Part shown: in pieces, positions 1-63,845 of the stretch | Layout of the letters: every line of letters begins with the position of its first letter | How positions within the stretch are numbered: position 1 is the stretch's first letter | Assembly (NCBI GenBank): GCA_964461205.1 | Contig: CAYWUL010000004.1 | Span: 1 to 63,845 of the forward strand | Reading direction: 5' to 3' | DNA from: an uncultured archaeon | GTDB taxonomy: Archaea > Iainarchaeota > Iainarchaeia > Iainarchaeales > JAAZKV01 | Length of the DNA: 63,845 nucleotides | Notes under the pieces: generated by a model | The model's database searches: none | What the model saw: the letters and a program-made list of their open reading frames with translations, nothing else | Told to the model about the DNA's origin: nothing | Made by a program: the position numbers and the translations under genes

Positions 1-173
1 CTATAACCCCTTTTTCACTGCTTTGCAATATACAACTAATCATTGTTAAAGAATATAAATCATTGCGCTTTATTTGTAAATTTCATTATGATGATCAAAA
101 TCTTTAATATAAATAATTTGTTCTTTTTCATCAATTCTAAAAGTTTTTATTTTGAGAGCACATTAATTTTTGT

Positions 174-764
174 ATGAGACGACAGTCTAGAAATAAAAAA
201 GTTTTGAGTATTGCTTTAGCAACAACAATGATTGGAATGCACGCAAGAGCAAATAACACAATAAGAAAATTAAATTTCGAAAACATTGAAATGCATGCTT
301 CTGCAAAAAAAGTAAGACCTCTTTTTCCAAAACACGAAGTCAAAAACAAGTTGGCTGAAATTATTCTAAAAAACCAAGGTGAAGAAAATTTTCCTGATGC
401 AAGAATAAGACAAATTGTTGAAAGATCTTATACCCCTGAATTTAGTTGGACGAATCAAATAGAAATTTTGGGAAGAGAATTTGGTTTTGAAAAAGAAAAA
501 ATAATTCAAATAAACATTATACACAAACAATTACCAGAATATAATATTGAAAAAATTGAAGAAATGTTGAATGAATTTGTTGACCCTACAATTTGTCATG
601 GACTAAATAAATTAGCAATTGGTGCTAGAAAAGTTTTTTTGAAATTAAAAGAAGAAATAAAACAAAGAAACAAAATGGAAAGAGAACGAAGAAAAAAAAA
701 TCCAACTCGCCCACCAAAAAGAAGGCCCAATGACCCTTATGACATTTTAATGGTAAAAAAATAA
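174..764 (+). CDS. hypothetical protein with basic C-terminal tail
   Basis: 196-aa ORF with no recognisable catalytic motif. The C-terminus ERERRKKNPTRPPKRRPNDP is strongly basic. Confidence 0.4.
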   Translation: MRRQSRNKKVLSIALATTMIGMHARANNTIRKLNFENIEMHASAKKVRPLFPKHEVKNKLAEIILKNQGEENFPDARIRQIVERSYTPEFSWTNQIEILGREFGFEKEKIIQINIIHKQLPEYNIEKIEEMLNEFVDPTICHGLNKLAIGARKVFLKLKEEIKQRNKMERERRKKNPTRPPKRRPNDPYDILMVKK

Positions 765-942
765 TTATTTAAAGAGTTGCAATATTGGTTTTATTATAAA
801 AGGTGTTATTATCGTTCACAAAAAAATTGAATAGGTTTAAATTGCTTCTTTTTCTCACTTTTATTAAACAAACGACAAAAAAGCTCCATCAAACAACAAT
901 CGTTGTGAAGATAGTGCCCACATGTCAACCAGGTGAACAGTT

Positions 943-3330
943 GTGATAAAGGAAAAAAGATTTACAAAGGAAATGGAATTAACCATTTATGAACAATGGA
1001 AGAAAAGCAACGCTTTTGGTTTTGATGAAAAAACAAAAAAAGAAGTTTATTCTATTGATACTCCCCCACCATACATTAATTCTCCAGTGCATATTGGACA
1101 TGCAAGCACTTATGTAATAATGGATTTTATTGCACGTTTTAGACGAATGATAGGAAATGAAGTTTTATTCCCATTAGGACTTGATCAAAACGGTTTACCA
1201 ATAGAAATTAGCGCTGAAAGAAAATACAAAGTTGATTTTACAAAAATGACAAGAAAAGAAGCTATTGAGTATTGTAGAAAATTATTGGACGAAACAACAA
1301 GTGAAAGTGTGAGTAGTTTTTTTACAGCAGGAATTGGGTTTAATAGTTGGGAAGATGGAGAAAAAATAGGAGATATTTATCAAACAGACAGTGCGAGTTA
1401 CAGAGCAGTTACACAAGCAACCTTTATTGATCTGTGGAAAAAAGGACTTATTTATGAAGATAATAAAGTTGTTAACTGGGATCCAAAATTACAAACAACA
1501 GTTGCAGATGCAGAAATAGAGTACGAAGACAGACCGGGTTTTTTTCACGACATTGTTTTCAAAGTTAAAGGAACTGGCGAAGAAGTAATAATAGGCACCA
1601 CAAGACCAGAACTTGTATGCACATGCGGAATGGTTATTTATCACCCTGATGATGACAGATACAAACATTTAGAAGGAAAAACTTTAATCACACCTTATTT
1701 TGAAAAAGAAGTTCCAGTAAAAGCACACCCTGCAGCAGAAATTGATAAGGGAACAGGAATAATGATGATGTGTTCATACGGAGATCTAACTGACATTAGA
1801 TTTTTTATGGAACAAGGATTAGAAGGAAGAGTTGCAATTGGAAAAGACGGAAAATTAAATGAAAACGCGGGAAAATTAAAAGGAATGACAATTAAAGAAG
1901 GGAGAGAAAAAATAATTGAAGAATTAAAAGAAAAAGGATTATTGAAAAAAATGACTCCAACACAAGCACACAGAATGCCAGTTAGTGAAAGAAGCGGAGC
2001 AGCAATAGAATTTATTGAAATGGAAGAATTTTATTTAAAACAATTAGAATACAAAGACAAAATGAGAGAAATAGCAAAAAAAGTTAATATTTATTCTCCA
2101 AAATCAAGACAAATATTATTGGATTGGATTGATTCAGTAAGTATTGATTGGCCTATCTCAAGAAGAAGATATTATGCAACAGAAGTTCCGATGTGGAAAT
2201 GCAAAAAATGCGGAGAATATGTTTTAGCAGAAAAAGGAAAATATGTTCAACCATGGAAAGAAAAATATAAAGGCAAGTGTAAGTGTGGTAGCACAGATTT
2301 TGAAGGAGAAGACAGAGTATTTGATACTTGGTTTGATTCAAGTATTTCTCCATTATATATTCTTGGTTATGAAAGACAACCAAAATTTTTTGAAAAACAT
2401 GAACAATGTTCTTTAAGACCACAAGGAAAAGAAATTGTTAGAACTTGGTTGTATTATACTTTGCTAAAGGATTATCTTCTTACTGGAAAAATTATTTTCA
2501 AAGACGTTTGGATACACCACCACATATTAGATGAAAAAGGATACAAAATGGCAAAGAGAAAAGGAAACGGAATTGATCCGCACGAGGTAATGGAAAAATT
2601 TGGTTCTGGCCCTTTTAGATTATGGTGTGCAGTTGAAGGAAATTTAGATCGAACTGATTTCCGATGTAGTTTTGAAAGAATTGAAAACGCAGGAAAAGTT
2701 TTAGAAAAACTTTGGAATGTTAGCAAATTTGTTTCAATGTTTGAATTGAAAGAAAAAGAAGAAAAAAATGTCGAGTTAATGGAAATTGATAAATGGATCT
2801 TAAAAGAAATAAACGAAATCGCAAAAGATGCAAGAAAAAAATTCTTGGTTTACGATTTTCATAATCCTGTTGTAAGAATAATGAATTTTGTAAAAGATGA
2901 ATTCGCATCACATTATTTAGAGTTAGTAAAAAGAAGAGCATACAATAATAATGAAGAAACAAAATTCAGTGAAGCAGAAAGAAATGCCGCAATAAAAACT
3001 TTGAGAGATGTGCTTGGAAAAATACTAGAAATAATCTACCCTATTGAACCGGCAATGACTCATTTCTTGTACAAAGAATTATTTGGAAAAGAAATAGAAA
3101 AAAAAGAGTGGCCAAAAGAAGAAAAAATTAAGAGTGATGTTGTTGGAACAGAATTTATTGAATTTAATTCTGCTATTTGGAAGGCAAAGAAAGATCATGG
3201 AAAATCTTTGAAAGATGAAGTAAAGAAAGCTGTTGCTCCAAGAAGCCTTAAACCTGTTGAAAAAGAGCTACGCGCAATGCATAATATCATAGATATCAAA
3301 TTTGATGATACAATTGACATAACTGTATAA
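943..3330 (+). CDS. valS: valyl-tRNA synthetase (archaeal type)
   Basis: Class I aaRS. The N-terminal block SIDTPPPYINSPVHIGHASTYVIMDFIARFRRMIGNEVLFPLGLDQNGLPIE carries the HIGH motif, and a KMSKS-like KMAKRKGN follows. The 795-aa length fits archaeal ValRS. The start may instead be the ATG at 973. Confidence 0.85.
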   Translation: MIKEKRFTKEMELTIYEQWKKSNAFGFDEKTKKEVYSIDTPPPYINSPVHIGHASTYVIMDFIARFRRMIGNEVLFPLGLDQNGLPIEISAERKYKVDFTKMTRKEAIEYCRKLLDETTSESVSSFFTAGIGFNSWEDGEKIGDIYQTDSASYRAVTQATFIDLWKKGLIYEDNKVVNWDPKLQTTVADAEIEYEDRPGFFHDIVFKVKGTGEEVIIGTTRPELVCTCGMVIYHPDDDRYKHLEGKTLITPYFEKEVPVKAHPAAEIDKGTGIMMMCSYGDLTDIRFFMEQGLEGRVAIGKDGKLNENAGKLKGMTIKEGREKIIEELKEKGLLKKMTPTQAHRMPVSERSGAAIEFIEMEEFYLKQLEYKDKMREIAKKVNIYSPKSRQILLDWIDSVSIDWPISRRRYYATEVPMWKCKKCGEYVLAEKGKYVQPWKEKYKGKCKCGSTDFEGEDRVFDTWFDSSISPLYILGYERQPKFFEKHEQCSLRPQGKEIVRTWLYYTLLKDYLLTGKIIFKDVWIHHHILDEKGYKMAKRKGNGIDPHEVMEKFGSGPFRLWCAVEGNLDRTDFRCSFERIENAGKVLEKLWNVSKFVSMFELKEKEEKNVELMEIDKWILKEINEIAKDARKKFLVYDFHNPVVRIMNFVKDEFASHYLELVKRRAYNNNEETKFSEAERNAAIKTLRDVLGKILEIIYPIEPAMTHFLYKELFGKEIEKKEWPKEEKIKSDVVGTEFIEFNSAIWKAKKDHGKSLKDEVKKAVAPRSLKPVEKELRAMHNIIDIKFDDTIDITV

Positions 3331-3591
3331 ATTGTCACATATTAAGCCTAATTAATGTATTACATAATATACTAAAAAATTACAATTACTTATTAATGTA
3401 AATGACGGCAATTAATACATGAAAGAAGTCTGGAGTCAATAATTCTTATTTTAACAAAAATAGACTCCAGGCGGCTCACCTCGAAAAATCATTTGAAAGT
3501 GGTTTAGCCTGGACTTAATGGAAATAAAAAGGTTAAGATTGGTGTTCTTGGCGGGATCGGCCCAGAAGCAACAGGAACTTTTTATTTAGAA

Positions 3592-4188
3592 TTGATTAAG
3601 AAGATTCAAAGAGAAAAATTGATTAAAAAAAATGAAGATTTCCCCCAAATAATTGTTAATAGTATTCCAGCACCAGAACTAACTGAAAATAACCCCAAAA
3701 AAGAAAAATTAAAAAAATACATAAACGGGTTAAAAGAACTTGACAGTTTAAATGTAGATTTTTCAGTAATGGTTTGCAATACAATCCACACTCACATAAA
3801 AACATTACAAAAAGAAATAACAAATCCAATACTTAATTTACAAGATGAAATAAAAAAGAACGTACTAAAAATAAACAAACCAACCTTAGTAATCGGCACG
3901 CCCACAACAATAAACAAATTATATAATTTTGGCAAAATAACTCTTAAACCAACAAAAAAAGAACAAAAAGTTATTTCCCAAACAATTTTTCTTTTCAATA
4001 AAGGATACTCAAAACAAAAACAAATAAAAAAATTAGAATTGATTTGCAAAAAATATAAAAATGCAGATTACATTTTATCAGGATGTACTGAAACTTCTCT
4101 AATGTTAAGAAACTCAAAAATCAAGATTCTTGACCCACTGAATGAATTAAGTAATTTAGTTATCAAAAAAATAAAAGAGGAAAATTAA
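3592..4188 (+). CDS. aspartate/glutamate racemase family protein, 5' end frame-broken
   Basis: The frame is open from 3508 and encodes GVLGGIGPEATGTFY, the Asp/Glu racemase N-terminal motif. It also has VMVCNTIH and SGCTETS catalytic-Cys motifs. The only plausible ATG (3519) is out of frame by one base at an A5 run. Confidence 0.7.
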   Translation: MIKKIQREKLIKKNEDFPQIIVNSIPAPELTENNPKKEKLKKYINGLKELDSLNVDFSVMVCNTIHTHIKTLQKEITNPILNLQDEIKKNVLKINKPTLVIGTPTTINKLYNFGKITLKPTKKEQKVISQTIFLFNKGYSKQKQIKKLELICKKYKNADYILSGCTETSLMLRNSKIKILDPLNELSNLVIKKIKEEN

Positions 4189-4210
4189 AAAGGAGAAGGG
4201 GACTGGTTAT

Positions 4211-5332
4211 ATGCGTGAAAACATGACAAAAGAAAAACAAAGAATAAATATTGATCCTTGGGGTAAGGCACTTGTGGAAGATTATTCACGTTTAATAAAA
4301 GAATTTGGAATGCAAACCTTTGACATTGAAGAAATGCCAAACCCAAGCATGCAAATGAAGAGAGGCCTAATATTTGGTGGGCAGGATTTGAATATAATAG
4401 CGGAAGCAATGAAAAAGAAAAAAAGATTTTATTGTTTAACAGGAATAATGCCATCATCAACAAAAATACATTTGGGAACAGAAGCAGTAATACAAAACGT
4501 AAAATATTTCCAAGACAATGGAGCAGAAACATATGTGCTAATAGCAGATGTTGAAAGTCAAGCAGCAAGGGGAGTGCCAATAGACGAAGGAAGAAAAAGA
4601 GCAATGGAATTTCACATACCCGCATATATTGCACTTGGACTTGATCCAAAAAAAACAAAATTTTATTTCCAAAGTGAAAACAAAACAGTAAGTAATTTAG
4701 CAGCAATTTGTTCACAAAAAATTACTGAAAATGAGTTTAGAGCAATCTATGGAAGTGTGCACCCAGCAAAAGTAATGAGTGCATTCACACAAATGGGAGA
4801 CATTTTATTTCCACAATTAAAAGAACCAATGCCCGGAGTCATACCTGTTGGAATCGATCAGGCCCCACACATACGAATGTCAAGAGATATTGCTAGAAGA
4901 TTAAAAAAAGAATACGGTTTTTTTGCACCAAGTGCTAGTTATAATAAATACACTTCTTCTCTTGATGGAAGTTTCAAAATGAGCAAGAACGAGAGTGTTG
5001 GAAAAATAGAAATTCCCGAAGATAACGAAAAAGAATTAGAAAAGAAATTAAAAAAAGCATTGACTGGTGGCAGAGCAACTGCAGAAGAACAAAAAAAGAA
5101 AGGCGGACAACCCGAAAAATGCATTGCTTTTGAGTACTGCAAAAACCACTTTATTAAAGATGACAAAAAGCTTGGTAAGATGTACCAAGAGTGTTTGGGT
5201 GGAACAAATTTGTGTGGAGAATGCAAACAAAAATACCTTATTGCGGGAGCAAAAGAATTTTTTAAAGAATTTGATAAAAATTTTAAGAAAGCAAAAAAGA
5301 GCATTGGAAAAGTAAAATTCATTGAAAACTAA
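4211..5332 (+). CDS. trpS: tryptophanyl-tRNA synthetase (archaeal/eukaryotic type)
   Basis: Supporting motifs are N-terminal DPWG..EDYSRLIKEFG, HIGH-like KIHLGT, KMSKN (a KMSKS variant) and TGGRATAEEQKKKGGQPEKC. The 373-aa length fits TrpRS better than the ~310-aa archaeal TyrRS. Confidence 0.75.
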   Translation: MRENMTKEKQRINIDPWGKALVEDYSRLIKEFGMQTFDIEEMPNPSMQMKRGLIFGGQDLNIIAEAMKKKKRFYCLTGIMPSSTKIHLGTEAVIQNVKYFQDNGAETYVLIADVESQAARGVPIDEGRKRAMEFHIPAYIALGLDPKKTKFYFQSENKTVSNLAAICSQKITENEFRAIYGSVHPAKVMSAFTQMGDILFPQLKEPMPGVIPVGIDQAPHIRMSRDIARRLKKEYGFFAPSASYNKYTSSLDGSFKMSKNESVGKIEIPEDNEKELEKKLKKALTGGRATAEEQKKKGGQPEKCIAFEYCKNHFIKDDKKLGKMYQECLGGTNLCGECKQKYLIAGAKEFFKEFDKNFKKAKKSIGKVKFIEN

Positions 5333-5365
5333 ATGTTTTAATACTCCAATTCCTTTCTTTATAAC

Positions 5366-6682
5366 ATGAAAATAATGAAACTAGCTTTTCTATTAATACT
5401 ATTAGTTGTTGCAGTTAATGTAATAGCAATGTCGCCAGAAGAAGCAACAAACCTTGTTTCAAAAACAAATAATTATTTGTTGAATGGAGAACAAGTAGCA
5501 ATTCTTTCACCACAAGTAATGATATTATACAAAGGAACAGAGTATTGGGTTGTTGCAGGAATGAGTGGAAACAATGCAAACGTATACATTCCAGTAAACA
5601 ATTCAATAGGAGAAGTTGCAAACGGAGCAATAGAAATTAGAGATCTTATTGGAACAAACATTGTTCTTAATAGGTTAAATGAATTAAAAGGAAATTATTC
5701 TGTGGGAGATTGGCCTTTTTCATACCCAAACAAAACAAGATTTTATGATTTAGAAAGAGCTTTCTCAGATAAATCACCAAGCCTTGTAACAATACAAAGT
5801 GATTTGGATCAAGTGAGTGGCGCAAGTAGTCTTGTTTCACAAGCAGAAGATGTTGAAAGCGCAATGATAAGTTTGTCAGAAGACAGCAAGGAATTAGCTG
5901 AAAAAATAAATGAAGGAATTGAATTTGAAAAAGTTTATTTTACAAAACCAGATACAAACCAAACCAGAAGTTATGAAAAAATATTTGAAGAATACTTTGA
6001 ATTAATAGAAACATACAAAATAAATTATAATGAATTGAATTCTAGTTTAACAAGTTTGAAAAATAATATTGCAGCATTCCAAAGCGGAGAAGTTAGTTCG
6101 GAACAAAAAAACTTTTACATTGGTTTGTTAGCAATGCCACAAGAAACCGCACCACTAAATAATGTGTTTAGTATTTCTGACCAAACAAAAACCCTAGTAG
6201 AAGAAGTGTTTAGTTCGAGCAAGAATATTGAAAATTTAGTCCTTAATTTAGAAACAAGAAAAGAAAGAAACGAAGCATGGAAAATATTATACGCGCCAGA
6301 TGCAGAAATAAACAAATTGAATTCTAGTTTTTCTTCCCTAAGTGATGCTGCAGAAGCAATTCTTGCAGAAGACAATATTGGTTTTTGGAAAGACCAAGAC
6401 ACTGTTTCAGCCTTGAAGACAAATTGGAAGCAAGCAACAACAAAATATGGAAACGGAGTATATATTTCGGCAAAATCTTTTGGAGCAGATGCAAAAAAGA
6501 ATGTGAAAAAGATTTTGGAAGAAGGAACAATTGAGGAAGAAGAAGGGGTCCCGCAGGAATTAATAATTAATGCTATAATAATATTAATAGTAGTAATAGT
6601 TGGTTTGTTTTTGTTTGAAAAATTTTATTTGAATAAAAAAAAGGAAAACGAAATGAAAGAAGGTTATGAAGATGAATACTAA
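5366..6682 (+). CDS. secreted protein with C-terminal membrane anchor, unknown function
   Basis: It has an N-terminal signal-like segment (LAFLLILLVVAVNVIA), a C-terminal TM (IINAIIILIVVIVGLFLF) and an acidic tail. It overlaps the next ORF by 17 nt. Confidence 0.5.
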   Translation: MKIMKLAFLLILLVVAVNVIAMSPEEATNLVSKTNNYLLNGEQVAILSPQVMILYKGTEYWVVAGMSGNNANVYIPVNNSIGEVANGAIEIRDLIGTNIVLNRLNELKGNYSVGDWPFSYPNKTRFYDLERAFSDKSPSLVTIQSDLDQVSGASSLVSQAEDVESAMISLSEDSKELAEKINEGIEFEKVYFTKPDTNQTRSYEKIFEEYFELIETYKINYNELNSSLTSLKNNIAAFQSGEVSSEQKNFYIGLLAMPQETAPLNNVFSISDQTKTLVEEVFSSSKNIENLVLNLETRKERNEAWKILYAPDAEINKLNSSFSSLSDAAEAILAEDNIGFWKDQDTVSALKTNWKQATTKYGNGVYISAKSFGADAKKNVKKILEEGTIEEEEGVPQELIINAIIILIVVIVGLFLFEKFYLNKKKENEMKEGYEDEY

Positions 6683-7508
6683 ACTAATTTGTTTCATTGC
6701 GTTCACTCTTTTTTTAGTTGGAACAGTAAATGCACAAGTCCTTGTTAATACACAAGTCGATAAGAACGAACTTTCAACAAACGAAGTAGCTTTTTTGACA
6801 GTAAATATTTACAATGACACCGGGATAGATATTGAAAACTTTGTTTTCAGAGCAGAAGTTTCTGACAATTTAACTATTCTAGAAAATGATTCTCAAATCT
6901 TGTTGAAAGAAATAGGTTTAATAAAACAAGGAATGGGAAAAGAAACCAAAATAAAAGTAAAGGCCAATTCAACAAAAAAAGAAATAGGAGAAATGTTTGC
7001 ATATTATGGAAACAACATGGAATTCGTTTCTGGAACATTTGTTACAACAAAAGAAAGCCCAGTTGTTATAAAAACAAGCATTAGCAAAAAGCTTTTTGAT
7101 GAAGGAGAAAAAATAATTGTTGATTTTGAAATACACAATTATTCAAAAGAGCCATTGTACAATGTTGCTATTGAAGTTTCTGCCCCACAAGGATTTATTG
7201 TTGAAACTGCGCCAGTAATAATACCTATATTAGAAGACAATAATTCATTAAAAAACCAATTTGAAATATTAGTACCATTAAACGCAAGCGGAGAACAAAC
7301 AATCCTATTAAATTATGGTTTTTTTGACAATACAGGAGTACATTTTTTTGAAGAAACCTTTATTGAAAATTTTGAAAAAGGAAATAACACTTTGCTAGCA
7401 GCTATTGGAATAATAGTTCTTATTATTGCAGTAATTGTTTATATGAGCACTGCAAAAAAAGAAACAAAAATAAAAGGAACCAAGGAAAAAGCAGAAGAAG
7501 AAAAATAG
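6666..7508 (+). CDS. secreted protein with C-terminal membrane anchor, beta-rich repeats
   Basis: It has a signal peptide (LICFIAFTLFLVGTVNA), two similar ~100-aa beta-rich halves and a C-terminal TM followed by a K/E tail. Confidence 0.5.
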   Translation: MKMNTKLICFIAFTLFLVGTVNAQVLVNTQVDKNELSTNEVAFLTVNIYNDTGIDIENFVFRAEVSDNLTILENDSQILLKEIGLIKQGMGKETKIKVKANSTKKEIGEMFAYYGNNMEFVSGTFVTTKESPVVIKTSISKKLFDEGEKIIVDFEIHNYSKEPLYNVAIEVSAPQGFIVETAPVIIPILEDNNSLKNQFEILVPLNASGEQTILLNYGFFDNTGVHFFEETFIENFEKGNNTLLAAIGIIVLIIAVIVYMSTAKKETKIKGTKEKAEEEK

Positions 7509-7550
7509 TCCTTCGGATTCTAAAAAAAAGTTTTAATCAACACTAATTAA

Positions 7551-8627
7551 TCAAATATTAATTTCTACAACATCCTTGTTTTTTAATACATATTCTGGGC
7601 CAACTCTTTGACCAGGAAATTTTGTTGAACCCCAAACTTTCGCAAACTTTAATTTGCTTGCAAAATCTTTATGTAAGTGTTTTGCAACGTCTCCTAGAGT
7701 TGAACCTTTCTTTAGAGCCATTGGATCTTTTTTATCAACTACTTTTCCTGGTTTTTTTGTGTAAACCAATATTTTGTCAAGTAAAATAAATATTTGGTCA
7801 CGCAAATCAACAAGAGAATGATCAGTCACTTTTCTTGTATCAATAAACAAAGTTTTTCTATAAATTATGCTCGGGTTAAGTGCTTCTGAAACTTCTTGTA
7901 AAGAATTTATTTTTCCAGAAACAATAACATTAGAATTTGCATACCCCGAACTTTTCAAATAACTAATTAGTTGCTCTTTTGGAAACTTTAAATTTTCTTT
8001 TCCAGAAATTTGTATTCCTCTAAAAGAAGAACTTTTTACAACAATTTTAGGGCGTGTTTTATTTAAATAAATTTGAGACGCTTCAAGTTCATCAGCAATT
8101 ATTTTTTGTTCCTTTTTATTACCCACAACAATTATCGCATCAGAATTTCTAATAAGAGAAATAATTTCTCTCCCATTAGCTTTTCCTTGTGAAGACCCTT
8201 CTATCAAGGCAGGCAATTCAACTATTTGTAAATACCCTCCTTCATAAGGCATCATTCCTGGTTCTGGTTTAAAAGTTGAAAACCCATGATCAGTAACTTC
8301 AGCAATCTCTTTTCCAACTAATCTATTAAGTAACCAGCTCTTTCCAGTATTTGGCAGACCAACAATACTTATCTGACCAATACCATCTTTTTTAACATAC
8401 ATAGAAGGAGCAGAACCTTTTTTGGATTTTATTGTTCTTTGTCTCTCCATCGAAGATTTCAAAGCAGCTATTTTTCTATTAATTTCTGCACGCAAGTTTT
8501 CAGCACCTTTATGAGCAGGAGCCGTTGATTTCATTTCAATAAGCGCGGTTAAACGTTCCTCATCGGTTTTTGCTTCGTAAAACTTTTTTTGTGCTTGAGC
8601 AAATTCAAAAGAAACATTTGATGGCAT
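7551..8627 (-). CDS. DRG/Rbg-type GTPase with C-terminal TGS domain
   Basis: The G1 motif is IVGLPNTGKS. The N-terminal helical region is typical of DRG. The C-terminus (VYTKKPGK...VWGSTKFPGQRVGPEYVLKNKDVVEI) is TGS-like. Confidence 0.8.
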   Translation of the reverse strand: MPSNVSFEFAQAQKKFYEAKTDEERLTALIEMKSTAPAHKGAENLRAEINRKIAALKSSMERQRTIKSKKGSAPSMYVKKDGIGQISIVGLPNTGKSWLLNRLVGKEIAEVTDHGFSTFKPEPGMMPYEGGYLQIVELPALIEGSSQGKANGREIISLIRNSDAIIVVGNKKEQKIIADELEASQIYLNKTRPKIVVKSSSFRGIQISGKENLKFPKEQLISYLKSSGYANSNVIVSGKINSLQEVSEALNPSIIYRKTLFIDTRKVTDHSLVDLRDQIFILLDKILVYTKKPGKVVDKKDPMALKKGSTLGDVAKHLHKDFASKLKFAKVWGSTKFPGQRVGPEYVLKNKDVVEINI

Positions 8628-8668
8628 GAAGTAAAAGAATCAAAAAAGGTTTTTAATTTAGTTCTTTT

Positions 8669-9055
8669 TCAAGAATACAACCCTAAAATCCTTTGTTGGT
8701 TGGGATTTAATGAAACTGGCTTTGTTAGAGGTTTTCTATTTCTAAAAGCAATTCTTTCAGCACGATTTATCTTCAATGCAATGTTATTTAGAACACGCAT
8801 ATCACTATCATGTATTTCAGAGTTTGATTCGGATACTTTTTTTACAATTGATAAAACAGTTTGGGCAAGAACATAATTAGGACTATTCATACTAACCATC
8901 GATAAGCTCTTTATTTCAATAGCCGGGTTTTTGACAAATGCTTTCCTCGGTTTTCCAGGTTTACTTTTTTTCACCTGAGATGCTTCCTCAACTCTTTGTC
9001 TCAATTCTTGAACACTCAATCTTCTACTTGGATTTGGCATAAAAGAATACAACAA
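8669..9055 (-). CDS. hypothetical protein
   Basis: 128-aa ORF in an operon-like minus-strand run, with no recognisable motif. Confidence 0.35.
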   Translation of the reverse strand: MLYSFMPNPSRRLSVQELRQRVEEASQVKKSKPGKPRKAFVKNPAIEIKSLSMVSMNSPNYVLAQTVLSIVKKVSESNSEIHDSDMRVLNNIALKINRAERIAFRNRKPLTKPVSLNPNQQRILGLYS

Positions 9056-9060
9056 TAGAA

Positions 9061-9615
9061 CTATTTAATTCTTGTGATTTTAAGAACTAATAATTCTTCA
9101 AAAAACAGTTTTTGTTTTTCTATAATTTTAGCTTTGAAACTTTTTTTAGAAAGAAGAGAGATAATCTCTTCTGGTTTATTTAAAGAAGAAACTAACAAAA
9201 GAACTATCCCTTTAGGCCCAAGAATTTTTTCAAATTCTGAAAGGAAAACATCTATTACCTCTCTTCCTTTTTTCCCACCATCAAGATCCTTCCATTTTAT
9301 TTCATCACTTGGAACATAGGGGGGATTAAAAGCAACGAAGTCAAATCTTTCAGAAGGATTGTTATGTATAAACCTAAAGAGGTCTCCTTCAAAAAAAGTA
9401 ATTTCTTTTTCTTGTTTGTTATTTTCTCTTGCTTTTTTTATTGCATCAGGATTAATATCAACCGCAGTAACTTTTTTCGCACCGGATTTAAACATTGCCT
9501 TGGTTTGTATGCCTGATCCAGTACCAAGGTCCAAACAATTCTTTTCTTTTAAATCTTCTTTTAGAATTGCTTTCTCTAAAAGAAAAGAATCCTCTTGAGG
9601 AACATAAACTTCCAT
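9061..9615 (-). CDS. N5-glutamine (HemK/Mtq2-like) SAM-dependent methyltransferase
   Basis: Motifs are EVYVPQEDSFLL, the LDLGTGSGI SAM motif and the FNPPYVP catalytic motif. I start it at ATG 9615 to avoid overlapping the upstream gene. Confidence 0.75.
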   Translation of the reverse strand: MEVYVPQEDSFLLEKAILKEDLKEKNCLDLGTGSGIQTKAMFKSGAKKVTAVDINPDAIKKARENNKQEKEITFFEGDLFRFIHNNPSERFDFVAFNPPYVPSDEIKWKDLDGGKKGREVIDVFLSEFEKILGPKGIVLLLVSSLNKPEEIISLLSKKSFKAKIIEKQKLFFEELLVLKITRIK

Positions 9616-9647
9616 AAAAATAAATATTTCAAAAATATTTTGTATAA

Positions 9648-10247
9648 TTATTCTTCTTGTGATTTTGCCTGTGCCCAAATTTCATTAAACTCATTCAAAT
9701 ATTCTTGAGCAAGTGATTCACTCACAATAAAAATCAAGTTCTCATCATTTTTTTCATCAGCATTTTTTGAATAATTAAAAGAACCAGTCAAAACCTTTTT
9801 TTCATCAATAACACAAAACTTATTGTGCATCGAACCACCACCCTTTCTTCGCACTATTTCTAAACCATTATCAATCAATCTTTCATCCACACTATAATCG
9901 CTCTCACTTTGGAAATAATCAAAAACTATTCTTACTTCAACACCTCTTTCCTTTGCTCTTATCAAAGCATCAGCAATATCTTCTTTTGTAAAAGAATAAA
10001 CAGCAATATATATTGAGTCTTGAGCAGAATCAATTTGTTGTATTAGAACAGAAGCACAATTATCTTCAGGACAAAAGAAAACATCAAGGTCCTGAGGAGG
10101 AGGCGAAAAAGAAAAACTATTTGTATCAAAAGAATACAATCCAAACAAAGAATCTTCTTTCACATAACCAATAATACCAATAGAAACAACAATTACAACA
10201 ATTAGAAATATCCAGCTACCTTTGTTAATAAAACCCATAATTAACAA
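9648..10247 (-). CDS. phospholipase D-family nuclease (Nuc-like), membrane-anchored
   Basis: It has a single HKD motif (HNKFCVIDEKKVLTGSFNYSKNA) and an N-terminal TM (WIFLIVVIVVSIGIIGY). Confidence 0.7.
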   Translation of the reverse strand: MLIMGFINKGSWIFLIVVIVVSIGIIGYVKEDSLFGLYSFDTNSFSFSPPPQDLDVFFCPEDNCASVLIQQIDSAQDSIYIAVYSFTKEDIADALIRAKERGVEVRIVFDYFQSESDYSVDERLIDNGLEIVRRKGGGSMHNKFCVIDEKKVLTGSFNYSKNADEKNDENLIFIVSESLAQEYLNEFNEIWAQAKSQEE

Positions 10248-10330
10248 TTAAACGATTCTGTTTTTATTACTTATTATAAAAAAGTCATTTGTGGAAGAAG
10301 ATTTAGTTATTAATTATTCTTTGAGTAGAC

Positions 10331-10364
10331 AGAGTTTTTGAGTTGGTAGAGTTTTTGAGTTGGT
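10331..10364. repeat. perfect tandem duplication of a 17-mer (agagtttttgagttggt x2)
   Basis: Read directly at 10331-10347 and 10348-10364. It ends 3 nt before the tatD-like ATG. Confidence 0.9.
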
Positions 10365-10367
10365 AAA

Positions 10368-11114
10368 ATGTTTGTTGATTGTCATGCGCATTTAGATATG
10401 CTAAAAGAGAAAGAATTAGAAAAAGTAATTTCAAACGCAAGAAAGAAAAAAGTAGGAAAGATAATTAGTTGTTCTACTTCTTTTAACTCAAATGAACAAA
10501 ACTTGGAGATTTCTAAAAAATTTGAAGAAGTTGAATTAGGAATTGGTTTGTACCCATCGGATGTAATGGAATTAAATGAAGAAGAAATAGAGAAAGCATT
10601 TGTTTCTTTTGAAATAATGATGAAAGAAGCAATTGCAATTGGCGAAGTCGGATTAGATTATAAATATGCAAAGAGAAAAATTGACCAAGAAAAACAAAAA
10701 GAGGTTTTTGGAAGGTTTGTAAAATTGGCTAAAAAAAATAACAAGCCGTTGATAATACATTCTAGGTTTGCACAAAAACAAGTGATTGAAATATTAGAAG
10801 AAATGGAAACACAAAAAGTCTTGCTACATTCATTTACTGATTCTTTAAAGCTAATGAAGAGAGCGATTGAAAATAAGTGGTTTGTTGGAATAGGATTAAT
10901 ATTTTTAAAAGACGAATTAGTGCAAGAAAGAATAAGAGAAATTCCTTTAGAAAATATTTTGTTAGAGACAGACAGCCCAATAAGATTTGATAGGAACAAG
11001 GCATTTTCTGAAGACGTTGTTAGGATTGCTGAAAAAATAGCAGAAAGCAAAAAAATTCCTTTAGCACAAGTGGAAAAACAATTAGAAAAGAACTATGAAG
11101 AGTTATTTCTTTGA
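10368..11114 (+). CDS. TatD-family metal-dependent hydrolase/DNase
   Basis: Motifs are the N-terminal FVDCHAHLD, GEVGLDY and ETDSP. The 248-aa length fits. Confidence 0.85.
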   Translation: MFVDCHAHLDMLKEKELEKVISNARKKKVGKIISCSTSFNSNEQNLEISKKFEEVELGIGLYPSDVMELNEEEIEKAFVSFEIMMKEAIAIGEVGLDYKYAKRKIDQEKQKEVFGRFVKLAKKNNKPLIIHSRFAQKQVIEILEEMETQKVLLHSFTDSLKLMKRAIENKWFVGIGLIFLKDELVQERIREIPLENILLETDSPIRFDRNKAFSEDVVRIAEKIAESKKIPLAQVEKQLEKNYEELFL

Positions 11115-11649
11115 CAGGATTTTTAAAGCTTTATACCAAGAAAATAAATGTGGTCATATGATCTTAGAAATACTAATAGCATTAATTGTGGTGCTTGTAA
11201 TTGCAAATTTCATTGTCGCTTTTTATCGAAAAAGAGACCGACAAAATCACAAAGTGTGGAAGAATAAAGAAGTTCTTGGAGAAATAGAAGTTGTTGAACC
11301 CACAATTATTAGAAAAGATGAAAATACTGAGATTTCTGTCCCAACAAAAAAAGATTTTTTGGATTATGGAAAAGTTATTGCAAATGAACAAAAATTAAAT
11401 GTTTTAAATAACAGGCTTGGAAATTTAGAAAATGTTGTTATGGGAATTGCAGAGAGAAGCGTTCAAGAAATAGAAGATAAAAATAATGAAATTGATTTTG
11501 AAAAGATAGATTTTAGAATGAAAGTATTAGAACAACAAATTGATGAAATTAAAAATCCAAGAGCAAGACCAAGGACATTTTACGGAAAAAAACATGACCC
11601 AATGGAAGAAACTATAAAGTCATTGGTATTTAATTCAAAAAGAAAATAA
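11095..11649 (+). CDS. hypothetical membrane-anchored coiled-coil protein
   Basis: One TM (ILEILIALIVVLVIANFIVAF) is followed by a charged helical region. The true start is possibly the ATG at 11158. Confidence 0.4.
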   Translation: MKSYFFDRIFKALYQENKCGHMILEILIALIVVLVIANFIVAFYRKRDRQNHKVWKNKEVLGEIEVVEPTIIRKDENTEISVPTKKDFLDYGKVIANEQKLNVLNNRLGNLENVVMGIAERSVQEIEDKNNEIDFEKIDFRMKVLEQQIDEIKNPRARPRTFYGKKHDPMEETIKSLVFNSKRK

Positions 11650-11697
11650 AAAAGTGGAAGCTAAAGAAATCAAGCAAAACTATTAAAGTGAAATTAA

Positions 11698-12201
11698 ATG
11701 TCTCCCAAACACAGCTTTAGAAATATTGCCTCAAAAAGAAAGAACCCCTGTTTTGATTGCGGAGCACTTTGTTGTAGAAATGTTGCAGTGTCACTTGACA
11801 CGCCACGAAGCAAAAAAAGTTGGGATGAAATAAGATGGCTTGTTGCACACAAAAATGTACATGTTTTTAAAGATCTTGAAAATGATTGGCTTGTAGAATT
11901 TTTAACTGATTGTGACAAATTAGATGTAAGAGGAAGATGTAAGATATACAAAAAAAGACCAATTACTTGCCGAGAACATGAACCGCACGAATGCATAATA
12001 AATGGGGCGGAAGATTATTACAAAATAATTTTTAGAAATGCGGAAGATGTTGAAAAGTTTTTGGAAAAAAAGAAAGTAAAACAAAAAAAGAAACAAAGAA
12101 AAAGCAACAAACAAAAAAAAAGAAAAAAGCTACTAAATAAAAAAATACAAAACAAAAAAAAAGAAAAAACCAGAATAAGAAAGCAAATCCCGCATTTTTA
12201 A
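11698..12201 (+). CDS. YkgJ-type cysteine-cluster (CxxCxxCC) protein with poly-lysine tail
   Basis: It has the CFDCGALCC motif and later Cys/His residues (CKIYKKRPITCREHEPHEC). The C-terminal 50 aa are almost entirely K/Q/N. Confidence 0.6.
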   Translation: MSPKHSFRNIASKRKNPCFDCGALCCRNVAVSLDTPRSKKSWDEIRWLVAHKNVHVFKDLENDWLVEFLTDCDKLDVRGRCKIYKKRPITCREHEPHECIINGAEDYYKIIFRNAEDVEKFLEKKKVKQKKKQRKSNKQKKRKKLLNKKIQNKKKEKTRIRKQIPHF

Positions 12202-12975
12202 CTATTTAATATTAATATCCAATTCAATTGGACAATGATCTGAACCTTCAATTTTTTTTAATATTTTTGAAGAACCCACTTTATTTTTTAATTCATTTGA
12301 AACTACAAAATAATCAATACGCCAACCAATATTTCTTTGTCTCAAATTGAACCTGTAACCCCACCAAGTATATTGCCCAGCATCTTTATTGAACATTCTA
12401 AAAGTATCAATATAACCCATATCTAATTGCTCCGTGAAAGCATTTCTTTCTTCAATTGTAAACCCTGGATTTTCTCTATTTATTTTTGGATTTGCTAAAT
12501 CTATGTCTTTATGAGCAACATTTAGATCACCACAAAAAATAACTGGTTTTTTCTTTCTTAACTTTTCGCAATAATCAATAAACTTGTGATTAAACTCTAG
12601 TTTTTCAGGGAGTCTAAATAAACCATGTTGTGAGTTTAAAACATAAGTATTAATTAGATAAGCATCTTCTAATTCAAAGGTTTGCATTCTTCCTTCCACA
12701 TCAAATTTTTCTAAACCAAAGCCTTTTTTTACACTCAAAGGAGGAATTTTCGAGATAATTGCTGTACCACTATACCCTTTTCTTTCAGCTCCATTCCAAT
12801 AAGTTTTATATCCTTGAAAAGCTCCAATCGAGGCTATCTCATCAGGAACATCACCATCATGAACCTTTATTTCTTGCAAACAAAGAATATCAGCTTTATT
12901 AGAATTAAAGAACTCAAGAAAATTCTTTTTCATTACTGCCCTAATACCATTAACATTCCAAGAAACAATACGCAT
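12202..12975 (-). CDS. xth: exodeoxyribonuclease III (AP endonuclease)
   Basis: Motifs are MRIVSWNVNGIRA, LCLQE, GDLNVAH and SDHCP. Confidence 0.9.
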   Translation of the reverse strand: MRIVSWNVNGIRAVMKKNFLEFFNSNKADILCLQEIKVHDGDVPDEIASIGAFQGYKTYWNGAERKGYSGTAIISKIPPLSVKKGFGLEKFDVEGRMQTFELEDAYLINTYVLNSQHGLFRLPEKLEFNHKFIDYCEKLRKKKPVIFCGDLNVAHKDIDLANPKINRENPGFTIEERNAFTEQLDMGYIDTFRMFNKDAGQYTWWGYRFNLRQRNIGWRIDYFVVSNELKNKVGSSKILKKIEGSDHCPIELDINIK

Positions 12976-13033
12976 TACAAAGACAAGTATGAAAAAAATA
13001 TAAAGCTAAGTGTGAAAGAATTCCAAACTAAAA

Positions 13034-13867
13034 TTATTTTTTGGCAACCAAAACAGTAAATTCTCGCGGATCAATATTTTCATCACGGTGTCTTATCAAT
13101 CTTACATTAAACCCTGTTCTCTGTAATAATTGACTAATTCTTTTGGAATCAAAAGATCTTTTCTGTTCTGTCTCAAATCCTGCTTGAGGAGAACCAACAA
13201 TAATAAATCGCCCACCTTTTTTTAAAATTCTTGAAACATCTCTAAAAGTTTTTTCTGAATCCACTAAATAATTCTCAAAGAAAAACATTGAAATCGTATC
13301 AAAACTATTCGCTTTGAACGGAAGTTTTTTTCCACGAATAACTTCATTAACATCTGCTTTAACTCTTCGGTTATGTGGGTTTCTTTCAAGATTTTCAATC
13401 GAAGCATCCAACGCAGTCACATTAACAGGCATTCCAGAAAAATAATTTACTAAACCAGAACCAATATCTAAAACTTCACCCGAAACAAAGGGTTTTATTA
13501 TTTTAGAAATTGCCCTTTGCACACGAGGATTAACAAAAGCATAACCCATTCTGCCAAACCCGTCCCACACCCGGTGCCTATTTTTTCCAACCCATGGGAG
13601 TTTATTAATTTCACTTTTTATTTCCTGAACCCTTTTTCTATTTCCTTCTTTCTTTGCTAAAGAAAGTCCTTTCAAAAGAGTGCTAGCCCTTTGTACAAGT
13701 TGTTCATCATACCTCAATATAGTTCCTTTGGCAGCAGCAGTTTCAACTGCATTTCCACCAACAACTTTAAAATCGCCAGTCTTCGAATTAAATATTGCGT
13801 GTTTTTCTCCCTTCATCGAAGTAGTTGTTTTGCGAGAAATTATTAATTGGTGTTTTATGTAAGGCAT
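13034..13867 (-). CDS. class I SAM-dependent methyltransferase with N-terminal extension
   Basis: It has VLDIGSGLVNY (motif I) and ILKKGGRFIIV, preceded by ~110 aa of unknown function. Confidence 0.65.
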   Translation of the reverse strand: MPYIKHQLIISRKTTTSMKGEKHAIFNSKTGDFKVVGGNAVETAAAKGTILRYDEQLVQRASTLLKGLSLAKKEGNRKRVQEIKSEINKLPWVGKNRHRVWDGFGRMGYAFVNPRVQRAISKIIKPFVSGEVLDIGSGLVNYFSGMPVNVTALDASIENLERNPHNRRVKADVNEVIRGKKLPFKANSFDTISMFFFENYLVDSEKTFRDVSRILKKGGRFIIVGSPQAGFETEQKRSFDSKRISQLLQRTGFNVRLIRHRDENIDPREFTVLVAKK

Positions 13868-13938
13868 AATATATATTGTCTTTTGGAATTTAAAAAGATT
13901 TATTAACTACAAAAACACTTCATAATTAAAGTGATTAT

Positions 13939-14106
13939 ATGGGAATAAGTATTGGCCTGCCAAATTTTCCAGTAGAAGTACTCTTTGGAATAATGGCAGT
14001 ATTTCTTTTCTTAGCACCAATACTCTTTGAATGGAACTGGACAAGTTATCTTGGTTGCTTGTTCTTTGCTACATTAACAATACTCGTTGTCAGAGCAAGA
14101 AAATAA
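13939..14106 (+). CDS. small (55 aa) two-TM membrane protein
   Basis: This ATG-to-TAA ORF falls below the 60-aa track cut-off. It encodes MGISIGLPNFPVEVLFGIMAVFLFLAPILFEWNWTSYLGCLFFATLTILVVRARK. It fills an otherwise empty gap. Confidence 0.3.
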   Translation: MGISIGLPNFPVEVLFGIMAVFLFLAPILFEWNWTSYLGCLFFATLTILVVRARK

Positions 14107-14144
14107 AGCAAACTAATTTATTTAGTTCTGAATTTGATTATAAT

Positions 14145-14591
14145 ATGTCTAAGATAAGAGTTGCTTGTGCAACCATTATTTGTGAAAATGAAAAGATTCT
14201 TCTTGTAAAAGAAAACAAAGAAATTGCTAAAGACAAATACTCTTTGCCTTGTGGAAAACTAGAATTTGGAGAAGAAATAATTAAATGTGCAATAAGAGAA
14301 GCAAGAGAAGAAACTGGACTTGAAGTAAAAATCTTGAAATGTGTTGGAGTATACCAACGACCAGCTTCAAAAGAGGACACGAATACAATATTCTTTGTTT
14401 TTGAAGGTGTACCAGTTAGTGGCAAAGTAACTATTAGTGAAGACCACCCAGAAATAAAATATTTTTCTATAAAAGAAATAGAAAAAATTGAAAAAGAAGG
14501 AAATTTGAGAATAAAAATAACTCTTCCAGCAATAAAAGACTTTTTAGCTGGGCAAGAAATTAGTTTAGAAAAAATAAAACCTATTTATTAA
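14145..14591 (+). CDS. NUDIX hydrolase
   Basis: It has the Nudix box GKLEFGEEIIKCAIREAREETGL. I start it at the internal ATG 14145. Confidence 0.8.
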   Translation: MSKIRVACATIICENEKILLVKENKEIAKDKYSLPCGKLEFGEEIIKCAIREAREETGLEVKILKCVGVYQRPASKEDTNTIFFVFEGVPVSGKVTISEDHPEIKYFSIKEIEKIEKEGNLRIKITLPAIKDFLAGQEISLEKIKPIY

Positions 14592-14620
14592 ATAAAAAAG
14601 TTATTAAAAAATAGAAAAAA

Positions 14621-14650
14621 GAAGGAAATAAATCCTTCTTTTAAAAAATT
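14621..14650. terminator. bidirectional hairpin plus T/A runs between convergent genes
   Basis: The hairpin gaaggaAATAAAtccttc is followed by ttttaaaaaattt. It lies between the NUDIX and ppdK stops. Confidence 0.4.
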
Positions 14651-14660
14651 TCTTACTTTG

Positions 14661-17315
14661 TTACTTATTGAACGATTTGTCTTCCTTATTTATTTTTTCT
14701 TTTAGTGCAGCTTGTGCTGCGGCAAGTCTAGCGATTGGCACCCTGAATGGAGAGCATGAAACATTTGACAAACCAATTCTGTGACAAAATTCTACACTGC
14801 TTGGTTCTCCGCCGTGTTCACCACAAATACCAATATCAATATCTGCTTTCACTCCGCGAGCTTTTTCAACAGCAAGTTGCATTAGTTTTCCAACGCCTTC
14901 TTGATCAATTGCTTGGAATGGATCTCGTGCGTATACTCCAAGTTCAACATATTTTCCAAGGAATTTTCCAGCATCATCTCTTGAGAAACCACAAGTCATT
15001 TGTGTTAAATCATTTGTTCCAAAAGAAACAAAGTCAGCAACACTTGCAAATTCATCAGCCGTTAATGCTGCTCTTGGGACTTCAAACATTGTTCCAACCT
15101 TGTATGATTCTTCTTCTACCCCAAGTTCTTTTGCAACTCTATCAACTAATTCTTTTAGAATTACAAATTCTTTTACTTTTCCAACTAATGGAACTTCGAT
15201 TTCGGGTATTACAGTCATTCCTTTTGCTCGAATATTTTTTGCTGCATTTAGAATTGCGCGCACTTGCATTTCCATTATTTCAGGATAGATTAATGCTAAA
15301 CGACATCCACGAAATCCAAGCATTGGATTAAATTCGTGAAGAGTTTCAATTGTTTCTTTTATTTTTGATACATCAACATTTAATTCACTTGCAATTTCTG
15401 CGATATCTTTTTCTTCTTTTGGCAAGAACTCGTGCAAAGGCGGATCAAGCATTCTAATTATTACTGGCAAACCATCCATTGCTTCAAATATTCCTTCAAA
15501 ATCACTTACTTGGAAAGGTTCTATTTTTGCTAACGCTGTTTTTCTACCTTCAATATCTTTTGCAAGAATCATTTCTCTAACTGCCTTGATTCTTTCTGCA
15601 TCAAAGAACATGTGTTCTGTTCTTACAAGACCAATTCCTTCTGCTCCAAAACCACGAGCAAGTCTTGCATCTTTTGGAGTGTCAGCATTTGTTCTTACTT
15701 TTAATGTTCTAAAAGAATCTGCCCAACTCATTAGAGTTGCAAATTCTTCTTCCATTACTGGATCAACAACAGCCACTTCTCCTAAGATTACTTCTCCTGT
15801 TGAACCATTTAAAGAAATTATGTCTCCTTCTTTCACTTCGTTTCCTTTTACAGTAAATTTTTTTGCTTCTTCGTCAATTATTATTTCATCCGCTCCGGCA
15901 ACACAACATTTTCCCATTCCTCTTGCAACAACAGCCGCGTGAGAAGTCATTCCACCTCTCGCAGTTAAAATTCCTTGTGCTGAATGCATTCCTTCAATGT
16001 CTTCTGGAGAAGTTTCTATTCTAACAAGAATAACTTTCTTTCCTTCTTCTGCTTGCATTTTTGCGTGTTGTGCGGTGAAAACTACTTCACCAACTGCTGC
16101 ACCTGGAGAAGCTGGAAGAGCTCTTGTTACTGCAGAATAATTTGCTTTTGGATCAAATTGTTTATGCAATAGTTGATCAAGTGCTTCTGGTTCTACTCTT
16201 AACACAGCATCTTCTTTTGTAATCAAACCTTCATTCACCATATCAACAGCTATTTTTACAGCTGCTTTTCCTGTTCTTTTTCCATTTCTTGTTTGTAACA
16301 TATACAATTTCTCATTTTCAATTGTGAATTCAAAATCTTGCATATCTTTATAATGTTCTTCAAGTTTTTTTCTTATTTCAACAAGTTCATTATATGCACT
16401 TGGCATTACTTCAGCAAGTTTTTCTATTTCGTTCGGAGTTCTTATTCCTGCAACAACATCTTCTCCTTGTGCATTCATTAAGAATTCTCCATAAAATTTA
16501 TTTTCTCCTGTTGAAGGGTTTCGTGTAAACGCAACTCCTGTTCCGCTCGTGTCACCCATGTTTCCAAAAACCATTTCTTGAACATTTACTGCTGTTCCCC
16601 AATGGGCTGGAATGTGATTTATTCTTCTGTATGCAACAGCTCTTTCAATATTCCAAGAATTAAAAACAGCATCTCTTGCTCTTTTTAATTGTTCAATTGC
16701 ATTAGTCGGAAAATCTTCACCAGTGTCTTCTTTGTAAAGGGCTTTTTGTTTTTCAACTAATTCTTTTAGCATCTCAGTTGTCATTTCTGTATCTTGTTTG
16801 ATATTATTTTTTTCTTTTATTTCTTCAAGTAATTTTTCAAACTTTGCATGTTTCACGTTCATTACAACATCACCAAACATTGTGATGAATCTTCTGTATG
16901 AATCCCAAGCAAATCTTTCATTTCCTGTTTTTGTTGCTAGCCCAGCAACAACAGCGTCACTTAATCCTAAATTTAATACCGTGTCCATCATCCCAGGCAT
17001 TGAAACTGGAGCACCACTTCTAACAGAAACAAGTAATGGATTTTGCGGATCACCAAATGTTTTTCCTGTTTTTTCTTCCATTTTTTTTATTGCACTAACC
17101 ATTTGTTCTTCTAAATCAGAAGGGTATGTTTTTTGATTTGCATAATAATACCTACAAACATCGGTTGTTATTGTAAAACCATACGGGACAGGCAAACCTG
17201 TTTTTGTCATTTCTGCTAAGAGAGATCCTTTTCCCCCTAAAACTTCTTTCATTGATTTGTCTCCTTCTTCAAACATGTATATGTATTTGTTATTTTCTTC
17301 GCTCACCATTATCAA
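14661..17315 (-). CDS. ppdK: pyruvate, phosphate dikinase
   Basis: 884 aa. It has the N-terminal LGGKGSLLAEMTKTGLPVPYGFTITT, the phosphohistidine region GGMTSHAAVVARG and a C-terminal PEP-utilising domain (GTNDLTQ). Confidence 0.92.
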   Translation of the reverse strand: MIMVSEENNKYIYMFEEGDKSMKEVLGGKGSLLAEMTKTGLPVPYGFTITTDVCRYYYANQKTYPSDLEEQMVSAIKKMEEKTGKTFGDPQNPLLVSVRSGAPVSMPGMMDTVLNLGLSDAVVAGLATKTGNERFAWDSYRRFITMFGDVVMNVKHAKFEKLLEEIKEKNNIKQDTEMTTEMLKELVEKQKALYKEDTGEDFPTNAIEQLKRARDAVFNSWNIERAVAYRRINHIPAHWGTAVNVQEMVFGNMGDTSGTGVAFTRNPSTGENKFYGEFLMNAQGEDVVAGIRTPNEIEKLAEVMPSAYNELVEIRKKLEEHYKDMQDFEFTIENEKLYMLQTRNGKRTGKAAVKIAVDMVNEGLITKEDAVLRVEPEALDQLLHKQFDPKANYSAVTRALPASPGAAVGEVVFTAQHAKMQAEEGKKVILVRIETSPEDIEGMHSAQGILTARGGMTSHAAVVARGMGKCCVAGADEIIIDEEAKKFTVKGNEVKEGDIISLNGSTGEVILGEVAVVDPVMEEEFATLMSWADSFRTLKVRTNADTPKDARLARGFGAEGIGLVRTEHMFFDAERIKAVREMILAKDIEGRKTALAKIEPFQVSDFEGIFEAMDGLPVIIRMLDPPLHEFLPKEEKDIAEIASELNVDVSKIKETIETLHEFNPMLGFRGCRLALIYPEIMEMQVRAILNAAKNIRAKGMTVIPEIEVPLVGKVKEFVILKELVDRVAKELGVEEESYKVGTMFEVPRAALTADEFASVADFVSFGTNDLTQMTCGFSRDDAGKFLGKYVELGVYARDPFQAIDQEGVGKLMQLAVEKARGVKADIDIGICGEHGGEPSSVEFCHRIGLSNVSCSPFRVPIARLAAAQAALKEKINKEDKSFNK

Positions 17316-17435
17316 CTCCTAAATATAAAACTGTGATTGCTATACCCTTAAAGAAAGGAAAAGTGTAAAGGTTAATAAATATAAGCTGGTTTTTTTGAAA
17401 AAAAGGTTTTTATTTAGAAATACCCATTCTTTTGT

Positions 17436-17999
17436 ATGCCTAAACCTAATCCAAAAACTACTTTACGGAAAGCAAACCAACGATTTCATAACTCAATAGT
17501 AAATTTTTTAGGAAGAAGAAACCTTGTTAGAAAAAGGCTTGTTGCAAGAGAACAATATTTTAAAAGGTTACAACAAAATGACCCTTTTTTTAAAAAATTA
17601 TTTGATGGAAAAATAGAACATATTTACAACCGCAGAGGACAACCAGAAAAATTTACCGTGCTAAAAAAAGGAGTAAAAAAAATCAAACTTGTTATTGAAG
17701 GATGGGACATGGAAAGTGGCAGTTTTACTGCAATGGAAGGAAGAATGATTTTTACGCTTGATCACTTAGGAAGAGTTAGATTTTTCTTCAAAGAAAATAA
17801 TCGCGGAGCACAATGGAGCGAAGTAAGACAATTTAAACAACTCAGCCCAACTGGATTAGAAGCGAGATTCACAGGAATAGCAAGAACTGAAGCAGAAGAA
17901 GCACGCGAACTTCGAACCCTTATAGGTATCGATGAGAAAAAAATTGATTTTAAAAATTTAAATGCAAATGCTATTACAAAAGTTCTAAAGTTTTTATAA
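17436..17999 (+). CDS. hypothetical basic protein
   Basis: 187-aa ORF with no recognised motif. Confidence 0.4.
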   Translation: MPKPNPKTTLRKANQRFHNSIVNFLGRRNLVRKRLVAREQYFKRLQQNDPFFKKLFDGKIEHIYNRRGQPEKFTVLKKGVKKIKLVIEGWDMESGSFTAMEGRMIFTLDHLGRVRFFFKENNRGAQWSEVRQFKQLSPTGLEARFTGIARTEAEEARELRTLIGIDEKKIDFKNLNANAITKVLKFL

Positions 18000-18005
18000 T
18001 TATTT

Positions 18006-19094
18006 TTATTTTTTTGAACTAGTCTCAGGAATATTATTCTTTTGTAACATAAAAAATACTTTATTTGAAAAAACAATTGCATAATTAAACAAATAAGTAA
18101 AAATTGCTACCAAAATCAATACAGGAATAAATGCAACCAAATCTTTTCCAAAAAAAGCATAGAAAATAACTATTATTGGATAATGGATCAAATAAAGCGA
18201 ATAACTATAATCACTTAATTTGTTAAAAGATTTTGGAAGAGTAATAATATTTCGTGTTGTTAACAATCTATAAGTCAAATAAGACATACATAAACCAAGA
18301 ATCAAGTCTTCTATTATATCTGCATACCACATTGCAAAAACATAATTCTTATATAATACCCACAACACAAACAACCCTGTAATTATATCAAAGAAACGAG
18401 CAACTAATTGGTGTTTTAAATTTTTTAACACAAAAGCTTTTTTTCCAAAATAAATTTTTGAAATTATTGCCCCCATTAACCAAATATTCCAATAAACAAG
18501 AACAGTTAGAATTGGTTCGAAGGAAACCAAATAAGCAATTGTTCCAATAATTCCAACAAGTACTCCTAACTTCAAATGTTTTTCAAATATTACAAATAAT
18601 AAATAACAGAAAATAATTAGTGCAACTGTTATTAGAGGAATGTTTGATCCAAAACCTGTGTATAGAGCACCATACAAAAACAAAGTTGAAAAGAAAGCAT
18701 AGATCCCCATCATTAATTTAGCATAGAGTTCTGGAAAAAAATATGCTCCAATTAAATCAATTATCAAACTAAAAACTAAAGCAAAAGCATATGGGAGATA
18801 TACTTTTGTTATTCTTCTTTTCACAAAATCTTTTTTGTTTAATTGGCGATGCATTTGTGAAAACGCGACCCAGAAACCAGAAAGAAAAACGAACAATATT
18901 ACTGCTTGGTGACCAAAAACAAATAATTGCATTATTGCTGCAAAAACAATTGTAATAATTGTTCCACCAGACAATGCGTCTATTAAAGAAAAAGGCATTA
19001 GAAAGAAACGAGCATGCCCTAAGAAAACCATTAGCGCTGCAAAGCCACGCATCGCATCAAGAAAAACTAATGTTGGTTCCTTACTTTTAGGCAT
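18006..19094 (-). CDS. acyltransferase family 3 integral membrane protein
   Basis: It has the N-terminal LDAMRGFAALMVFLGHA motif and about 10 TM segments. Confidence 0.75.
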   Translation of the reverse strand: MPKSKEPTLVFLDAMRGFAALMVFLGHARFFLMPFSLIDALSGGTIITIVFAAIMQLFVFGHQAVILFVFLSGFWVAFSQMHRQLNKKDFVKRRITKVYLPYAFALVFSLIIDLIGAYFFPELYAKLMMGIYAFFSTLFLYGALYTGFGSNIPLITVALIIFCYLLFVIFEKHLKLGVLVGIIGTIAYLVSFEPILTVLVYWNIWLMGAIISKIYFGKKAFVLKNLKHQLVARFFDIITGLFVLWVLYKNYVFAMWYADIIEDLILGLCMSYLTYRLLTTRNIITLPKSFNKLSDYSYSLYLIHYPIIVIFYAFFGKDLVAFIPVLILVAIFTYLFNYAIVFSNKVFFMLQKNNIPETSSKK

Positions 19095-19181
19095 TACAAA
19101 AGAAAAACTTTGGAGTTTATAAAATTAGCTTTCTGTCCAGCTCAAACGAGATGGGCAAATTCTTCTCTTTTTTAGTGCAGG

Positions 19182-19207
19182 TTTTTTCTTTCAACAGAAA
19201 GAAAAAA
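19182..19207 (-). terminator. hairpin and T-run 3' of tRNA-Leu
   Basis: A perfect 11-bp inverted repeat (ttttttctttc aaca gaaagaaaaaa) begins 7 nt beyond the tRNA 3' end. Confidence 0.4.
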
Positions 19208-19213
19208 AGTGCA

Positions 19214-19336
19214 TGCACGGGAGCGGATTCGAACCGCCGAACGCACTAAGCGACAGGGTATTTCAGAATTAAAATTTAATGAAAAAACTTAGAATTCGCC
19301 TAAACCCTGCTCCTTTGACCACTCGGAAACCCGTGC
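19214..19336 (-). tRNA. tRNA-Leu(UAG) with 39-nt intron at canonical 37/38 position
   Basis: The reverse complement folds as follows. Acceptor is GCACGGG/CCCGUGC with A73. D arm is UCC-GAGUGGUCAAA-GGA. Anticodon stem is CAGGG/CCCUG with loop UUUAGG..A. It has a long variable arm (class II) and T arm GCGG-UUCGAAU-CCGC. The intron is 19260-19298, and its CUAA segment can pair with the UUAG of the anticodon loop. Confidence 0.8.
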
Positions 19337-19405
19337 AATATTCAATAACTCCAAACGACTTTGTCTCTTTGGTAAATACAAATCATTACGCCAAATTTAA
19401 ATACC

Positions 19406-21775
19406 TTATCTTACGCTGTGAATAAAGAAAACACCATTATCATATACTTTATTCAAAAAAGTAAATTCGATAGGTTCTTTTCTTTCAACACTACCTACGG
19501 GTTGTGTTTCAATCAAGAACTTTTGGTTGTAAACAAAATCAATATCATATTTTTTCAATATATTCTGGTCTTCTTTTTCAAAAAAGAAAAAAGCATCGTC
19601 TATTTTTCCCGCATCAGCATATTCAACAGCTAAATCTGCTAGGATTTTTCTTTGTGAAAAATATGCAGTGTAATGGCCAAGCGCAGGAGCATTAAGTATG
19701 TGTGCTTCTGAAGAAGACATTAATGCTAAGTCATCGGCAGAACTTATAGCAAAATCTGGGACAACATAGTTTAACAAAACAGAGGAAGCAAATAGTGCTC
19801 CAATAACAAATATTATAAAAATTAGGTGTTTGATTTCCTTTTTTCTTAAAAAGTTTGAAGGAAACAAATATACTCCAATAAAAGAAAATATTATTGTTGT
19901 CGCAATGTTAACTCTGTAAGTAATAAATAATTGCACCAAGATCAAAATCGCGAGTAAGATCAAAACTTTTTTTGTAAAAGAATTCACTCTTGGCTTGAAC
20001 CCAGTTATTGGAAGCATTATTACAAAAAAGAAAATTATTTGTGCTAGCAAATCAACTATTACTCCATACCAGGGCATTCCAAACAAATATCCCCAAGTTG
20101 TTGGTTTTGCTTGTGTTGGCAAACCATAAAGAAGGAATGTTGGAATGTAGAATATTAGTCCAATTATTGCTGTCCCAATCCAATATTTTAACAAAGGCTT
20201 GAATTTTATTTTTGTTTGGGTAAGAACAAAAGAAACTAGTATAATAGTAATTATTATTGGTAGTTGGAACCACATTGCTATTCCTGCAGGAATAATTGCT
20301 AATTTCTTTTTATCAACAAGCATTGTTAAAGAAACAAACATTAAAGCAAGAGCAATAATGTGTCGCTCATTAAAGAAAACATCCCCTAATAGAAAACCAC
20401 CAATAAGCATTAGCATTACAACTAATTTTGCCTTTGTTTTTGTTAAACCAATTTTTTCAAAAAATATCATCGCACTAAAAAATAACGCGAGATTTGCAAG
20501 AACAAGTAATATTGCAAAACTTATTTCGTTAAAATCTCCAAACAAAAATGATATGCCGGATTCTGCAAAGAAATACGCTGATAAATAACCATATGGTTTT
20601 TCTCCAAAGTGCGTAAATGAATCTAACAGAGGAACCCCATTATTTTCAAAAACGGTTTCAGATTGTCTCTCATAAAAAGAAGTCCAAAAACTAACATTTG
20701 TTGGAGTAACAATATTAAACAACAAAACAATCAAGAAGAAAATCAACAAGAACAAAGTAAAATGATCCTTCAAATTAAAACTTATTCTTGGAAGCTTCAT
20801 TCTTCCTTTAAAAACCATTAACAAAACTAGACTAATAAAGAAAGTGAATACTGAAAAACTAATACTTGATAACAAGCCAGAATAATTTAGTATAAAACCA
20901 ACAATAATTAGGATTGTTAAGAAAGTTAAAATTGAAGAAACAATATTTTCTAAGAATTCTTTGTTTGAAAAAACACAAGTAATCAATACAAATAATAAAA
21001 ATGCGATTATCAATAAACCAATAATCAAATTTGATTTTAACGAAACAATATTTTCTAATAAAGTTGTTTCTTCACCACCATAAAAAGAAGTTTTTATTTT
21101 GTTTGTTCCTTCAACAATAGAAATTAATTCTTCATGGTTTCCGTCTTCAAAAAAAGCTCTTCTTACAAGAGAATCATTTAAATAAATATAAACCGGTTCT
21201 TTTTCTTCTAATTTATTTGTTATTTCAAAAGACAATTTTGCGCTATAATCATCGACCTTTTCAAACGAAATTATTCTTATTTGTTGTTCAATTAACTTGT
21301 ATGAATCTATTCTCCCCACATGGAAAAAAATGCTTCTTGAGAAGGTGTCTAACTCAACAATATTATCTATTTCTGAAAAGAACTTATTTTCTAAGCAAAA
21401 TTCCTTCGAACTTTTTTTTGAAATATCAAATTCTTCAGTAAAAACAATAGCATCATTTACTTTTATCAGCAAATCTTCTCTTTTTTCATCTAAATTTTCA
21501 GAATCAAAAAATACTTTAAAACAAACGTCTTCTGTTGTAACAACCGAATCATAAGATTCTAAAGTCAAAGAAAATTGAGGGTTCTTTATTGGCATTGAGT
21601 GCCACGAAAGAGCTAGCAAAGAAATTGCCAACAAAATTATGAAAATTGTAATAAAGAATAGAACAAATTGTTTCTTTCTTTGTTGATTTTCCATCGGAAT
21701 TTCAAAAAAATCATTCTTTTTTTTAGATTCTTTTTCTAACTGAGACAATCCTCTTTTCTTTGTCTTACTCACCAT
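19406..21775 (-). CDS. large polytopic membrane protein, possible GT-C-fold glycosyltransferase
   Basis: 789 aa. It has an N-terminal TM, a ~200-aa extracytoplasmic domain, at least 13 TM segments and a soluble C-terminal domain ending in an STT3-like ILKKYDIDFVY segment. There is no WWDYG motif. Confidence 0.4.
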   Translation of the reverse strand: MVSKTKKRGLSQLEKESKKKNDFFEIPMENQQRKKQFVLFFITIFIILLAISLLALSWHSMPIKNPQFSLTLESYDSVVTTEDVCFKVFFDSENLDEKREDLLIKVNDAIVFTEEFDISKKSSKEFCLENKFFSEIDNIVELDTFSRSIFFHVGRIDSYKLIEQQIRIISFEKVDDYSAKLSFEITNKLEEKEPVYIYLNDSLVRRAFFEDGNHEELISIVEGTNKIKTSFYGGEETTLLENIVSLKSNLIIGLLIIAFLLFVLITCVFSNKEFLENIVSSILTFLTILIIVGFILNYSGLLSSISFSVFTFFISLVLLMVFKGRMKLPRISFNLKDHFTLFLLIFFLIVLLFNIVTPTNVSFWTSFYERQSETVFENNGVPLLDSFTHFGEKPYGYLSAYFFAESGISFLFGDFNEISFAILLVLANLALFFSAMIFFEKIGLTKTKAKLVVMLMLIGGFLLGDVFFNERHIIALALMFVSLTMLVDKKKLAIIPAGIAMWFQLPIIITIILVSFVLTQTKIKFKPLLKYWIGTAIIGLIFYIPTFLLYGLPTQAKPTTWGYLFGMPWYGVIVDLLAQIIFFFVIMLPITGFKPRVNSFTKKVLILLAILILVQLFITYRVNIATTIIFSFIGVYLFPSNFLRKKEIKHLIFIIFVIGALFASSVLLNYVVPDFAISSADDLALMSSSEAHILNAPALGHYTAYFSQRKILADLAVEYADAGKIDDAFFFFEKEDQNILKKYDIDFVYNQKFLIETQPVGSVERKEPIEFTFLNKVYDNGVFFIHSVR

Positions 21776-21837
21776 AAGAATTATTTCTTCCAGAAAGACT
21801 TAAATATCCGTAAGTGATAATATAATCGGGTGTTGAT

Positions 21838-22467
21838 ATGTCTATTTCCAGACTAGAAACTGATTTGCTCATGGTAAAGAAGGATTTACAAGGAGTAAAA
21901 CAGGTAAATAACAAGTTTTTTCATATTCTTGAAGAATTAAATGGAATAAAGGAAAGAACAATCTCAGACCCAAAAGCACGAGATAAAATTTCTGAAGAAT
22001 TCAAAGAAAAAGAAATAATTGATATTTTTGCCAGTATTGAAGAGGATTTTAGAGAGCTAAAAAGACAAATGACAAAACAAGAAATCTATAAGGAAAGAGT
22101 TGTTGATTTTGTTGAATCGTTAAGAACAAAAAAAAGGTTTTCTTTTGAAGAGACAACAAAATCAATCTTGTTCTTAGAGGAAGCGATTGATTCTCTTGAC
22201 GCAGAAATAATTTCTTTAAAACCAGAGTACATTGGAACAATTGATCTTGGAGAAGTTGCAATTGCGCTTGGGTTACACAAGGACGGTTCTGGAATAGTTG
22301 TTCAAAGAGAATTATTCTCAAATGTTTTAGCACAATTAATTGCAAAAAGAATTTTCAAGAATATTATTTTTGAAACGGATAATGCAAAAATCTTTTTGAA
22401 AAACAGCACTACCATAATTGTTGAAAGTAACAACCATAATATTAGAAAGTTAAGTCATCTTGATTAG
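21838..22467 (+). CDS. hypothetical protein (N-terminal coiled coil)
   Basis: 209-aa ORF with no recognised motif. Confidence 0.4.
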   Translation: MSISRLETDLLMVKKDLQGVKQVNNKFFHILEELNGIKERTISDPKARDKISEEFKEKEIIDIFASIEEDFRELKRQMTKQEIYKERVVDFVESLRTKKRFSFEETTKSILFLEEAIDSLDAEIISLKPEYIGTIDLGEVAIALGLHKDGSGIVVQRELFSNVLAQLIAKRIFKNIIFETDNAKIFLKNSTTIIVESNNHNIRKLSHLD

Positions 22468-22526
22468 TAGTAATATTAGTACTAATTATAGTGTTCTGTT
22501 CAATTATAAAACAAAAAAAACCTTTT

Positions 22527-23825
22527 CTATATTAGGAATGCGGATGCTGTAACACTTGTGTCCCAACTAAATCTTGGTCGAACTTTTATCATCCAAACTT
22601 TTTCAGTATTATCATCAATTACTAATGCAAACCCTTTTTGCCGAGGCATTTCAGAATACAATTTATCTAAATCAGTATGCATGTATGTTGGACGTAATTG
22701 TCCAACAGCAGCAATATCTGGTTGAGAAGTCATTCTATGAGAAATAAATAAATCACATTGTGATATTGCATCAGGATGAAGTTTTTCTGGGCGTTGTGTT
22801 GCAAGTATTAAACCTAATCCCGGTTGTCTTCCAACTCTAACCCATTCAAGTAATACGGGAAGCGCAATATTTTCTTCGTCTTTAGGCATGAACATGTGCG
22901 CTTCATCAATCATTAACCAAACAAGCGGCATCTTACTTGTTCTCTTATTTTCTTTTATCAACCTTATTTCTTCTTCTTTCCTATATAACATTCTTTGTTC
23001 GAACAATTTTTTTCCTATTAATGCAACAACAATATCTTTTACTCCTTCAGCACCAACTGTTTGTCGGTAAGAAGAAACATCGATTGCCGTTATTGAACCG
23101 GGTTTTGCTAGTTCTTCTATTTTTGTTCCATCTTTTTCTATTAGTCCCCAAGATTGAACCATTTTCAATCTATTCATTACTGCTTGTTTAATATCATCTC
23201 TTGATTCATCATCATTTTTTACAGCAGTAATCAAATCTTCTATTCCATAATAAGTCCCAATTTTTTCTTTCACTTTTTGAACTACCCTAGAAATCAATAC
23301 TCCTTGCGGATCCATCCAATTCAATCTAAATAATGCAAGCCATTCTGTTTCTTCAAGCTCAGAACATTTCATAGTGAATGCTCCATCAATAGGTAATCCT
23401 TTTTCTTCATAAAATTTTATTTGACCTCTTGGCACAAAAACTTTTACATTTGTTGCTTCTGGTTTTAAATCCCAATCACTCAAAACTTCTGCATCTTTTC
23501 CTTGTGCAGCTAATTTTAGCCCCCAAAAAATTCCAACAGTGTCAATTGTAATTGTAGAAATTCTATTTTTTATTGAAGGATCTAGGCGCGCCATTTCTTC
23601 CATTAAAACAGCAAGCGAATAAGATTTTCCTCCTCCCCTTTTTCCGCAAATAAGCATCAAGTGGGGCCTTGCAACATCAACAAGAACTTTTCTTCCTAAT
23701 ACTGGGCGTTCGCCTGAAGACATTACTACTTTTCCTAAATAAGCAGTTCCCCTATTACCATACTTTTCTAAATCATTTAAGTCTCTTCCTAGAACAGCAG
23801 GTTCTTTTGAAAAATCGTTTTGCAT
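22527..23825 (-). CDS. HerA/FtsK-superfamily P-loop ATPase (DUF87-like)
   Basis: Walker A is ICGKRGGGKSYS and Walker B is VWLMIDEAHMFMP. The QRP...ISHRM region is typical of HerA-like ATPases. Confidence 0.7.
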   Translation of the reverse strand: MQNDFSKEPAVLGRDLNDLEKYGNRGTAYLGKVVMSSGERPVLGRKVLVDVARPHLMLICGKRGGGKSYSLAVLMEEMARLDPSIKNRISTITIDTVGIFWGLKLAAQGKDAEVLSDWDLKPEATNVKVFVPRGQIKFYEEKGLPIDGAFTMKCSELEETEWLALFRLNWMDPQGVLISRVVQKVKEKIGTYYGIEDLITAVKNDDESRDDIKQAVMNRLKMVQSWGLIEKDGTKIEELAKPGSITAIDVSSYRQTVGAEGVKDIVVALIGKKLFEQRMLYRKEEEIRLIKENKRTSKMPLVWLMIDEAHMFMPKDEENIALPVLLEWVRVGRQPGLGLILATQRPEKLHPDAISQCDLFISHRMTSQPDIAAVGQLRPTYMHTDLDKLYSEMPRQKGFALVIDDNTEKVWMIKVRPRFSWDTSVTASAFLI

Positions 23826-23935
23826 AATACTAGAAAGTTTTTGAAGTATAATAATTTTCCCATCGCTCGAAAAATCAAAATTAATTTGTAATAATCAAAA
23901 TAAAAAAAATATTAAAAAAAAGCAAATGTGATATC

Positions 23936-24062
23936 GAGTAACAACGAAGATAGCACTCAGATGCTGCTTGGCTGGGCGGTTCCGAATGAAATGAGGAAGA
24001 GTCCAAAGGACTCCGATTCTGTGGACTAGAATGCCAGTCCAGGCAAAGGAGGGAAGGGCACC
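23936..24062. ncRNA. candidate structured RNA, unclassified (GC-rich island in AT-rich spacer)
   Basis: About 125 nt are visibly GC-richer than the surroundings. An outer helix pairs CUUGGCUGG with CCAGUCCAGG. An inner hairpin is GGAA-GAGUCC-AAA-GGACUC-cga-UUCU, and a further hairpin is GGACU-AGAAUGCC-AGUCC. On the minus strand it is followed by T8 runs. The strand is unresolved. Confidence 0.35.
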
Positions 24063-24563
24063 TTATTTCGTACAAGGGGTTGGGTGTTGATGTACAAATA
24101 GAACTTTCCTTCCGGATCGTATCCGTTTAAGGTGTCCCTCTCTCACAAGTTTACTTAAACGCTGTGAAGCAGCGTTTGATTTCTTATAGGCAAGGCGTGC
24201 TCTTACATCTTCTGCTGTAACTTGACCAACTTCATCAATTAATTGCATTATGTGTTGGTCAGGTTCAGACAATATTTCCTCTGTTCTTGTGTGGGAGTCA
24301 GAGGAGGTTTTTGTAAGTAACAATTCCTGTATTTTTGTGAATTTTGTTTCCAGGTTTCTTAAAATCTTATTTGTTTCTTCTCTTTCTTTTGTTAATTTGA
24401 ACAGAAGGGCAGCTAAGAAAGCTGGGTTTGATGATTCTTTCAACACTTCTTGCATATCAATACTTAAGTCATTGAATTCAGGAGAAATACGCTTAACCGC
24501 GTCAATGTCATTCAATAACTGTTGAGCATCGTATGCTTTCTGTGTTTTATCATGATTCATCAT
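24063..24563 (-). CDS. winged-helix (TrmB/MarR-like) transcriptional regulator
   Basis: The C-terminal segment VTAEDVRARLAYKKSNAASQRLSKLVREGHLKRIRSGRKVLF has a wHTH pattern. The N-terminal half is helical. Confidence 0.55.
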   Translation of the reverse strand: MMNHDKTQKAYDAQQLLNDIDAVKRISPEFNDLSIDMQEVLKESSNPAFLAALLFKLTKEREETNKILRNLETKFTKIQELLLTKTSSDSHTRTEEILSEPDQHIMQLIDEVGQVTAEDVRARLAYKKSNAASQRLSKLVREGHLKRIRSGRKVLFVHQHPTPCTK

Positions 24564-24672
24564 AGTATTATCATGATAGTCTCATGACATATATATACTT
24601 TTCCATTTTAGAAATAGAAACGCCTTATTGCTCTCAACTAAGGAATCCTAACTATTCTATTCTAGAATATAA

Positions 24673-25974
24673 TCACTTTTTGTCAGGATTATACCATTTT
24701 TTTAATGCTAATGCCAACTCTGGATGAGTTTTTGCGTATTCTTTTGCTGTTAAACCGTACATTTCTGCATCAACCGCTTGTCTCATTGCTTTTGAACCGC
24801 CAAATGAACCATTCGGGTGCCCGTGTATCCCACCACCTGCTTGAATAATAATGTCCCTACCCATGGCATGTATTAATGAAGGAACGCTTTGTGGAGATAA
24901 ACCGCCTGAACAAACAGCCATCATTGGCTTTAAATCCATCCAGTCTTCTTGTAATCTATGTTTAAATATGCTCTGAGTAATGATTTGTTGCTCTATTTCT
25001 TCTCCAACACTAACAACCTCTTTTTTTTCCTCATACATTTTTCCAACAATTCCCCCAACATGTAACTGATCTATTCCGATTAATCTACAAATTTTTGCTA
25101 TTACTAACATGGAAATACCATGTTTTGGGTTTCTTGTAAAAGCACCATGCATTGCACGATGGCCATGCAAGACAACTCTAAAATCTAAATCTTTTAATGC
25201 TTGAACCGCTGACCAACCAACAGTTAAAACATCAACCATTACAAATTCTCCACCATTACGCATAACCGTTTTTGCTCGTTCAACCATTTGCGGATAGGGC
25301 GCAGTAACATTTGCCAAATAAGCTTTTTTTTCCCCTGTTTCTTTTTCAGCTTTTTCTCTTGCTTTCAAAGTTAATTTTATTCTCTTATCAAAATTATTAA
25401 AACTCATCGAAGTTAGGTTCTCATCATCCTTAACATAATCACAACCGCCAAGCCATGATTCAAAAGAAACCCTTGCATGTTGTTCTTCGTTCAAACCAAC
25501 TTTTGGTTTAACAATAGTTCCAACAAAAGGACGGTGTTTTACACCCATTTTTTTTCTAATACCTTCAATCCCATACATTGGACCAGAATAATGCCTGATA
25601 AAAGATTGTGGAAAATCAATATCCATTAATTTAATATTTTTTACATCACTCATACCAAATAAGTTTCCTGCTATTGCAGAAGTTATTTGAGAAATATTAT
25701 GTTCTTCAAAAAGCTCTTTTGGGTAAGCAACTTTGTATATACCATTTTTTGGGTTTATAGAAAATATTTTTGGAGCAAGTCTCTTAAATAATGCAGGAGA
25801 CATTGTCCCAATATCTGTCCATGTCCCAATACTTGATTCGCTAGTTGCTCTTTGCGCTGCACTTTCAAAAGAAATTCCTCTCGCAGGTTCTAAATAAAAT
25901 TCACAAACCAAATCTTCCTTTGTTGGTTTGTAACCCCTATCAATATATCCTTTGTATTCTTGAACTCTTACCAT
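24673..25974 (-). CDS. rbcL: ribulose-1,5-bisphosphate carboxylase large subunit, form III (archaeal type)
   Basis: Motifs are YIDRGYKPTKEDLVCEFYLEP, SSIGTWT, GGCDYVKDDENL (carbamylated Lys region), HGHRAMHGAF and GGGIHGHP. No small-subunit gene is adjacent. Confidence 0.9.
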   Translation of the reverse strand: MVRVQEYKGYIDRGYKPTKEDLVCEFYLEPARGISFESAAQRATSESSIGTWTDIGTMSPALFKRLAPKIFSINPKNGIYKVAYPKELFEEHNISQITSAIAGNLFGMSDVKNIKLMDIDFPQSFIRHYSGPMYGIEGIRKKMGVKHRPFVGTIVKPKVGLNEEQHARVSFESWLGGCDYVKDDENLTSMSFNNFDKRIKLTLKAREKAEKETGEKKAYLANVTAPYPQMVERAKTVMRNGGEFVMVDVLTVGWSAVQALKDLDFRVVLHGHRAMHGAFTRNPKHGISMLVIAKICRLIGIDQLHVGGIVGKMYEEKKEVVSVGEEIEQQIITQSIFKHRLQEDWMDLKPMMAVCSGGLSPQSVPSLIHAMGRDIIIQAGGGIHGHPNGSFGGSKAMRQAVDAEMYGLTAKEYAKTHPELALALKKWYNPDKK

Positions 25975-26023
25975 ATAAACACCTTACTCAAAATAGGTTT
26001 TTGTTGTTTAAATATTTTGTGTA

Positions 26024-26503
26024 TTACTTTTTCTTAGGCTTTTTTGAGCCATCTAATTTAAGAGAATAATAAATCAAAGCAACAAACAAAATTAACGGAA
26101 CAAGTATTGCCGCAGCATAGTAATCAATGAAAGAAGTTAACAAAAAATAAATAGCATATATCAAAATCAATATTCCTCCAAATAATATTCCCATTGCAAT
26201 CATTTCATTTTTTAGATACTTTCTTGCCAATAAAATGAAAACAACTCCAAGAACAACATAAACAATTCCAGAAATTATGTTATATGAATTATAATAATCA
26301 TTAAATAAATAATTAGTATCACAATAACCTCCAATTTCATCCACTGCCCAAGTAAGTCCTGCCGCAACACATTCTGCTTCATCATAAGTATAATAGTTAT
26401 ATTGTTCTTGAGGCATCGAATAATACATTATTGATCCAACTAATGAAAAAACAAGCCACGCAAAAACGATTGCAATTAATCCAGAAATTATGGCTTTATT
26501 CAT
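26024..26503 (-). CDS. hypothetical 4-TM membrane protein
   Basis: 159-aa ORF with hydrophobic segments and a K-rich C-terminus. Confidence 0.45.
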   Translation of the reverse strand: MNKAIISGLIAIVFAWLVFSLVGSIMYYSMPQEQYNYYTYDEAECVAAGLTWAVDEIGGYCDTNYLFNDYYNSYNIISGIVYVVLGVVFILLARKYLKNEMIAMGILFGGILILIYAIYFLLTSFIDYYAAAILVPLILFVALIYYSLKLDGSKKPKKK

Positions 26504-26558
26504 AACTACAATAAACTAATGTTATATAAAAAACTTACTTTTAAAAAAGTAAAAAGTA

Positions 26559-26581
26559 ATAGAGAGCGTTCAGCTCTCTAT
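26559..26581 (-). terminator. hairpin and T-runs downstream of alba
   Basis: A perfect 9-bp stem (atagagagc gttca gctctctat) is followed on the minus strand by T-rich runs. Confidence 0.4.
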
Positions 26582-26593
26582 CAAAAAGTTTAA

Positions 26594-26953
26594 TTATTTT
26601 TTTAGTTGGATTGCGATTGTTGAAACTTTTAATGGTCTTCCATCATCTGTTTGTACTTCTTCTGTTGAAATATCAATGCTATTTAATTTTACATCTTCAG
26701 ATTTATTTCGAACAATTTCTGCAACATCAACAGCACGAGAAATTGATTTTCCTCTTGCTTTGATTGTAACATTTTTTGATCCACTACCAAATTGTGTTAC
26801 TACTGCTAAAACATAAGCCATTGCCCCTTTTTTTCCAACGTAAACAAAGCTTCCTTCTTCTTCAATAATTTCTTTCTTTGCTTCTTTTTTAACTTCTTTT
26901 TTTTCTGCTTTAATTTCTTTCTTTGCTACTTTTGCTACTTTTTTTTCTGCCAT
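26594..26953 (-). CDS. albA: Alba DNA/RNA-binding protein with lysine-rich N-terminal extension
   Basis: The core [20 protein letters not shown]...[23 protein letters not shown] matches the Alba fold signature. It is preceded by a ~33-aa AEKK/VAKK/EVKK repeat tail. Confidence 0.85.
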
Positions 26954-27183
26954 TTTGATGCCTCCAAGAAAATTAATTATTCAAATTGTAATACTAAAAT
27001 ATTTAAAAATGCAACTAATTTTTTAATTTAAAAATAGGAAAAGAAAAAAATTAAAAAAAAGGGAGTGTGGGCTGCTAAAAGCGCCCAACACACGCGCACC
27101 TGCGCATTTTTGATGAAACTTTTAATGAAACAACGTTTCATTAAACCCGCAAACCTTTGGTTTGCTTGGTTTTCTAAAAGTTT

Positions 27184-28029
27184 CTACTTTAGATATTTTA
27201 TTGTGTTTGTTAATACACCGTGTGTGTATCCTGGATCGTAATTAAAGTATATTACTGTTCCGAATGGGAAACTCTTTTTCTCCAATATTGCTGGATAAGT
27301 TTTTGGAGTTCCTTCCGAATCAATATATGCTATTGTTTTTGCACCTTCATTAGCTTGGATTGCTAATGTTTGCATTGCATATGGTGGTTGTCCTTCAGGA
27401 GGAGAGATTTCTATCCCCATCATTATTTTGTGATCAAAGTCTTGTCTTCTTATTCTTCCAACAACACTTATTTCTCTTCCTTCTGCACATGTTGGAACAT
27501 TGTCTGCTCCTAAAACACATTCAGCTGGCATAATGTCTCCGAATGTTGCTTTCCAACCAACTACGTCAGTTGAAACTGCTCCACCTAGACCAACACTTTG
27601 GTATACTCCAGAATTTAATACTACTATTAAATTCCCACCTTTCTTTACATAAGTTTGTATTGCTTCTCCTAAAGAAACCGAAACACTTTTTTCTGATAAA
27701 CTTTGATCTAATACAACTAAGTCATATTGTGATAGTTCTTCAGAAGCAGCATTTCCAAATGAAGTTGCATCTCTTACTCTATAAGTTAGCATGTAAGCTA
27801 AATTATCCATTACTACTTTTTCTCCTAGTGAAGGTTCTCCTATAAACAATACTTGCATGTGAGAACTTCCTTGTGGTAAATAAGGAATATCAACAACACC
27901 AAAATAGTTTAATGAAGCTATCCCAATAATTACTAATAAAATCAATGGAATTAAACCCTCAAGATTAAATCGAGGCATTCCCCCGCCTATTGGCCCTGGG
28001 TCTGCTCCCCCTCCTGCATCATCATACAT
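27184..28029 (-). CDS. membrane-anchored extracytoplasmic protein, paralog of the next gene
   Basis: It has a Gly-rich N-terminus and one TM. The segment VLFIGEPS...LVVLDQS...KKGGNLIVVLNSG resembles a flavodoxin/GATase1-like beta-alpha core. Confidence 0.45.
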   Translation of the reverse strand: MYDDAGGGADPGPIGGGMPRFNLEGLIPLILLVIIGIASLNYFGVVDIPYLPQGSSHMQVLFIGEPSLGEKVVMDNLAYMLTYRVRDATSFGNAASEELSQYDLVVLDQSLSEKSVSVSLGEAIQTYVKKGGNLIVVLNSGVYQSVGLGGAVSTDVVGWKATFGDIMPAECVLGADNVPTCAEGREISVVGRIRRQDFDHKIMMGIEISPPEGQPPYAMQTLAIQANEGAKTIAYIDSEGTPKTYPAILEKKSFPFGTVIYFNYDPGYTHGVLTNTIKYLK

Positions 28030-28154
28030 CTTTCTTCACTCCCTTCAATTAACCTGTTAATATTTTGTCTTTTAGTGTTTTTAATTCTTTCGTTAAAAGA
28101 CTTGACAAAATAAACACTCTTTTTATTAATAAACCTTTCGAGAACAATCACAAG

Positions 28155-29096
28155 CTATTTTCCAAGCATCCCATAATACATGTTCTTTACATATATTGTA
28201 TAGTTGTTGTCTTTTACAAAATATTCTACTGGATAAGCATAGTAAGCAACTCTTTCACCAATACCTGAAGTAGCTATTAATGGTAAATATCTTTGTAACA
28301 AATTTTCTTTTCCTTGTATTACTGAACCCTGATCAAGTGTTAAAACAATATTACTATTTGATGCATTAGGAAATTGTTTTACAATCGCAAAATCTCTATC
28401 AGGAGGTTGTATTCTTAATTCAAGTGCTGGAGAAGAACCATATATTAGAGGGTGATCTCCTGTTAATTCTGATTTAATTATTCCAACAGAAAATTTATTT
28501 TCTTGACATGTTTTTTCTTCACAATAATTTGCAACGTATCTTAATCCTAAAAATTCATCAAAATTTAAAGTTAAATATTCGGTTTCTGTTTCTTTTGCAC
28601 GAGCCCAAGCATTATCTAAAAGTTGAGTTCCTTTATTTACATCCATTAAGTTTTCTAATTCGTTAATTCCTTTTTCTACTCCAGCATCTCCAACCCAAAC
28701 AAGTCTTCCACCATTAAAGTTTACATAATTCATAAACATTTCAAGTTGTTCCATATTTATTTGTCGGGCTTGTTCAACAATAACTAACTTATATCTTTTT
28801 AGATTTCCAAGAGACACAGTATCTAAATGCGCCATATCAACTGTGTTTGCTCCAACCATATTAGGATCTTGCATAATTAATTTTAGTTCTTCAGGATTTC
28901 CTAAACCAGAATCACCATAAACAATTAACACTCTGGGGGCACCAAGAACAGTTTCGTAAATATCACACCAATAAGGAATGTCTCCGCAATTAACCATTCC
29001 CCCCCAAGTTAAAAGGAATAATACTACTATTAGAAGAACAATTACACCTATTACTTTCATTCCAATGTCGGCATAATTCATTTCCATCAAAACCAC
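28155..29096 (-). CDS. membrane-anchored extracytoplasmic protein, paralog of previous gene
   Basis: It has one TM followed by VLIVYGDSG...LVIVEQA...NGGRLVWVGDAG, the same motif order as the 27184-28029 protein. Confidence 0.45.
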   Translation of the reverse strand: MVLMEMNYADIGMKVIGVIVLLIVVLFLLTWGGMVNCGDIPYWCDIYETVLGAPRVLIVYGDSGLGNPEELKLIMQDPNMVGANTVDMAHLDTVSLGNLKRYKLVIVEQARQINMEQLEMFMNYVNFNGGRLVWVGDAGVEKGINELENLMDVNKGTQLLDNAWARAKETETEYLTLNFDEFLGLRYVANYCEEKTCQENKFSVGIIKSELTGDHPLIYGSSPALELRIQPPDRDFAIVKQFPNASNSNIVLTLDQGSVIQGKENLLQRYLPLIATSGIGERVAYYAYPVEYFVKDNNYTIYVKNMYYGMLGK

Positions 29097-29174
29097 TCAA
29101 ACAATACCATTTAAAAACTTCTCAATTTTCTAATATTATATAGAACGTTTAAGATATTTAATAATGGTGGTTTA

Positions 29175-29354
29175 ATGGTAAAATTTGTTAAGAATCAATC
29201 ACAACCTGGTTCAGGACCAAGTTCGGCAATAGGGATAACTAGATTCTTTGACGCTGACTCAAAAAGCCCAAAACTAAGTCCATACTTTATTGTTGGTGTG
29301 GCAGTAGTCGTAGTAATAATAATGCTTATTTTAAGAATTATAATGCCTGCATAA
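29175..29354 (+). CDS. secG: preprotein translocase Sec61 beta / archaeal SecG
   Basis: This 59-aa ORF falls below the track cut-off. It encodes MVKFVKNQSQPGSGPSSAIGITRFFDADSKSPKLSPYFIVGVAVVVVIIMLILRIIMPA. The G.SSA.G..R.FD....PK..P pattern plus a C-terminal TM is the Sec61beta signature. Confidence 0.7.
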   Translation: MVKFVKNQSQPGSGPSSAIGITRFFDADSKSPKLSPYFIVGVAVVVVIIMLILRIIMPA

Positions 29355-29388
29355 ATAGTTTTTTATTTTTCAAAAATCAATACTAGTT

Positions 29389-29856
29389 ATGAGAATAAGA
29401 AATGCACGCATAGAAGACGCTAAAGAAATTGTTTCTTTCAACAAACAAACTATTCGAAGAGTAAATGCAAAAGACTATCCAAAAGAAGTTATTGAAAAAT
29501 GGTCTCGTGCATTAAATGTGGTCCATTTTAGAAAAAGATTTAAGGAAGGGAATAGAAAAGTATTTGTTGCTGTTGAAGGAAAACAATTAGTTGGTTTTGT
29601 AGCAGTAAACTTAGAAAAGTTGAGTATAAGAGCATTGTATGTTCACCCCGATTTTATTGGAAGAGGAATAGGAAAAAAGTTATTAAAAAAAGGAGAAGAT
29701 TTTTTAAGAAGACAAGGCGTGAAAAAAAGTGTAATACATTGTTCATTAACAGCAATTCCTTTTTATGAATCTCAAGGATACAAAAAAGTTAGATGGGGCC
29801 ATTCTAAAATTGGCGAAGCAAAAGTCAAAGATTTAATTATGTCTAAAAAATTATAG
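29389..29856 (+). CDS. GNAT family N-acetyltransferase
   Basis: It has the acetyl-CoA binding motif RGIGKKLLKKGEDFLRRQG. Length is 155 aa. Confidence 0.8.
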   Translation: MRIRNARIEDAKEIVSFNKQTIRRVNAKDYPKEVIEKWSRALNVVHFRKRFKEGNRKVFVAVEGKQLVGFVAVNLEKLSIRALYVHPDFIGRGIGKKLLKKGEDFLRRQGVKKSVIHCSLTAIPFYESQGYKKVRWGHSKIGEAKVKDLIMSKKL

Positions 29857-29873
29857 AAAAACTAAGAAAAGAA

Positions 29874-32705
29874 TTATTTCTTTTTTATTTCTATTTTAAC
29901 TTTCTGTTCTTTTATTATTAATTCGTTCCCATTATTTGCTTTTTCTGTTATTGAGTCAGCTTGAACTGATTTCATAATTTCTTCCTTGAACTTTTTTACT
30001 GAATTTGAAATTAACTCTGAATCAGTTTGAATAAAAATTTCTATCCTGTCTTGGATTGTCAATTTTGCTTTCTTTCTCATATCATTTACTTTTCGCATTA
30101 TTTCTCTTGCAGCCCCCTCTTGTTCTAATTCAGGAGTCATTTTTATATCTAATTTAACTGAAAGTTCACTGCCTTTCTTTAATTCAACTTTTTTAATATT
30201 TAACTCATCCATTATTGGCTCTTTTAATTCATCTCTAATTTCTTTATTAGCAGTAATTGTAATTTTTGCCAATGGTTGTTTTACTGGAATCTTTACTTGT
30301 ATTCTTTCATCAAGCCCTTTGCTAACAATTTCTCTAACAGTAACCATTTCTTCTTCTAAAGAATCATCAATTTTTTTCTTATCAAACCTTGGCCATTCTT
30401 CTAAATGGACAGAATTCTTTTTCGCAAAATTTGTCCCTTTCAGAGATTGATAAATTTCTTCAGAAATAAAAGGAGTTATCGGCGCCAATACTTTAGATAA
30501 TTTGTCAAGAGCAAAAGCAAGGGTTTCAATTGCTTCCTTCTTTTCTTTTTTATTAGTGCTCTTGAATCTGTCTCTACTTCTTCGCACATACCATGTTGAA
30601 AGCAAATCAACAAATTCTAAAACATCAGAACAAACTTTCACAGTATTATAATCGTCAAGATTTTCTGTTGAATTTTTTATTAACTTGTGTGTCTTACTAA
30701 TTATCCATTTATCTAAAATATTTTTTGAAGAATCATTTTCTAGTTCAATATTTTTTGTTCCAAATAATTCATAAAATCTTTTTACATTTTCAAGAATCAT
30801 TAATACTTTTCGATTAATTTCTTTTACACTATCATCTAAAAAATTAATATCTTGTGCTCGCATTACTGGGGTTGACATTAAATAAAACCTAAAAGCATCT
30901 GCTCCAAATTCATCAATTAATTTATTTGGATCAGTGTAATTATTTTTTGATTTTGACATCTTACTGCCGTCTTTTGCCAAAATATTTCCTGAAACTACTG
31001 AATGAACAAACGGGCTTTTTCCAAGTAATAATACTCCAATTACGTGCATATAATAGAACCATGCTCGCACTTGTGCGATATATTCTGAAATAAAATCTGC
31101 CGGAAAATGTTTCTTTAACCACTCTTCATTCTCAAATGGATAATGCTTTGATGCATAAGGCATTGAACCTGATTCAAACCAACAATCAAGCACTTCTGGA
31201 ATTCTTTCCATCTTTTTTCCACATTTACATTTCAAATGTACTTTGTCAACAACATCTTTGTGCAAATCAATTTTGTCATCAACTTTTGTTGTCGCATTTT
31301 CTTGTAATTCTTTTATTGAACCAATTATTTTCATTTCCCCACAAGAACATTTCCACACAGGAATTGCTGTTGCCCAAAATCTATTTCGCGAAATACTCCA
31401 ATCAGGAGCAGTATCTATAATATAATTAAATCTCGTTTCGACATCTTTTGGATGCCATTTAATGTCCTTTGCTTTTTCTTTTAATTTTGTTTTTATTTTT
31501 TGTATATCAACAAACCAAGAGTCAACTGCATTATAAATTAAAGGAGTTTCACACCTATAACAAAAAGGATATGAGTGCGTACATTCTTTTGCTTCAATTA
31601 ATATTCCTCTATTGTATAAATCTTCTAATACATCTCCGTCAATATCTTTGAACCATTTTCCAATCCATTCTTTTGGTCCCTCAATAAGTTTACCATCTTT
31701 TCCAATGTGTTGTATTATTGGAAGATCATGTTTTCTTATTTGAGCATAATCAAATTCTCCATAAATCGCCATGTGAACTAATCCGGTTCCATCTTCACTT
31801 GTTACTTCATTTCCACCATCAATTACATAGAATCCTTTTTTTCCTTTTGTATCCATTTCATACAAAGGAACATATTCCACACCAACTATTTCTTTTCCTT
31901 TCATTTCTTCAATTAGTTTATAATCTTTAAATATTTTATCAACAAGATCTTTTGCCACAACAAATTTTTTTCCAAAAACATCCACTTTAACATAATCTAA
32001 TTTAGGATTTACTGCAATGGCAACATTTCCAATTAATGTCCAAGGTGTTGTTGTCCATGCTAATAAATATTCATCTTCACTACCTCTTATTTTGAAACCA
32101 ACTGTTGCTGTTTTTTCAGAAACATCTTTGTAAGAATTATCCATTTGTATTTCTGCATTTGCTAAAGGAGTTTCACATCTCGGACAATACATCAAAACTT
32201 TTTTGCCCTCATAAATATATCCTTTATCATAAATTGTTTTGAAAATATACCAAATTGACTCCATATATGTTTGGTCCATTGTTTTATATGAATCATCAAA
32301 CTCAATCCATTTTCCAATTCTATCAACCGTTTTTTTCCATTCATCAACAAAAGAAAGAACTTTTGATTTTGCTGCTTTGTTAAATTTGTCAACACCCATT
32401 TCTTCTATTTGTTTTTTTTCATTAATATTCAAACTTTTTTCAACAATATTTTCTATTGGTAAACCATGGCAGTCCCAACCCCATCTTCGATCTACCCTAT
32501 AACCTTTCATAGTATAATATCTTGGAAATAAATCCTTACTTACTAAAGAAAGAATGTGACCGTGGTGTGGTAAACCTGTTGCAAACGGAGGACCATCATA
32601 AAAAACATATTCCTTGTCTCTTGGTCTTTCTTCAACACTTCTTTCAAAGATATTGTTTTTCTTCCAGTAACTGGTAATCTTTTCTTCTACTTCTGTTCTA
32701 GTCAT
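29874..32705 (-). CDS. ileS: isoleucyl-tRNA synthetase (archaeal/eukaryotic type)
   Basis: Motifs are FYDGPPFATGLPHHGHIL (HIGH), GWDCHGLPIE, the CP1 editing region WTTTPWT and KMSKSKNN. Confidence 0.9.
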   Translation of the reverse strand: MTRTEVEEKITSYWKKNNIFERSVEERPRDKEYVFYDGPPFATGLPHHGHILSLVSKDLFPRYYTMKGYRVDRRWGWDCHGLPIENIVEKSLNINEKKQIEEMGVDKFNKAAKSKVLSFVDEWKKTVDRIGKWIEFDDSYKTMDQTYMESIWYIFKTIYDKGYIYEGKKVLMYCPRCETPLANAEIQMDNSYKDVSEKTATVGFKIRGSEDEYLLAWTTTPWTLIGNVAIAVNPKLDYVKVDVFGKKFVVAKDLVDKIFKDYKLIEEMKGKEIVGVEYVPLYEMDTKGKKGFYVIDGGNEVTSEDGTGLVHMAIYGEFDYAQIRKHDLPIIQHIGKDGKLIEGPKEWIGKWFKDIDGDVLEDLYNRGILIEAKECTHSYPFCYRCETPLIYNAVDSWFVDIQKIKTKLKEKAKDIKWHPKDVETRFNYIIDTAPDWSISRNRFWATAIPVWKCSCGEMKIIGSIKELQENATTKVDDKIDLHKDVVDKVHLKCKCGKKMERIPEVLDCWFESGSMPYASKHYPFENEEWLKKHFPADFISEYIAQVRAWFYYMHVIGVLLLGKSPFVHSVVSGNILAKDGSKMSKSKNNYTDPNKLIDEFGADAFRFYLMSTPVMRAQDINFLDDSVKEINRKVLMILENVKRFYELFGTKNIELENDSSKNILDKWIISKTHKLIKNSTENLDDYNTVKVCSDVLEFVDLLSTWYVRRSRDRFKSTNKKEKKEAIETLAFALDKLSKVLAPITPFISEEIYQSLKGTNFAKKNSVHLEEWPRFDKKKIDDSLEEEMVTVREIVSKGLDERIQVKIPVKQPLAKITITANKEIRDELKEPIMDELNIKKVELKKGSELSVKLDIKMTPELEQEGAAREIMRKVNDMRKKAKLTIQDRIEIFIQTDSELISNSVKKFKEEIMKSVQADSITEKANNGNELIIKEQKVKIEIKKK

Positions 32706-32775
32706 TTATTTTCACTGCATTCTGTCCTTTGCAAGAGCAAAGGGCAAATTCTTTCGCGGACCTTAATAAGGTCCA

Positions 32776-32847
32776 TGGGCACTGGCGGATTCGAACCGCC
32801 GACCGTTAGTGTATAAGACTAATGCTCCACCACTGAGCTAAGCGCCC
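32776..32847 (-). tRNA. tRNA-Ile(UAU)
   Basis: The reverse complement is GGGCGCU-UA-GCUC-AGUGGUG-GAGC-A-UUAGU-CUUAUAC-ACUAA-CGGUC-GGCGG-UUCGAAU-CCGCC-AGUGCCC-A. All stems pair. The anticodon loop CU-UAU-AC gives UAU with A37 and A73. Confidence 0.8.
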
Positions 32848-33167
32848 CTGAACCGAAAATCCGGTTCACGTATTGTGCGCCTTCGGCAGCACTTTTTTCA
32901 TAAACCTTTCTCAAATGTTCACATACACTGCATTCGCTTCGCGAAGCAGAGCTACTCAATAAATCTAAATAATTTTCTTCACCAGATGTAAGAAGTTGAG
33001 AGAAATAAGTTTTATAAGTATGACTAAGTGAATTAAAACCAGACTTATTGTTGAATGGAACACTGATTTTGATGAAACTTTTCTGAAAAGTCTCCGAGTA
33101 TGGCCAAACACCTTCTTGTAGTCATAATAGATTCTTTATCCACTTTACTTAAAAAACTAGTGTTTGC

Positions 33168-33809
33168 CTATTTTTTTGTTGATTTCTTTAATTCTTTAAT
33201 AATGTCTTTTGCTTCATCTTTCAGAGCTAAACCAAACCCTAGTCCGACCATCAAGCTCATCGCAAAAACGAATCCCGCAAAAGCAATTAGGAAAGCATAT
33301 TCAAGTAATTGTGTTGGTAAACCAATAATATTTATCGCCATTACTACCGCAATGTAAACAATCATTAGTTCTAACAACAAACCAAATATCTTTCTTAAAG
33401 AATGTTTTGTTGCTTCGATTGCATTTCTAGCAAACCTACCAATTATTAATCCTGCAATTATTACTCCAATTGCAACTATTATTAACAATGCATATTGTAT
33501 CCAAAAACCAAGTACAGTATTTAGAGTCATTAGGTTAACTAATTCTACTGCTTGTTTTAAGAAAATAAAAAAGATATACCATTTTGCTATTATTCCAACA
33601 ACTTCAGAAAAATCTTTGTTACCAATAGCTGCTAATAAGTTTTGTTGTTCAAACCATTCATCAATACCCATTGAACCAAGCAATTTTGAAATAATTATTT
33701 TTGCAATTACCCCAACAACATAACCAACAACAATAAAGGCTATTGCAACAAGTAGGCTTGGCAATACTCCGAGAAAAGAAGTATATATTGCAGTTAAAAT
33801 ATCAACCAT
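33168..33809 (-). CDS. hypothetical polytopic membrane protein
   Basis: 213 aa with about 5 TM segments and a K-rich C-terminus. Confidence 0.5.
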   Translation of the reverse strand: MVDILTAIYTSFLGVLPSLLVAIAFIVVGYVVGVIAKIIISKLLGSMGIDEWFEQQNLLAAIGNKDFSEVVGIIAKWYIFFIFLKQAVELVNLMTLNTVLGFWIQYALLIIVAIGVIIAGLIIGRFARNAIEATKHSLRKIFGLLLELMIVYIAVVMAINIIGLPTQLLEYAFLIAFAGFVFAMSLMVGLGFGLALKDEAKDIIKELKKSTKK

Positions 33810-33846
33810 GTTAACACATAGAGAGAAAAGAACTATTTAAATATTA

Positions 33847-34401
33847 CTAAGGTGTGGTGCCGATATTTTTTTCCATATCTTCAATTCTTTTTACAATTAA
33901 ATCTACTTTTGAAAGAAATTCTTCAAAAGAACCATTATTTTCTATCACAAAATCCATCTTTTCAAAAACCTCATGCATATTATACATCTTATCGTCTTCT
34001 CTATCTCTTTCTAAAAATTCGTCTAAGTGTTTTGATTCATCTTCTCTTCTATCAAATCGATTTTGTTCATTCGCATTAGTTAGAATCATTTTCGCATTAG
34101 GATATTTTTCTTTTATTTTTTCATATTCTCTCATTAATCTCAAACCAGAAATAACTACTTTGTCTTTTCCTTCTGCTTTTTTTAATACCCTTTCAATCAA
34201 ATAATCTTGACCTAATTCTTTTCTGAATCGTTCACCATAATTCGACATATTTGTCTTTGTTACTTCAAGTCCTCTTTCTTTTAATTCATCTGCAATAAAA
34301 TCAGAAAACCCAATTTTTGTATAACCTTTTTCTTCTAAGTGTTTTGCTAGAGCACTTTTTCCAGAACGTGCATATCCTGCGACCATTATTACTATTGGCA
34401 T
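33847..34401 (-). CDS. P-loop nucleotide/nucleoside kinase-like protein
   Basis: It has an N-terminal Walker A (VAGYARSGKS). The size and layout resemble adenylate/dephospho-CoA kinase-like archaeal proteins. The substrate is not assignable. Confidence 0.55.
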   Translation of the reverse strand: MPIVIMVAGYARSGKSALAKHLEEKGYTKIGFSDFIADELKERGLEVTKTNMSNYGERFRKELGQDYLIERVLKKAEGKDKVVISGLRLMREYEKIKEKYPNAKMILTNANEQNRFDRREDESKHLDEFLERDREDDKMYNMHEVFEKMDFVIENNGSFEEFLSKVDLIVKRIEDMEKNIGTTP

Positions 34402-34444
34402 GAAATAAATAAAAGAGAAGAAAATAAAAAGAGTGCTGAAAGAA

Positions 34445-34933
34445 TTATTTTCTCCTTCGTGTTAGTTTTGTTTTTGGAATTGTTTTTCTTATTATCCAAT
34501 TTCTTTCTTGTTTTTTTTCCATATTCATTTGCTTAGCTAATTTTTCATAAAAAGGTTCTGCCCCAACAGCAGCAGTTAAAATTACTCTCTCATATTTTTG
34601 TAATAATCTTTTTGTTGCTACTTGTAATAAAGTTCCACCAATAGTCATTTTTCTTCTTGAATCAACAACAGACAAAGCATGTATTTTTCCAACGCCTTGC
34701 ATATATCTGCCAAAATAAACAAACCCCGCTATTTTACCATTTACTCTTGCAATTATAACATCAGTTCCTTGCAAACGAGTTATTGGATTTGGAGGCACAA
34801 CTCCTAAATTTGGAACTCTTCTCCCTTCTAACCCCAACCCTTTTGCCCTAGGGTCAAGAAACTCTTCTGACATTTCAAATAATTCTTGCAATTCTTTTTT
34901 GTTTGCTAATTTTACTTCAAAACCTTGAGACAT
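34445..34933 (-). CDS. GNAT family acetyltransferase
   Basis: It has the ARVNGKIAGFVYF...LSVVDSRRKMTIGGTLL pattern and EPFYEKL. Confidence 0.6.
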   Translation of the reverse strand: MSQGFEVKLANKKELQELFEMSEEFLDPRAKGLGLEGRRVPNLGVVPPNPITRLQGTDVIIARVNGKIAGFVYFGRYMQGVGKIHALSVVDSRRKMTIGGTLLQVATKRLLQKYERVILTAAVGAEPFYEKLAKQMNMEKKQERNWIIRKTIPKTKLTRRRK

Positions 34934-34986
34934 AATAATAAATAGTATCCAAAGTATTTATTGTTTTTGTAAAAAAATTCTCTCAA

Positions 34987-35036
34987 TCCTGTCAAAGACA
35001 GGATGTAAGCGTATTCCGAACCGACCATACGGAATT
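34987..35036 (-). terminator. two hairpins then T-run after thermosome stop
   Basis: The hairpins are attccg-N11-cggaat (35014-35036) and atcctgtc-aaa-gacaggat (34987-35005). On the minus strand they are followed by AAUUUUUUU. Confidence 0.35.
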
Positions 35037-35040
35037 GGCC

Positions 35041-36675
35041 TTACATTCCCATTCCACTCATGTCCATTCCGCCAGGCATTCCTTGCGGAGGAGATGGTTT
35101 TGATGAACCTAGAATAATATCATCAATTCTTAGAATCATTTCAACTACTTCTGAAGAAGAGTTTATTGCTTGTGTTTTAACACTCAAAGGTTCAATAACA
35201 TTTGATTTTTTCATGTCTTCGATCCTTCCTTTGTAAACATTTACTCCAAAGTATTTTCCTTCTTTCTTTGTGTGCTTACTTCGTAATTCTACTAAGGCAT
35301 CTATTGGATCCATTCCTGCTGTTTCTGCAAGTGTTCGAGGAATTATTTCTAAACTTTCAGCAAATGCTTCGATTGCCAATTGTTCTCTTCCACCAATAGT
35401 TTTTGCATAATCTCTTAGTTGCATAGAAACTTCCATTTCGCATGATCCTGCACCAATAAGAACTTTTCCAACTCTTATTGCAGAAGCAACTGCTCCCATT
35501 GCGTCAACTAAAGCTCTTTCTGCTTCATCAACAACATGTTCAGTTCCCCCTCTTAATAAGATAGAAACACTCTTTGGATTCTTACAATCTTGTACAAAAA
35601 CCATTGCATCTCCTGAAACTTTTTTTTCTAAAACTTTTCCAGCATTTCCTAAATCAGTTTTATTCATTTCTTTTATTGTAGTAATAATACTCGCGCCTGT
35701 TGCTCGAGCTAATGCATCCATATCAGATTTTTTTACTCTTCTTACTGCAATAATTCCTTTCTTTGCTAAATAATGTTGTGCTAAATCATCAATTCCTTTT
35801 TGAGTGAAAACAACGTTCGCACCAACTTTTTCTATTTCAGAAACCATTGATTTTAATTGAGCTTCTTCTTGATCAATAAATGCTTGTAATTCATCAGGAG
35901 TAGAAATTTGTATCTTTGTATCATTTTCTGGTTCTTTTATTTCTAAAGCAACATCAAGCAATACTATTTTTGCATTATTAATTGATCTTGGCATTGCTGT
36001 GTGAACAATTTCCTTATCAATTACTATTCCTGAAATCAATTCAGAGTCTCTTAATGAAGCCCCCGTCTTTTTTTCTATTTTTATATTATCTTGATCAATA
36101 ATTATTTTTGAATTTGTTTCATCAGCAACATTATTTACTGCATTCAAAACTATTTCTGATAATTCTTCTGCTGATTCTGCTGCTTTTCCTGTCATAGAAG
36201 TTAAAGCAATTGTTTTCAAAGCTTTTTTGTCTTTAAAAGATACGTCATCAGCTGTGTCTAAATAAAATTGTTTTGCTTTTTGCGCAGCCATTCTGTACCC
36301 ATTAATTATTACACTAGGATGAATTGAATCGTCCAATAATTTTTCTGCTTTTTCAAGTAGAGTTCCTGCAATAACTACTGCTGTTGTTGTTCCATCTCCA
36401 ACTTCTTTGTCTTGTGTTTTTGCAACATCAACCATCATTTTTCCAACAGGGTGTTCAATCGCCATTTCTGAAAGAATAGTTGCTCCATCATTAGAAATTA
36501 TTACATCCCCCATATCATCAACTATCATCTTGTCCATTCCTTTTGGACCAAGAGTAGATTTTACTGCTTGAGCTACTGCTCTCGCAATCAAAATATTCAT
36601 TCTTTGAGCATCTCTACCCCTTGTTCTTCTTGCGCCTTCATTCATAAAAGCATCTTCTTGTTGTTTATCAGCCAT
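35041..36675 (-). CDS. ths: thermosome subunit (group II chaperonin)
   Basis: Motifs are [17 protein letters not shown] and VGGGA-like IGAGSCE. The C-terminal [13 protein letters not shown] tail is typical. A GAGGTGA SD lies 5-11 nt upstream. Confidence 0.92.
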
Positions 36676-36713
36676 TATACCTCACCTCTAATTAAAAACC
36701 AGTATTATATATA

Positions 36714-36767
36714 GTGCCACTCAAAAAGGCATATAAATGTTATTGTGCGTTTGTGCCACTCAAAAAG
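36714..36767. promoter_or_regulatory. 15-nt direct repeat (gtgccactcaaaaag x2) bracketing a TATA-like box in the ths/kinase divergent promoter
   Basis: The copies are at 36714-36728 and 36753-36767. The TATA-like catataaatg lies between them. Confidence 0.35.
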
Positions 36768-36798
36768 CCTTAATAAATGAAAAAAACACTATTTCTTC

Positions 36799-37437
36799 AT
36801 GAAATATCAAAAAATCTCTAAAATTGCAAAAGGATGGAGCTCTTATATTTGGTTAGCTGAAGTTCTATCGAGCAACAGCGAAGATAGTACGCGTGTGAAC
36901 AGAGCAAGCAGTTCTGGGAAAAAAGTTGCTATTAAAGAAGTTAGAGAAAAATCAAATAGAAAGAATTTGGCTGAAAGAGAAGGAAAGATGTTGAAATTAG
37001 CTAACTCTGTTGGAGTTGGACCCAAATTAGTTGAAGCGAATTTTGAGAAAAATTTTGTTGTTTATGAATATGTTGAAGGTGAACGATTTTTTGACTTTGT
37101 TTTTTCTGGCGAATTTGAAAATGCCTCACGAAAAGAAATTTATTTTTTTGTAAAAGAATTAATGAGACAATGTTTATTACTTGATGAAATTGGTTTACGC
37201 CACACACAATTACAAGTAGGAAAAAATATTCTTGTAAAGAAGATTTTTATAAAAGGAAAAAAACAATTTGTTCCAGTAATAATTGATTTTGAGAAAGCAA
37301 GTGTTACTGAAGGTGCACTTCGGAATGCCCGTACGAAATCGGGAAAAAACTTCGGACAAATAACCTCTTTTTTATTTTATAATCCACACGGAAAAGTTGC
37401 TGAAAAAGTTAGAGAAAAATTGAATGTAAAACTATGA
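36799..37437 (+). CDS. small atypical protein kinase-like protein (Bud32/RIO-like size)
   Basis: It has a VAIKEV Lys region, a YEYVEG hinge and IIDFEKA (DFG-like). The catalytic loop reads HTQLQVGKNILV where HxDLxxxN is expected. Confidence 0.5.
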   Translation: MKYQKISKIAKGWSSYIWLAEVLSSNSEDSTRVNRASSSGKKVAIKEVREKSNRKNLAEREGKMLKLANSVGVGPKLVEANFEKNFVVYEYVEGERFFDFVFSGEFENASRKEIYFFVKELMRQCLLLDEIGLRHTQLQVGKNILVKKIFIKGKKQFVPVIIDFEKASVTEGALRNARTKSGKNFGQITSFLFYNPHGKVAEKVREKLNVKL

Positions 37438-37440
37438 GTT

Positions 37441-38283
37441 TTACATCCTAAATTTTCTTTCTACTTCCATGTTCAATAAATCACACGCGGTTTTTATTGA
37501 TTCCATTTGTAGAATAATTCTTTCTTTTTCTAGTTCGATTTCACTTATTGCTTCGTATGGTTCTATTGCATCTTTGAACATGCTTCTATCAATGTAGGGA
37601 TATGGGAATGAATCCATTTTTTTAGAAACGTTTGCTACGGTTCTTCCTAACCAAACATTTAATCCTCTTTTTACTGGACCTTTAATTGTTTTTCCTTCAT
37701 CTAAACTAGAACGTAATTTGTTTGTTATAGTTGCTTTTGGAAAAGGCAATTTATCATCTTCTAAAGAAAGAGAAATTGCTGTTTTTTTGTCGCCAGAATC
37801 TATTTTGTTGATTAGTGCTTCACATTCGGTTTTTATTTTTGTAATACTCTTTGTTAATTCTTCTCTTTGTTTGTTAATATTTTCTATTTCTTCATATGGA
37901 GCAATAGCTTCTTTTAACATATCATAATTAGCAAAGGTATATGGTTGTGAATTCATTTTTGTTGCAATTCTTTGTATCATTTCTGCAACCCAAAGATTCA
38001 TTTCATCTTTTACTGTTCCTTTAATTTGTTTTCCAGGAGCAATGTTTTTTCTAACAATTTTTGTTATAGTTGCTCTTGGAAAAGGTAATTTTCCATCATC
38101 TTCAATATTCTCACGAACGCTAGTTTCATCAGTTTCTTCTGAATTATCATCGTTATTTTCTTCTAACTCTTCTTCTTCAATCTCTTCAGAATCATCATTT
38201 TCTTCTAGTTGTGCTTCTTTTTTCTCTTCATCAGTCATTCTCATCACCTTTTTACCGTGCTCTCTAATACAATTTTGAAACAT
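37441..38283 (-). CDS. tandem-duplicated histone-fold-like protein with acidic N-terminal tail
   Basis: There are two ~70-aa repeats (LPFPRATITKIVRKNIAPGKQIKGTVKDEMNLWVAEMIQRIATKM... and LPFPKATITNKLRSSLDEGKTIKGPVKRGLNVWLGRTVANVSKKM...). Each is followed by a coiled-coil segment. The N-terminal 60 aa are D/E-rich. Confidence 0.4.
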   Translation of the reverse strand: MFQNCIREHGKKVMRMTDEEKKEAQLEENDDSEEIEEEELEENNDDNSEETDETSVRENIEDDGKLPFPRATITKIVRKNIAPGKQIKGTVKDEMNLWVAEMIQRIATKMNSQPYTFANYDMLKEAIAPYEEIENINKQREELTKSITKIKTECEALINKIDSGDKKTAISLSLEDDKLPFPKATITNKLRSSLDEGKTIKGPVKRGLNVWLGRTVANVSKKMDSFPYPYIDRSMFKDAIEPYEAISEIELEKERIILQMESIKTACDLLNMEVERKFRM

Positions 38284-38350
38284 TTAAAATAAAAAGGCAT
38301 GGGTTTGGGTTAGAAAAAACCTTTAAAAGATTTAGGAAGTCAAACCAAAT

Positions 38351-39004
38351 CTAACCGATTATTGAAGCAAACATTAATGTTATACTTGCAAGAATTAGAA
38401 TTCCTATCATCAACATTTGAGACATATCAAGGTCGGCTATTCTTAGAATAAATACTGCAAGAGCAACTATCAATAATATTGCTCCAAAACCAAGCATTGT
38501 GTAAGAAAAAAACATTGATTTTTTTCTGAACTTGTGAACCTTTAATTGTTCAATATCAAGATCCATTTGGGTCATTCTTTCATTAATAGAATCAAGAGCA
38601 ATTTTTACCATTGAAACTGTTCTTTGTGATGTCCCAATAATTTTGTCTACTCTTTCTTCAAAAGATTTTGATTCTTTTATTACTTGTTCTTTTGCTTCGC
38701 CAAGTTCAGCAGTAGCAAGTTCTCTTACTCTTCCTTTTTCTTCTTGTTCAATTGCTTCTAAATCTTTGTGAATTATTTCTTCAAACACTTTTCTTTGTTC
38801 TTGGAATTCATCTTTTACAAGAGCATTAACTTCTTTTTTTAACAAAGTAAAAGTATCGGCTTCTGCAATTAATAATAATTTTTTTGCTTGTTCATCTTCA
38901 ACGCCAAGGTCATGCAATGTTGCAACAATCTTTTCTCTTGGTTGTCCTTCTTGCACCATTTTTTGTATTACTTCAATTATTGATTCTTCGCCCATTCCAA
39001 TCAA
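38351..39004 (-). CDS. coiled-coil protein with two C-terminal TM helices
   Basis: 217 aa. It is the last gene of the minus-strand triplet headed by the KaiC-like gene and overlaps the upstream gene by 4 nt. Confidence 0.45.
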   Translation of the reverse strand: MIGMGEESIIEVIQKMVQEGQPREKIVATLHDLGVEDEQAKKLLLIAEADTFTLLKKEVNALVKDEFQEQRKVFEEIIHKDLEAIEQEEKGRVRELATAELGEAKEQVIKESKSFEERVDKIIGTSQRTVSMVKIALDSINERMTQMDLDIEQLKVHKFRKKSMFFSYTMLGFGAILLIVALAVFILRIADLDMSQMLMIGILILASITLMFASIIG

Positions 39005-39690
39005 CTCGTAATTGTTATAGTATGAGAATAATTTTGTTCCAATTTTCCAACACGCAAAACAAATTTCATCTTCGCCATACCTGGATTAATAGGTGTCAAA
39101 GTAGAATTTAAATTTTTGCAATCGTTTACTCCAAGAGAAACTGTCCTTGGAAAGAAAGGTTCTTCAAAATAACTTCCCTCAACACTCTCAATCCAATAAA
39201 CTTCAAACAAATCACTTTCAGAAACATTACACAAACGAACAATCATATCATACTTGTTTCCAACAGTCATAGAACTTGTTAATTGTACTTCCGCAGTAAC
39301 AGGCCGGACTGTTGTTTCATCTAACTCAAAATGTAAATGTACCGGGCGATTAAAAGAAGATGTAATATACACTTCATATTGAAGGTTTTCTGAAAATGGG
39401 ATTTCTGTAGTAAATTCTACTCGATCATTCGCACTTATACTTTGAACAACGGCAACTCTTTCTTCATTATTCATTACAACTTTTACTTGAGCATCATCAA
39501 TACTATGGTTTGAATTATTCACTATATCTGCTTTTAACAAAACTTGATCTCCAACTAATTCTAAAGAAGCATTCTCCACAGTAAGAACTTGTGTAAAAGA
39601 AATAAAATATATTAATGTGAAGAATATTATTGCAAAAACTATTATGAAAACAGGATAAACTATTTTTCTTGAAATAAACATCTTACTCAC
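39001..39690 (-). CDS. N-terminally anchored beta-rich extracytoplasmic protein
   Basis: 229 aa. It has an N-terminal TM (VYPVFIIVFAIIFFTLIYFISF) followed by two beta-rich halves. Confidence 0.45.
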   Translation of the reverse strand: MSKMFISRKIVYPVFIIVFAIIFFTLIYFISFTQVLTVENASLELVGDQVLLKADIVNNSNHSIDDAQVKVVMNNEERVAVVQSISANDRVEFTTEIPFSENLQYEVYITSSFNRPVHLHFELDETTVRPVTAEVQLTSSMTVGNKYDMIVRLCNVSESDLFEVYWIESVEGSYFEEPFFPRTVSLGVNDCKNLNSTLTPINPGMAKMKFVLRVGKLEQNYSHTITITS

Positions 39691-39728
39691 CCCTGTTTAA
39701 CCAATTATATAAATTCAACCTTTTCAAA

Positions 39729-40385
39729 TTATTCAACCTTCTCTACTTTTATAATATCATCAAAAAATTGTCCTAACCTAGGAACAAGAACATCTTTATT
39801 CAATAAATAATAACCTGCTGTTTTGTATTTATGTAATAGTCTTGTTAAAGAATAGATAAATTTTAACAATATCTTTTCTTTATGATATAATTCTAGCACA
39901 CCAAGAGAATCAAAAATAAATATTGGTTTTTTTTCTTCAATAATATTTATCATTTTTATTTGTAATTGAGTCAGGTTTCTCAAAGAATCAATAAAATGAA
40001 CTTGTGAATTGTTTTTTTCTCTTTTAATATTATTTGTTATGGGATCAATTAGAAATACCTTGGTCAAATCTATTTTTGCACCAGAAAGAAACTCTTGTGC
40101 GGTTTTATAATTCATAGAAGTAAGAATTATTGCAGGAGTTCTGTTTTCTTTTAAAATACATTTTACCATCGCAATAATAACATCCTTATTGTTTATTGCA
40201 TCACAATGGATAAGAGTTTGGCCTTCAGCACATAAACCAATTTGTTTTGTTAATTGAGAAAAAATATTAGTTTCCCTAGAAAGCATTTCTTGTAAAGAAT
40301 CGAACTTTTTTGTCTCCTCTTCAATGCTTTTTGACACCCTTGTTTTGTCTGAGAGAATCGCTTCTACCTCTTCAATGCCCGCCAT
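39729..40385 (-). CDS. KaiC/ArlH-like RecA-fold protein lacking Walker A
   Basis: It retains a Walker B-like PIFIFDSLGVLELY and the KaiC-like layout. The P-loop position reads CDAINNKD. It is a paralog of 58235-58777. Confidence 0.5.
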   Translation of the reverse strand: MAGIEEVEAILSDKTRVSKSIEEETKKFDSLQEMLSRETNIFSQLTKQIGLCAEGQTLIHCDAINNKDVIIAMVKCILKENRTPAIILTSMNYKTAQEFLSGAKIDLTKVFLIDPITNNIKREKNNSQVHFIDSLRNLTQLQIKMINIIEEKKPIFIFDSLGVLELYHKEKILLKFIYSLTRLLHKYKTAGYYLLNKDVLVPRLGQFFDDIIKVEKVE

Positions 40386-40520
40386 AACTTACATATAACA
40401 TAAGTCATTATTAAATGTAATTAACAATAAAAAAACAGTATTTTTTTACTCAAGGACAAGTTATTAAACAAGAAAGAACTAATTATAAAAGTCTGCAAAA
40501 CAAAAAATTGGGTGCTTTTC

Positions 40521-43500
40521 ATGGTCTCAGACAAGGAAACTAAGAACGAAATGGCTTTTCTAGAAGATTTGAAGAAATTACAGAACGCAAACTCTGGTGG
40601 CGAACAAAAAAATTCCTTTGAAAAACTAAAGGAAATTTCAAAAAACAAAGTTAAAACAGAGCAAACAACACAAGGTAGCAAGATAGAAATGAATGAAATA
40701 AAAAAAATTGTTCCAGAACAAAGAATTGAAAAAATAGAAGAAAAACCAATTATTTTTGAAAAAAAAGAAATCGTACAAGAGACAGGTAACAAAAAAAATA
40801 TCATAAATGAAAAGAATGCAGTAATTAGAGAACCTGAAAAAGAATTAGAATTAAAAAGCGATTTTTTTACAAGAAAAGAGAAACCAATAGAACAAAAGTT
40901 TTCTTGGGAAAACAAAGAAAACATCGATATGCCAAGAGAAGAAGATTTTGAAGAAATCAGAACAATAAATGAAGAGACACCAATAGGAAATACTTACAAA
41001 GAATTACAAAGACAAAGAAACACAATGAGTTTTGATTGGGAAGAAAGAGCAAAAATTGATATGCCAAGAGAAGAAGATTTTTCGCCAACACACTTGGATT
41101 GGATGAAAAAAGAAATTAACCCAAAAACAGAATTGAGTGACAAAAAAGAAAGAGACGAAACAGAATTTCCATGGGAAGTAAATCAAAAAATAGGTGTCCC
41201 CACAAGAGAAGATTTTATTAATTCTTTAAAACAAGATGAAGAAATAAAAAAGGATTTTAGCTCAAGTGTTTCAGAAAATTTTGATTGGATGAAACACGAA
41301 ATAATTGATGCGCCAAAAAAAGACGATTTTACTATTGAAGAACCAACTGGCAATATGCTAAATAAAGAAATAGAAAAGCAACAAGGAATCGCAGATAACA
41401 AAATACAAAGCACAAATGTTTTGGAGAACAAAAAAATAGAAAATGAAAAAATTGAAAACAAAGAAAATATTACAACTAAAAAAGAGGAACTGCCAGGAAC
41501 AGGACCAAGATGGAAAACAACAAAATCAATTGAACCAAAAGAAGAAATTAAAGCAGAGTTTAAACCAAGCGGAGAAGAAAAAATAAAAGGACCAAAATGG
41601 TTTCATAAAAAAACAAACGATAATGCAATCCCAAAGCAAACGGAAGAACAAAAAGTTGGAGAAACAAAAATAGAAGAAAAAGTTGTTCTTGAAAAAAAAG
41701 AAACCTTGGAAAAAAATAAACCTTCTGAAGGCGGAGCAAGATGGAAACACACCACAATCTCAACTCCTGACGAGAAAAAAGTTGAAGGAAAAGCACAAAC
41801 AATTGTTGAAAACAAAACAAAAGAAGAACAAGCAAGTGTAACAAAAACAAGCGAGAAAGAAAATCAAAAAATAGAAAGTACTGTTGGAAAAACCAAAGTT
41901 GTTGATTCAGGACCGAGATGGAAAACAACAGGAACAGAAGATACTGAAACAAAAAAAGCATCTCATTTAAAGACACCAATCGATGGAATGTTTGAAATAC
42001 TAGAAAAATATAAGTCGGCAGATACAGAACAACTTGGAAAAGTTGTTAACATGAGTAGTTATGATGTTGAACAAATAATGAAGGATTTTGAAGATTATGA
42101 TATTGTAAAAATAAAGTATCCAACAAGCTTGAAGAAAAAACCAAGAGTTATCCTAAAAAAAGTTATTGAACCAAGAGTAAGAAAAGCACCAGTCGGAGAG
42201 ATATTAGATTCTTATAAATTAGAAGTCGACGATGTCCCTGCGGAAGTAGAAATTATTTTGTCAAAAGATGAGGCAAGACCATTATACACTATTAAGATGC
42301 CTGCGATAGGACCATACACAAAAAAGTTTTTAGAATTTTTAAAGAATGAAATCGCAGAAAACATTCCTGTTGAACTAGAAGAAATAATGGATCCAAAAAA
42401 ATCAAAACATTTGAAAGATAGGTTTTTTGAAGAATCACAAAAACACTTGATAAAATATTTCCCACAAAGCTCAAAAGAAATGCTAAACACTTTGAGTGGA
42501 GTAATACTACACGAAATGTATGGTTTGGGGGACATAGAAGTTATTCTTGGAGATGATATGCTAGAAGAAGTAGCAATTAATTCTGCAAAAACCCCAATAA
42601 CAGTTTACCATAGAATTCATGGTTGGTTAAAAACAAATTTGTATCCAGGAACAGAAACAGAAATCATGAATTATTCTTCACAAATTGGAAGAAAAGTTGG
42701 AAGAGAAATAACTACCTTGAGTCCAATACTTGATGCACACCTACTTTCAGGAGATCGTGTTAATGCTACACTGTTCCCTATCTCCTCCGAAGGAAACACA
42801 CTTACAATAAGACGGTTTGCGAGAAAACCATGGACACTTGTAGATTTTATTGGAAAAGCACACACAATGTCAAGCGAAATGGCAGCATTCTTGTGGCTAG
42901 CAATACAATTCGAAATGAATGTAATTGTTTCTGGAGGAACTGCTTCTGGAAAAACATCAACATTAAACACATTACTTTCACTTGTTCCTTCTTACCATAG
43001 ATTAATTTCTATTGAAGATGTAAGAGAAATTGTCTTGCCTGTTTATTTGAAATGGAATTGGATACCAATGGTAACAAGGTCAGCTAATCCAGAAGGACTA
43101 GGAGAAGTAACAATGCTTGACTGTATGATTTCAAGTTTGAGAATGAGACCTGACAGAATAATAGTTGGAGAAATAAGAAGAAAGAGAGAAGCAGAAGTAT
43201 TAATGGAAGCAATCGAAACAGGACACAGTATTTATTCAACAATACACGCTAACTCAGCATACCAAGTATTGAGAAGACTAGGAGAAGCACCAATGAGTAT
43301 TCCAGTAATGCAAATAGAACAATTAGATATAATTGTTGTTCAATTCCGTGACAGAAAAACAAACAAAAGAAGAACATATGAAATAGCAGAAATAGAACAA
43401 ACAAGCACTGGAAAAGGATTACAAGTAAATACTATTTTCAAGTGGGTTCCAAGAACAGACACATGGGAACAATTAAACAAACCAACAAAAATATTAACAT

Positions 43501-43709
43501 TATTGAATATGCACACCGGCTTAACAGAAGCAGAAATATATAAAGAACTAGATAAGAGAAAAGCTATTTTAGAATGGATGTTGGAACAAAATATTTCTGA
43601 TTTGGATATGATCGGTTACGTTGTAAAACTTTTCTACACTGACCCGACAAGAGTAGACAAAATGGCAAAAGACAAAGTGAACGCGGATAAAATCAAAGAG
43701 ATGATGTAA
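40521..43709 (+). CDS. type IV filament assembly ATPase (ArlI/PilB/GspE family) with ~490-aa N-terminal repeat extension
   Basis: The C-terminal ~560 aa carry Walker A (SGGTASGKTS), RPDRIIVGEIR and GHSIYSTIHANSA. The N-terminus is K/E-rich with four F-x-W-E..I-D-x-P-R-E-E-D-F repeats and four G-P/A-R/K-W-K/F repeats. A GTG at 40512 is an alternative start. Confidence 0.85.
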   Translation: MVSDKETKNEMAFLEDLKKLQNANSGGEQKNSFEKLKEISKNKVKTEQTTQGSKIEMNEIKKIVPEQRIEKIEEKPIIFEKKEIVQETGNKKNIINEKNAVIREPEKELELKSDFFTRKEKPIEQKFSWENKENIDMPREEDFEEIRTINEETPIGNTYKELQRQRNTMSFDWEERAKIDMPREEDFSPTHLDWMKKEINPKTELSDKKERDETEFPWEVNQKIGVPTREDFINSLKQDEEIKKDFSSSVSENFDWMKHEIIDAPKKDDFTIEEPTGNMLNKEIEKQQGIADNKIQSTNVLENKKIENEKIENKENITTKKEELPGTGPRWKTTKSIEPKEEIKAEFKPSGEEKIKGPKWFHKKTNDNAIPKQTEEQKVGETKIEEKVVLEKKETLEKNKPSEGGARWKHTTISTPDEKKVEGKAQTIVENKTKEEQASVTKTSEKENQKIESTVGKTKVVDSGPRWKTTGTEDTETKKASHLKTPIDGMFEILEKYKSADTEQLGKVVNMSSYDVEQIMKDFEDYDIVKIKYPTSLKKKPRVILKKVIEPRVRKAPVGEILDSYKLEVDDVPAEVEIILSKDEARPLYTIKMPAIGPYTKKFLEFLKNEIAENIPVELEEIMDPKKSKHLKDRFFEESQKHLIKYFPQSSKEMLNTLSGVILHEMYGLGDIEVILGDDMLEEVAINSAKTPITVYHRIHGWLKTNLYPGTETEIMNYSSQIGRKVGREITTLSPILDAHLLSGDRVNATLFPISSEGNTLTIRRFARKPWTLVDFIGKAHTMSSEMAAFLWLAIQFEMNVIVSGGTASGKTSTLNTLLSLVPSYHRLISIEDVREIVLPVYLKWNWIPMVTRSANPEGLGEVTMLDCMISSLRMRPDRIIVGEIRRKREAEVLMEAIETGHSIYSTIHANSAYQVLRRLGEAPMSIPVMQIEQLDIIVVQFRDRKTNKRRTYEIAEIEQTSTGKGLQVNTIFKWVPRTDTWEQLNKPTKILTLLNMHTGLTEAEIYKELDKRKAILEWMLEQNISDLDMIGYVVKLFYTDPTRVDKMAKDKVNADKIKEMM

Positions 43710-44605
43710 TGCAAGAAAAAAACCCAGTAATGATGTTGTTTCCACTAGAAAAAGCAAGGCATTTTAGTGATAAATATTTGTTTATTGGAAGAACATTATC
43801 AAAAATAATTTTCTCTCTTGAATATGATTTAAAAAATGCTGAAATAAAAATTGACGCAGAAAACTATTCACTCGCATCATTTATATCAGCCATAATTTAT
43901 GGAATATTATTTTTATTTGTCGGATTAGCATTCGGAGTTCTCATTGCAAAAGGATTTAACGCAACAACAATTATCATAACTATTGCAATTGGCATATTTG
44001 CTTTTTTAGGAGCACTAATTTTTCACTTATTGTACCCAAAAATACAAGCAATGCAATTAGCAAAAATGGTTGACCAAGAATTATTATTTGCATTAAGAAC
44101 TTTACTAATACAACTTAGTTCTGGAATAAGTTTGTTTGAAGCAATGAGATCTATTTCAAGGTCAAACTATGGGCAAGTTTCCGCAGAATTTGCAGAAGTT
44201 GTAAGAGATATTAACTCTGGAAAAAGTGAAACAACCGCTTTAGAAAAACTTGCATTCAGAACAAAATCCGATGTCCTAAAAAAAACTATTTGGCAAATAA
44301 TTACAACAATGAAATCTGGAGGATCAATTGCCAGCGCACTACAATCACAAATAGAAGAATTAGTCGCACAACAATCTGAAACAATAAAAAAATATGCAGC
44401 AGAACTAAATTTGTGGACATTAGTATACCTCATTATTGCAGCAGCAATGCCATCATTAGGAGTAACTTTCTTAGTAATAGCGTCTTCAATAGGTAGTTCA
44501 GGAATAGGAAAAGAAGCAGTAATATTAATCGCCGTGTTAGCAATGGTTATACAAGGAGCATTAATCTTTGTAATAAAAATGCAAGTTCCAAAGGTGATAA
44601 AATAA
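43709..44605 (+). CDS. type IV filament platform protein (TadB/C, ArlJ/PilC-like; one T2SSF domain)
   Basis: It has the T2SSF-type segment LLFALRTLLIQLSSGISLFEAMRSIS...SETTALEKLA plus 4 TM. Its ATG shares a base with the ATPase stop (TAATG). Confidence 0.8.
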   Translation: MQEKNPVMMLFPLEKARHFSDKYLFIGRTLSKIIFSLEYDLKNAEIKIDAENYSLASFISAIIYGILFLFVGLAFGVLIAKGFNATTIIITIAIGIFAFLGALIFHLLYPKIQAMQLAKMVDQELLFALRTLLIQLSSGISLFEAMRSISRSNYGQVSAEFAEVVRDINSGKSETTALEKLAFRTKSDVLKKTIWQIITTMKSGGSIASALQSQIEELVAQQSETIKKYAAELNLWTLVYLIIAAAMPSLGVTFLVIASSIGSSGIGKEAVILIAVLAMVIQGALIFVIKMQVPKVIK

Positions 44606-44742
44606 ATACTAGACAACTAGCATCAGTAGCGTCATTACTTGTTCCAAGAAAATTATTAGAAGGACCAATTTCTAACTGGTTAAAATATGCAGGATCACAC
44701 GATGACGAAAGAATATGGGCAGGAACAAGAGTATTCCTTTCT

Positions 44743-45654
44743 TTGTTAGTTGCAACAATAGGTTTTTTGATTCCATTCAGTGTTTTTCCAATATTAAATA
44801 TTTTCTTTGGTTATGAATTATACTTTGAACCCTTAATACAATTAGGAATAATGCTTGTATTAGCAGTGCTTGGTTTCTTTGCAACACTCGCACTTTTTTA
44901 TTTACACATCAATTATGTTATTGATGGAAGAAAAAAAATGGTTGAAGCAATATTGCCAGATTTTTTATTCTTGGTTGGAAACAATTTGAAAAGTGGAATG
45001 ACTCCATTCTATGCTTTTCGTTCAGCAGTAAGACCAGAATTTGGTCCACTAAGTGAAGAAATACAATTAGCAACAAAAAAGAGTTTAGGAATAGGATCTT
45101 TTGCTGACGCCCTAAAAGAAATCGCAGACAGAATTGATTCAAAAATTTTGAAAGACACAACAAAATTCTTTGCACATGCATTAAGATCTGGAGGAAGGCT
45201 AGCACAATTAATTGAAACAAGTGCTAATGATATAAAACAAACCAACCAATTAAAGAGAGACTTAGTTAATTCAACAAGAATGTATGTGTTGTTCATTGTG
45301 TTTGTTGTAATAATTGCATCACCAATGTTATTAGCAGTAAGTGTACAATTCCTAAATATTCTTAGTTCAATACAAACCGAAACTACTAATTTAAGCGGGG
45401 TCGGTAATGAAGATATTTCAAATCAAGTAGGTTTGGCAGGAGGACAAATAAGTATTGAACCAGAATTCATGCAATTCATGGGATACATCTTAATCATAAG
45501 TAACTCCGTCCTCGCCAGCATATTTGTCGGAGTCCTCAGTGGCGGCAAGATAAGAGACGGTTTAAAGTTTGCACCAGTATTATGCATTGTTGGCTTAATT
45601 TTATTCAGTATAATCGTTGAAGCAGTTGGATTATTAATTGGCGGAGCAATATAA
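44743..45654 (+). CDS. second T2SSF-domain platform protein (5' end unresolved)
   Basis: It has the T2SSF segment LPDFLFLVGNNLKSGMTPFYAFRSAV...SFADALKEIADR. The frame is open back past 44606 and encodes a plausible N-terminus (LASVASLLVPRKLLEGPISNWLKYAG), but without ATG/GTG/TTG. Confidence 0.8.
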   Translation: MLVATIGFLIPFSVFPILNIFFGYELYFEPLIQLGIMLVLAVLGFFATLALFYLHINYVIDGRKKMVEAILPDFLFLVGNNLKSGMTPFYAFRSAVRPEFGPLSEEIQLATKKSLGIGSFADALKEIADRIDSKILKDTTKFFAHALRSGGRLAQLIETSANDIKQTNQLKRDLVNSTRMYVLFIVFVVIIASPMLLAVSVQFLNILSSIQTETTNLSGVGNEDISNQVGLAGGQISIEPEFMQFMGYILIISNSVLASIFVGVLSGGKIRDGLKFAPVLCIVGLILFSIIVEAVGLLIGGAI

Positions 45655-45693
45655 ATAAACCCAATTTAACTCGTTTTAAACAACGAAAAGCTT

Positions 45694-45744
45694 TTTAAAT
45701 ACAAAAACCCTTAATCTTGCAATATTTATTCAATTAAAAGGAGG
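45694..45744 (+). promoter_or_regulatory. TATA-like box (tttaaata) and GGAGG Shine-Dalgarno upstream of pilin gene 1
   Basis: tttaaata lies at 45694-45701 and GGAGG at 45740-45744, with 9 nt between GGAGG and the ATG at 45754. The TTTAAATA motif recurs upstream of other genes in the window. Confidence 0.35.
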
Positions 45745-45753
45745 GAAAAAATC

Positions 45754-46209
45754 ATGTTTAGAAAAAGGGGACAAGGAACAATCGAATACCTAGTAATAAT
45801 AGCAATCGTTGTTGTTATTGCGTTAGTGGTTGTAGGTTTATTGTTGCAAGTAATGGACCAAGGATCAGGCATTCCAGAAGCAACAGCAAAAACAGCATGG
45901 AAATCTGCTCAACCTTGGGCAATAACAGACTGGGACCAAAACACTACAGCCCTGGCACTTGTACTAAAAAATAATTCGTATGAGTCAATGGAACTGGAAG
46001 ATGTACATGTTAATGGAACCGCAGCAGTTTTTGAAGACTTCAATGTCTCGTCTGGAGCAACATCAACAGTATATGTTGCATTAACAGCTACAACGGCAGG
46101 AGACAAATACTCTTACGCAAAAGCCAACATATATATAACATATAATACAGCAAACATTAACGGAAAAAACCAATATGCATTAGCTGATATCGTAGGAACA
46201 GTCAGTTAG
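45754..46209 (+). CDS. archaeal type IV pilin (class III signal peptide, Q+1 type)
   Basis: The N-terminus is MFRKRGQGTIEYLVIIAIVVVIALVVVGLL: a positively charged n-region, G/A|Q, E at +5 and a hydrophobic helix. Length is 151 aa. Confidence 0.75.
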   Translation: MFRKRGQGTIEYLVIIAIVVVIALVVVGLLLQVMDQGSGIPEATAKTAWKSAQPWAITDWDQNTTALALVLKNNSYESMELEDVHVNGTAAVFEDFNVSSGATSTVYVALTATTAGDKYSYAKANIYITYNTANINGKNQYALADIVGTVS

Positions 46210-46322
46210 ATAGAAATAGCCTTCGGACTATTTTCTATTTCTTTTTTTTAATTCTTTTTTATTTTTCGAAACAAAAACATTTAAATATATGAAATACTAT
46301 ACTAAGTCAATTGAGTGGTAAC

Positions 46323-46769
46323 ATGTTTAATAAAAAAGCACAAGGAACAATCGAATACCTAGTAATAATAGCAATCGTTGTTGTTATTGCGTTGGTGGTT
46401 GTTGGAATACTTATACAATTGTTAGGACAAGGTGCGGGCATAAACGAAACAAATTCTAAAATTGCTTGGCAATCAGCAGAACCATGGGCAATAACAGACT
46501 GGGACCACAATGGAACACAACTAACAATAGTATTACAAAACAATACTGCAAAAACAATGGATTTTGTTTCTATCACAGTGAATGGGGATGCTAATAATGA
46601 TTCTGGACAAACAGGAGTATCACCAAACACAAAAATTACTAGAACAATTCAAAAAGCATGTACAAGTGGAACAAAATATTCTTATTCAACAGTAACAATT
46701 GATTATAATTCTGAAGACATATCTGGAAAACAACAAACAGGAATTGCGGATATAATTGGGACTTGTTAA
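46323..46769 (+). CDS. archaeal type IV pilin paralog
   Basis: The N-terminus is MFNKKAQGTIEYLVIIAIVVVIALVVVGIL. Nucleotides 46341-46402 match 45772-45833 at 61 of 62 positions. A conserved PWAITDWD block follows. Confidence 0.75.
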   Translation: MFNKKAQGTIEYLVIIAIVVVIALVVVGILIQLLGQGAGINETNSKIAWQSAEPWAITDWDHNGTQLTIVLQNNTAKTMDFVSITVNGDANNDSGQTGVSPNTKITRTIQKACTSGTKYSYSTVTIDYNSEDISGKQQTGIADIIGTC

Positions 46770-46865
46770 AGAAATTAAACTAGTTAACTAACCTAATTAA
46801 TAAAAAGGCCCAAAATTTCTACGTCGTCAAAATATTGGTATTTGTTTAATTTATTTATTTTTAAA

Positions 46866-47693
46866 CTAGTTTAATATTTTTAGATAAGAATTAGAATCAA
46901 TCCTATTATCAGAATGACTCAAAATAGAATTAATTTTTACTGGCAAGAAATTTGCATCAAAAGAATAAGTAAGATTTATGTCATAATAAGTTATTTTTGT
47001 TGAGTTAGTATCAATCTTGAAAGAATTTGCTGTGCCAGTATCCCCAAGAGTTATTGTCGTATTAGAATCAGAATACAATAATACCAAGGTAGATGTATTA
47101 GAAGGATCAATTAAATCACTTATTGTGAAAGAATTTACATCGTCTTCATAACGAATTACGACCGGAGCAATTCCAGCAGTTCTTGTCCAAGTGTAAGAAG
47201 AAAGAGAACCATTATAATCCAAATTCAAATCAACACTTGAAAGAGTTATCCCATTAGAAGTTAAGGACACAAAAGGAGAATCATAATTGTGTGTAAAAGA
47301 AAAATTATCATCAAAAAATACTTCTAGTGAGCCATCATTAATATTTGTTAAATCAATTGTTTGTGTTCCTTTTATTCTAGCAAAAAAAGTATTATTTAAA
47401 AAAGAAGCATAATTTGTAAGAGCATTTGAAACAGAATATTGTTTTGGAAGAGAATCATTAATTATTATTTCTATTTTGTTTGCCTCATACCCTATTTTAA
47501 TATCTAAATCAAAAATTCTTTCTATATCAAAAGAAAGATCATCATTCAAAAAAGGTTCTGATGAAGTAGAGTAACTTCGTAGTATCATTGTTTCTCTTCC
47601 AATATTCTCATTCAAATAGTTTTGAGAAAAGAATAACAAAGTTGAAGCAAATAATACGACAGAAATCGTGAAAAGAAAACCTTTCTTATTCAT
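46866..47693 (-). CDS. minor pilin-like protein
   Basis: The N-terminus is MNKKGFLFTISVVLFASTLLFF. It is the last gene of the minus-strand pilin-like operon and overlaps the upstream gene by 4 nt. Confidence 0.5.
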   Translation of the reverse strand: MNKKGFLFTISVVLFASTLLFFSQNYLNENIGRETMILRSYSTSSEPFLNDDLSFDIERIFDLDIKIGYEANKIEIIINDSLPKQYSVSNALTNYASFLNNTFFARIKGTQTIDLTNINDGSLEVFFDDNFSFTHNYDSPFVSLTSNGITLSSVDLNLDYNGSLSSYTWTRTAGIAPVVIRYEDDVNSFTISDLIDPSNTSTLVLLYSDSNTTITLGDTGTANSFKIDTNSTKITYYDINLTYSFDANFLPVKINSILSHSDNRIDSNSYLKILN

Positions 47694-48175
47694 TTATACC
47701 ACGCCTCCATTTTTGCAACATAAAAAGAAACATTTGAATCATTAACAATAATAGTTCTTTCAACAGAAACTAATTCAGAAAAACTCTTTGTACAATCCGC
47801 TTTTAGTGCACCCAAAATAGGAGTATTTAAATCAGTAGAAGAATAAATCCTTGCTTCAAAACAAATTGATTGTAATGACTCGTTAATATTTTGTTGTATT
47901 AGTTCAGAAGATTGCTGTTTTATTGCATTTTCAAAAACCAAATTCTTTTCTAACACAGTAGAAAGATCTCTTGCAGAATTAATCAAGTCAATATTATTCC
48001 AAGAATCAATATTTACTTGTGCAACATAGGACAAAGAAACCAATATTAGAAAAGCAAGAACTGTTAAACCAATAAATGCATCTGAAGAAATAATAAATCC
48101 CCTGTTTTTTGGAAACCTATTACTTTTTTGGAGCCCCTCTTCATCAAAAAACCCTTTATTTTTCAAGTCCAACAA
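47690..48175 (-). CDS. minor pilin-like protein
   Basis: It has KNRG|FIISSDAFIGLTVLAFLILVSL after a long n-region. It overlaps the upstream gene by 20 nt. Confidence 0.5.
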   Translation of the reverse strand: MLDLKNKGFFDEEGLQKSNRFPKNRGFIISSDAFIGLTVLAFLILVSLSYVAQVNIDSWNNIDLINSARDLSTVLEKNLVFENAIKQQSSELIQQNINESLQSICFEARIYSSTDLNTPILGALKADCTKSFSELVSVERTIIVNDSNVSFYVAKMEAWYK

Positions 48176-48656
48176 CCCCTCTTAATACAGCTATTTGTTC
48201 ATTGAACAAAACTGTTCTTTCATAAATAATTTCTAACTTAGTATTGTTTGAATCTAAATAAGAAGTATAAAGAACACTGCCATTTAAATCAAGCAATTGT
48301 AATTTGAAATCATATCTTCCAAAACCAAGTTTTGATTTTGTTTGAGAATAACTATTATTTAAATCTGTAATTAATGCAACTAATTTTTCTTGACTAATAA
48401 CATTCCTATTTAAAGCTAAACCAAAAAGATTTGTGTCTGCTAAACTCTTTTCTTCCCAATTAAATGGTACACCGGGAGAATAAACTAAAATATTCATTGT
48501 TGAGTGCGAGACTTCATCGGCATCTTTTTTTATTTCAAAAAAATCTATTTGAGAAAAAACCGAGTTAGAAGAATAGAAAAAAAATCCTAAAATTACTAGG
48601 AAAATTGATATTGCTATTAACAAATCTGGAGAAAAAAATTGTCCTTTATTATTCAT
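48156..48656 (-). CDS. minor pilin-like protein
   Basis: The N-terminus is MNNKGQFFSPDLLIAISIFLVILGFFF. Confidence 0.55.
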   Translation of the reverse strand: MNNKGQFFSPDLLIAISIFLVILGFFFYSSNSVFSQIDFFEIKKDADEVSHSTMNILVYSPGVPFNWEEKSLADTNLFGLALNRNVISQEKLVALITDLNNSYSQTKSKLGFGRYDFKLQLLDLNGSVLYTSYLDSNNTKLEIIYERTVLFNEQIAVLRGVVGLEK

Positions 48657-48677
48657 GACTTACAACAACTCCCAACA

Positions 48678-49073
48678 TTATTCATAACTTACAACAACTC
48701 CATTATTTTGTTTTCTAAAATATATTCCACCATTAACATCAGTAATATTCCAAGTTACTTCTGCCAATAATGGAGCAGTTACTGCTTGACCATTAGAATA
48801 AACAACTCTCACAACACTCGGACCAATTTCAATGCTTTGGCCAATAGCATTCCAATAAATATTATCAAAATAATAAGAATTATCATCCATCAAAAAAACA
48901 TTATTAACATTTCTAGAAATCATGTTTGCTACTTCTTGTGCCCTCCATTGTTGAAAAGCAGTTTGGTTTAATGAAGTTCTATTTTGAAACAAAAACATTC
49001 CAAAACCAAATATTGCTAGCACCAAAATAATTGTAATAATAAACTCCATTGAAACTTGCGCTTTTTTATTCAT
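48678..49073 (-). CDS. pilin-like protein (class III signal peptide, Q+1 type)
   Basis: The N-terminus is MNKKAQVSMEFIITIILVLAIFGFGMF, with the QxSxEF signature. Confidence 0.65.
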   Translation of the reverse strand: MNKKAQVSMEFIITIILVLAIFGFGMFLFQNRTSLNQTAFQQWRAQEVANMISRNVNNVFLMDDNSYYFDNIYWNAIGQSIEIGPSVVRVVYSNGQAVTAPLLAEVTWNITDVNGGIYFRKQNNGVVVSYE

Positions 49074-49135
49074 TCTTTTCCACTTCTAAAATACAATACT
49101 AAAGCATTACTACTATATAAGAAATTCTTGTTCCA

Positions 49136-52100
49136 CTAATTTCCTTCTCTTATAATAAATGCATGAGTTCCTGAAGCAGGAGAATACAATGTATCGGTTG
49201 TGCTGTCATACTGCTGAGTAACAAAACCAATCTTGTCGCCCGCATTCAATTCAAATCTTCCATATGTAGCAGAACTTGGATGTAGTGTTGCCCCACCAAC
49301 AACTATTCTTTGGTTTCTTGTTTCAACGTTTACCCCATCAACATTTTTGTCAATCCTTGACTGAATCCACTTGTTAACACTAATATTGAGATATCTTTGC
49401 ACAACATAAATCAAATAATTTCCATCTACTGGAGCAGTATATGAATAATCTGTTGTATCCCAAGCATCATGAGTATCAAAATCAACAACATCAAATGGAA
49501 TAGTTGTATTGGTTGCAAATTTAATTGATTGATCAGCAGACATGTGTACTCTTGCGGCAACAACCGGGCTCTCTAAAACTTTTCTTACTGACAGGAAGAC
49601 AGTCGCACTACCGGTGCTAAGATTAAGTGCACTAGTATTATTGTGGTACACCTTACTCAGTATTTTATCCTCGGCAGAAAAATAACTCAAATCAACCACT
49701 GTTTGTGTAGGCCAAGTTGTCCCGCCCAGACTGTTTTCTTTAAATGCCAAACCAGTCTCAACACCGTCAGTACTTTTATATAAAGCAATATATTGTCTTT
49801 TGCCGTCTGGCAAATCCTGCAATTGTATTCCTGCATTAGTAATATAATAACCCTCTTCAGGAACAACATACCAATTATTATCTAAATCAAAGTCTCCTTG
49901 TGGATCAAATGATTCTGTATCAAACGCACACTGAGTCCATGTTGAAGCAGGTATTGAAAGAGTTGATGTCGCATAGGCAGATGCTCCAACAAAAGTTCCT
50001 TCACTTAATTGTCTTATTGACATATAAGTCCAATTACTTAAACCAAGGACATACCTACTAGAATCAGTTGTTTGAACTTTTACATAAACTGTGTCTCCAG
50101 CATTTAAATCATAAATATTACTAGCAAACTCTGCACGATATGACCCTGCATCAAGATACGTGTAACCTCGTGCAATCATTGTTTCTGTTGAACCATCATA
50201 CTTGTATAAGCGAACATCCCAATTCTTATTAGTTGTTAAGTTATTGACTGTTGCTTGTAAAAAAATTTCATACTTTCCTGTTGTAGGAACAACAAACTCA
50301 TTATTCTCTGTATCAAAAGCATCCATTGAATCTTTGCGCACATAATCAAATGCCACTTTTGTAAGAGTGCTTGCAGTAAGATATTGATCTGTTGTAAGAC
50401 CAACAATTGTTACTAAAGGCGAAATTGCTGGAATTTCTGGTTCTTCAGGACACACACCAGTAACAGAATAAGTTGCATTAACATCCCTTAGAAAAGCACC
50501 AACATTGAAAAATCCTGCATTCCGGTCTGAAAAATCAGTATTTTGTTTGAACAAAATATCATAACCTAAATACTGAGAACTTGATAATGAAGAGATAGAA
50601 TAATCAGTGTTATTATTTATACCTGAAATATAATACTCAGATGTTTTTGTATTACAATTCTCATCACTACAAGAATAAACATTCAAATCCAAACGAGAAA
50701 CACCTTTCCTGTACAAATCAAGAATTTCTTCAGAAGATAATGCTCTTTCCCAAACTACGACTTCTTCAATTGCACCATCAAAATAATTTTGTATTACCCC
50801 CCTAACATTTCTAGCACCAATCGCAAAAGGATAACCACTCATATTCAATTGAGTAATGTCTCCAACAGTTCTACCAGTATCCCTTACTCCATTAATATAA
50901 ATATTCAAATCATCATTGTCTCCATTGTACAAGTATATTACTTGACTCCATTCACTAAGCGGAACAGTATTAAGTGAACATAGATTGTAAGTTGTACTAT
51001 TATTGCTTGCCCTTACTTGAACTTCTATTTCTAAAGGATCACATTGTCCATCTCCCAGCATTAATTCTACAATTGGATCATAAGTTCCTTTTTCTGGAAC
51101 AGTACTTACTATTCCATTATACCCCCCAACAGCATAACTTGCTGGTTTTATCCAAGCCATTATAGTCATACTTTGGTTTAAAGCAAAATCATCATCATAA
51201 CCTGTTTCAATATAATCATTCGAACCATCAAAATCATAACAATTTGTTCCCCACAAACAAGAAACATTTTCATCATTATCAAAATTTTGTGAAGACCCAT
51301 CATACCCATTCCCACTCGAATCTTCAAAATCTGTTACATCATCTTCAGCATTCAAATGCCACAACCCAACCAAACCATTATTGAATTGATCAGTATTACA
51401 AGTATCAACATTTCCACAAATCTCTTTACCAAAAGAATAATTAACATCATTATTCACTTTAATCGAATTCCAATCTGCACTCACATTATTAGAATCAACA
51501 ATAGAATCGGGAGAAGAAACAAACTTTGCTTCTAAAAAAGAATTATAATCTGCTTCTACCTCATCAGCAGTTAATGCCCTATCATAAATTTTTACTTCAT
51601 CAATTTCTCCTTCAAAATATTTGGTTTTCCAACGCCCTATGTTAAGATCGCTTGCACTAATATCTTCTGACAAAATAATTGCAACATGAACCCATTCATC
51701 TGAAGGGATTGGTTCTAATATTTCTCGAAATTGATACAAGTCAAAGTAACCATACTTAGCACTAGAGTCACTAGCATAAACTTGTATTGAAACCCGATAA
51801 GGATTACTAGAATCAGTATAACAAACACTTTGTATTTCTGTCCACGCAGTAGAATTACTTGTAATATACCCTGATGTTCCCCAATCCCCTGTGTCTTGAC
51901 AAAAAATTCTCAACTCAGTGGCATTCGCATTTTTTATCCAAGAGCTAATATAATATTTTTTATTAGCAGTAATAGAAATGTCTTGATATCCTTGGCCCCA
52001 TGTTGCACTTGTATCCTTAGTAAACTTGTTTGAATAACTACCATAATAAACTTCACTACTTTCTTGGGCTGAATCACCCTTATTATCAATCCAGCTAGTA

Positions 52101-54415
52101 GCATCACCGCCACTCCAATTTTCAAAATCAGTATTACCCATAAGGTGATTTCCTAAAAAACTAACAACTGTTCCATTAACATATGTAGTTGCATTAATAC
52201 CTTGCGTGTTTTGTACAAACCCACTATTCAAAATATAATCTGTGTTATTAAGGGACATTAAAGTATTGTCAGAAGAATCTGCTTTTACCCAATAAGAAAT
52301 ACTCCTAATATTTCCAACATCTCCCAAAGCAACATAATCACTATCCCCATCCAAACTTAAAGCATTTGAATCCCACATCCCTTTTGCAGAAATATTTGCG
52401 GTTCCAACAAGAGTTCCATCATACCCCCTTGCAGAATCATAAATTCCTATGTCACCATTTGTATCATTAAACTTATAATACGCAACAAGATTTTCATCCA
52501 ACCAGTCTTGTTTTTTAGATTCATATAAATCAAAAACTTCCGCACTGCTCAAAACTCTATTCCATATTCCAACTTCTTCTATAATCCCATCATATAAATA
52601 ATCGGGAGTTGTTGAAGCATGATAAGCCCCGCCAATAGTAACGGGAGAGACTTTATCAGGAATTTGTGTTGGAACTGTTCCATTTGATGTATATGTTGTA
52701 GCTACTTCCTCTCCATCAATATAAATATGAAAAGATTCATCTGCATCCCAAGTACCAGTAATTAAAGCCCATCGATTTAGCGGAATTGCTGAGTTAGTTT
52801 TTACTCTTTCCCAATAAGAATTATTCGATTGATTATAAATAAGAAAATCCAAAACATTGCTTGTAGAAACTCGGAGTAAAAAGCCTCTGTTTGAATCAGT
52901 TACTTCATAACCTCCAATTATTACCCCTGAATTGGGGTCACTTAATCCATCTGTGTAAACCCAAACACTCAAAGTTAGTTCTGTTGATCCACCTATTTCT
53001 TCAATGTTTCCAAAATTCACATAATCGTTTAAACCATCAAAAGTATAACTATTTGTATTCCATAATCCAGTTATCCCTTGTGTAGCACTCGTAACCGTTC
53101 CATCATAACCATTGCCTGAACTATCAATAGCATCTCCGCTAGATTCGTTTAAATGCCACAAAACTACTAAATTAGAATCAAACAAATAGTTTGTAGAATC
53201 CATCTCTCCAATCTCTCTTGAATTTTGATTCCAATCCAACTCACCAGTAGCAGTCCAAGAATTCGCATTAGTTATACTAGCAGAAGAAGAAATTTGTCGA
53301 ACAAAACCATTATAATCAAAAAAATGATTCAAATCAGAATTAGTGATAGAAAAGAATGTTGGATAGGAATAAGTGCATAAATTTTCGTCAGATGTTTCTG
53401 TTGCAGTAAATAATAAGTTAATGTCTGCTGTTGCTGTTAAACCACCAGCAAAAACATTTAATGTTCCAATATAATTTCCATTAGTGTCAGAAGCATTAAT
53501 GTCAAGAGATAATTGTTTACAAGAACTAGCAGGAATTGCTCCTGAAAAATTTGTGAAAGCATAAGAATTAATTGTTGATGATGTTGAGGAAGAAGAAGAC
53601 GCAAAATTTGTTCGCGTATTATTACACACTAAGAAAGTTGATGTTCCAGATTCACTAACTGCAAGAGAAATGTTTTTAGAAGAAGGATTTATTACTAAAT
53701 TACTTTGACCCTTACCACAAGTAATTGTTGCAGGAAGAGAAACATTTACATCACCTTCAAAAGTAACTGTTCCACTATAAGAACCAGTTGCACTAGAAGC
53801 ACAAGAAGCAATAAAAGGAATTGTTTCTTGTTCTCCATCAGTAAATTCTATTGTTGTATCTTGACTTGTAGATGTAAGAGTTGCTAGTGTATGAGAAAAA
53901 GAAATTCTTAAAGAATAATTTTTTGTTGTTGTTGCAATATTTGTTGCTTTCAAATTTATTTGTAAAGAAGAACCCTGGTTTACAGTTGGATTAATTGTTA
54001 CTGGGTCAAAAGAAAGTAAGTCGGAAGAAATAGAAACAAAGTCACCGTGAGAAGTAAGAGTAAAAACAATTGTCCCATCACTATTAGGCCATAACCCTCT
54101 AACAGTAGCATTTGTTGTTGCAACAAAATCAGTGTTGTAAATATTTAAGACGAGTGATTGATCTTGAATATAAGATTTTGTATAATCAATTCCTCTCGGC
54201 ATTGTTACAATAACTTCTTTTGTAGAACCAATACCTAAAAAATAAACATCATTTATTTCTTTTTTCAATGTTTCTAAAGCAAGAGAACCAATTTTGTGTT
54301 GTTGTTGAATGTTTTGGGTCTCCATTTGGTTCCAAACAATCGCCACAAAAGAAATCAGAATAAACATTGCTGTCGCGAAAATAATAATTGTTTCTATCGA
54401 TGCTTGCCCTCTCAT
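49136..54415 (-). CDS. giant pilin-like adhesin: class III signal peptide, Ig-like repeats, 3 LamG-type lectin modules, CBM-like module, 3 C1q/TNF-like repeats
   Basis: 1759 aa. The N-terminus is MRGQASIETIIIFATAMFILISF. LamG-type signatures (L-V-x-L/Y-W/Y-H/K-L/F-N...D-S-S/A-G-N/R-G-Y/F-D-G...F-D-G-x-N/S-D-Y-V...W-V/I-K) occur three times. GNTDFENWSGGDATSW is CBM-like. The C-terminal ~430 aa are three ~140-aa repeats. Confidence 0.8.
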   Translation of the reverse strand: MRGQASIETIIIFATAMFILISFVAIVWNQMETQNIQQQHKIGSLALETLKKEINDVYFLGIGSTKEVIVTMPRGIDYTKSYIQDQSLVLNIYNTDFVATTNATVRGLWPNSDGTIVFTLTSHGDFVSISSDLLSFDPVTINPTVNQGSSLQINLKATNIATTTKNYSLRISFSHTLATLTSTSQDTTIEFTDGEQETIPFIASCASSATGSYSGTVTFEGDVNVSLPATITCGKGQSNLVINPSSKNISLAVSESGTSTFLVCNNTRTNFASSSSSTSSTINSYAFTNFSGAIPASSCKQLSLDINASDTNGNYIGTLNVFAGGLTATADINLLFTATETSDENLCTYSYPTFFSITNSDLNHFFDYNGFVRQISSSASITNANSWTATGELDWNQNSREIGEMDSTNYLFDSNLVVLWHLNESSGDAIDSSGNGYDGTVTSATQGITGLWNTNSYTFDGLNDYVNFGNIEEIGGSTELTLSVWVYTDGLSDPNSGVIIGGYEVTDSNRGFLLRVSTSNVLDFLIYNQSNNSYWERVKTNSAIPLNRWALITGTWDADESFHIYIDGEEVATTYTSNGTVPTQIPDKVSPVTIGGAYHASTTPDYLYDGIIEEVGIWNRVLSSAEVFDLYESKKQDWLDENLVAYYKFNDTNGDIGIYDSARGYDGTLVGTANISAKGMWDSNALSLDGDSDYVALGDVGNIRSISYWVKADSSDNTLMSLNNTDYILNSGFVQNTQGINATTYVNGTVVSFLGNHLMGNTDFENWSGGDATSWIDNKGDSAQESSEVYYGSYSNKFTKDTSATWGQGYQDISITANKKYYISSWIKNANATELRIFCQDTGDWGTSGYITSNSTAWTEIQSVCYTDSSNPYRVSIQVYASDSSAKYGYFDLYQFREILEPIPSDEWVHVAIILSEDISASDLNIGRWKTKYFEGEIDEVKIYDRALTADEVEADYNSFLEAKFVSSPDSIVDSNNVSADWNSIKVNNDVNYSFGKEICGNVDTCNTDQFNNGLVGLWHLNAEDDVTDFEDSSGNGYDGSSQNFDNDENVSCLWGTNCYDFDGSNDYIETGYDDDFALNQSMTIMAWIKPASYAVGGYNGIVSTVPEKGTYDPIVELMLGDGQCDPLEIEVQVRASNNSTTYNLCSLNTVPLSEWSQVIYLYNGDNDDLNIYINGVRDTGRTVGDITQLNMSGYPFAIGARNVRGVIQNYFDGAIEEVVVWERALSSEEILDLYRKGVSRLDLNVYSCSDENCNTKTSEYYISGINNNTDYSISSLSSSQYLGYDILFKQNTDFSDRNAGFFNVGAFLRDVNATYSVTGVCPEEPEIPAISPLVTIVGLTTDQYLTASTLTKVAFDYVRKDSMDAFDTENNEFVVPTTGKYEIFLQATVNNLTTNKNWDVRLYKYDGSTETMIARGYTYLDAGSYRAEFASNIYDLNAGDTVYVKVQTTDSSRYVLGLSNWTYMSIRQLSEGTFVGASAYATSTLSIPASTWTQCAFDTESFDPQGDFDLDNNWYVVPEEGYYITNAGIQLQDLPDGKRQYIALYKSTDGVETGLAFKENSLGGTTWPTQTVVDLSYFSAEDKILSKVYHNNTSALNLSTGSATVFLSVRKVLESPVVAARVHMSADQSIKFATNTTIPFDVVDFDTHDAWDTTDYSYTAPVDGNYLIYVVQRYLNISVNKWIQSRIDKNVDGVNVETRNQRIVVGGATLHPSSATYGRFELNAGDKIGFVTQQYDSTTDTLYSPASGTHAFIIREGN
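53253..53342. repeat. 90-nt segment 88/90 identical to 56967-57056 (inside the two giant genes)
   Basis: Compared by eye, with two mismatches. It encodes NSDLNHFFDYNGFVRQI(S/F)SSASITNANSW. Confidence 0.85.
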
Positions 54416-54538
54416 ATCAACACCATCTTACCCAGTCATAATAAAGAATTTTGTAGTATAAAATCATTTCTTAATCAAAGAAAACAACAAAAAAAAGACT
54501 TGCCAAACAAAAACAACAGACACAAAGAAAACTATTTA

Positions 54539-57500
54539 TTATTCAGTATAATAAACAACATTTACATCCCTTAACAAAGAACCAACATTAAAAAACCCAG
54601 CATTATAATCACTAAAATCAGAATTTTGTTTGAAGAAAAAATCATAACCCAAATAACGAGAATTAACCAAATCAGAATTCAAATCCATCCAAGAATTATT
54701 ATTAGTGTCAGAAATATACTGCGAAGACGTCTTAATCACACAACTAGCATCACCACAAGAATAAACATTCAAATCTAAACTAGAAACACCCTTTCGATAT
54801 AAATCAAGAATCTCTTCTGTAGACAAAGCACGATCCCAAATAGCAACTTCATCTATTCTGCCGCTTCCACCAGAATAAGAAGTCCCACGATACCCATGCA
54901 AAGTTAATGCAGTTGCATTATCCCAAGAAGTAGTTGAATTGTCTGTTCCCGAATCCAACAACAACCCATTAAAGTATACTTTCATTGAACCACTTGCCTC
55001 ACGAGTTATAACTATGTGGTTCCAACTCAAAGCATAATTAACTCCAGTTGAAGTATAATTATACCATCCTTCAGTTTGACAGCCACAATAAATTTGTAAA
55101 TCCCCATCTGCTTGGAGCAAAACATAATTTGCTAAATCATTACCAGTTCCACACCCATCATTAGTACTTTTATCAAAAATAAATTGAACACTTCCAAAAT
55201 CGACATTAAACCAAGCACTTACTGAATAATCCCCAGTCTTTTTTATAGGAGACAAATCTCCAAAATTAATATAGTCATTAGTCCCATCAAAATCAAACGC
55301 ATTTGTCCCCCATAATCCTGAAACATTTTCATCATTATCAAAATTTTGTGGAGAACCCCCATTATCATTCCCACTATAATCTTTGAATGCATTATCAGCA
55401 TCTCCCGCATTCAAATGCCACAACCCAACTAAATTATTATCCATAAATTTATCTCTACCTAATCTGTAAAGATCTGTTATTTCTTGAGGAGTTAATCCCC
55501 TATCCCACACTGCAACTTCATCAATTTTTCCAGTAACATAATTTGTTACATTTCCAGTTCTACCAATTGCAGGATATTCTGTATCCGCATCTATTGAACC
55601 ACTCACGCCAGTCTGCTCAGCAACTTTTATTGCATCAACATATAACTCAACAGCACTACCATTATACGTTCCACAAATATGGTGCCATAAACCATCAGCA
55701 TCAATTGACTCTGTGCTTTGAGCAATTTTTGCAGAACCCCCAATAAAAATTAAAAATGCTGGAGCAGAAGGAGTAACAGCCCTATTCAAATAAAGATCAA
55801 AATTTCTATTTGTCCCATCATCACTAGTAAATAATCCTTGAGAAGTTACGCTACTATCGGAATTCACCCAAGTACAAACACTCATTTGTGCTAAACCAGT
55901 TAATGCACTTTGTCCTGTTGCACCAGTATCAAGCCAATCATTTGTAGCTAGATCAACACAATTTGTTCCCCACAAACAAGAAACATTCTCATCATCATCA
56001 AAACCATTTGGAGTTAATGTTAAACCATTCCCACTCGCATCTTCATATGCTGTATTTTCACCCATATTCAAATGCCATAATGCAATTAAATTCTCATCAA
56101 ACAAATAATGTGCACTTGTTAATTCTCCAGTACCATAACCAATTTCTGAGTTAAAATTATAATTCAAATCACTATTAACTTTTATTTGATTCCAATCCGC
56201 TGTTGCAGTAGCATCAACAATTGATTCAGGAGAAGAAACAAACTTTGCATTCAAAAAAGAATTATAATCTGCAATAACTTCTTTTGTTGTTAGTATTCTG
56301 TTATAAAATTTTACTTCATCTATTTCTCCTTTAAAATACCACCCACTATATTGTTGTCTTCCAATATATGTTCGTGTGTTATCCGTTGAAGTTATTGAAC
56401 CATAAGTTGCAACTGAAGAAAATGTCTTACTGAATCCATCAACAGTAAATGTTGCATCATCTCCAGAACCATCCCAACTTACAACCACATGGTGCCATTG
56501 CCCATCATTAACAATAAAACCACTATCAATTCTTTCGTTATCTGCATCCCCTGCATCCCCAACATACAACGCCACTTCCCCTGTACTTCGCACTCTTATA
56601 TAATATCCATTTGCACTCGCATCAATATATGACCAAGTGGGTTGGTCAGTAGCAGAACTTGTTTTAATCCAATGACTTACTGTAAAATCTCCCGTTCCAA
56701 CATCAAAAACAGTTGTATTGGGCAAATCAACATAATCGTTTATTCCATCTAAAATTAATGCATTAGAATCCCACATCCCTTTCAAATTGTTTTCATCAAT
56801 ATCCGCACCATTTACCAACGCGCCATCAAACCCTCTTGCAGAATCATATACCCCTGTTCCATCAGAATTAGTATCATTAAACTTATAATACGCAACAAGA
56901 TTCTGGTCACGCCAAGCATTATTATCTAACACAGCATTCCTATTCCAATCTAATTCTCCTGTTGGAGTCCAAGAATTCGCATTAGTTATACTAGCAGAAG
57001 AAAAAATTTGCCGAACAAAACCATTATAATCAAAAAAATGATTCAAATCAGAATTATCAATAGAAAAATAAGTTGAGCCAGGAACAGTGTATCCACCCGC
57101 GGGAGGTTCTGATTCAACAGAATTTGTAACTCTAATAAAAGAAGTATAATTATCATCTCCAGAAATTGCCGTAAGGTTTGCATCATAAATTGCAGAAGAA
57201 AGAGTTGGAATAACAATATTCATATCAAAGTTAGAACAAGAATTTGCATTAACATCAGTAATTAAAGGAAGAGTAAACCACGAAGCAGCATTAGCATCAA
57301 CATTACCATCTTTTCCCCAAGTAATATTTTCGATTAAAGAAACTGTTTTGTTACAAATAGAATAACTCTTTGTATAAGTTTCATCACCAAGAGAAGAAAT
57401 ACTTGTTAAGCGAGGATAAATTACTAGGTTACTAAATTCTGAAGCAACTTCAACAGAAACAGAAATTGTTTTTGTAATTGTTTCCCCACTAATAACAGAA

Positions 57501-58159
57501 GAAGCAACTATTCTTCCAGCATAATTTCCATTAGCATAAGGTTGTGTTGTAAAAGAAGCTGTAACAATTGTTGTTGCGCCAGGATCAAGAACAACTTCTG
57601 AATCACTAAGAGACATTGTCGCATCGGTGTGAGAAAAAGTTGGTGTTAAAGAAACAGTTATTTGTTCTGCATAATTATTTCTAACAGAAAAAGTTTCTTG
57701 TGTAGAAGAACCTTGTAAGATAGAAACAAAGATTGATTGTTTGTTTAATTCAAATTCTCTATAACGAATATTAACTGTGTCTCCGTTAAAATCAAGATAC
57801 ATATAATAACGTCCAGGAGTTGTTTTGAAAGAGCCACTCATTGGGATTTCTGTAAAAGCAATTACGTCAGTTCCGTTTGCTAAACGCAAAGAAACAGTTG
57901 AACTTTCAAAACCACTATTAGCAATATCAATACTTTCCGGAACTTCAATAAAAATTCTTATTTCAGAATCAATCCCGGATAAATAAGCCGTGTTTGCAGC
58001 ATTCGCAATTGTTTGCACAGTGTTTCTTGCTATTACCATATCTTGTGTTTCTCTTGTTGCCGAGACCTGCTCAGCATAGATAGCAAAGATTATTGCTAGC
58101 GCAACAACCGAAACTGATAACACTAATAACAACTCAATAGTTGTTTGACCTTTTTGCAT
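54539..58159 (-). CDS. giant pilin-like adhesin paralog: class III signal peptide, Ig-like repeats, 3 LamG-type modules
   Basis: 1206 aa. The N-terminus is MQKGQTTIELLLVLSVSVVALAIIFAIY. LamG-type signatures begin at LVAYYKFNDTNSDG, LIALWHLNMGEN and LVGLWHLNAGDAD. It shares the C-terminal module ...DLNVYSC...FFNVG.LLRDVN with the 1759-aa protein. Confidence 0.8.
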   Translation of the reverse strand: MQKGQTTIELLLVLSVSVVALAIIFAIYAEQVSATRETQDMVIARNTVQTIANAANTAYLSGIDSEIRIFIEVPESIDIANSGFESSTVSLRLANGTDVIAFTEIPMSGSFKTTPGRYYMYLDFNGDTVNIRYREFELNKQSIFVSILQGSSTQETFSVRNNYAEQITVSLTPTFSHTDATMSLSDSEVVLDPGATTIVTASFTTQPYANGNYAGRIVASSVISGETITKTISVSVEVASEFSNLVIYPRLTSISSLGDETYTKSYSICNKTVSLIENITWGKDGNVDANAASWFTLPLITDVNANSCSNFDMNIVIPTLSSAIYDANLTAISGDDNYTSFIRVTNSVESEPPAGGYTVPGSTYFSIDNSDLNHFFDYNGFVRQIFSSASITNANSWTPTGELDWNRNAVLDNNAWRDQNLVAYYKFNDTNSDGTGVYDSARGFDGALVNGADIDENNLKGMWDSNALILDGINDYVDLPNTTVFDVGTGDFTVSHWIKTSSATDQPTWSYIDASANGYYIRVRSTGEVALYVGDAGDADNERIDSGFIVNDGQWHHVVVSWDGSGDDATFTVDGFSKTFSSVATYGSITSTDNTRTYIGRQQYSGWYFKGEIDEVKFYNRILTTKEVIADYNSFLNAKFVSSPESIVDATATADWNQIKVNSDLNYNFNSEIGYGTGELTSAHYLFDENLIALWHLNMGENTAYEDASGNGLTLTPNGFDDDENVSCLWGTNCVDLATNDWLDTGATGQSALTGLAQMSVCTWVNSDSSVTSQGLFTSDDGTNRNFDLYLNRAVTPSAPAFLIFIGGSAKIAQSTESIDADGLWHHICGTYNGSAVELYVDAIKVAEQTGVSGSIDADTEYPAIGRTGNVTNYVTGKIDEVAVWDRGLTPQEITDLYRLGRDKFMDNNLVGLWHLNAGDADNAFKDYSGNDNGGSPQNFDNDENVSGLWGTNAFDFDGTNDYINFGDLSPIKKTGDYSVSAWFNVDFGSVQFIFDKSTNDGCGTGNDLANYVLLQADGDLQIYCGCQTEGWYNYTSTGVNYALSWNHIVITREASGSMKVYFNGLLLDSGTDNSTTSWDNATALTLHGYRGTSYSGGSGRIDEVAIWDRALSTEEILDLYRKGVSSLDLNVYSCGDASCVIKTSSQYISDTNNNSWMDLNSDLVNSRYLGYDFFFKQNSDFSDYNAGFFNVGSLLRDVNVVYYTE
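56967..57056. repeat. partner copy of the 53253-53342 segment
   Basis: See the 53253-53342 entry. Confidence 0.85.
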
Positions 58160-58234
58160 GTGTAAATTAGGTTAAATGGATATTTATTATTAGCGCTAAG
58201 CAAGGTTTTTATTGTGTAAAGGTGTTTGTTAACT

Positions 58235-58777
58235 ATGGCAAACAATTTTTTGAAAGAAGTCATTGCAAATACAACAAACAAGGTTAACCTAGTAATAATT
58301 AATCAAAAACAATTCAAAACATCAATTGATTATTTACTAGAAAAATTGTTATTAGAACAGAAAAACGAGATCATCTTGGTTTCTTTTTCTCAACCAGGAA
58401 AAGAAATATTGAACAAATTTAATAGTCCAAAACTACATATTATTGATGCTTTTTCAGAGGAAGAAGAAAACGAAAAAATTATTTATTTAAAGGCGGGCAA
58501 TTTAACAAAACTACAAATAGAGATTGATGAATTAATGAAAGAAAAATCAATTGTTATTTTTGATTCCTTAGGTGTGCTCGGTTTGTATAATTCTGCACAA
58601 GATGTTGGAAAATTTGTTTACTTTTTTAGTAACAAAATAAAACTTAATAATAATTCGTGTATTTTTGTTGTTGTAAAAGAAAGTATTGATGAAGAAACAC
58701 TTAACTTTGCAAAACAATTCTGTGACAGAACATATAATTTTTCAGAATTATTTGTTTCTATAGAAGAAACAACATAA
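58235..58777 (+). CDS. KaiC/ArlH-like RecA-fold protein lacking Walker A (paralog of 39729-40385)
   Basis: It has a Walker B-like SIVIFDSLGVLGLY, the same IFDSLGVL.LY block as the other copy. The P-loop position reads SFSQPGKE. Confidence 0.45.
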   Translation: MANNFLKEVIANTTNKVNLVIINQKQFKTSIDYLLEKLLLEQKNEIILVSFSQPGKEILNKFNSPKLHIIDAFSEEEENEKIIYLKAGNLTKLQIEIDELMKEKSIVIFDSLGVLGLYNSAQDVGKFVYFFSNKIKLNNNSCIFVVVKESIDEETLNFAKQFCDRTYNFSELFVSIEETT

Positions 58778-58819
58778 AAACAAAATAAATTTGTTTTTTC
58801 AAAAAAACTAATTGAAAAA

Positions 58820-59923
58820 TTAGAATACTTCTACATCAGGATAAACTACTAATCCTTTCTTCTCAAAATTAATTGCACATAACTTGTTAGTGTGTTTTGT
58901 TCCGCGCATTTTTACTATTTCTAAGGAATGAATACGCAGACCTTTTTCCTCATCATGGTGGTAATACATTGATATTACAGAATCACTAATGAATGCAATA
59001 CTTCCTTCTGTGTCCTCTAATTTTTCTGGAGAATCTTCAGCAATTACTACTGATGTTATACCCCACTTTGCTAGCAAATTAAAAAAATTTAATACTTCTT
59101 CTCTTCTCTTGTATTCATCATGGAATAACAAACCATATGCAGTAATAGAATCAATCACAACTCTCTTCGCACCAATTTCTGTAAGAGCATCTCTTATTTG
59201 GCCTCCCCCTTCTTCCAAAATCTTTGTTACTTGGTGTGGCTTGAAATATAATAACATGAATTTTTTATCCTCTTCTAGTTTTTTGAAATCCCAACCAAAC
59301 TGTAACGCATGCTTGTACAAAGAATCTCTCTCTTCTTCAAAAGAAATAAAGATTCCAGGCTCATTATATTTTGTTACTCCTTCATAAAGAAATTGCATTC
59401 CAAGAAGAGTTTTTCCTGTACCTGCAGAACCAACCAATAAAATAATTGAATCCCTTTCAAATCCGCCAGAAATAAGTTCATCAAAACCCTTTATTCCCGT
59501 AGGAACTCTATTAGAAACTTTTTCTTCAACACTTAAATCATCATTTTTTTCTTCAATATTCTCTTCTTTTTTTTCAACAGTATTTTCTTCAATGGATTCA
59601 TCTTTCTTTGGTTCCATTTTTTCAACAACATTTTCTTTTTCTTTAGTCACATTATCCTTTTCTTCTATAACATTATCTCCCGGTTCCATTTTTTCAACAA
59701 CATTTTCTTCTTTAGGCATAGACTCTTCTTTAATAGAAATAGAATTATCTTTCTCTTCAATCGGTTTAATGACAACCGCCGTATTGTCTTCTTCAAAAGA
59801 ATCAGAATTCCTTTCAGAAACCTTTACAACATCTTCTTCCTTTTTCTCTTTTTTTGGGTTATCCATTAAGATTACCGGTTCTTCTTCTTTTGGTTCAAAT
59901 ACTTGTTCGTCCATTATTACCAC
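58820..59923 (-). CDS. KaiC/RAD55-family ATPase with E/K-rich repeat N-terminal extension
   Basis: The C-terminal 230 aa carry GIKGFDELISGGFERDSIILLVGSAGTGKT (Walker A), VVIDSITA (Walker B) and SLEIVKMRGTKH. The N-terminal ~135 aa contain repeated ENVVEKMEP units. Confidence 0.8.
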   Translation of the reverse strand: MVIMDEQVFEPKEEEPVILMDNPKKEKKEEDVVKVSERNSDSFEEDNTAVVIKPIEEKDNSISIKEESMPKEENVVEKMEPGDNVIEEKDNVTKEKENVVEKMEPKKDESIEENTVEKKEENIEEKNDDLSVEEKVSNRVPTGIKGFDELISGGFERDSIILLVGSAGTGKTLLGMQFLYEGVTKYNEPGIFISFEEERDSLYKHALQFGWDFKKLEEDKKFMLLYFKPHQVTKILEEGGGQIRDALTEIGAKRVVIDSITAYGLLFHDEYKRREEVLNFFNLLAKWGITSVVIAEDSPEKLEDTEGSIAFISDSVISMYYHHDEEKGLRIHSLEIVKMRGTKHTNKLCAINFEKKGLVVYPDVEVF

Positions 59924-60001
59924 TTTTAAAAAATAATGATTAATAAGTATTTAAATGCAACCCAGAAAGGTTTTTTAATAAAAACGGAGTGAAACAATAC
60001 T

Positions 60002-60445
60002 ATGAACCCATTATCAGAATACTTTACTAATTTTGATATTTTTTATGGTGGGCTATTGGGTTTTGCGGTAATATTTTGTTTCTTCTATGTATTCACATAT
60101 TTTTCAATAAGGGGAAAATTTGATAATCCACATGAAAAAGCATTAGAAGTATTATTGCCACCAATACTCGTTGGTTTTTTTCTTAATTTTCTTGGTTTTC
60201 CTTCACTAATAGTTGGGATAATTGTAATATTAACATATCTAGTCTTTACAAAGGGTTATTTGAAATTAGAATTTGGGGAATGGATAACGAATTCAATATC
60301 ATTGATTATTTTACTTACTATCTTGGGTTTTCTTGATATTGTTTTGAGATGGATTTTGTTTGCTGGCTTTTTAGGGTACACTATTATTAGTAGTGAAAAG
60401 AGAATCAAAGATATGGAAGAAAAGAGTGAGAAAAAGAAAGAGTAA
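60002..60445 (+). CDS. hypothetical 4-TM membrane protein
   Basis: 147 aa with hydrophobic segments and a K/E tail. Confidence 0.45.
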   Translation: MNPLSEYFTNFDIFYGGLLGFAVIFCFFYVFTYFSIRGKFDNPHEKALEVLLPPILVGFFLNFLGFPSLIVGIIVILTYLVFTKGYLKLEFGEWITNSISLIILLTILGFLDIVLRWILFAGFLGYTIISSEKRIKDMEEKSEKKKE

Positions 60446-60480
60446 GGATTAAAAAACCTCATTAAGACTTTTATTGTTAA

Positions 60481-60551
60481 GGGCTCGTGGTCTAGTGGTA
60501 TGATCGGTGCTTTGGGAGCATCAGACGGGAGTTCGATTCTCCTCGGGCCCA
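60481..60551 (+). tRNA. tRNA-Pro(UGG)
   Basis: The fold is GGGCUCG-UG-GUCUAGUGGUAUGAU-C-GGUGC-UUUGGGA-GCAUC-AGAC-GGGAG-UUCGAUU-CUCCU-CGGGCCC-A. The anticodon is UGG with G37. Confidence 0.85.
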
Positions 60552-61013
60552 CTAAGCAACATGCATTGACCAAACTTCTACGATCGAATTATCAATTTCT
60601 TTATCATGGATTTTTTCAAAAACAAAACCAATTTTTTCATACAATTTTTTTGCACCAAAATTATCTTCTTTAACCAATAAAAAAATCGAATGAATTTCTT
60701 TTCTTCTCTTGCATTCATGAATAGCTTTTTTCAACAATTTTTTTGCAATCCCCTGTCCACGCCAAGCTTCTTCAACAAAAATAGCATTTAGACGAGCCTT
60801 TCCTTCTTCCAAAAAAAATTCTAATTCTAAAAAACCCGTGCTAATATTTTTTTGATGATGTTTTATTAAAAAAAAGTTTGTGTTATCTATTTTTTCGGAA
60901 AGCTTTTCTTTTGAAAAAGTAGTATAAGGAAATTCTTTTTTTATTACTTCATTTATCCAAGGAATATCTTCTTCTTTTAACTTACTTATTTTAAATAACT
61001 GGGGATGCATCAT
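60552..61013 (-). CDS. GNAT N-acetyltransferase (RimI-like)
   Basis: It has AIFVEEAWRGQGIAKKLLKKAIHEC and LYEKIGF. Its stop codon abuts the tRNA-Pro 3' end. Confidence 0.75.
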   Translation of the reverse strand: MMHPQLFKISKLKEEDIPWINEVIKKEFPYTTFSKEKLSEKIDNTNFFLIKHHQKNISTGFLELEFFLEEGKARLNAIFVEEAWRGQGIAKKLLKKAIHECKRRKEIHSIFLLVKEDNFGAKKLYEKIGFVFEKIHDKEIDNSIVEVWSMHVA

Positions 61014-61027
61014 AAATTCTCACAAAA

Positions 61028-61699
61028 CTATTTTTTTTGTAAATAATCCATTATTTCTTTTTCTGAAACAGCACAACCAGAAAACTTTGCAGCATACAAT
61101 GCCGCCTCTAATTCTAACTTGCTATGATCTAATTCATTATCAAAAAGATCCTGTTCATATGCAAAAGCTATAACATCAACACTACGAAAAACTTTTATCT
61201 TTGAAAACATTTTTCTGAACTTATCAATATTTTCTTTGTTCATGGTTACTTTTGTTCTCTGTCTTTTTTCCAAAACTTGTTTTAATCTAAGAGGATTCTC
61301 TAATAAAGAACGTGTTGTTCTTTCATCAATAAATAATGCTGTTGCATCATAAACTTGGGCTAGTGCAAGAGCCTCTGCTTCCCCTCTTTGAACAATCGCC
61401 ATCGGACCCCTGTCTGTAGAAAAAGAATTGTTTGCCAAAAATAATATTTCTTTTTCTAATTTTGTTATTTCAGAAGTAGTATCAACAACATGAATTATTT
61501 TTTCATTAAACAAATGTTTTATTCGAGCAGCATTCAAAGCAAATCTCTTATTGTGTATTGGTTTCCACACACTCTCATCAGAAACTTCTCTTGAAACAAT
61601 TAATTCTACTCTGTTAAATTCAACAAATCTTTTGAAAACATTCATCAAACAAGTTGAAGAAAAAGTAATCATCGTTCCAGTGTCAATTACTGCTTTCAT
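61028..61699 (-). CDS. PIN-domain-like protein
   Basis: Motifs are the N-terminal AVIDTGTMI, GEAEALALAQ and LFIDERTTR, giving the acidic-residue order of PIN folds. It overlaps the upstream gene by 4 nt. Confidence 0.5.
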   Translation of the reverse strand: MKAVIDTGTMITFSSTCLMNVFKRFVEFNRVELIVSREVSDESVWKPIHNKRFALNAARIKHLFNEKIIHVVDTTSEITKLEKEILFLANNSFSTDRGPMAIVQRGEAEALALAQVYDATALFIDERTTRSLLENPLRLKQVLEKRQRTKVTMNKENIDKFRKMFSKIKVFRSVDVIAFAYEQDLFDNELDHSKLELEAALYAAKFSGCAVSEKEIMDYLQKK

Positions 61700-62256
61700 T
61701 TTTTCACCTCTAACAATTTTTTTAATTCTTGTATACGCGAAGAAATAGTTTTTGCTTCTGTTTCTTCATCAGGCATTTTTGTAAACCCAATATAACTTTG
61801 AACTTCTTTTTTATCAGCACCAGTAAGTTCAGAAGCTTGTGCAATACTTAGCCCAATAGAATACGCAAGAGATGCTTGTTTTACCTTTGCTTTTTCATAA
61901 ATATTTTGTGCAAAATTTCCTAAATCAGAATCAATGGACTCAATTTCATTAATTATTTGTTTTAATTTTTTTATTAACAAACTCTTATTATTATTTTCAG
62001 CAGCAAACAATGCCCCCTCTAATACAGTTGAAATTTGTGCTTTTACTCTCGCCCATTTGGGGTTATCGACAAAGTGTTGCTTTGTTTCAATTTTGTGCAA
62101 AGCATAAGCAATCACTCCCAACTCAGCTTTTGCATAATCGGTTTCAATCGCAGCTTCCCTAGTTAACCTACTACTTAACCCTCTTAAATCTAAAATTCTT
62201 TTTTGTTTGAACAATTTTAATACTTCTTCAATATCATAGGAAAGCGATTTAAACAT
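61696..62256 (-). CDS. helical protein with C-terminal HTH-like segment, partner of the PIN-like gene
   Basis: It has SLAYSIGLSIAQASELTGADKKEVQSYIG and is translationally coupled to the PIN-like ORF. Confidence 0.4.
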   Translation of the reverse strand: MFKSLSYDIEEVLKLFKQKRILDLRGLSSRLTREAAIETDYAKAELGVIAYALHKIETKQHFVDNPKWARVKAQISTVLEGALFAAENNNKSLLIKKLKQIINEIESIDSDLGNFAQNIYEKAKVKQASLAYSIGLSIAQASELTGADKKEVQSYIGFTKMPDEETEAKTISSRIQELKKLLEVKK

Positions 62257-62294
62257 GCTAGAAATAGGAAAAACAAGTATTTAACCCTTGCTAA

Positions 62295-62753
62295 GTGCTT
62301 TTTAGAAAAGAAAAACCAAAACAAAAATTTAAAGACATTGTTAAGCTAATAATAATTGATAATATGCATATTTTAGCACCATTAATTAGCGGAAGAGAAA
62401 ATTCAGAAGAGTACGTTGAAGCGATAACCAAGGGCGCGGACAAAGTTATTTTATTACAAATAATTGATAGAGATTTTATGAATAAAACAAGTGCAGCAAT
62501 GGGAGAAGTAATGCATTTTAGCACAATGATGGTTGAATTAAAAAAAATGATTGGGAAAAAAAGAAAACCTTGTGATGAAATTACGGAATGGGGGCACACT
62601 ATAAAAAAGATTCTTTCAATAGCATTAATACAAAAAATAGACAAAGTTGTTTTTGTAAATCAAAACAATGCGTTCTTTAAAGAAATATTACAAGAATTAA
62701 AAAAGAACAAAATAAATTATGAATTAGTAAATGTTTTTGAAAAAAAGAAATAA
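62295..62753 (+). CDS. universal stress protein-like (adenine nucleotide alpha-hydrolase fold), tentative
   Basis: It has HILAPLISGRENSEEYVEAITKGADKVILLQIID and a later WGHTIKKILSIALIQKIDKVVFVN pattern. The start may be the ATG at 62364. Confidence 0.4.
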   Translation: MLFRKEKPKQKFKDIVKLIIIDNMHILAPLISGRENSEEYVEAITKGADKVILLQIIDRDFMNKTSAAMGEVMHFSTMMVELKKMIGKKRKPCDEITEWGHTIKKILSIALIQKIDKVVFVNQNNAFFKEILQELKKNKINYELVNVFEKKK

Positions 62754-62763
62754 AAAAAAAGTA

Positions 62764-63306
62764 ATGAGCTTGGAGAAAGATAAAATGGTTATGACAAAAG
62801 AAAGTTATTTAGTTGAAGACAAAATAATTGTAGATGACTCTACACTAAAGGGGTGGCTTGTAGAAAAAGGATTTGGAGAAAATAAAACAAGAAACCTTGT
62901 TTTGGATTTGTATGAAGGATTATTTCTTTTATTGAATGATAAAATTGAAATAGTAAACAGAAACAAAAAAATCAAAGCAAAAGAATTGTTGGAATTAGGA
63001 CTAAAAAAAGACAAAAACTTTTATTCGAAATCATTAGTATATAGTGATATTAGAGAAAAAGGATACCAAATAAAAACTGGCCTAAAATTTGGTTTTGATT
63101 TTAGAATTTATCCAAAAGGAAAAAAAATGGGACAAACACACTCAAAATATGGTTTGAATGTTTACTCAGAAACAGAAAAACTTTCAATGACACAAATAAG
63201 TAGACTAACAAGGTTAGCGGGAAACATACACATACAAACAGTACTTGCAATTGTTGACAGAGAAAACTCAATTAATTATTATACAACAAATAGAGAGTTA
63301 CTCTAA
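62764..63306 (+). CDS. endA: tRNA-splicing endonuclease
   Basis: The catalytic-domain signature is IREKGYQIKTGLKFGFDFRIYPKG...HSKYGLNV. At ~180 aa it matches the homotetramer-type size. Confidence 0.8.
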   Translation: MSLEKDKMVMTKESYLVEDKIIVDDSTLKGWLVEKGFGENKTRNLVLDLYEGLFLLLNDKIEIVNRNKKIKAKELLELGLKKDKNFYSKSLVYSDIREKGYQIKTGLKFGFDFRIYPKGKKMGQTHSKYGLNVYSETEKLSMTQISRLTRLAGNIHIQTVLAIVDRENSINYYTTNRELL

Positions 63307-63418
63307 ATCAGAACTGTCCCAATTTTTTAATCTTCTTATAAAAAATCTGTTTTTAAAAAAATAGTTTTCTATTGGAGAAGAGTGACAAGCACCCTTCCAA
63401 TAAAAATTACTAAAACAC

Positions 63419-63595
63419 TTAGAAATCTACTCCTCTAACTGTTTTTCTTCCGTTTGCTTTTGCTCTTTCAGCAGCTTCTTTAACCATTACATTAACTTTA
63501 GCGCTTAGAGTTTCAACAGCATCAGAAGCTGTGTTGCAACCTTGTGATTTGATTGCTTCTTTTACTTTAGATGTTACTACTAACATTTCTCCCAT
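63419..63595 (-). CDS. short (58 aa) histone-fold protein, alpha3-truncated type
   Basis: The sequence MGEMLVVTSKVKEAIKSQGCNTASDAVETLSAKVNVMVKEAAERAKANGRKTVRGVDF ends right after the GRKTV loop-2 motif of histone folds. A GGAGG SD starts 12 nt upstream of ATG 63595 (7-nt spacer). Confidence 0.6.
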   Translation of the reverse strand: MGEMLVVTSKVKEAIKSQGCNTASDAVETLSAKVNVMVKEAAERAKANGRKTVRGVDF

Positions 63596-63845
63596 ATTAA
63601 TTCCTCCTTTGCCATCAGGCATTTTCAAACAAAATAATTTTTATTATTTTGTAACATTCAAAGTCCTTTTGGACTTTTCATTGATAAAATAAAATCCTTA
63701 AAGTATTTAAATACGCTGGTTCGGCTCTAAAACAGCAAAACTATGGGTTTTAGCAAAAAAGTGTCCTACAAATTGTGATTTTTATAGTCTTTTAATTCTA
63801 ATTGTTTACTAATTCTTTTGCCAGTGATGAAGCAATTTTGTCTGA

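Follow-up and report, generated by a model that had tools for sequence, protein, structure and literature searches.

A conserved Iainarchaeota gene cluster predicted to encode a type IV pilus-like adhesive filament

Positions 38351–59923 of the 63,845-nucleotide contig analysed here (the window) hold a genuine, conserved gene cluster whose sequence predicts a type IV pilus-like adhesive filament. The host is an Iainarchaeota (Diapherotrites) DPANN archaeon with a small genome, as the original prediction of a reduced-genome archaeon had anticipated. Sixteen open reading frames were confirmed at the coordinates given originally. We consider it likely that the cluster encodes an archaeal filament of the type IV pilus kind, known here from its genes, together with the machinery that builds it and with lectin-type tip or decorating adhesins. 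The machine belongs to a kind of archaeal pilus already on record, of which it is a lineage-specific form, and is not a new type of system. The cluster lies next to thermosome and IleRS genes, a placement shared by several related genomes, and its G+C content is even throughout. Because of this uniform composition and synteny, it is not a mobile island, and what had been called an 'island' is instead a conserved core-genome locus.

The gene at 40521–43709 (+ strand) encodes a secretion/assembly ATPase of 1062 aa (Pfam T2SSE, E 2e-33) which, by homology, is of the hexameric type and belongs to the PilB/ArlI family. Its T2SSE core is preceded by a ~480-aa extension, rich in K/E and bearing repeats, and by a winged-helix-like domain; the PilB3_C-like tail scores 15.9 bits in Pfam here and reaches 1e-8 in orthologs. 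Among 27 orthologs, MarR/HTH matches were found in four and PilB3_C in three. Solved structures matched by sequence include afGspE (2OAP, 9e-69), FlaI (7e-46) and CpaF (4e-40), and FlaI is also the top NCBIfam model.

Two single-domain platform genes accompany the ATPase, and all three genes occur together in 62–69 of 81 related loci. Both had been proposed to be start/stop-coupled to it. This holds for the first (43709–44605, +; Pfam T2SSF 7e-18), whose start shares one base with the ATPase stop (junction TAATG at 43709). The second (44602–45654, +; T2SSF 3.7e-13) lacks a canonical codon for such coupling: its first canonical start is a TTG at 44743, and ahead of this position the reading frame already codes for the conserved N-terminus but contains no ATG, GTG or TTG. 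Translation probably begins at an ATA codon at 44602, overlapping the TAA stop of the first gene at 44603–44605. By alignment, the two genes correspond to the N- and C-terminal halves of two-domain platform proteins, the first aligning with the N-terminal half of UpsF (positions 9–252 of 484) and the second with the C-terminal half of ArlJ/UpsF.

Next come two tandem, paralogous genes for small proteins (151/152 aa) that we regard as candidate major pilins. The first (45754–46209, +; 151 aa) begins with the signal KRG|QGTIEYLVII, the bar marking the predicted cut, and scores 29.2 bits against Pfam Class_IIIsignal; behind the signal lies a globular, beta-rich domain bearing four N-glycosylation sequons. 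The second (46323–46769, +) carries KKA|QGTIEY and scores 26.0 bits; the gathering score is 23.7 bits. Pfam profile searches thus uphold the original assignment of the ATPase, platform and pilin genes to T2SSE, T2SSF and Class_IIIsignal. In ortholog alignments the pilin N-terminus is near-invariant, and the pilin profile matches only archaeal pilins of filament cryo-EM entries (8Q30, 8TIB, 6NAV, 8FJS, 6W8X), weakly, at E 0.004–0.3.

Convergent to the pilin genes lies an operon of six genes, all on the minus strand and all with products that start with a class III-like signal. The N-termini and the domain matches of the two giant products bear out this part of the original prediction. The first gene (54539–58159) encodes giant modular pilin-adhesin 1, of 1206 aa, which opens with the signal KG|QTTIE and contains an Ig-like region as well as three LamG/pentraxin-like domains (Laminin_G_3 4.8e-71, Pentaxin 2.7e-16). 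Its paralog, giant modular pilin-adhesin 2 (49136–54415, 1759 aa, signal RG|QASIE), combines a conserved ~350-aa N-terminal module with three LamG domains (Laminin_G_3 9.8e-55, three stretches) and three tandem C1q/TNF-like domains. The latter are internal repeats at approximately residues 1332–1470, 1488–1600 and 1616–1759; the Pfam C1q match (1e-5) reaches 26.2 bits against a cut-off of 23.7, and C1q-like arrays also occur in 1464 representative proteins. In both giants the N-terminal module is conserved between loci and the C-terminal lectin modules vary, a pattern that in sequence terms is that of a modular adhesin-pilin.

The four remaining operon products are minor pilin-like proteins. 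That at 48678–49073 (131 aa) carries KKA|QVSMEF, a motif conserved in its orthologs, and scores 17.5 bits against Class_IIIsignal, under the gathering score. The product of 48156–48656 (166 aa, KG|QFFSPDL), recognised from its N-terminus and ortholog motifs, is the most widely conserved minor pilin, with homologs in 20 of 86 related loci. The same evidence identifies the product of 47690–48175 (at most 161 aa, NRG|FIISSDAF), whose orthologs begin about five residues ahead of G|F and whose own start is uncertain. The last gene (46866–47693, 275 aa) carries KKG|FLFTIS, in which position +5 is not acidic; neither Pfam nor further profile searches gave a family match for its product. The order of the six-gene module (big, big, ~130, ~165, ~150, ~280 aa) is kept even in a distant relative, which carries the module upstream of its ATPase gene.

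Among the eight N-termini, five combine Q+1 with E+5, one has Q+1 alone and two have F+1, so that the +5 glutamate is missing in three. Each motif type is kept gene by gene among orthologs from five related loci (L001, L002, L004, L005 and L006), including [KR]G|F[LV][FL][TS] for the last operon gene. Consequently, these motifs are not chance occurrences. Elsewhere among the contig's ORFs, no N-terminus of the Q+1/E+5 type was found. The Q+1 signal corresponds to Pfam PF04021, a type tied to EppA substrates.

Just two of the eight class III proteins qualify as simple pilins; among the other six, two have lectin-type domains. Such a composition could also suit a short pseudopilus or bindosome-like display, in which a stalk presents LamG/C1q or other class III-signal binding proteins for the capture of substrates or glycans and not for attachment. 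A 2026 preprint indeed proposes that binding proteins with class III signals adapt archaeal type IV filament machines to substrate scavenging (bioRxiv 10.64898/2026.04.22.720090), and the ATPase gets 150 bits against the bindosome BasE model. That score, however, is far below the cut-off of 1000 and also below the FlaI score. Profile searches found no solute-binding-protein domain in any class III-signal protein, and the tandem pair of small pilins, highly conserved and with a globular domain, looks like the archaeal pilins that form filaments. We therefore regard a display device as unlikely, and favour an adhesive filament.

How such a filament might be built can be outlined from its parts. 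The eight precursors would enter the membrane, where a prepilin peptidase whose gene would lie elsewhere in the genome would cut after the G/A that follows K/R residues. The four small minor pilins and the ~350-aa N-terminal modules of both giants may form a priming or tip complex, under which the ATPase and split platform would polymerise the two major pilins. Polymerisation would push the LamG and C1q/TNF-like modules outward, where they could attach to glycans or proteins carried by a surface or by another cell. The division into major and minor pilins and the tip location are suggested by parallels in bacterial type IV pili, in type II secretion systems and in clade 1 models. The filament may serve in contact with a host cell, a plausible use that was proposed originally.

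As originally noted, no prepilin peptidase is encoded in the window: no polytopic ORF of the 63.8-kb contig matches Peptidase_A24, no ORF contains a GxGD or GGAD motif, and none matches the candidate A24 peptidase of related loci. Such a candidate lies near the locus in just 3 of 86 related loci; since the peptidase is so rarely locus-linked in relatives, its absence here is unremarkable. Prepilin processing is nevertheless an assumption, because the contig encodes no such enzyme.

Besides the filament genes, the locus contains a KaiC-family trio, two without a P-loop and one intact, as originally described and as Pfam, paralogy and an AlphaFold model now confirm. The intact member (58820–59923, −; 367 aa) is a single-domain KaiC-type ATPase (Pfam KaiC 1.8e-58; NCBIfam KaiC_arch_3 158.6 bits); its N-terminus is extended by ~135 K/E-rich residues, and Walker A (GSAGTGKT) and Walker B (VVIDS) are both present. 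Beside it, pseudo-ATPase B (58226–58777, +; 183 aa) has a degenerate Walker A (SFSQPGKE), an ortholog at the same position in L002, and Pfam matches to DUF835 (31.8 bits), KaiC (17.2) and DUF7504 (16.5), each under its own cut-off. It is paralogous to pseudo-ATPase A (39729–40385, −; 218 aa; 35% identity over 97 aa, E 1e-9), which lacks Walker A, the position reading LIHCDAINNKD. By itself pseudo-ATPase A has no Pfam match; its orthologs match DUF7504, DUF835 and KaiC (DUF7504 in six and KaiC in four of seven family members). A KaiC/ArlH fold is supported by its AlphaFold model (pLDDT 86.6), for which Foldseek retrieved PH0284, ArlH/FlaH and KaiC, with 2DR3 at E 3e-8 and TM 0.66 and FlaH (4YDS, 4e-7) second-best. 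KaiC genes in 15 loci and pseudo-KaiC genes in 10 adjoin ATPase homologs of just 41–48% identity.

Pseudo-ATPase A forms, with two membrane protein genes, an accessory triad (38351–40385) divergent from the ATPase gene, an arrangement conserved in related genomes. The gene at 38351–38995 (−) encodes a membrane-anchored helical protein of 214 aa from ATG 38995. A small helical domain at its N-terminus leads into a ~115-aa helix, free of proline and rich in E/K, and a two-TM hairpin closes the chain at the C-terminus. Orthologs in L001, L002, L004 and L005 (75% mean column identity) start at the Met equivalent to that of MGEES, and the public gene call is likewise 214 aa. Of the 'coiled-coil two-TM protein' first proposed, the hairpin stands; composition and a heptad check identify the coiled coil as the proline-free helical segment. 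Searches of Pfam, NCBIfam and PDB sequences gave no match, and the product is predicted to be a cytoplasmic scaffold of the machine. The third member (39001–39681, −; 226 aa) is a bitopic membrane protein whose AlphaFold model (pLDDT 87.2) shows a TM helix at the N-terminus and, behind it, a tandem pair of Ig-like beta-sandwich domains predicted to be extracellular. Foldseek matched it to tandem beta-barrel domains of transglutaminases and to RbmA, and its 20 homologs all come from Diapherotrites or from unnamed metagenomes.

Conserved gene neighbourhood and fold suggest roles for these proteins. The KaiC trio may regulate or scaffold the assembly ATPase on the cytoplasmic side together with the highly conserved helical membrane protein, comparably to ArlH at the archaellum, and the two-Ig-domain protein would act outside the membrane. 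An archaellum-like rotary or motility apparatus, with an ArlH-like ring, an ArlX-like helical scaffold and an ArlF/G-like beta-sandwich stator turning the filament, is a further reading. The likeness to the archaellum motor core (ArlH-ArlI-ArlJ with ArlX or ArlCDE, and ArlF/G) noted originally persists at the fold and superfamily level: the ATPase is of the same superfamily with FlaI as its best NCBIfam model, a KaiC/RecA-fold partner with FlaH/ArlH as its second-best fold match is encoded alongside, and a helical membrane protein and a TM-plus-beta-sandwich protein stand in the conserved, divergent triad. The likeness fails beyond this level. With 264 bits the ATPase falls short of the ArlI/FlaI equivalog cut-off of 550 bits, and it is nearer afGspE than FlaI; the intact KaiC reaches 28.4 bits against 215 for ArlH; and the platform is split. 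ArlH needs its Walker A site, which the ArlH-fold protein beside the ATPase lacks. Cluster ORFs gave no Pfam matches to archaellin or ArlC/D/E/X, and ArlF/ArlG were absent from the top 50 Foldseek matches of the two-Ig protein, in agreement with the original statement that archaellin-type and ArlF/G genes are missing. The preprint also argues that rotary ATPases lack large extensions such as those found here (bioRxiv 10.64898/2026.04.22.720090). A rotary apparatus is accordingly very improbable.

Type IV filaments mediate DNA uptake in many bacteria, and DPANN archaea depend on partners. A competence-type or cell-to-cell transfer pilus of a metabolically dependent archaeon would draw on this, and on the winged-helix-like domain in ATPase orthologs. 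We give this reading very little credence: the ORFs scanned in the cluster and its flanks include no ComEC-, Ced- or Ted-like channel and no DNA-binding pilin, and the lectin modules suggest binding of glycans or proteins.

The adhesive filament preferred here probably has its closest published relatives in the split-platform archaeal type IV filament systems, namely clade/system 1 (Epd-like) and subsystem 4A. Set against published classifications, the architecture is in part familiar: split-platform systems with large adhesins have been described, and clade/system 1 and subsystem 4A are reported in DPANN (PMC4858521; bioRxiv 10.64898/2026.04.22.720090). In clade 1 pili, two TadC proteins go together with five or more minor pilins and with two large proteins predicted to be tip adhesins (Makarova et al. 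2016, PMC4858521), and system 1 has a split platform and occurs in DPANN (Sivabalasarma & Albers 2026, bioRxiv 10.64898/2026.04.22.720090). Like the Epd pilus of Methanococcus maripaludis, the locus combines one ATPase, two TadC/T2SSF genes, Q+1 pilins (PF04021 type), five or more additional proteins with a class III signal that are regarded as minor pilins, and a pair of large concanavalin/LamG-clan proteins as predicted adhesins. Unlike it, the locus has a KaiC trio in place of an EppA peptidase and a FleN/MinD ATPase, its adhesins carry Laminin_G_3 and C1q instead of DUF2341, and its major pilins are 151–152 aa with a globular domain, unlike Epd/Flp-like pilins of ~70 aa.

The long N- and C-terminal ATPase extensions also differ from system 1, being assigned by the preprint to system 2 (bioRxiv 10.64898/2026.04.22.720090). 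The locus resembles system 2 (the PilB3/PilC3 type of Haloferax volcanii, euryarchaeal clade 2) and Archaeoglobus fulgidus GspE in having afGspE 2OAP as best solved-structure sequence match, the PilB3_C-like C-terminal domain, the extended N-terminus and the large adhesin-like proteins. The pilins here, by contrast, are not of PilA type, and the platform is split, whereas the preprint gives system 2 a single platform gene (bioRxiv 10.64898/2026.04.22.720090); many clade 2 loci also carry two tadC genes (Makarova 2016, PMC4858521).

With the bacterial Tad/Flp pilus the locus shares two single-domain platform proteins (TadB/TadC) and a CpaF-related ATPase. Flp pilins are cleaved at G|xxxxEY, a context that KG|QGTIEY fits. 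The present system differs in being archaeal, in lacking an outer-membrane secretin and Rcp/TadD parts, in its globular-domain pilins, and in an ATPase nearer archaeal afGspE and FlaI than CpaF. Finally, the giants resemble modular pilins onto which lectin modules have been grafted, and fit the concept of a PilY1-type tip adhesin: in both giants the pilin N-terminus precedes a lectin module of concanavalin/LamG type, which would be displayed on the filament. PilC of Streptococcus sanguinis is reportedly such a modular type IV pilin. Compared at the LamG domain only, the archaeal giants are far larger (1206 and 1759 aa), with three LamG domains each and, in one, a triple C1q/TNF-like array.

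The original prediction read the type IV filament cluster at 38351-59923 as an adhesive or regulated pilus of a reduced-genome archaeon. Homology gives good support to an adhesive type IV pilus belonging to a DPANN archaeon. The observation itself stands with small corrections, and all 16 of the listed open reading frames were found at the coordinates first assigned to them. The locus encodes a T2SSE ATPase, a T2SSF platform and subunits with class III signals, which together place it in the type IV filament superfamily. It is a lineage-specific version of an already known kind of filament system, and represents a conserved candidate attachment machine for Iainarchaeota, a phylum without a cultured representative. 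The attachment of DPANN archaea to surfaces and partners is little understood. The locus provides a concrete candidate with testable parts: two major pilins, a conserved module of six minor pilins and adhesins, and a KaiC-based accessory set. The pilus may serve in host contact, as the original prediction proposed. Related loci were collected by a metagenome scan with an alignment query; a single-protein scan of genome contigs returned one locus.

The ATPase (40521-43709) carries a T2SSE domain (Pfam, E 2e-33) and the Walker A motif GGTASGKT. Its nearest PDB match is GspE of Archaeoglobus fulgidus (2OAP, 9e-69), followed by FlaI (7e-46) and CpaF (4e-40), and its core is 72-78% identical to proteins from Candidatus Diapherotrites / Iainarchaeum MAGs, which places the organism in the Iainarchaeota, among the DPANN archaea. 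From the N- to the C-terminus, the protein comprises a K/E-rich extension, a winged-helix-like domain, the ATPase core and a PilB3_C-like tail. The extension, which is probably disordered, spans the first ~480 aa (40521-41960, + strand) and contains four copies of F-x-W-[EM]...I/G-[DV]-x-P-[RKT]-[EK]-[ED]-D-F and four copies of G-[PA]-[RK]-W-[KF]. Its length differs among close homologs, whose total lengths range from 620 to 1062 aa, and its xRWK motif is common to only one of them.

Two platform genes follow, each encoding a single T2SSF domain (Pfam, E 7e-18 and 3.7e-13). The first (43709-44605; 298 aa) overlaps the ATPase stop codon with its own start. In alignments with the two-domain platform proteins UpsF and ArlJ, the first product covers the N-terminal half and the second the C-terminal half, so the platform is divided between two genes. 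The ATPase and both half-platform genes occur together in 62-69 of 81 related loci. The start of the second gene (44602-45654) is unusual: the stretch 44602-44743 (+ strand) is conserved coding sequence, and its N-terminal part, SLLVPRKLLEGPISNWLKYAGSHDDERIWAGTRVF, is preceded by no ATG, GTG or TTG. Most likely, it begins at the ATA at 44602, overlapping the preceding TAA (ATAA). This start would yield a product of ~350 aa, in agreement with orthologs of 346-367 aa. Such a start could reflect non-canonical, translationally coupled initiation, or it could be a sequencing error.

Downstream lie the two tandem pilin genes (45754-46209 and 46323-46769), whose products of 151 and 152 aa both score above the Pfam gathering threshold for Class_IIIsignal (PF04021). 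Their first ~30 residues, K[GA]↓QGT[IV]EYL..., are almost invariant across orthologs, and are followed by a beta-rich C-terminal domain of ~110 aa. A profile of the pair weakly retrieves archaeal pilins from solved filaments, and nothing else. The convergent operon (58159 down to 46866) contributes six further proteins. Their N-termini read [KR][GA]↓Q..xE, [KR]G↓QFFSPD or [KR]G↓F..., followed by a hydrophobic helix, and each motif type is found again in the matching ortholog of five other loci. Overall, the class III motif is kept in the orthologs of all eight signal-bearing proteins. The gene order of the operon (big, big, ~130, ~165, ~150 and ~280 aa) is retained even where the module sits on the other side of the ATPase.

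The two big proteins of this operon, giant 1 (54539-58159, - strand) and giant 2 (49136-54415, - strand), are paralogs that each bear three Laminin_G_3 domains. Conservation across relatives is limited to the first ~350 residues of the giants, and the lectin part varies from entirely absent to over 1000 residues. Modular pilins that exchange their adhesin modules show such a pattern, and variation of the lectin ends between relatives is what would be expected for partner or surface specificity. Giant 2 also ends in three tandem C1q/TNF-like domains (49139-50458, - strand). With its three copies, a single chain could imitate a C1q trimer. The triple array is not unique, as tandem arrays of up to 9 matched stretches occur in 1464 representative public-metagenome proteins, mostly large and uncharacterised; the 86 related pilus loci contain no such array. 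Public gene calls for the giant LamG proteins begin ~30 codons too far downstream, both here (49136-54415; the public call for giant 2, P0173, has 1729 aa instead of 1759) and in the related locus L002 (18142-20328). The late start removes the class III signal. Consequently, automated annotation hides the pilin nature of the giants.

Several of these traits recur in published classifications of archaeal type IV filaments. Clade 1 of Makarova et al. (2016, PMC4858521) combines an ATPase, two TadC proteins, at least five minor pilins, two large concanavalin-clan proteins predicted to be tip adhesins, EppA and a FleN/MinD ATPase. The same study linked KaiC-family ATPases to several type IV pilus clades, and was done without DPANN. 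A 2019 review described DPANN pilus islands of 'dark matter' pilins, and a 2026 preprint places the split-platform system 1 in DPANN (bioRxiv 10.64898/2026.04.22.720090). The preprint also describes some DPANN 4A loci with two platform genes, and a system 2 with extended ATPases, a single platform gene and large adhesins (bioRxiv 10.64898/2026.04.22.720090).

The locus shares its split platform and Q+1 pilins with system 1 (Epd-like). It differs from clade 1 and system 1 in its tandem pilins: these are globular proteins of 151-152 aa, and neither is a short pilin of the arCOG06620 type, which has ~70 aa and no globular domain; a stand-alone short pilin may still be encoded elsewhere in the genome. 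It also has a KaiC trio where clade 1 has FleN/MinD. No open reading frame in the window encodes a 9-TM EppA (arCOG02300), nor does any within 10 kb of the ATPase in the related loci L001-L006. The domain architecture of the ATPase is typical of system 2, and its best PDB match (A. fulgidus GspE), PilB3_C tail and N-terminal extension are indirect signs, from sequence, of clade 2-like features. Thus, the distinction between systems 1 and 2, drawn on platform splitting and ATPase extensions, is not cleanly separable in DPANN. A KaiC-based accessory set was not found described for split-platform systems in the published accounts compared.

The original prediction also likened the locus to the archaellum motor core, a comparison that fails in every family assignment that was run. 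The ATPase scores 264 bits against the ArlI (FlaI) equivalog model (NCBIfam NF058587), for which the cut-off is 550, and none of the eight class III proteins matches an archaellin profile. The intact KaiC-type protein scores 28.4 bits against ArlH, where 215 is required, and the ATPase's neighbour with an ArlH-like fold lacks a Walker A motif. The intact protein (58820-59923, - strand) is a single-domain member of the KaiC family (Pfam KaiC, 1.8e-58, 198 bits), with Walker A GSAGTGKT and Walker B VVIDS, and is nearer to KaiC_arch_3 than to ArlH.

The other two genes of the trio, pseudo-ATPase A (39729-40385, - strand) and pseudo-ATPase B (58226-58777, + strand), are mutual paralogs that have either a degenerate Walker A or none. 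Weak matches to DUF7504, DUF835, KaiC and Elp5 recur across their family, and no Pfam score reaches the gathering cut-off, so neither is assigned to KaiC. An AlphaFold model of pseudo-ATPase A (pLDDT 86.6) matches PH0284, FlaH/ArlH and KaiC at TM-scores of about 0.6-0.66. The link to KaiC rests on this structure prediction, because neither hhalign against the KaiC of the window (probability 0.65%) nor a PDB profile search (KaiC at E 0.5 only) provided a useful connection. The two proteins are pseudo-ATPases with a KaiC fold and do not count as bona fide members of the KaiC family.

Two membrane proteins are encoded next to pseudo-ATPase A on the same strand, on the flank opposite the ATPase gene. 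One (39001-39681, - strand) is bitopic with two Ig domains; the idea that it is an ArlF/G homolog is not supported, as its model has no ArlF/G among the top 50 PDB matches. The other (38351-38995, - strand) has 75% column identity, a long helix free of proline and, at its C-terminus, a TM hairpin, and a PDB profile search with it returned no match. This triad, together with a neighbouring double histone-fold-like gene, is confined to close relatives, in which the ATPase shares at least 64% identity. Genes for KaiC and pseudo-KaiC recur beside far more distant ATPase homologs too. We speculate, as a long shot, that the three KaiC-fold proteins, one active and two lacking a P-loop, might form an Elp456-like hetero-hexameric ring that docks with the helical membrane protein under the pilus ATPase. 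If so, a non-archaellum pilus would have an ArlH/ArlX-like cytoplasmic ring. Such a machine might lie between adhesive type IV pili and the archaellum motor in evolution; alternatively, it might be a phospho-switch that gates pilus assembly on host contact.

The predicted lack of a prepilin peptidase was borne out, with no A24-type enzyme encoded on the entire 63,845-bp contig. Polytopic open reading frames that might have hidden such an enzyme were rejected: 33168-33809 is MscS-like, 18006-19094 encodes an acyltransferase, and 26024-26503, 60002-60445 and 19406-21775 lack the A24 signature. Of 86 related loci, only three have a weak A24 candidate (Pfam 19.7 bits, E 1.2e-3) adjoining the ATPase. 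Therefore, encoding the peptidase away from the pilus locus appears to be the rule in this group. The three candidates (L025, 7846-8637; L034, 7772-8563; L064, 8143-9021) are polytopic proteins of 263-292 aa with the motifs FDVK...GMWGGADF, lie ~1.4 kb upstream of the ATPase homologs, and are candidate divergent DPANN prepilin peptidases. A profile built from them found no match in the window. Separation of the peptidase from the pilus locus is common in archaea generally, as with PibD in Sulfolobus and Haloferax, and its absence from the contig is no sign of an unusual mechanism.

The cluster had also been called an island, a description that does not hold. The G+C content of the contig is ~30% and does not shift at the cluster, and the same neighbours (thermosome, a kinase-like gene and IleRS) adjoin the locus in L002, L004 and L005, which argues against a mobile genomic island. 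The surrounding housekeeping genes include thermosome, class I tRNA synthetases, pyruvate phosphate dikinase (14661-17315, - strand) and a form III-type RuBisCO large-subunit homolog (24673-25974, - strand); the latter two are enzymes typical of the restricted carbon metabolism that has been reported in DPANN archaea. Directly beside the pilus locus, 37441-38283 (- strand) encodes a protein of 280 aa whose N-terminus is acidic and which carries two histone-fold-like repeats in tandem (KLPFP[RK]ATIT...); it reaches only 17 bits against Pfam CBFD_NFYB_HMF and is kept at 64-75% identity in six related loci.

The 789-aa product of 19406-21775 (- strand) has an N-terminal soluble domain and ~13 TM segments, without a Pfam match; it is not an obvious AglB oligosaccharyltransferase, as it has neither an STT3 match nor a WWDxG motif. 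A PLD-like (PLDc_2) protein at 9648-10247 (- strand) has an N-terminus, NKG↓SWIFLIVVIVV, that loosely resembles a class III signal and is probably just a membrane anchor. The window also encodes a tRNA-Ile with anticodon UAU (32776-32847, - strand), by which AUA is presumably read directly, instead of via a modified CAU anticodon.

Follow-up and report, generated by a model that had tools for sequence, protein, structure and literature searches.

DPANN archaea are believed to spend their lives fixed to host cells, and few of the molecules that establish this contact and set its specificity are known. The locus described here comes from one of these archaea, a tiny and probably symbiotic one, and it poses the question of what a very large protein with a pilin-like beginning and a lectin-like remainder does next to the genes of a pilus machine. 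The DNA analysed (the window) is an entire contig of 63,845 nucleotides, and the gene at issue, gene B, reads without interruption for 1759 amino acids from an ATG that is the first start codon past the upstream stop and that has an SD-like GGTG 6 nt to its 5' side. Along the protein come a head (aa 1-133), two Ig-like domains, three LamG domains, a CBM and three C1q-like repeats (Table 1), and the single transmembrane segment predicted is N-terminal. The explanation that seems best, and that we hold to be fairly probable, is that gene B encodes an adhesin of the type IV pilus in this DPANN (Iainarchaeota-like) archaeon, in the form of a modular minor pilin. Gene B is a known kind of protein in an unusually large and elaborate form, and its locus is a concrete candidate for DPANN contact, with a conserved head for the assembly machine and a changeable outer end made of lectin and receptor-binding domains.

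Table 1. Features of gene B and of the locus around it. Nucleotide positions are those of the window; a slash within a signal sequence marks the predicted cleavage site.
Feature	Residues (aa)	Nucleotides	Strand	Evidence
Whole gene B, putative 1759-aa modular pilin-like adhesin		49136..54415	-	intact ORF
Class III (prepilin-type) signal MRG/QASIE and long hydrophobic/amphipathic alpha1 helix	1-60	54236..54415	-	homologue alignment, hhalign, AF2
Conserved N-terminal beta-sheet domain, presumed globular part of the pilin module	61-133	54017..54235	-	AF2 and conservation
Two Ig-like (ASH/PapD-like) beta-sandwich stalk domains with conserved Cys pairs	134-340	53396..54016	-	AF2, Foldseek
LamG domain 1	415-636 (Pfam match 461-627)	52508..53173	-	Laminin_G_3 E 5.3e-26, 92.0 bits
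LamG domain 2, split by nested domain	642-965	51521..52492	-	Laminin_G_3 in two stretches, E 4.5e-9, 37.1 bits
CBM_4_9-type predicted carbohydrate-binding jelly-roll nested in LamG2, contains GNTDFENWSGGDATSW	~755-900	51716..52153	-	phmmer relatives, PDB profile
LamG domain 3	1014-1238 (Pfam match 1063-1231)	50702..51376	-	Laminin_G_3 E 3.5e-25, 89.4 bits
Family-specific Cys-containing module LDLNVYSCSDENCNTKTS...	1239-1318	50462..50701	-	conservation in P0002-P0016 and the 1206-aa paralogue, at the C-terminus or close to it
C1q/TNF-like jelly-roll repeat 1	1331-1473	49997..50425	-	Pfam C1q, AF2, Foldseek
C1q/TNF-like repeat 2	1474-1617	49565..49996	-	BLASTP to repeat 1 E 5e-13, 28% identity
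C1q/TNF-like repeat 3, C-terminal, presumably distal	1618-1759	49139..49564	-	BLASTP E 3e-12 (with repeat 1) and 2e-8 (with repeat 2)
Paralogue (gene A), 1206-aa pilin-like protein (MQKG/QTTIE), two Ig and three LamG		54539..58159	-	
Four small pilin-like genes (minor pilin candidates), 131, 166, 161 and 275 aa		46866..49073	-	N-termini KA/QVSME, KG/QFFSPD, RG/FIISSD, KG/FLFTIS, hydrophobic helix after each
Two major-pilin candidates, 151 and 152 aa, RG/QGTIEY...		45754..46769	+	Pfam Class_IIIsignal 29.2 and 26.0 bits, cut-off 23.7
Assembly machinery: ATPase of the FlaI/T2SSE family (1065 aa) and two platform proteins, T2SSF/TadC-like		40512..45654	+	T2SSE E 2e-33; T2SSF E 7e-18, 3.7e-13
KaiC-like ATPase and DUF835/DUF7504-like protein		58226..59923	- (KaiC-like), + (DUF835/DUF7504-like)	KaiC E 1.8e-58; DUF835 31.8 bits, below cut-off

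A prepilin-type N-terminus had been proposed in a first-pass annotation made from the sequence alone, and it holds up: the start MRGQASIETIIIFATAMFILISF is present, and the Gln at +1 and the Glu at +5 (Q4 and E8 in the numbering of the protein) are invariant in 11 of 11 full-length homologues, in which the residues before Q+1 are [KRT][AG]. The N-terminus reads MRG/QASIETIIIFATAMFILISFVAIVW, a short charged leader of just 3 residues and then a hydrophobic stretch of about 20, and the Q+1/E+5 pair has been reported as the signature of the EppA-processed Methanococcus pilins, DUF361 (PMC3875500). Residues 1-30 align in register with the major pilins of the locus (hhalign probability 80%, E 1.3e-5), which themselves pass the Pfam model Class_IIIsignal (PF04021). 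The AF2 model is consistent with the suggestion that the N-terminus might model as a T4P alpha1 helix, and in it the first 60 residues make one long helix followed by a small beta-sheet in a pilin-like manner (helix aa 2-60, strands 65-132; pLDDT 79-94, with 84-93 in the strands and 86 overall). The sheet domain, with its motif NDVYFLGPG, is the most conserved stretch of the gene B family.

Curated pilin models do not recognise this head. The gene B protein has no match to PF04021, which finds 3 of the 11 family heads below its cut-off (best E 0.058), the bacterial model N_methyl (PF07963, IPR012902; G/FTLIE) finds one of the 11 at E 0.11, and the head alone (aa 1-140) gives no significant pilin model in Pfam and NCBIfam; the signal is of the archaeal type, not the bacterial N_methyl one. 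A profile of the 11 heads has only chance-level matches among PDB sequences (ubiquitin and the like), and a Foldseek search with the model of aa 1-345 returns tandem Ig proteins only and no pilin, because the Ig domains dominated that search. The silence of the curated models is one of the points in favour of a bindosome-like or signal-anchored surface adhesin, in which the pilin-type N-terminus, cleaved or not, would serve just to fix the protein to the cytoplasmic membrane or within a short stub resembling a pseudopilus, and the lectin array would decorate the cell surface and not a long pilus. Class III signals are indeed not restricted to filament subunits, as with the sugar-binding proteins of the Sulfolobus bindosome (PMC4858521). 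However, the head is a conserved helix-plus-sheet module of 133 residues and so more than a transmembrane helix, and an inert anchor would not need the invariance seen at Q+1 and E+5; we judge such a simple anchoring role to be unlikely.

The surroundings of gene B are relevant to the same choice, since together they make up a complete locus for an archaeal type IV pilus. Gene B has paralogue A on one side and the four small pilin-like genes on the other, the genes for the ATPase, the two platform proteins and the two major pilins adjoin, and NCBIfam finds the machinery to be FlaI-like and UpsF-like. This locus is common to 13 related DPANN (Iainarchaeota-like) genomes, with the same gene order in the loci of 13 GTDB species and on two further contigs, the four small pilin-like genes being kept in order in the 13 loci and the N-terminus of the major pilins being near-invariant across loci. 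That the gene B head is always encoded within a full pilus operon, with its four small pilin-like genes, counts against a protein that is only anchored at the surface, whereas the failure to find a prepilin peptidase gene in the window or in the homologous loci fetched, among the multi-TM ORFs scanned, counts for it. A conserved ORF of 147 aa with four TM segments (60002-60445) was considered as a TadV-like minimal peptidase and set aside, as there was no match even at E<=10. The KaiC-like and DUF835/DUF7504-like pair, which adjoins the pilus locus in related genomes too, are likely regulators, and an association of KaiC with T4P has been reported (PMC4858521).

If gene B is the modular minor pilin that we favour, its leader MRG would be cut off behind Gly3, by a class III signal (prepilin) peptidase whose gene lies in another part of the genome. 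The pilin module would consist of the alpha1 helix (aa 4-60), hydrophobic and now exposed, and the small beta-sheet (aa 61-133), and the ATPase and two-platform machine next door would extract this module from the membrane. Incorporation into the filament would follow, together with paralogue A and the four small pilin-like proteins, and probably within a priming complex that ends at the tip. By analogy with bacterial systems the protein may sit just below the extreme tip and not be the cap itself, a position suggested because E+5 is kept in gene B, unlike in the bacterial GspK-type tip caps; three of the four small pilin-like proteins lack E+5. Enlarged minor pilins with extra beta-domains are also seen in the type IVb CofB of ETEC and TcpB of Vibrio and in the GspK-I-J tip complex of the T2SS. 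These proteins initiate assembly and sit at the tip beside small minor pilins. Unlike them, gene B belongs to an archaeal system that has no outer-membrane secretin, and it has no sequence relationship to them.

Downstream of the head, the Ig-like segments noticed at first pass resolve into two beta-sandwiches in the AF2 model, at aa 134-235 and 240-337, of the ASH/PapD-like type according to Foldseek, which matches the pair to tandem Ig domains of HYDIN, CEP192 and RbmA type at E 1e-11 to 1e-7. Their cysteines are well kept, C264 and C299 without exception and C205 and C233 in at least 90% of the family sequences. The two domains would act as a stalk holding out a cargo of about 1400 residues, made up of the three LamG lectin-type domains, one with a nested CBM, and, at the presumed distal end, the three C1q/TNF-like domains of a receptor-binding kind. 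The ligands of this cargo may well be glycans or surface proteins, on a host cell or on a substrate.

The starts that had been predicted for the three LamG domains (nt 53172, 52495 and 51375) lie within 1-3 nt of the motifs NLVVLWHLNE (aa 415), NLVAYYKFND (aa 642) and GLVGLWHLNA (aa 1014), and the profile search advised for them finds Laminin_G_3 (PF13385) in three stretches; the whole-protein match has E 1e-54 and 185 bits, where the cut-off is 27.6. The second domain is an interrupted one, its flanks being orthologous to a contiguous LamG in homologues. Concerning the CBM-like segment the first reading was right in part, as GNTDFENWSGGDATSW does occur at aa 760 and sensitive searches make the segment CBM-type; a direct Pfam match to CBM_4_9 is absent (PF02018 gives none on aa 740-910 even at E<=5), and the placement is corrected to the inside of LamG2. 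Exhaustive phmmer found 58 relatives of the segment (best E 7.5e-19), and among the ten top matches scanned the region coincides with a PF02018 domain in P0045, P0047, P0048, P0053 and P0055. The family profile reaches the PDB entries 2ZEX of CBM16 (2.8e-9), 2XOM of CBM61 (1e-6) and 2W5F of CBM22 (1e-6), and going by these relatives the nested domain is of CBM_4_9 type and predicted to bind sugar. It measures about 145 aa and is absent from other members of the gene B family, and the composite of LamG2 and CBM recurs in the bacterial pilin-headed P0077 (31% identity over 322 aa, E 4e-38).

Such a composite could also suggest a surface-displayed enzyme for degrading polysaccharides, in which the ConA-like 'lectin/glucanase' and CBM parts of a glycoside hydrolase are carried on a pilin-like anchor. 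Glucanases do belong to the LamG superfamily, and CBM_4_9-type modules usually accompany glycoside hydrolases, as they do in the PDB matches. However, each of the LamG domains matches the lectin type that is not enzymatic (Laminin_G_3, pentaxin and sialidase-N-terminal), and Pfam detects no catalytic family in any of the 1759 residues, on which ground the glycoside hydrolase reading was rejected; such an enzymatic display is hardly credible. After LamG3 comes the family-specific module LDLNVYSCSDENCNTKTS..., which has no Pfam match and with which most homologues end.

In gene B the chain goes on past this module into the C1q/TNF-like block. Three repeats had been proposed, and they are mutually homologous in pairwise BLASTP (Table 1), but only the first passes the Pfam C1q model (PF00386), and marginally so at 24.0-26.2 bits with a cut-off of 23.7 (TNF 21.7 and BclA_C 19.1 bits); repeats 2 and 3 alone do not match it. 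Repeat 2 does align with the family motifs F-D..D, G.Y and AxD. The copies are divergent, at 24-28% identity, and the linkers between them are of just a few residues. As a query for homologues the C-terminal block of 440 aa brought up a single protein, the tail-fibre-like P0041, and a profile search brought up 14 short or partial proteins. MAFFT set every database homologue on repeat 3 and left repeats 1 and 2 without alignment depth, and because of this a repeat was modelled singly, the AF2 model being that of repeat 1 with a 14-sequence alignment. This model (pLDDT 91.1, pTM 0.85) superposes on C1q/TNF domains, in answer to the proposal that the fold be checked by structure prediction, and in it repeat 1 adopts the ten-strand C1q/TNF jelly-roll. 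Foldseek places it at probability 1.00, TM 0.72-0.86 and rmsd 2.5-3.6 Å to Caprin-2, C1QL, C1q, collagen X NC1 and TNF-family domains, and the TM reaches up to 0.88 with the tips of viral tail fibres (phage, archaeal virus).

Gene B resembles in this the known C1q/TNF heads, namely the C1q globular head, cerebellins, Caprin-2, BclA and the tail-fibre knobs of phages and archaeal viruses, which share the 10-strand jelly-roll (TM 0.72-0.88) and its distal position on an elongated protein. The known heads are trimers of three chains, whereas gene B has its three copies in one chain, an arrangement like that of the C1q and cerebellin constructs that were engineered as single chains (PDB 5HKJ, 5KCA). 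A tentative proposal, which we put forward with some doubt, is that the three domains fold into a single-chain pseudo-trimer and so give a monomeric pilin subunit a trimeric receptor-binding knob like those at the tail-fibre tips of phages and archaeal viruses. The pilus of this episymbiont-like archaeon would then end in a virus-style device for host recognition, and the swappable cargo would be a host-range determinant in the pairing of DPANN archaea with their hosts. CofB itself trimerises, and in gene B a possible intramolecular trimer would take that place; if true, the pseudo-trimer would be a naturally occurring analogue of the engineered single-chain forms of C1q or TNF.

Relatives of gene B have a constant head and a variable cargo. 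Homologues of 973-2284 aa occur in archaeal MAGs, and across the loci the length of gene B varies between 352 and 2287 aa: the head (helix, beta-sheet and two Ig domains) stays constant at about 350 aa, and the C-terminal cargo goes from 0 to about 1900 residues. Gene A orthologues in related genomes are just 350-390 aa, and in one locus (L011) the cargo is on gene A and the third gene instead of gene B. The LamG array is likewise found on other carriers. P0013 has it on a major-pilin-type head, and P0015 and P0016 combine it with a normal signal peptide and a membrane anchor at the C-terminus; these last two favour the surface adhesin, in that the array serves in a simple surface protein too. 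A structural or assembly role would make A and B a base, a sheath or an S-layer-like collar crossing the envelope, with the LamG and Ig domains as scaffolding. It is in keeping with the conservation of the 350-aa core of A and B even when cargo is lacking, and with a 2026 survey according to which adhesin-like Ig-rich proteins of archaeal TFF loci are similar to S-layer proteins and may prepare the wall for passage of the pilus (10.64898/2026.04.22.720090). Set against this, close relatives differ enormously in how large their cargo is and in what it contains, as is typical of ligand-facing modules under diversifying pressure and not of a scaffold, and the distal CBM and C1q-like domains are classic binding modules, so that a scaffold appears quite improbable. 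Read as a modular minor pilin, gene B with its constant carrier and its cargo of widely differing length brings the bacterial 'modular pilin' principle to archaea at a much larger scale, and the variable part points to what probably sets partner specificity.

Modular pilins in bacteria are exemplified by PilC (ConA-like lectin module) and PilB (vWA module) of Streptococcus sanguinis and by the PF13385 architectures of Raynaud et al. 2021 (PMC8179133; PMC9934059). As in these, gene B has a small pilin module onto which binding modules, often LamG/ConA-like, are grafted for display on a filament, with a predicted tip position and small minor pilins as partners. Unlike these, it is archaeal, has a Q+1 signal without the defining IPR012902/N_methyl motif, and carries two Ig stalk domains after its pilin module. 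The cargo of about 1400 aa has seven binding domains, whereas the largest modular pilin cited is of 860 aa, and none of the architectures mentioned ends in a C1q-like triplet (PMC8179133). Gene B would function like a modular pilin, though it is outside the bacterial set as defined. It is an archaeal counterpart of that set, and it also corresponds to the large adhesins that have been predicted in Epd-like (system 1) pili.

The model for archaeal clade-1/system-1 pili includes two large adhesin-like proteins, and system 1 is reported in some DPANN (PMC4858521; 10.64898/2026.04.22.720090). The gene content of the present locus is similar, with an ATPase, two separate platform genes, several small class-III-signal proteins, two large predicted adhesins, a KaiC-family ATPase nearby, and Q+1/E+5 substrates as in the EppA substrates of Methanococcus (PMC3875500). 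In contrast to system 1 it has no EppA or FleN/MinD gene, gene B carries Laminin_G_3 and by Pfam no DUF2341, the domain of the large system-1 proteins, and the major pilins are of about 150 aa with a globular domain, where the Epd pilin is of about 70 aa. LamG jelly-rolls have also been proposed for host contact in the Nanohaloarchaea SPEARE-type giants and in the expanded LamG proteins of Mia14/ARMAN DPANN, some of which adjoin T4P loci (PMC5498576), but the reports on those proteins describe no pilin-type head, no pattern of constant carrier and variable cargo, and no CBM or C1q-like additions.

Public gene calls for the gene B family are often truncated at the N-terminus. This hides the pilin signal, so that the family is labelled only 'LamG domain-containing protein', and for annotation the consequence is that truncated gene calls conceal pilin-headed adhesins of the gene B family.

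The giant pilin-headed protein of gene B (1759 aa) is probably a modular minor pilin and adhesin. The adhesin reading of the first-pass annotation now has computational support: the domains identified, the pilin-like head, the place of the gene in a pilus operon and a conserved carrier whose cargo varies. No start codon lies between the upstream stop and the ATG of gene B, which has a GGTG 6 nt upstream, and no GGTG-like site precedes the internal Met31. The public gene call (P0001, 1729 aa) begins at Met31, so that residues 1-30 (54326-54415) and with them the pilin-type signal noticed at first reading are lost; the homologues P0008 and P0012 are also called from inside or after the helix. 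With gene calls lacking the N-terminus the pilin head is hidden by automatic annotation, and such proteins are named only 'LamG domain-containing protein'.

The prepilin-like pattern is present as MRG/QASIE (slash, predicted cleavage site) followed by about 20 hydrophobic residues, and the first 345 residues are common to 12 relatives from archaeal MAGs (973-2284 aa) and to the 1206-aa paralogue A, at 23-44% identity. Gln +1 and Glu +5 are invariant in all 11 relatives with a complete N-terminus, preceded by K, R or T and then A or G, and a leader with a final Gly, followed by Gln at +1 and Glu at +5, is reported to mark the substrates of EppA, the Methanococcus pilin peptidase (PMC3875500). 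The head is not scored by curated models: Pfam Class_IIIsignal matches just three of 11 family heads (best E 0.058), and NCBIfam and PDB sequence searches with the head gave no matches. The major pilins of the locus pass Class_IIIsignal, and their profile aligns with the head profile in register over residues 1-30 (hhalign probability 80%, E 1.3e-5). An AlphaFold2 model of the N-terminal region (13-sequence alignment, mean pLDDT 86) has a single continuous helix at residues 2-60, a small beta-sheet at 65-132 and two beta-sandwiches at 134-235 and 240-337; the latter, the Ig-like segments seen earlier, are ASH/PapD-like Ig domains by fold search, with conserved cysteine pairs. The proposed type IV pilin alpha1 helix is thus borne out as a helix, but because the fold search returned nothing specific to the pilin part, a pilin fold is consistent with the model rather than proven.

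The genes around gene B form a pilus locus (see the table), and the KaiC-like and DUF835/DUF7504-like genes keep their place beside it in related genomes. The FlaI/T2SSE-type region of the ATPase begins only near residue 610, and the N-terminal extension of about 600 residues has no family match; orthologues of the ATPase are 802-1043 aa long. No prepilin peptidase gene was found among the multi-TM ORFs of the window, which is the whole contig; the 147-aa four-TM protein, considered as a minimal peptidase, gave no match in the search. That result, the lack of a significant match of the head to curated pilin models and the occurrence of the LamG array on Sec-type relatives would suit a membrane-anchored or bindosome-like surface adhesin outside any long filament, which we nevertheless think rather unlikely given the conserved 133-residue head, the invariant Gln +1 and Glu +5 and the strict operon membership.

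Features of the window, with positions on the contig or in the gene B protein
Feature	Position	Detail
PPDK (pyruvate phosphate dikinase)	14661-17315	
789-aa protein	19406-21775	about 13 predicted TM segments
RuBisCO large-subunit homologue	24673-25974	E 2e-85
FlaI/T2SSE-family ATPase, 1065 aa	40512-43709	divergent from gene B
Two T2SSF/TadC-type platform genes		divergent from gene B
Two major-pilin candidates, 151/152 aa	45754-46769 (+)	divergent from gene B; RG/QGTIEY
Four small pilin-like ORFs (131, 166, 161, 275 aa)	46866-49073 (-)	downstream of gene B, same strand; KA/QVSME, KG/QFFSPD, RG/FIISSD, KG/FLFTIS
Gene B	49136-54415 (-)	1759 codons without interruption
LamG1	aa 461-627 (Pfam)	motif NLVVLWHLNE, aa 415; E 5e-26
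LamG2 with nested CBM	51521-52495, aa 642-965	motif NLVAYYKFND, aa 642; Pfam match in two separated pieces
LamG3	aa 1063-1231 (Pfam)	motif GLVGLWHLNA, aa 1014; E 3.5e-25
Paralogue A, 1206 aa	54539-58159 (-)	upstream of gene B; MQKG/QTTIE, same head, two Ig, three LamG
KaiC-like ATPase and DUF835/DUF7504-like gene	58226-59923	flanking pilus cluster
Putative 147-aa four-TM protein	60002-60445	position next to locus kept in related genomes

For the modular minor pilin we envisage that a class III signal peptidase, its gene lying elsewhere, would remove the MRG leader, and that the ATPase and platform proteins would pull the alpha1 helix out of the membrane. The giant would then join A and the four small pilin-like proteins in a priming complex ending at the pilus tip, and its LamG, CBM and C1q-like modules would bind a partner cell through glycans or surface proteins. 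The +5 Glu is absent from the 166-, 161- and 275-aa small pilin-like proteins (46866-48656; QFFSPD, FIISSD, FLFTIS), a lack conserved across 13 loci, and is kept by the giant. Bacterial GspK-type subunits cap the filament; by analogy the 275-aa protein could be the better candidate for the extreme cap, with the giant perhaps lying directly under it and pointing its cargo away from the filament.

The cargo had been described as holding three LamG signatures, with starts 1-3 nt from the three motifs, and Laminin_G_3 indeed matches gene B three times (E 1e-54 overall). The second LamG is interrupted by an inserted domain, some 145 residues long, that contains GNTDFENWSGGDATSW (aa 760), the CBM-like segment of the first reading. 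Run directly on this nested domain Pfam does not recognise it; exhaustive phmmer over 1.8 billion representatives yields 58 relatives, the matching segments are Pfam CBM_4_9 domains in several of the ten top matches scanned, and the family profile matches solved CBM16, CBM61 and CBM22 structures (2ZEX, E 2.8e-9), so that the CBM call holds, refined in that it lies within LamG2. In all relatives the LamG2 flanks have their orthologous counterpart in one uninterrupted LamG, so that within its family only the gene B protein has the nested CBM. An alignment over 322 residues (31% identity, E 4e-38) relates the composite to P0077, a 389-aa protein from the representative library whose N-terminus, FTLIELLVVIAIIGIL, is that of a canonical bacterial type IV pilin; this hints that a LamG-with-CBM cargo module has been exchanged between pilin carriers of bacteria and archaea. 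A tethered glycoside hydrolase would also carry such carbohydrate-binding modules and is highly improbable, a catalytic domain being absent from the gene B protein.

Three tandem repeats (aa 1331-1473, 1474-1617 and 1618-1759) make up the C-terminal 430 residues; they are 24-28% identical to one another, with pairwise E of 5e-13, 3e-12 and 2e-8. Only repeat 1 passes the Pfam C1q cut-off (23.7 bits), marginally at 24-26 bits, with weaker TNF and BclA_C matches besides, and the repeat profile matches almost solely C1q/TNF-superfamily chains in the PDB. The AlphaFold2 model of repeat 1 (14-sequence alignment, pLDDT 91.1, pTM 0.85) superposes on Caprin-2, C1QL, C1q, collagen X NC1 and TNF-family domains at TM 0.72-0.86; distal tail-fibre domains from phages and archaeal viruses superpose on it too, with TM reaching 0.88. 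The three C1q-like repeats first noticed are therefore upheld by fold and internal homology more than by Pfam. C1q/TNF heads are obligate trimers of three chains; here a monomeric pilin bears three diverged copies, no more and no fewer, with only a few linker residues between them, which suggests, though doubtfully, an intramolecular pseudo-trimer, and engineered single-chain C1q and cerebellin (5HKJ and 5KCA, among the matches of the repeat profile) indicate that such a three-domain chain can fold. The terminal triplet is in no other member of the gene B family. Tandem C1q-like copies are seen in the partial proteins P0105, P0109 and P0111 from short contigs, one of these proteins coming from a Candidatus Bilamarchaeaceae archaeon MAG, and multi-copy single-chain arrays may be more widespread in small archaea.

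The same locus order recurs on a 788-kb and a 625-kb contig and in 13 loci of GTDB species representatives (uncultured archaeon or Candidatus Iainarchaeum archaeon, DPANN): KaiC-like, DUF835-like, gene A, gene B and four small pilin-like genes, followed on the opposite strand by the major pilin(s), the pair of platform genes and the ATPase. Genes A and B keep a constant core of 350 residues (helix, sheet and two Ig), and their C-terminal extension varies: two genomes have a gene B of 352-353 aa, five have one of 621-758 aa and three have one of 1631-2287 aa; this extreme variability of the cargo makes a structural base or wall-crossing component improbable. One related locus, L011, has the extension on gene A (1211 aa) and the third gene (697 aa) instead of gene B, and the window has LamG arrays on both A and B. 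Orthologues of A elsewhere are only 350-390 aa, and a 134-nt stretch of A and B is 90% identical (53228-53361 versus 56942-57075) despite heads only about 28% identical in protein, which suggests recombination as the route by which A gained its array from B; several 110-170-nt stretches are at 75-80%, and 50467-50771 also matches 54550-54857. P0013 (1330 aa) has a LamG array and the family C-terminal module directly on a major-pilin-type head, its N-terminus KAQGTIEYLIIIAIVVVIALVVV nearly identical to the 151/152-aa pilins of the window, and in P0015 and P0016 the array follows an ordinary signal peptide and is accompanied by a C-terminal anchor. The constant core, L011, the two arrays and these proteins, with P0077, show a carrier-plus-cargo design, in which binding modules appear to be exchanged among pilin-type carriers.

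The functionally closest described systems are bacterial modular pilins, archaeal system-1 pili and DPANN LamG proteins, and the gene B protein fits all three. Bacterial modular pilins include S. sanguinis PilB and the lectin-bearing PilC, and a 2021 survey, its set defined by the bacterial IPR012902 pilin motif, lists PF13385 among extra modules in the 15 most frequent architectures, with a largest example of 860 aa (PMC8179133); the gene B protein is functionally close but has an archaeal-type head without this N_methyl motif, and so falls outside that set as defined. In the archaeal clade-1/system-1 (Epd-like) model, a pair of platform genes goes with five or more minor pilins and with two large proteins predicted to be tip adhesins (PMC4858521). 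The gene B protein fits this model, although it lacks DUF2341, the domain named for the archaeal large proteins; a 2026 preprint (10.64898/2026.04.22.720090) also places system 1 in DPANN and mentions class-III-signal proteins that have sugar-binding domains. It likewise fits the expansion of LamG proteins in DPANN, sometimes adjoining pilus loci (PMC5498576). Adhesin-bearing pilins in DPANN are what specialists would expect, and what is new is a matter of degree: size, the constant-carrier and variable-cargo series over 13 genomes, the nested CBM and the terminal C1q-like triplet. The family is a well-defined candidate for host recognition, with an unusual single-chain C1q-like head.

The window (G+C about 31%) is a piece of archaeal chromosome, encoding a thermosome, PPDK, class I aminoacyl-tRNA synthetases and a tRNA-intron endonuclease as well as the RuBisCO homologue, perhaps of form III type; RuBisCO and PPDK together belong to a carbon metabolism of the nucleotide-salvage type, often described in DPANN. 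The 789-aa membrane protein adjoins an Acyl_transf_3 membrane protein and has no Pfam match except a trace EpsG-like one (E 0.2); it could be a glycosyltransferase or oligosaccharyltransferase-like enzyme for glycosylation of surface proteins.
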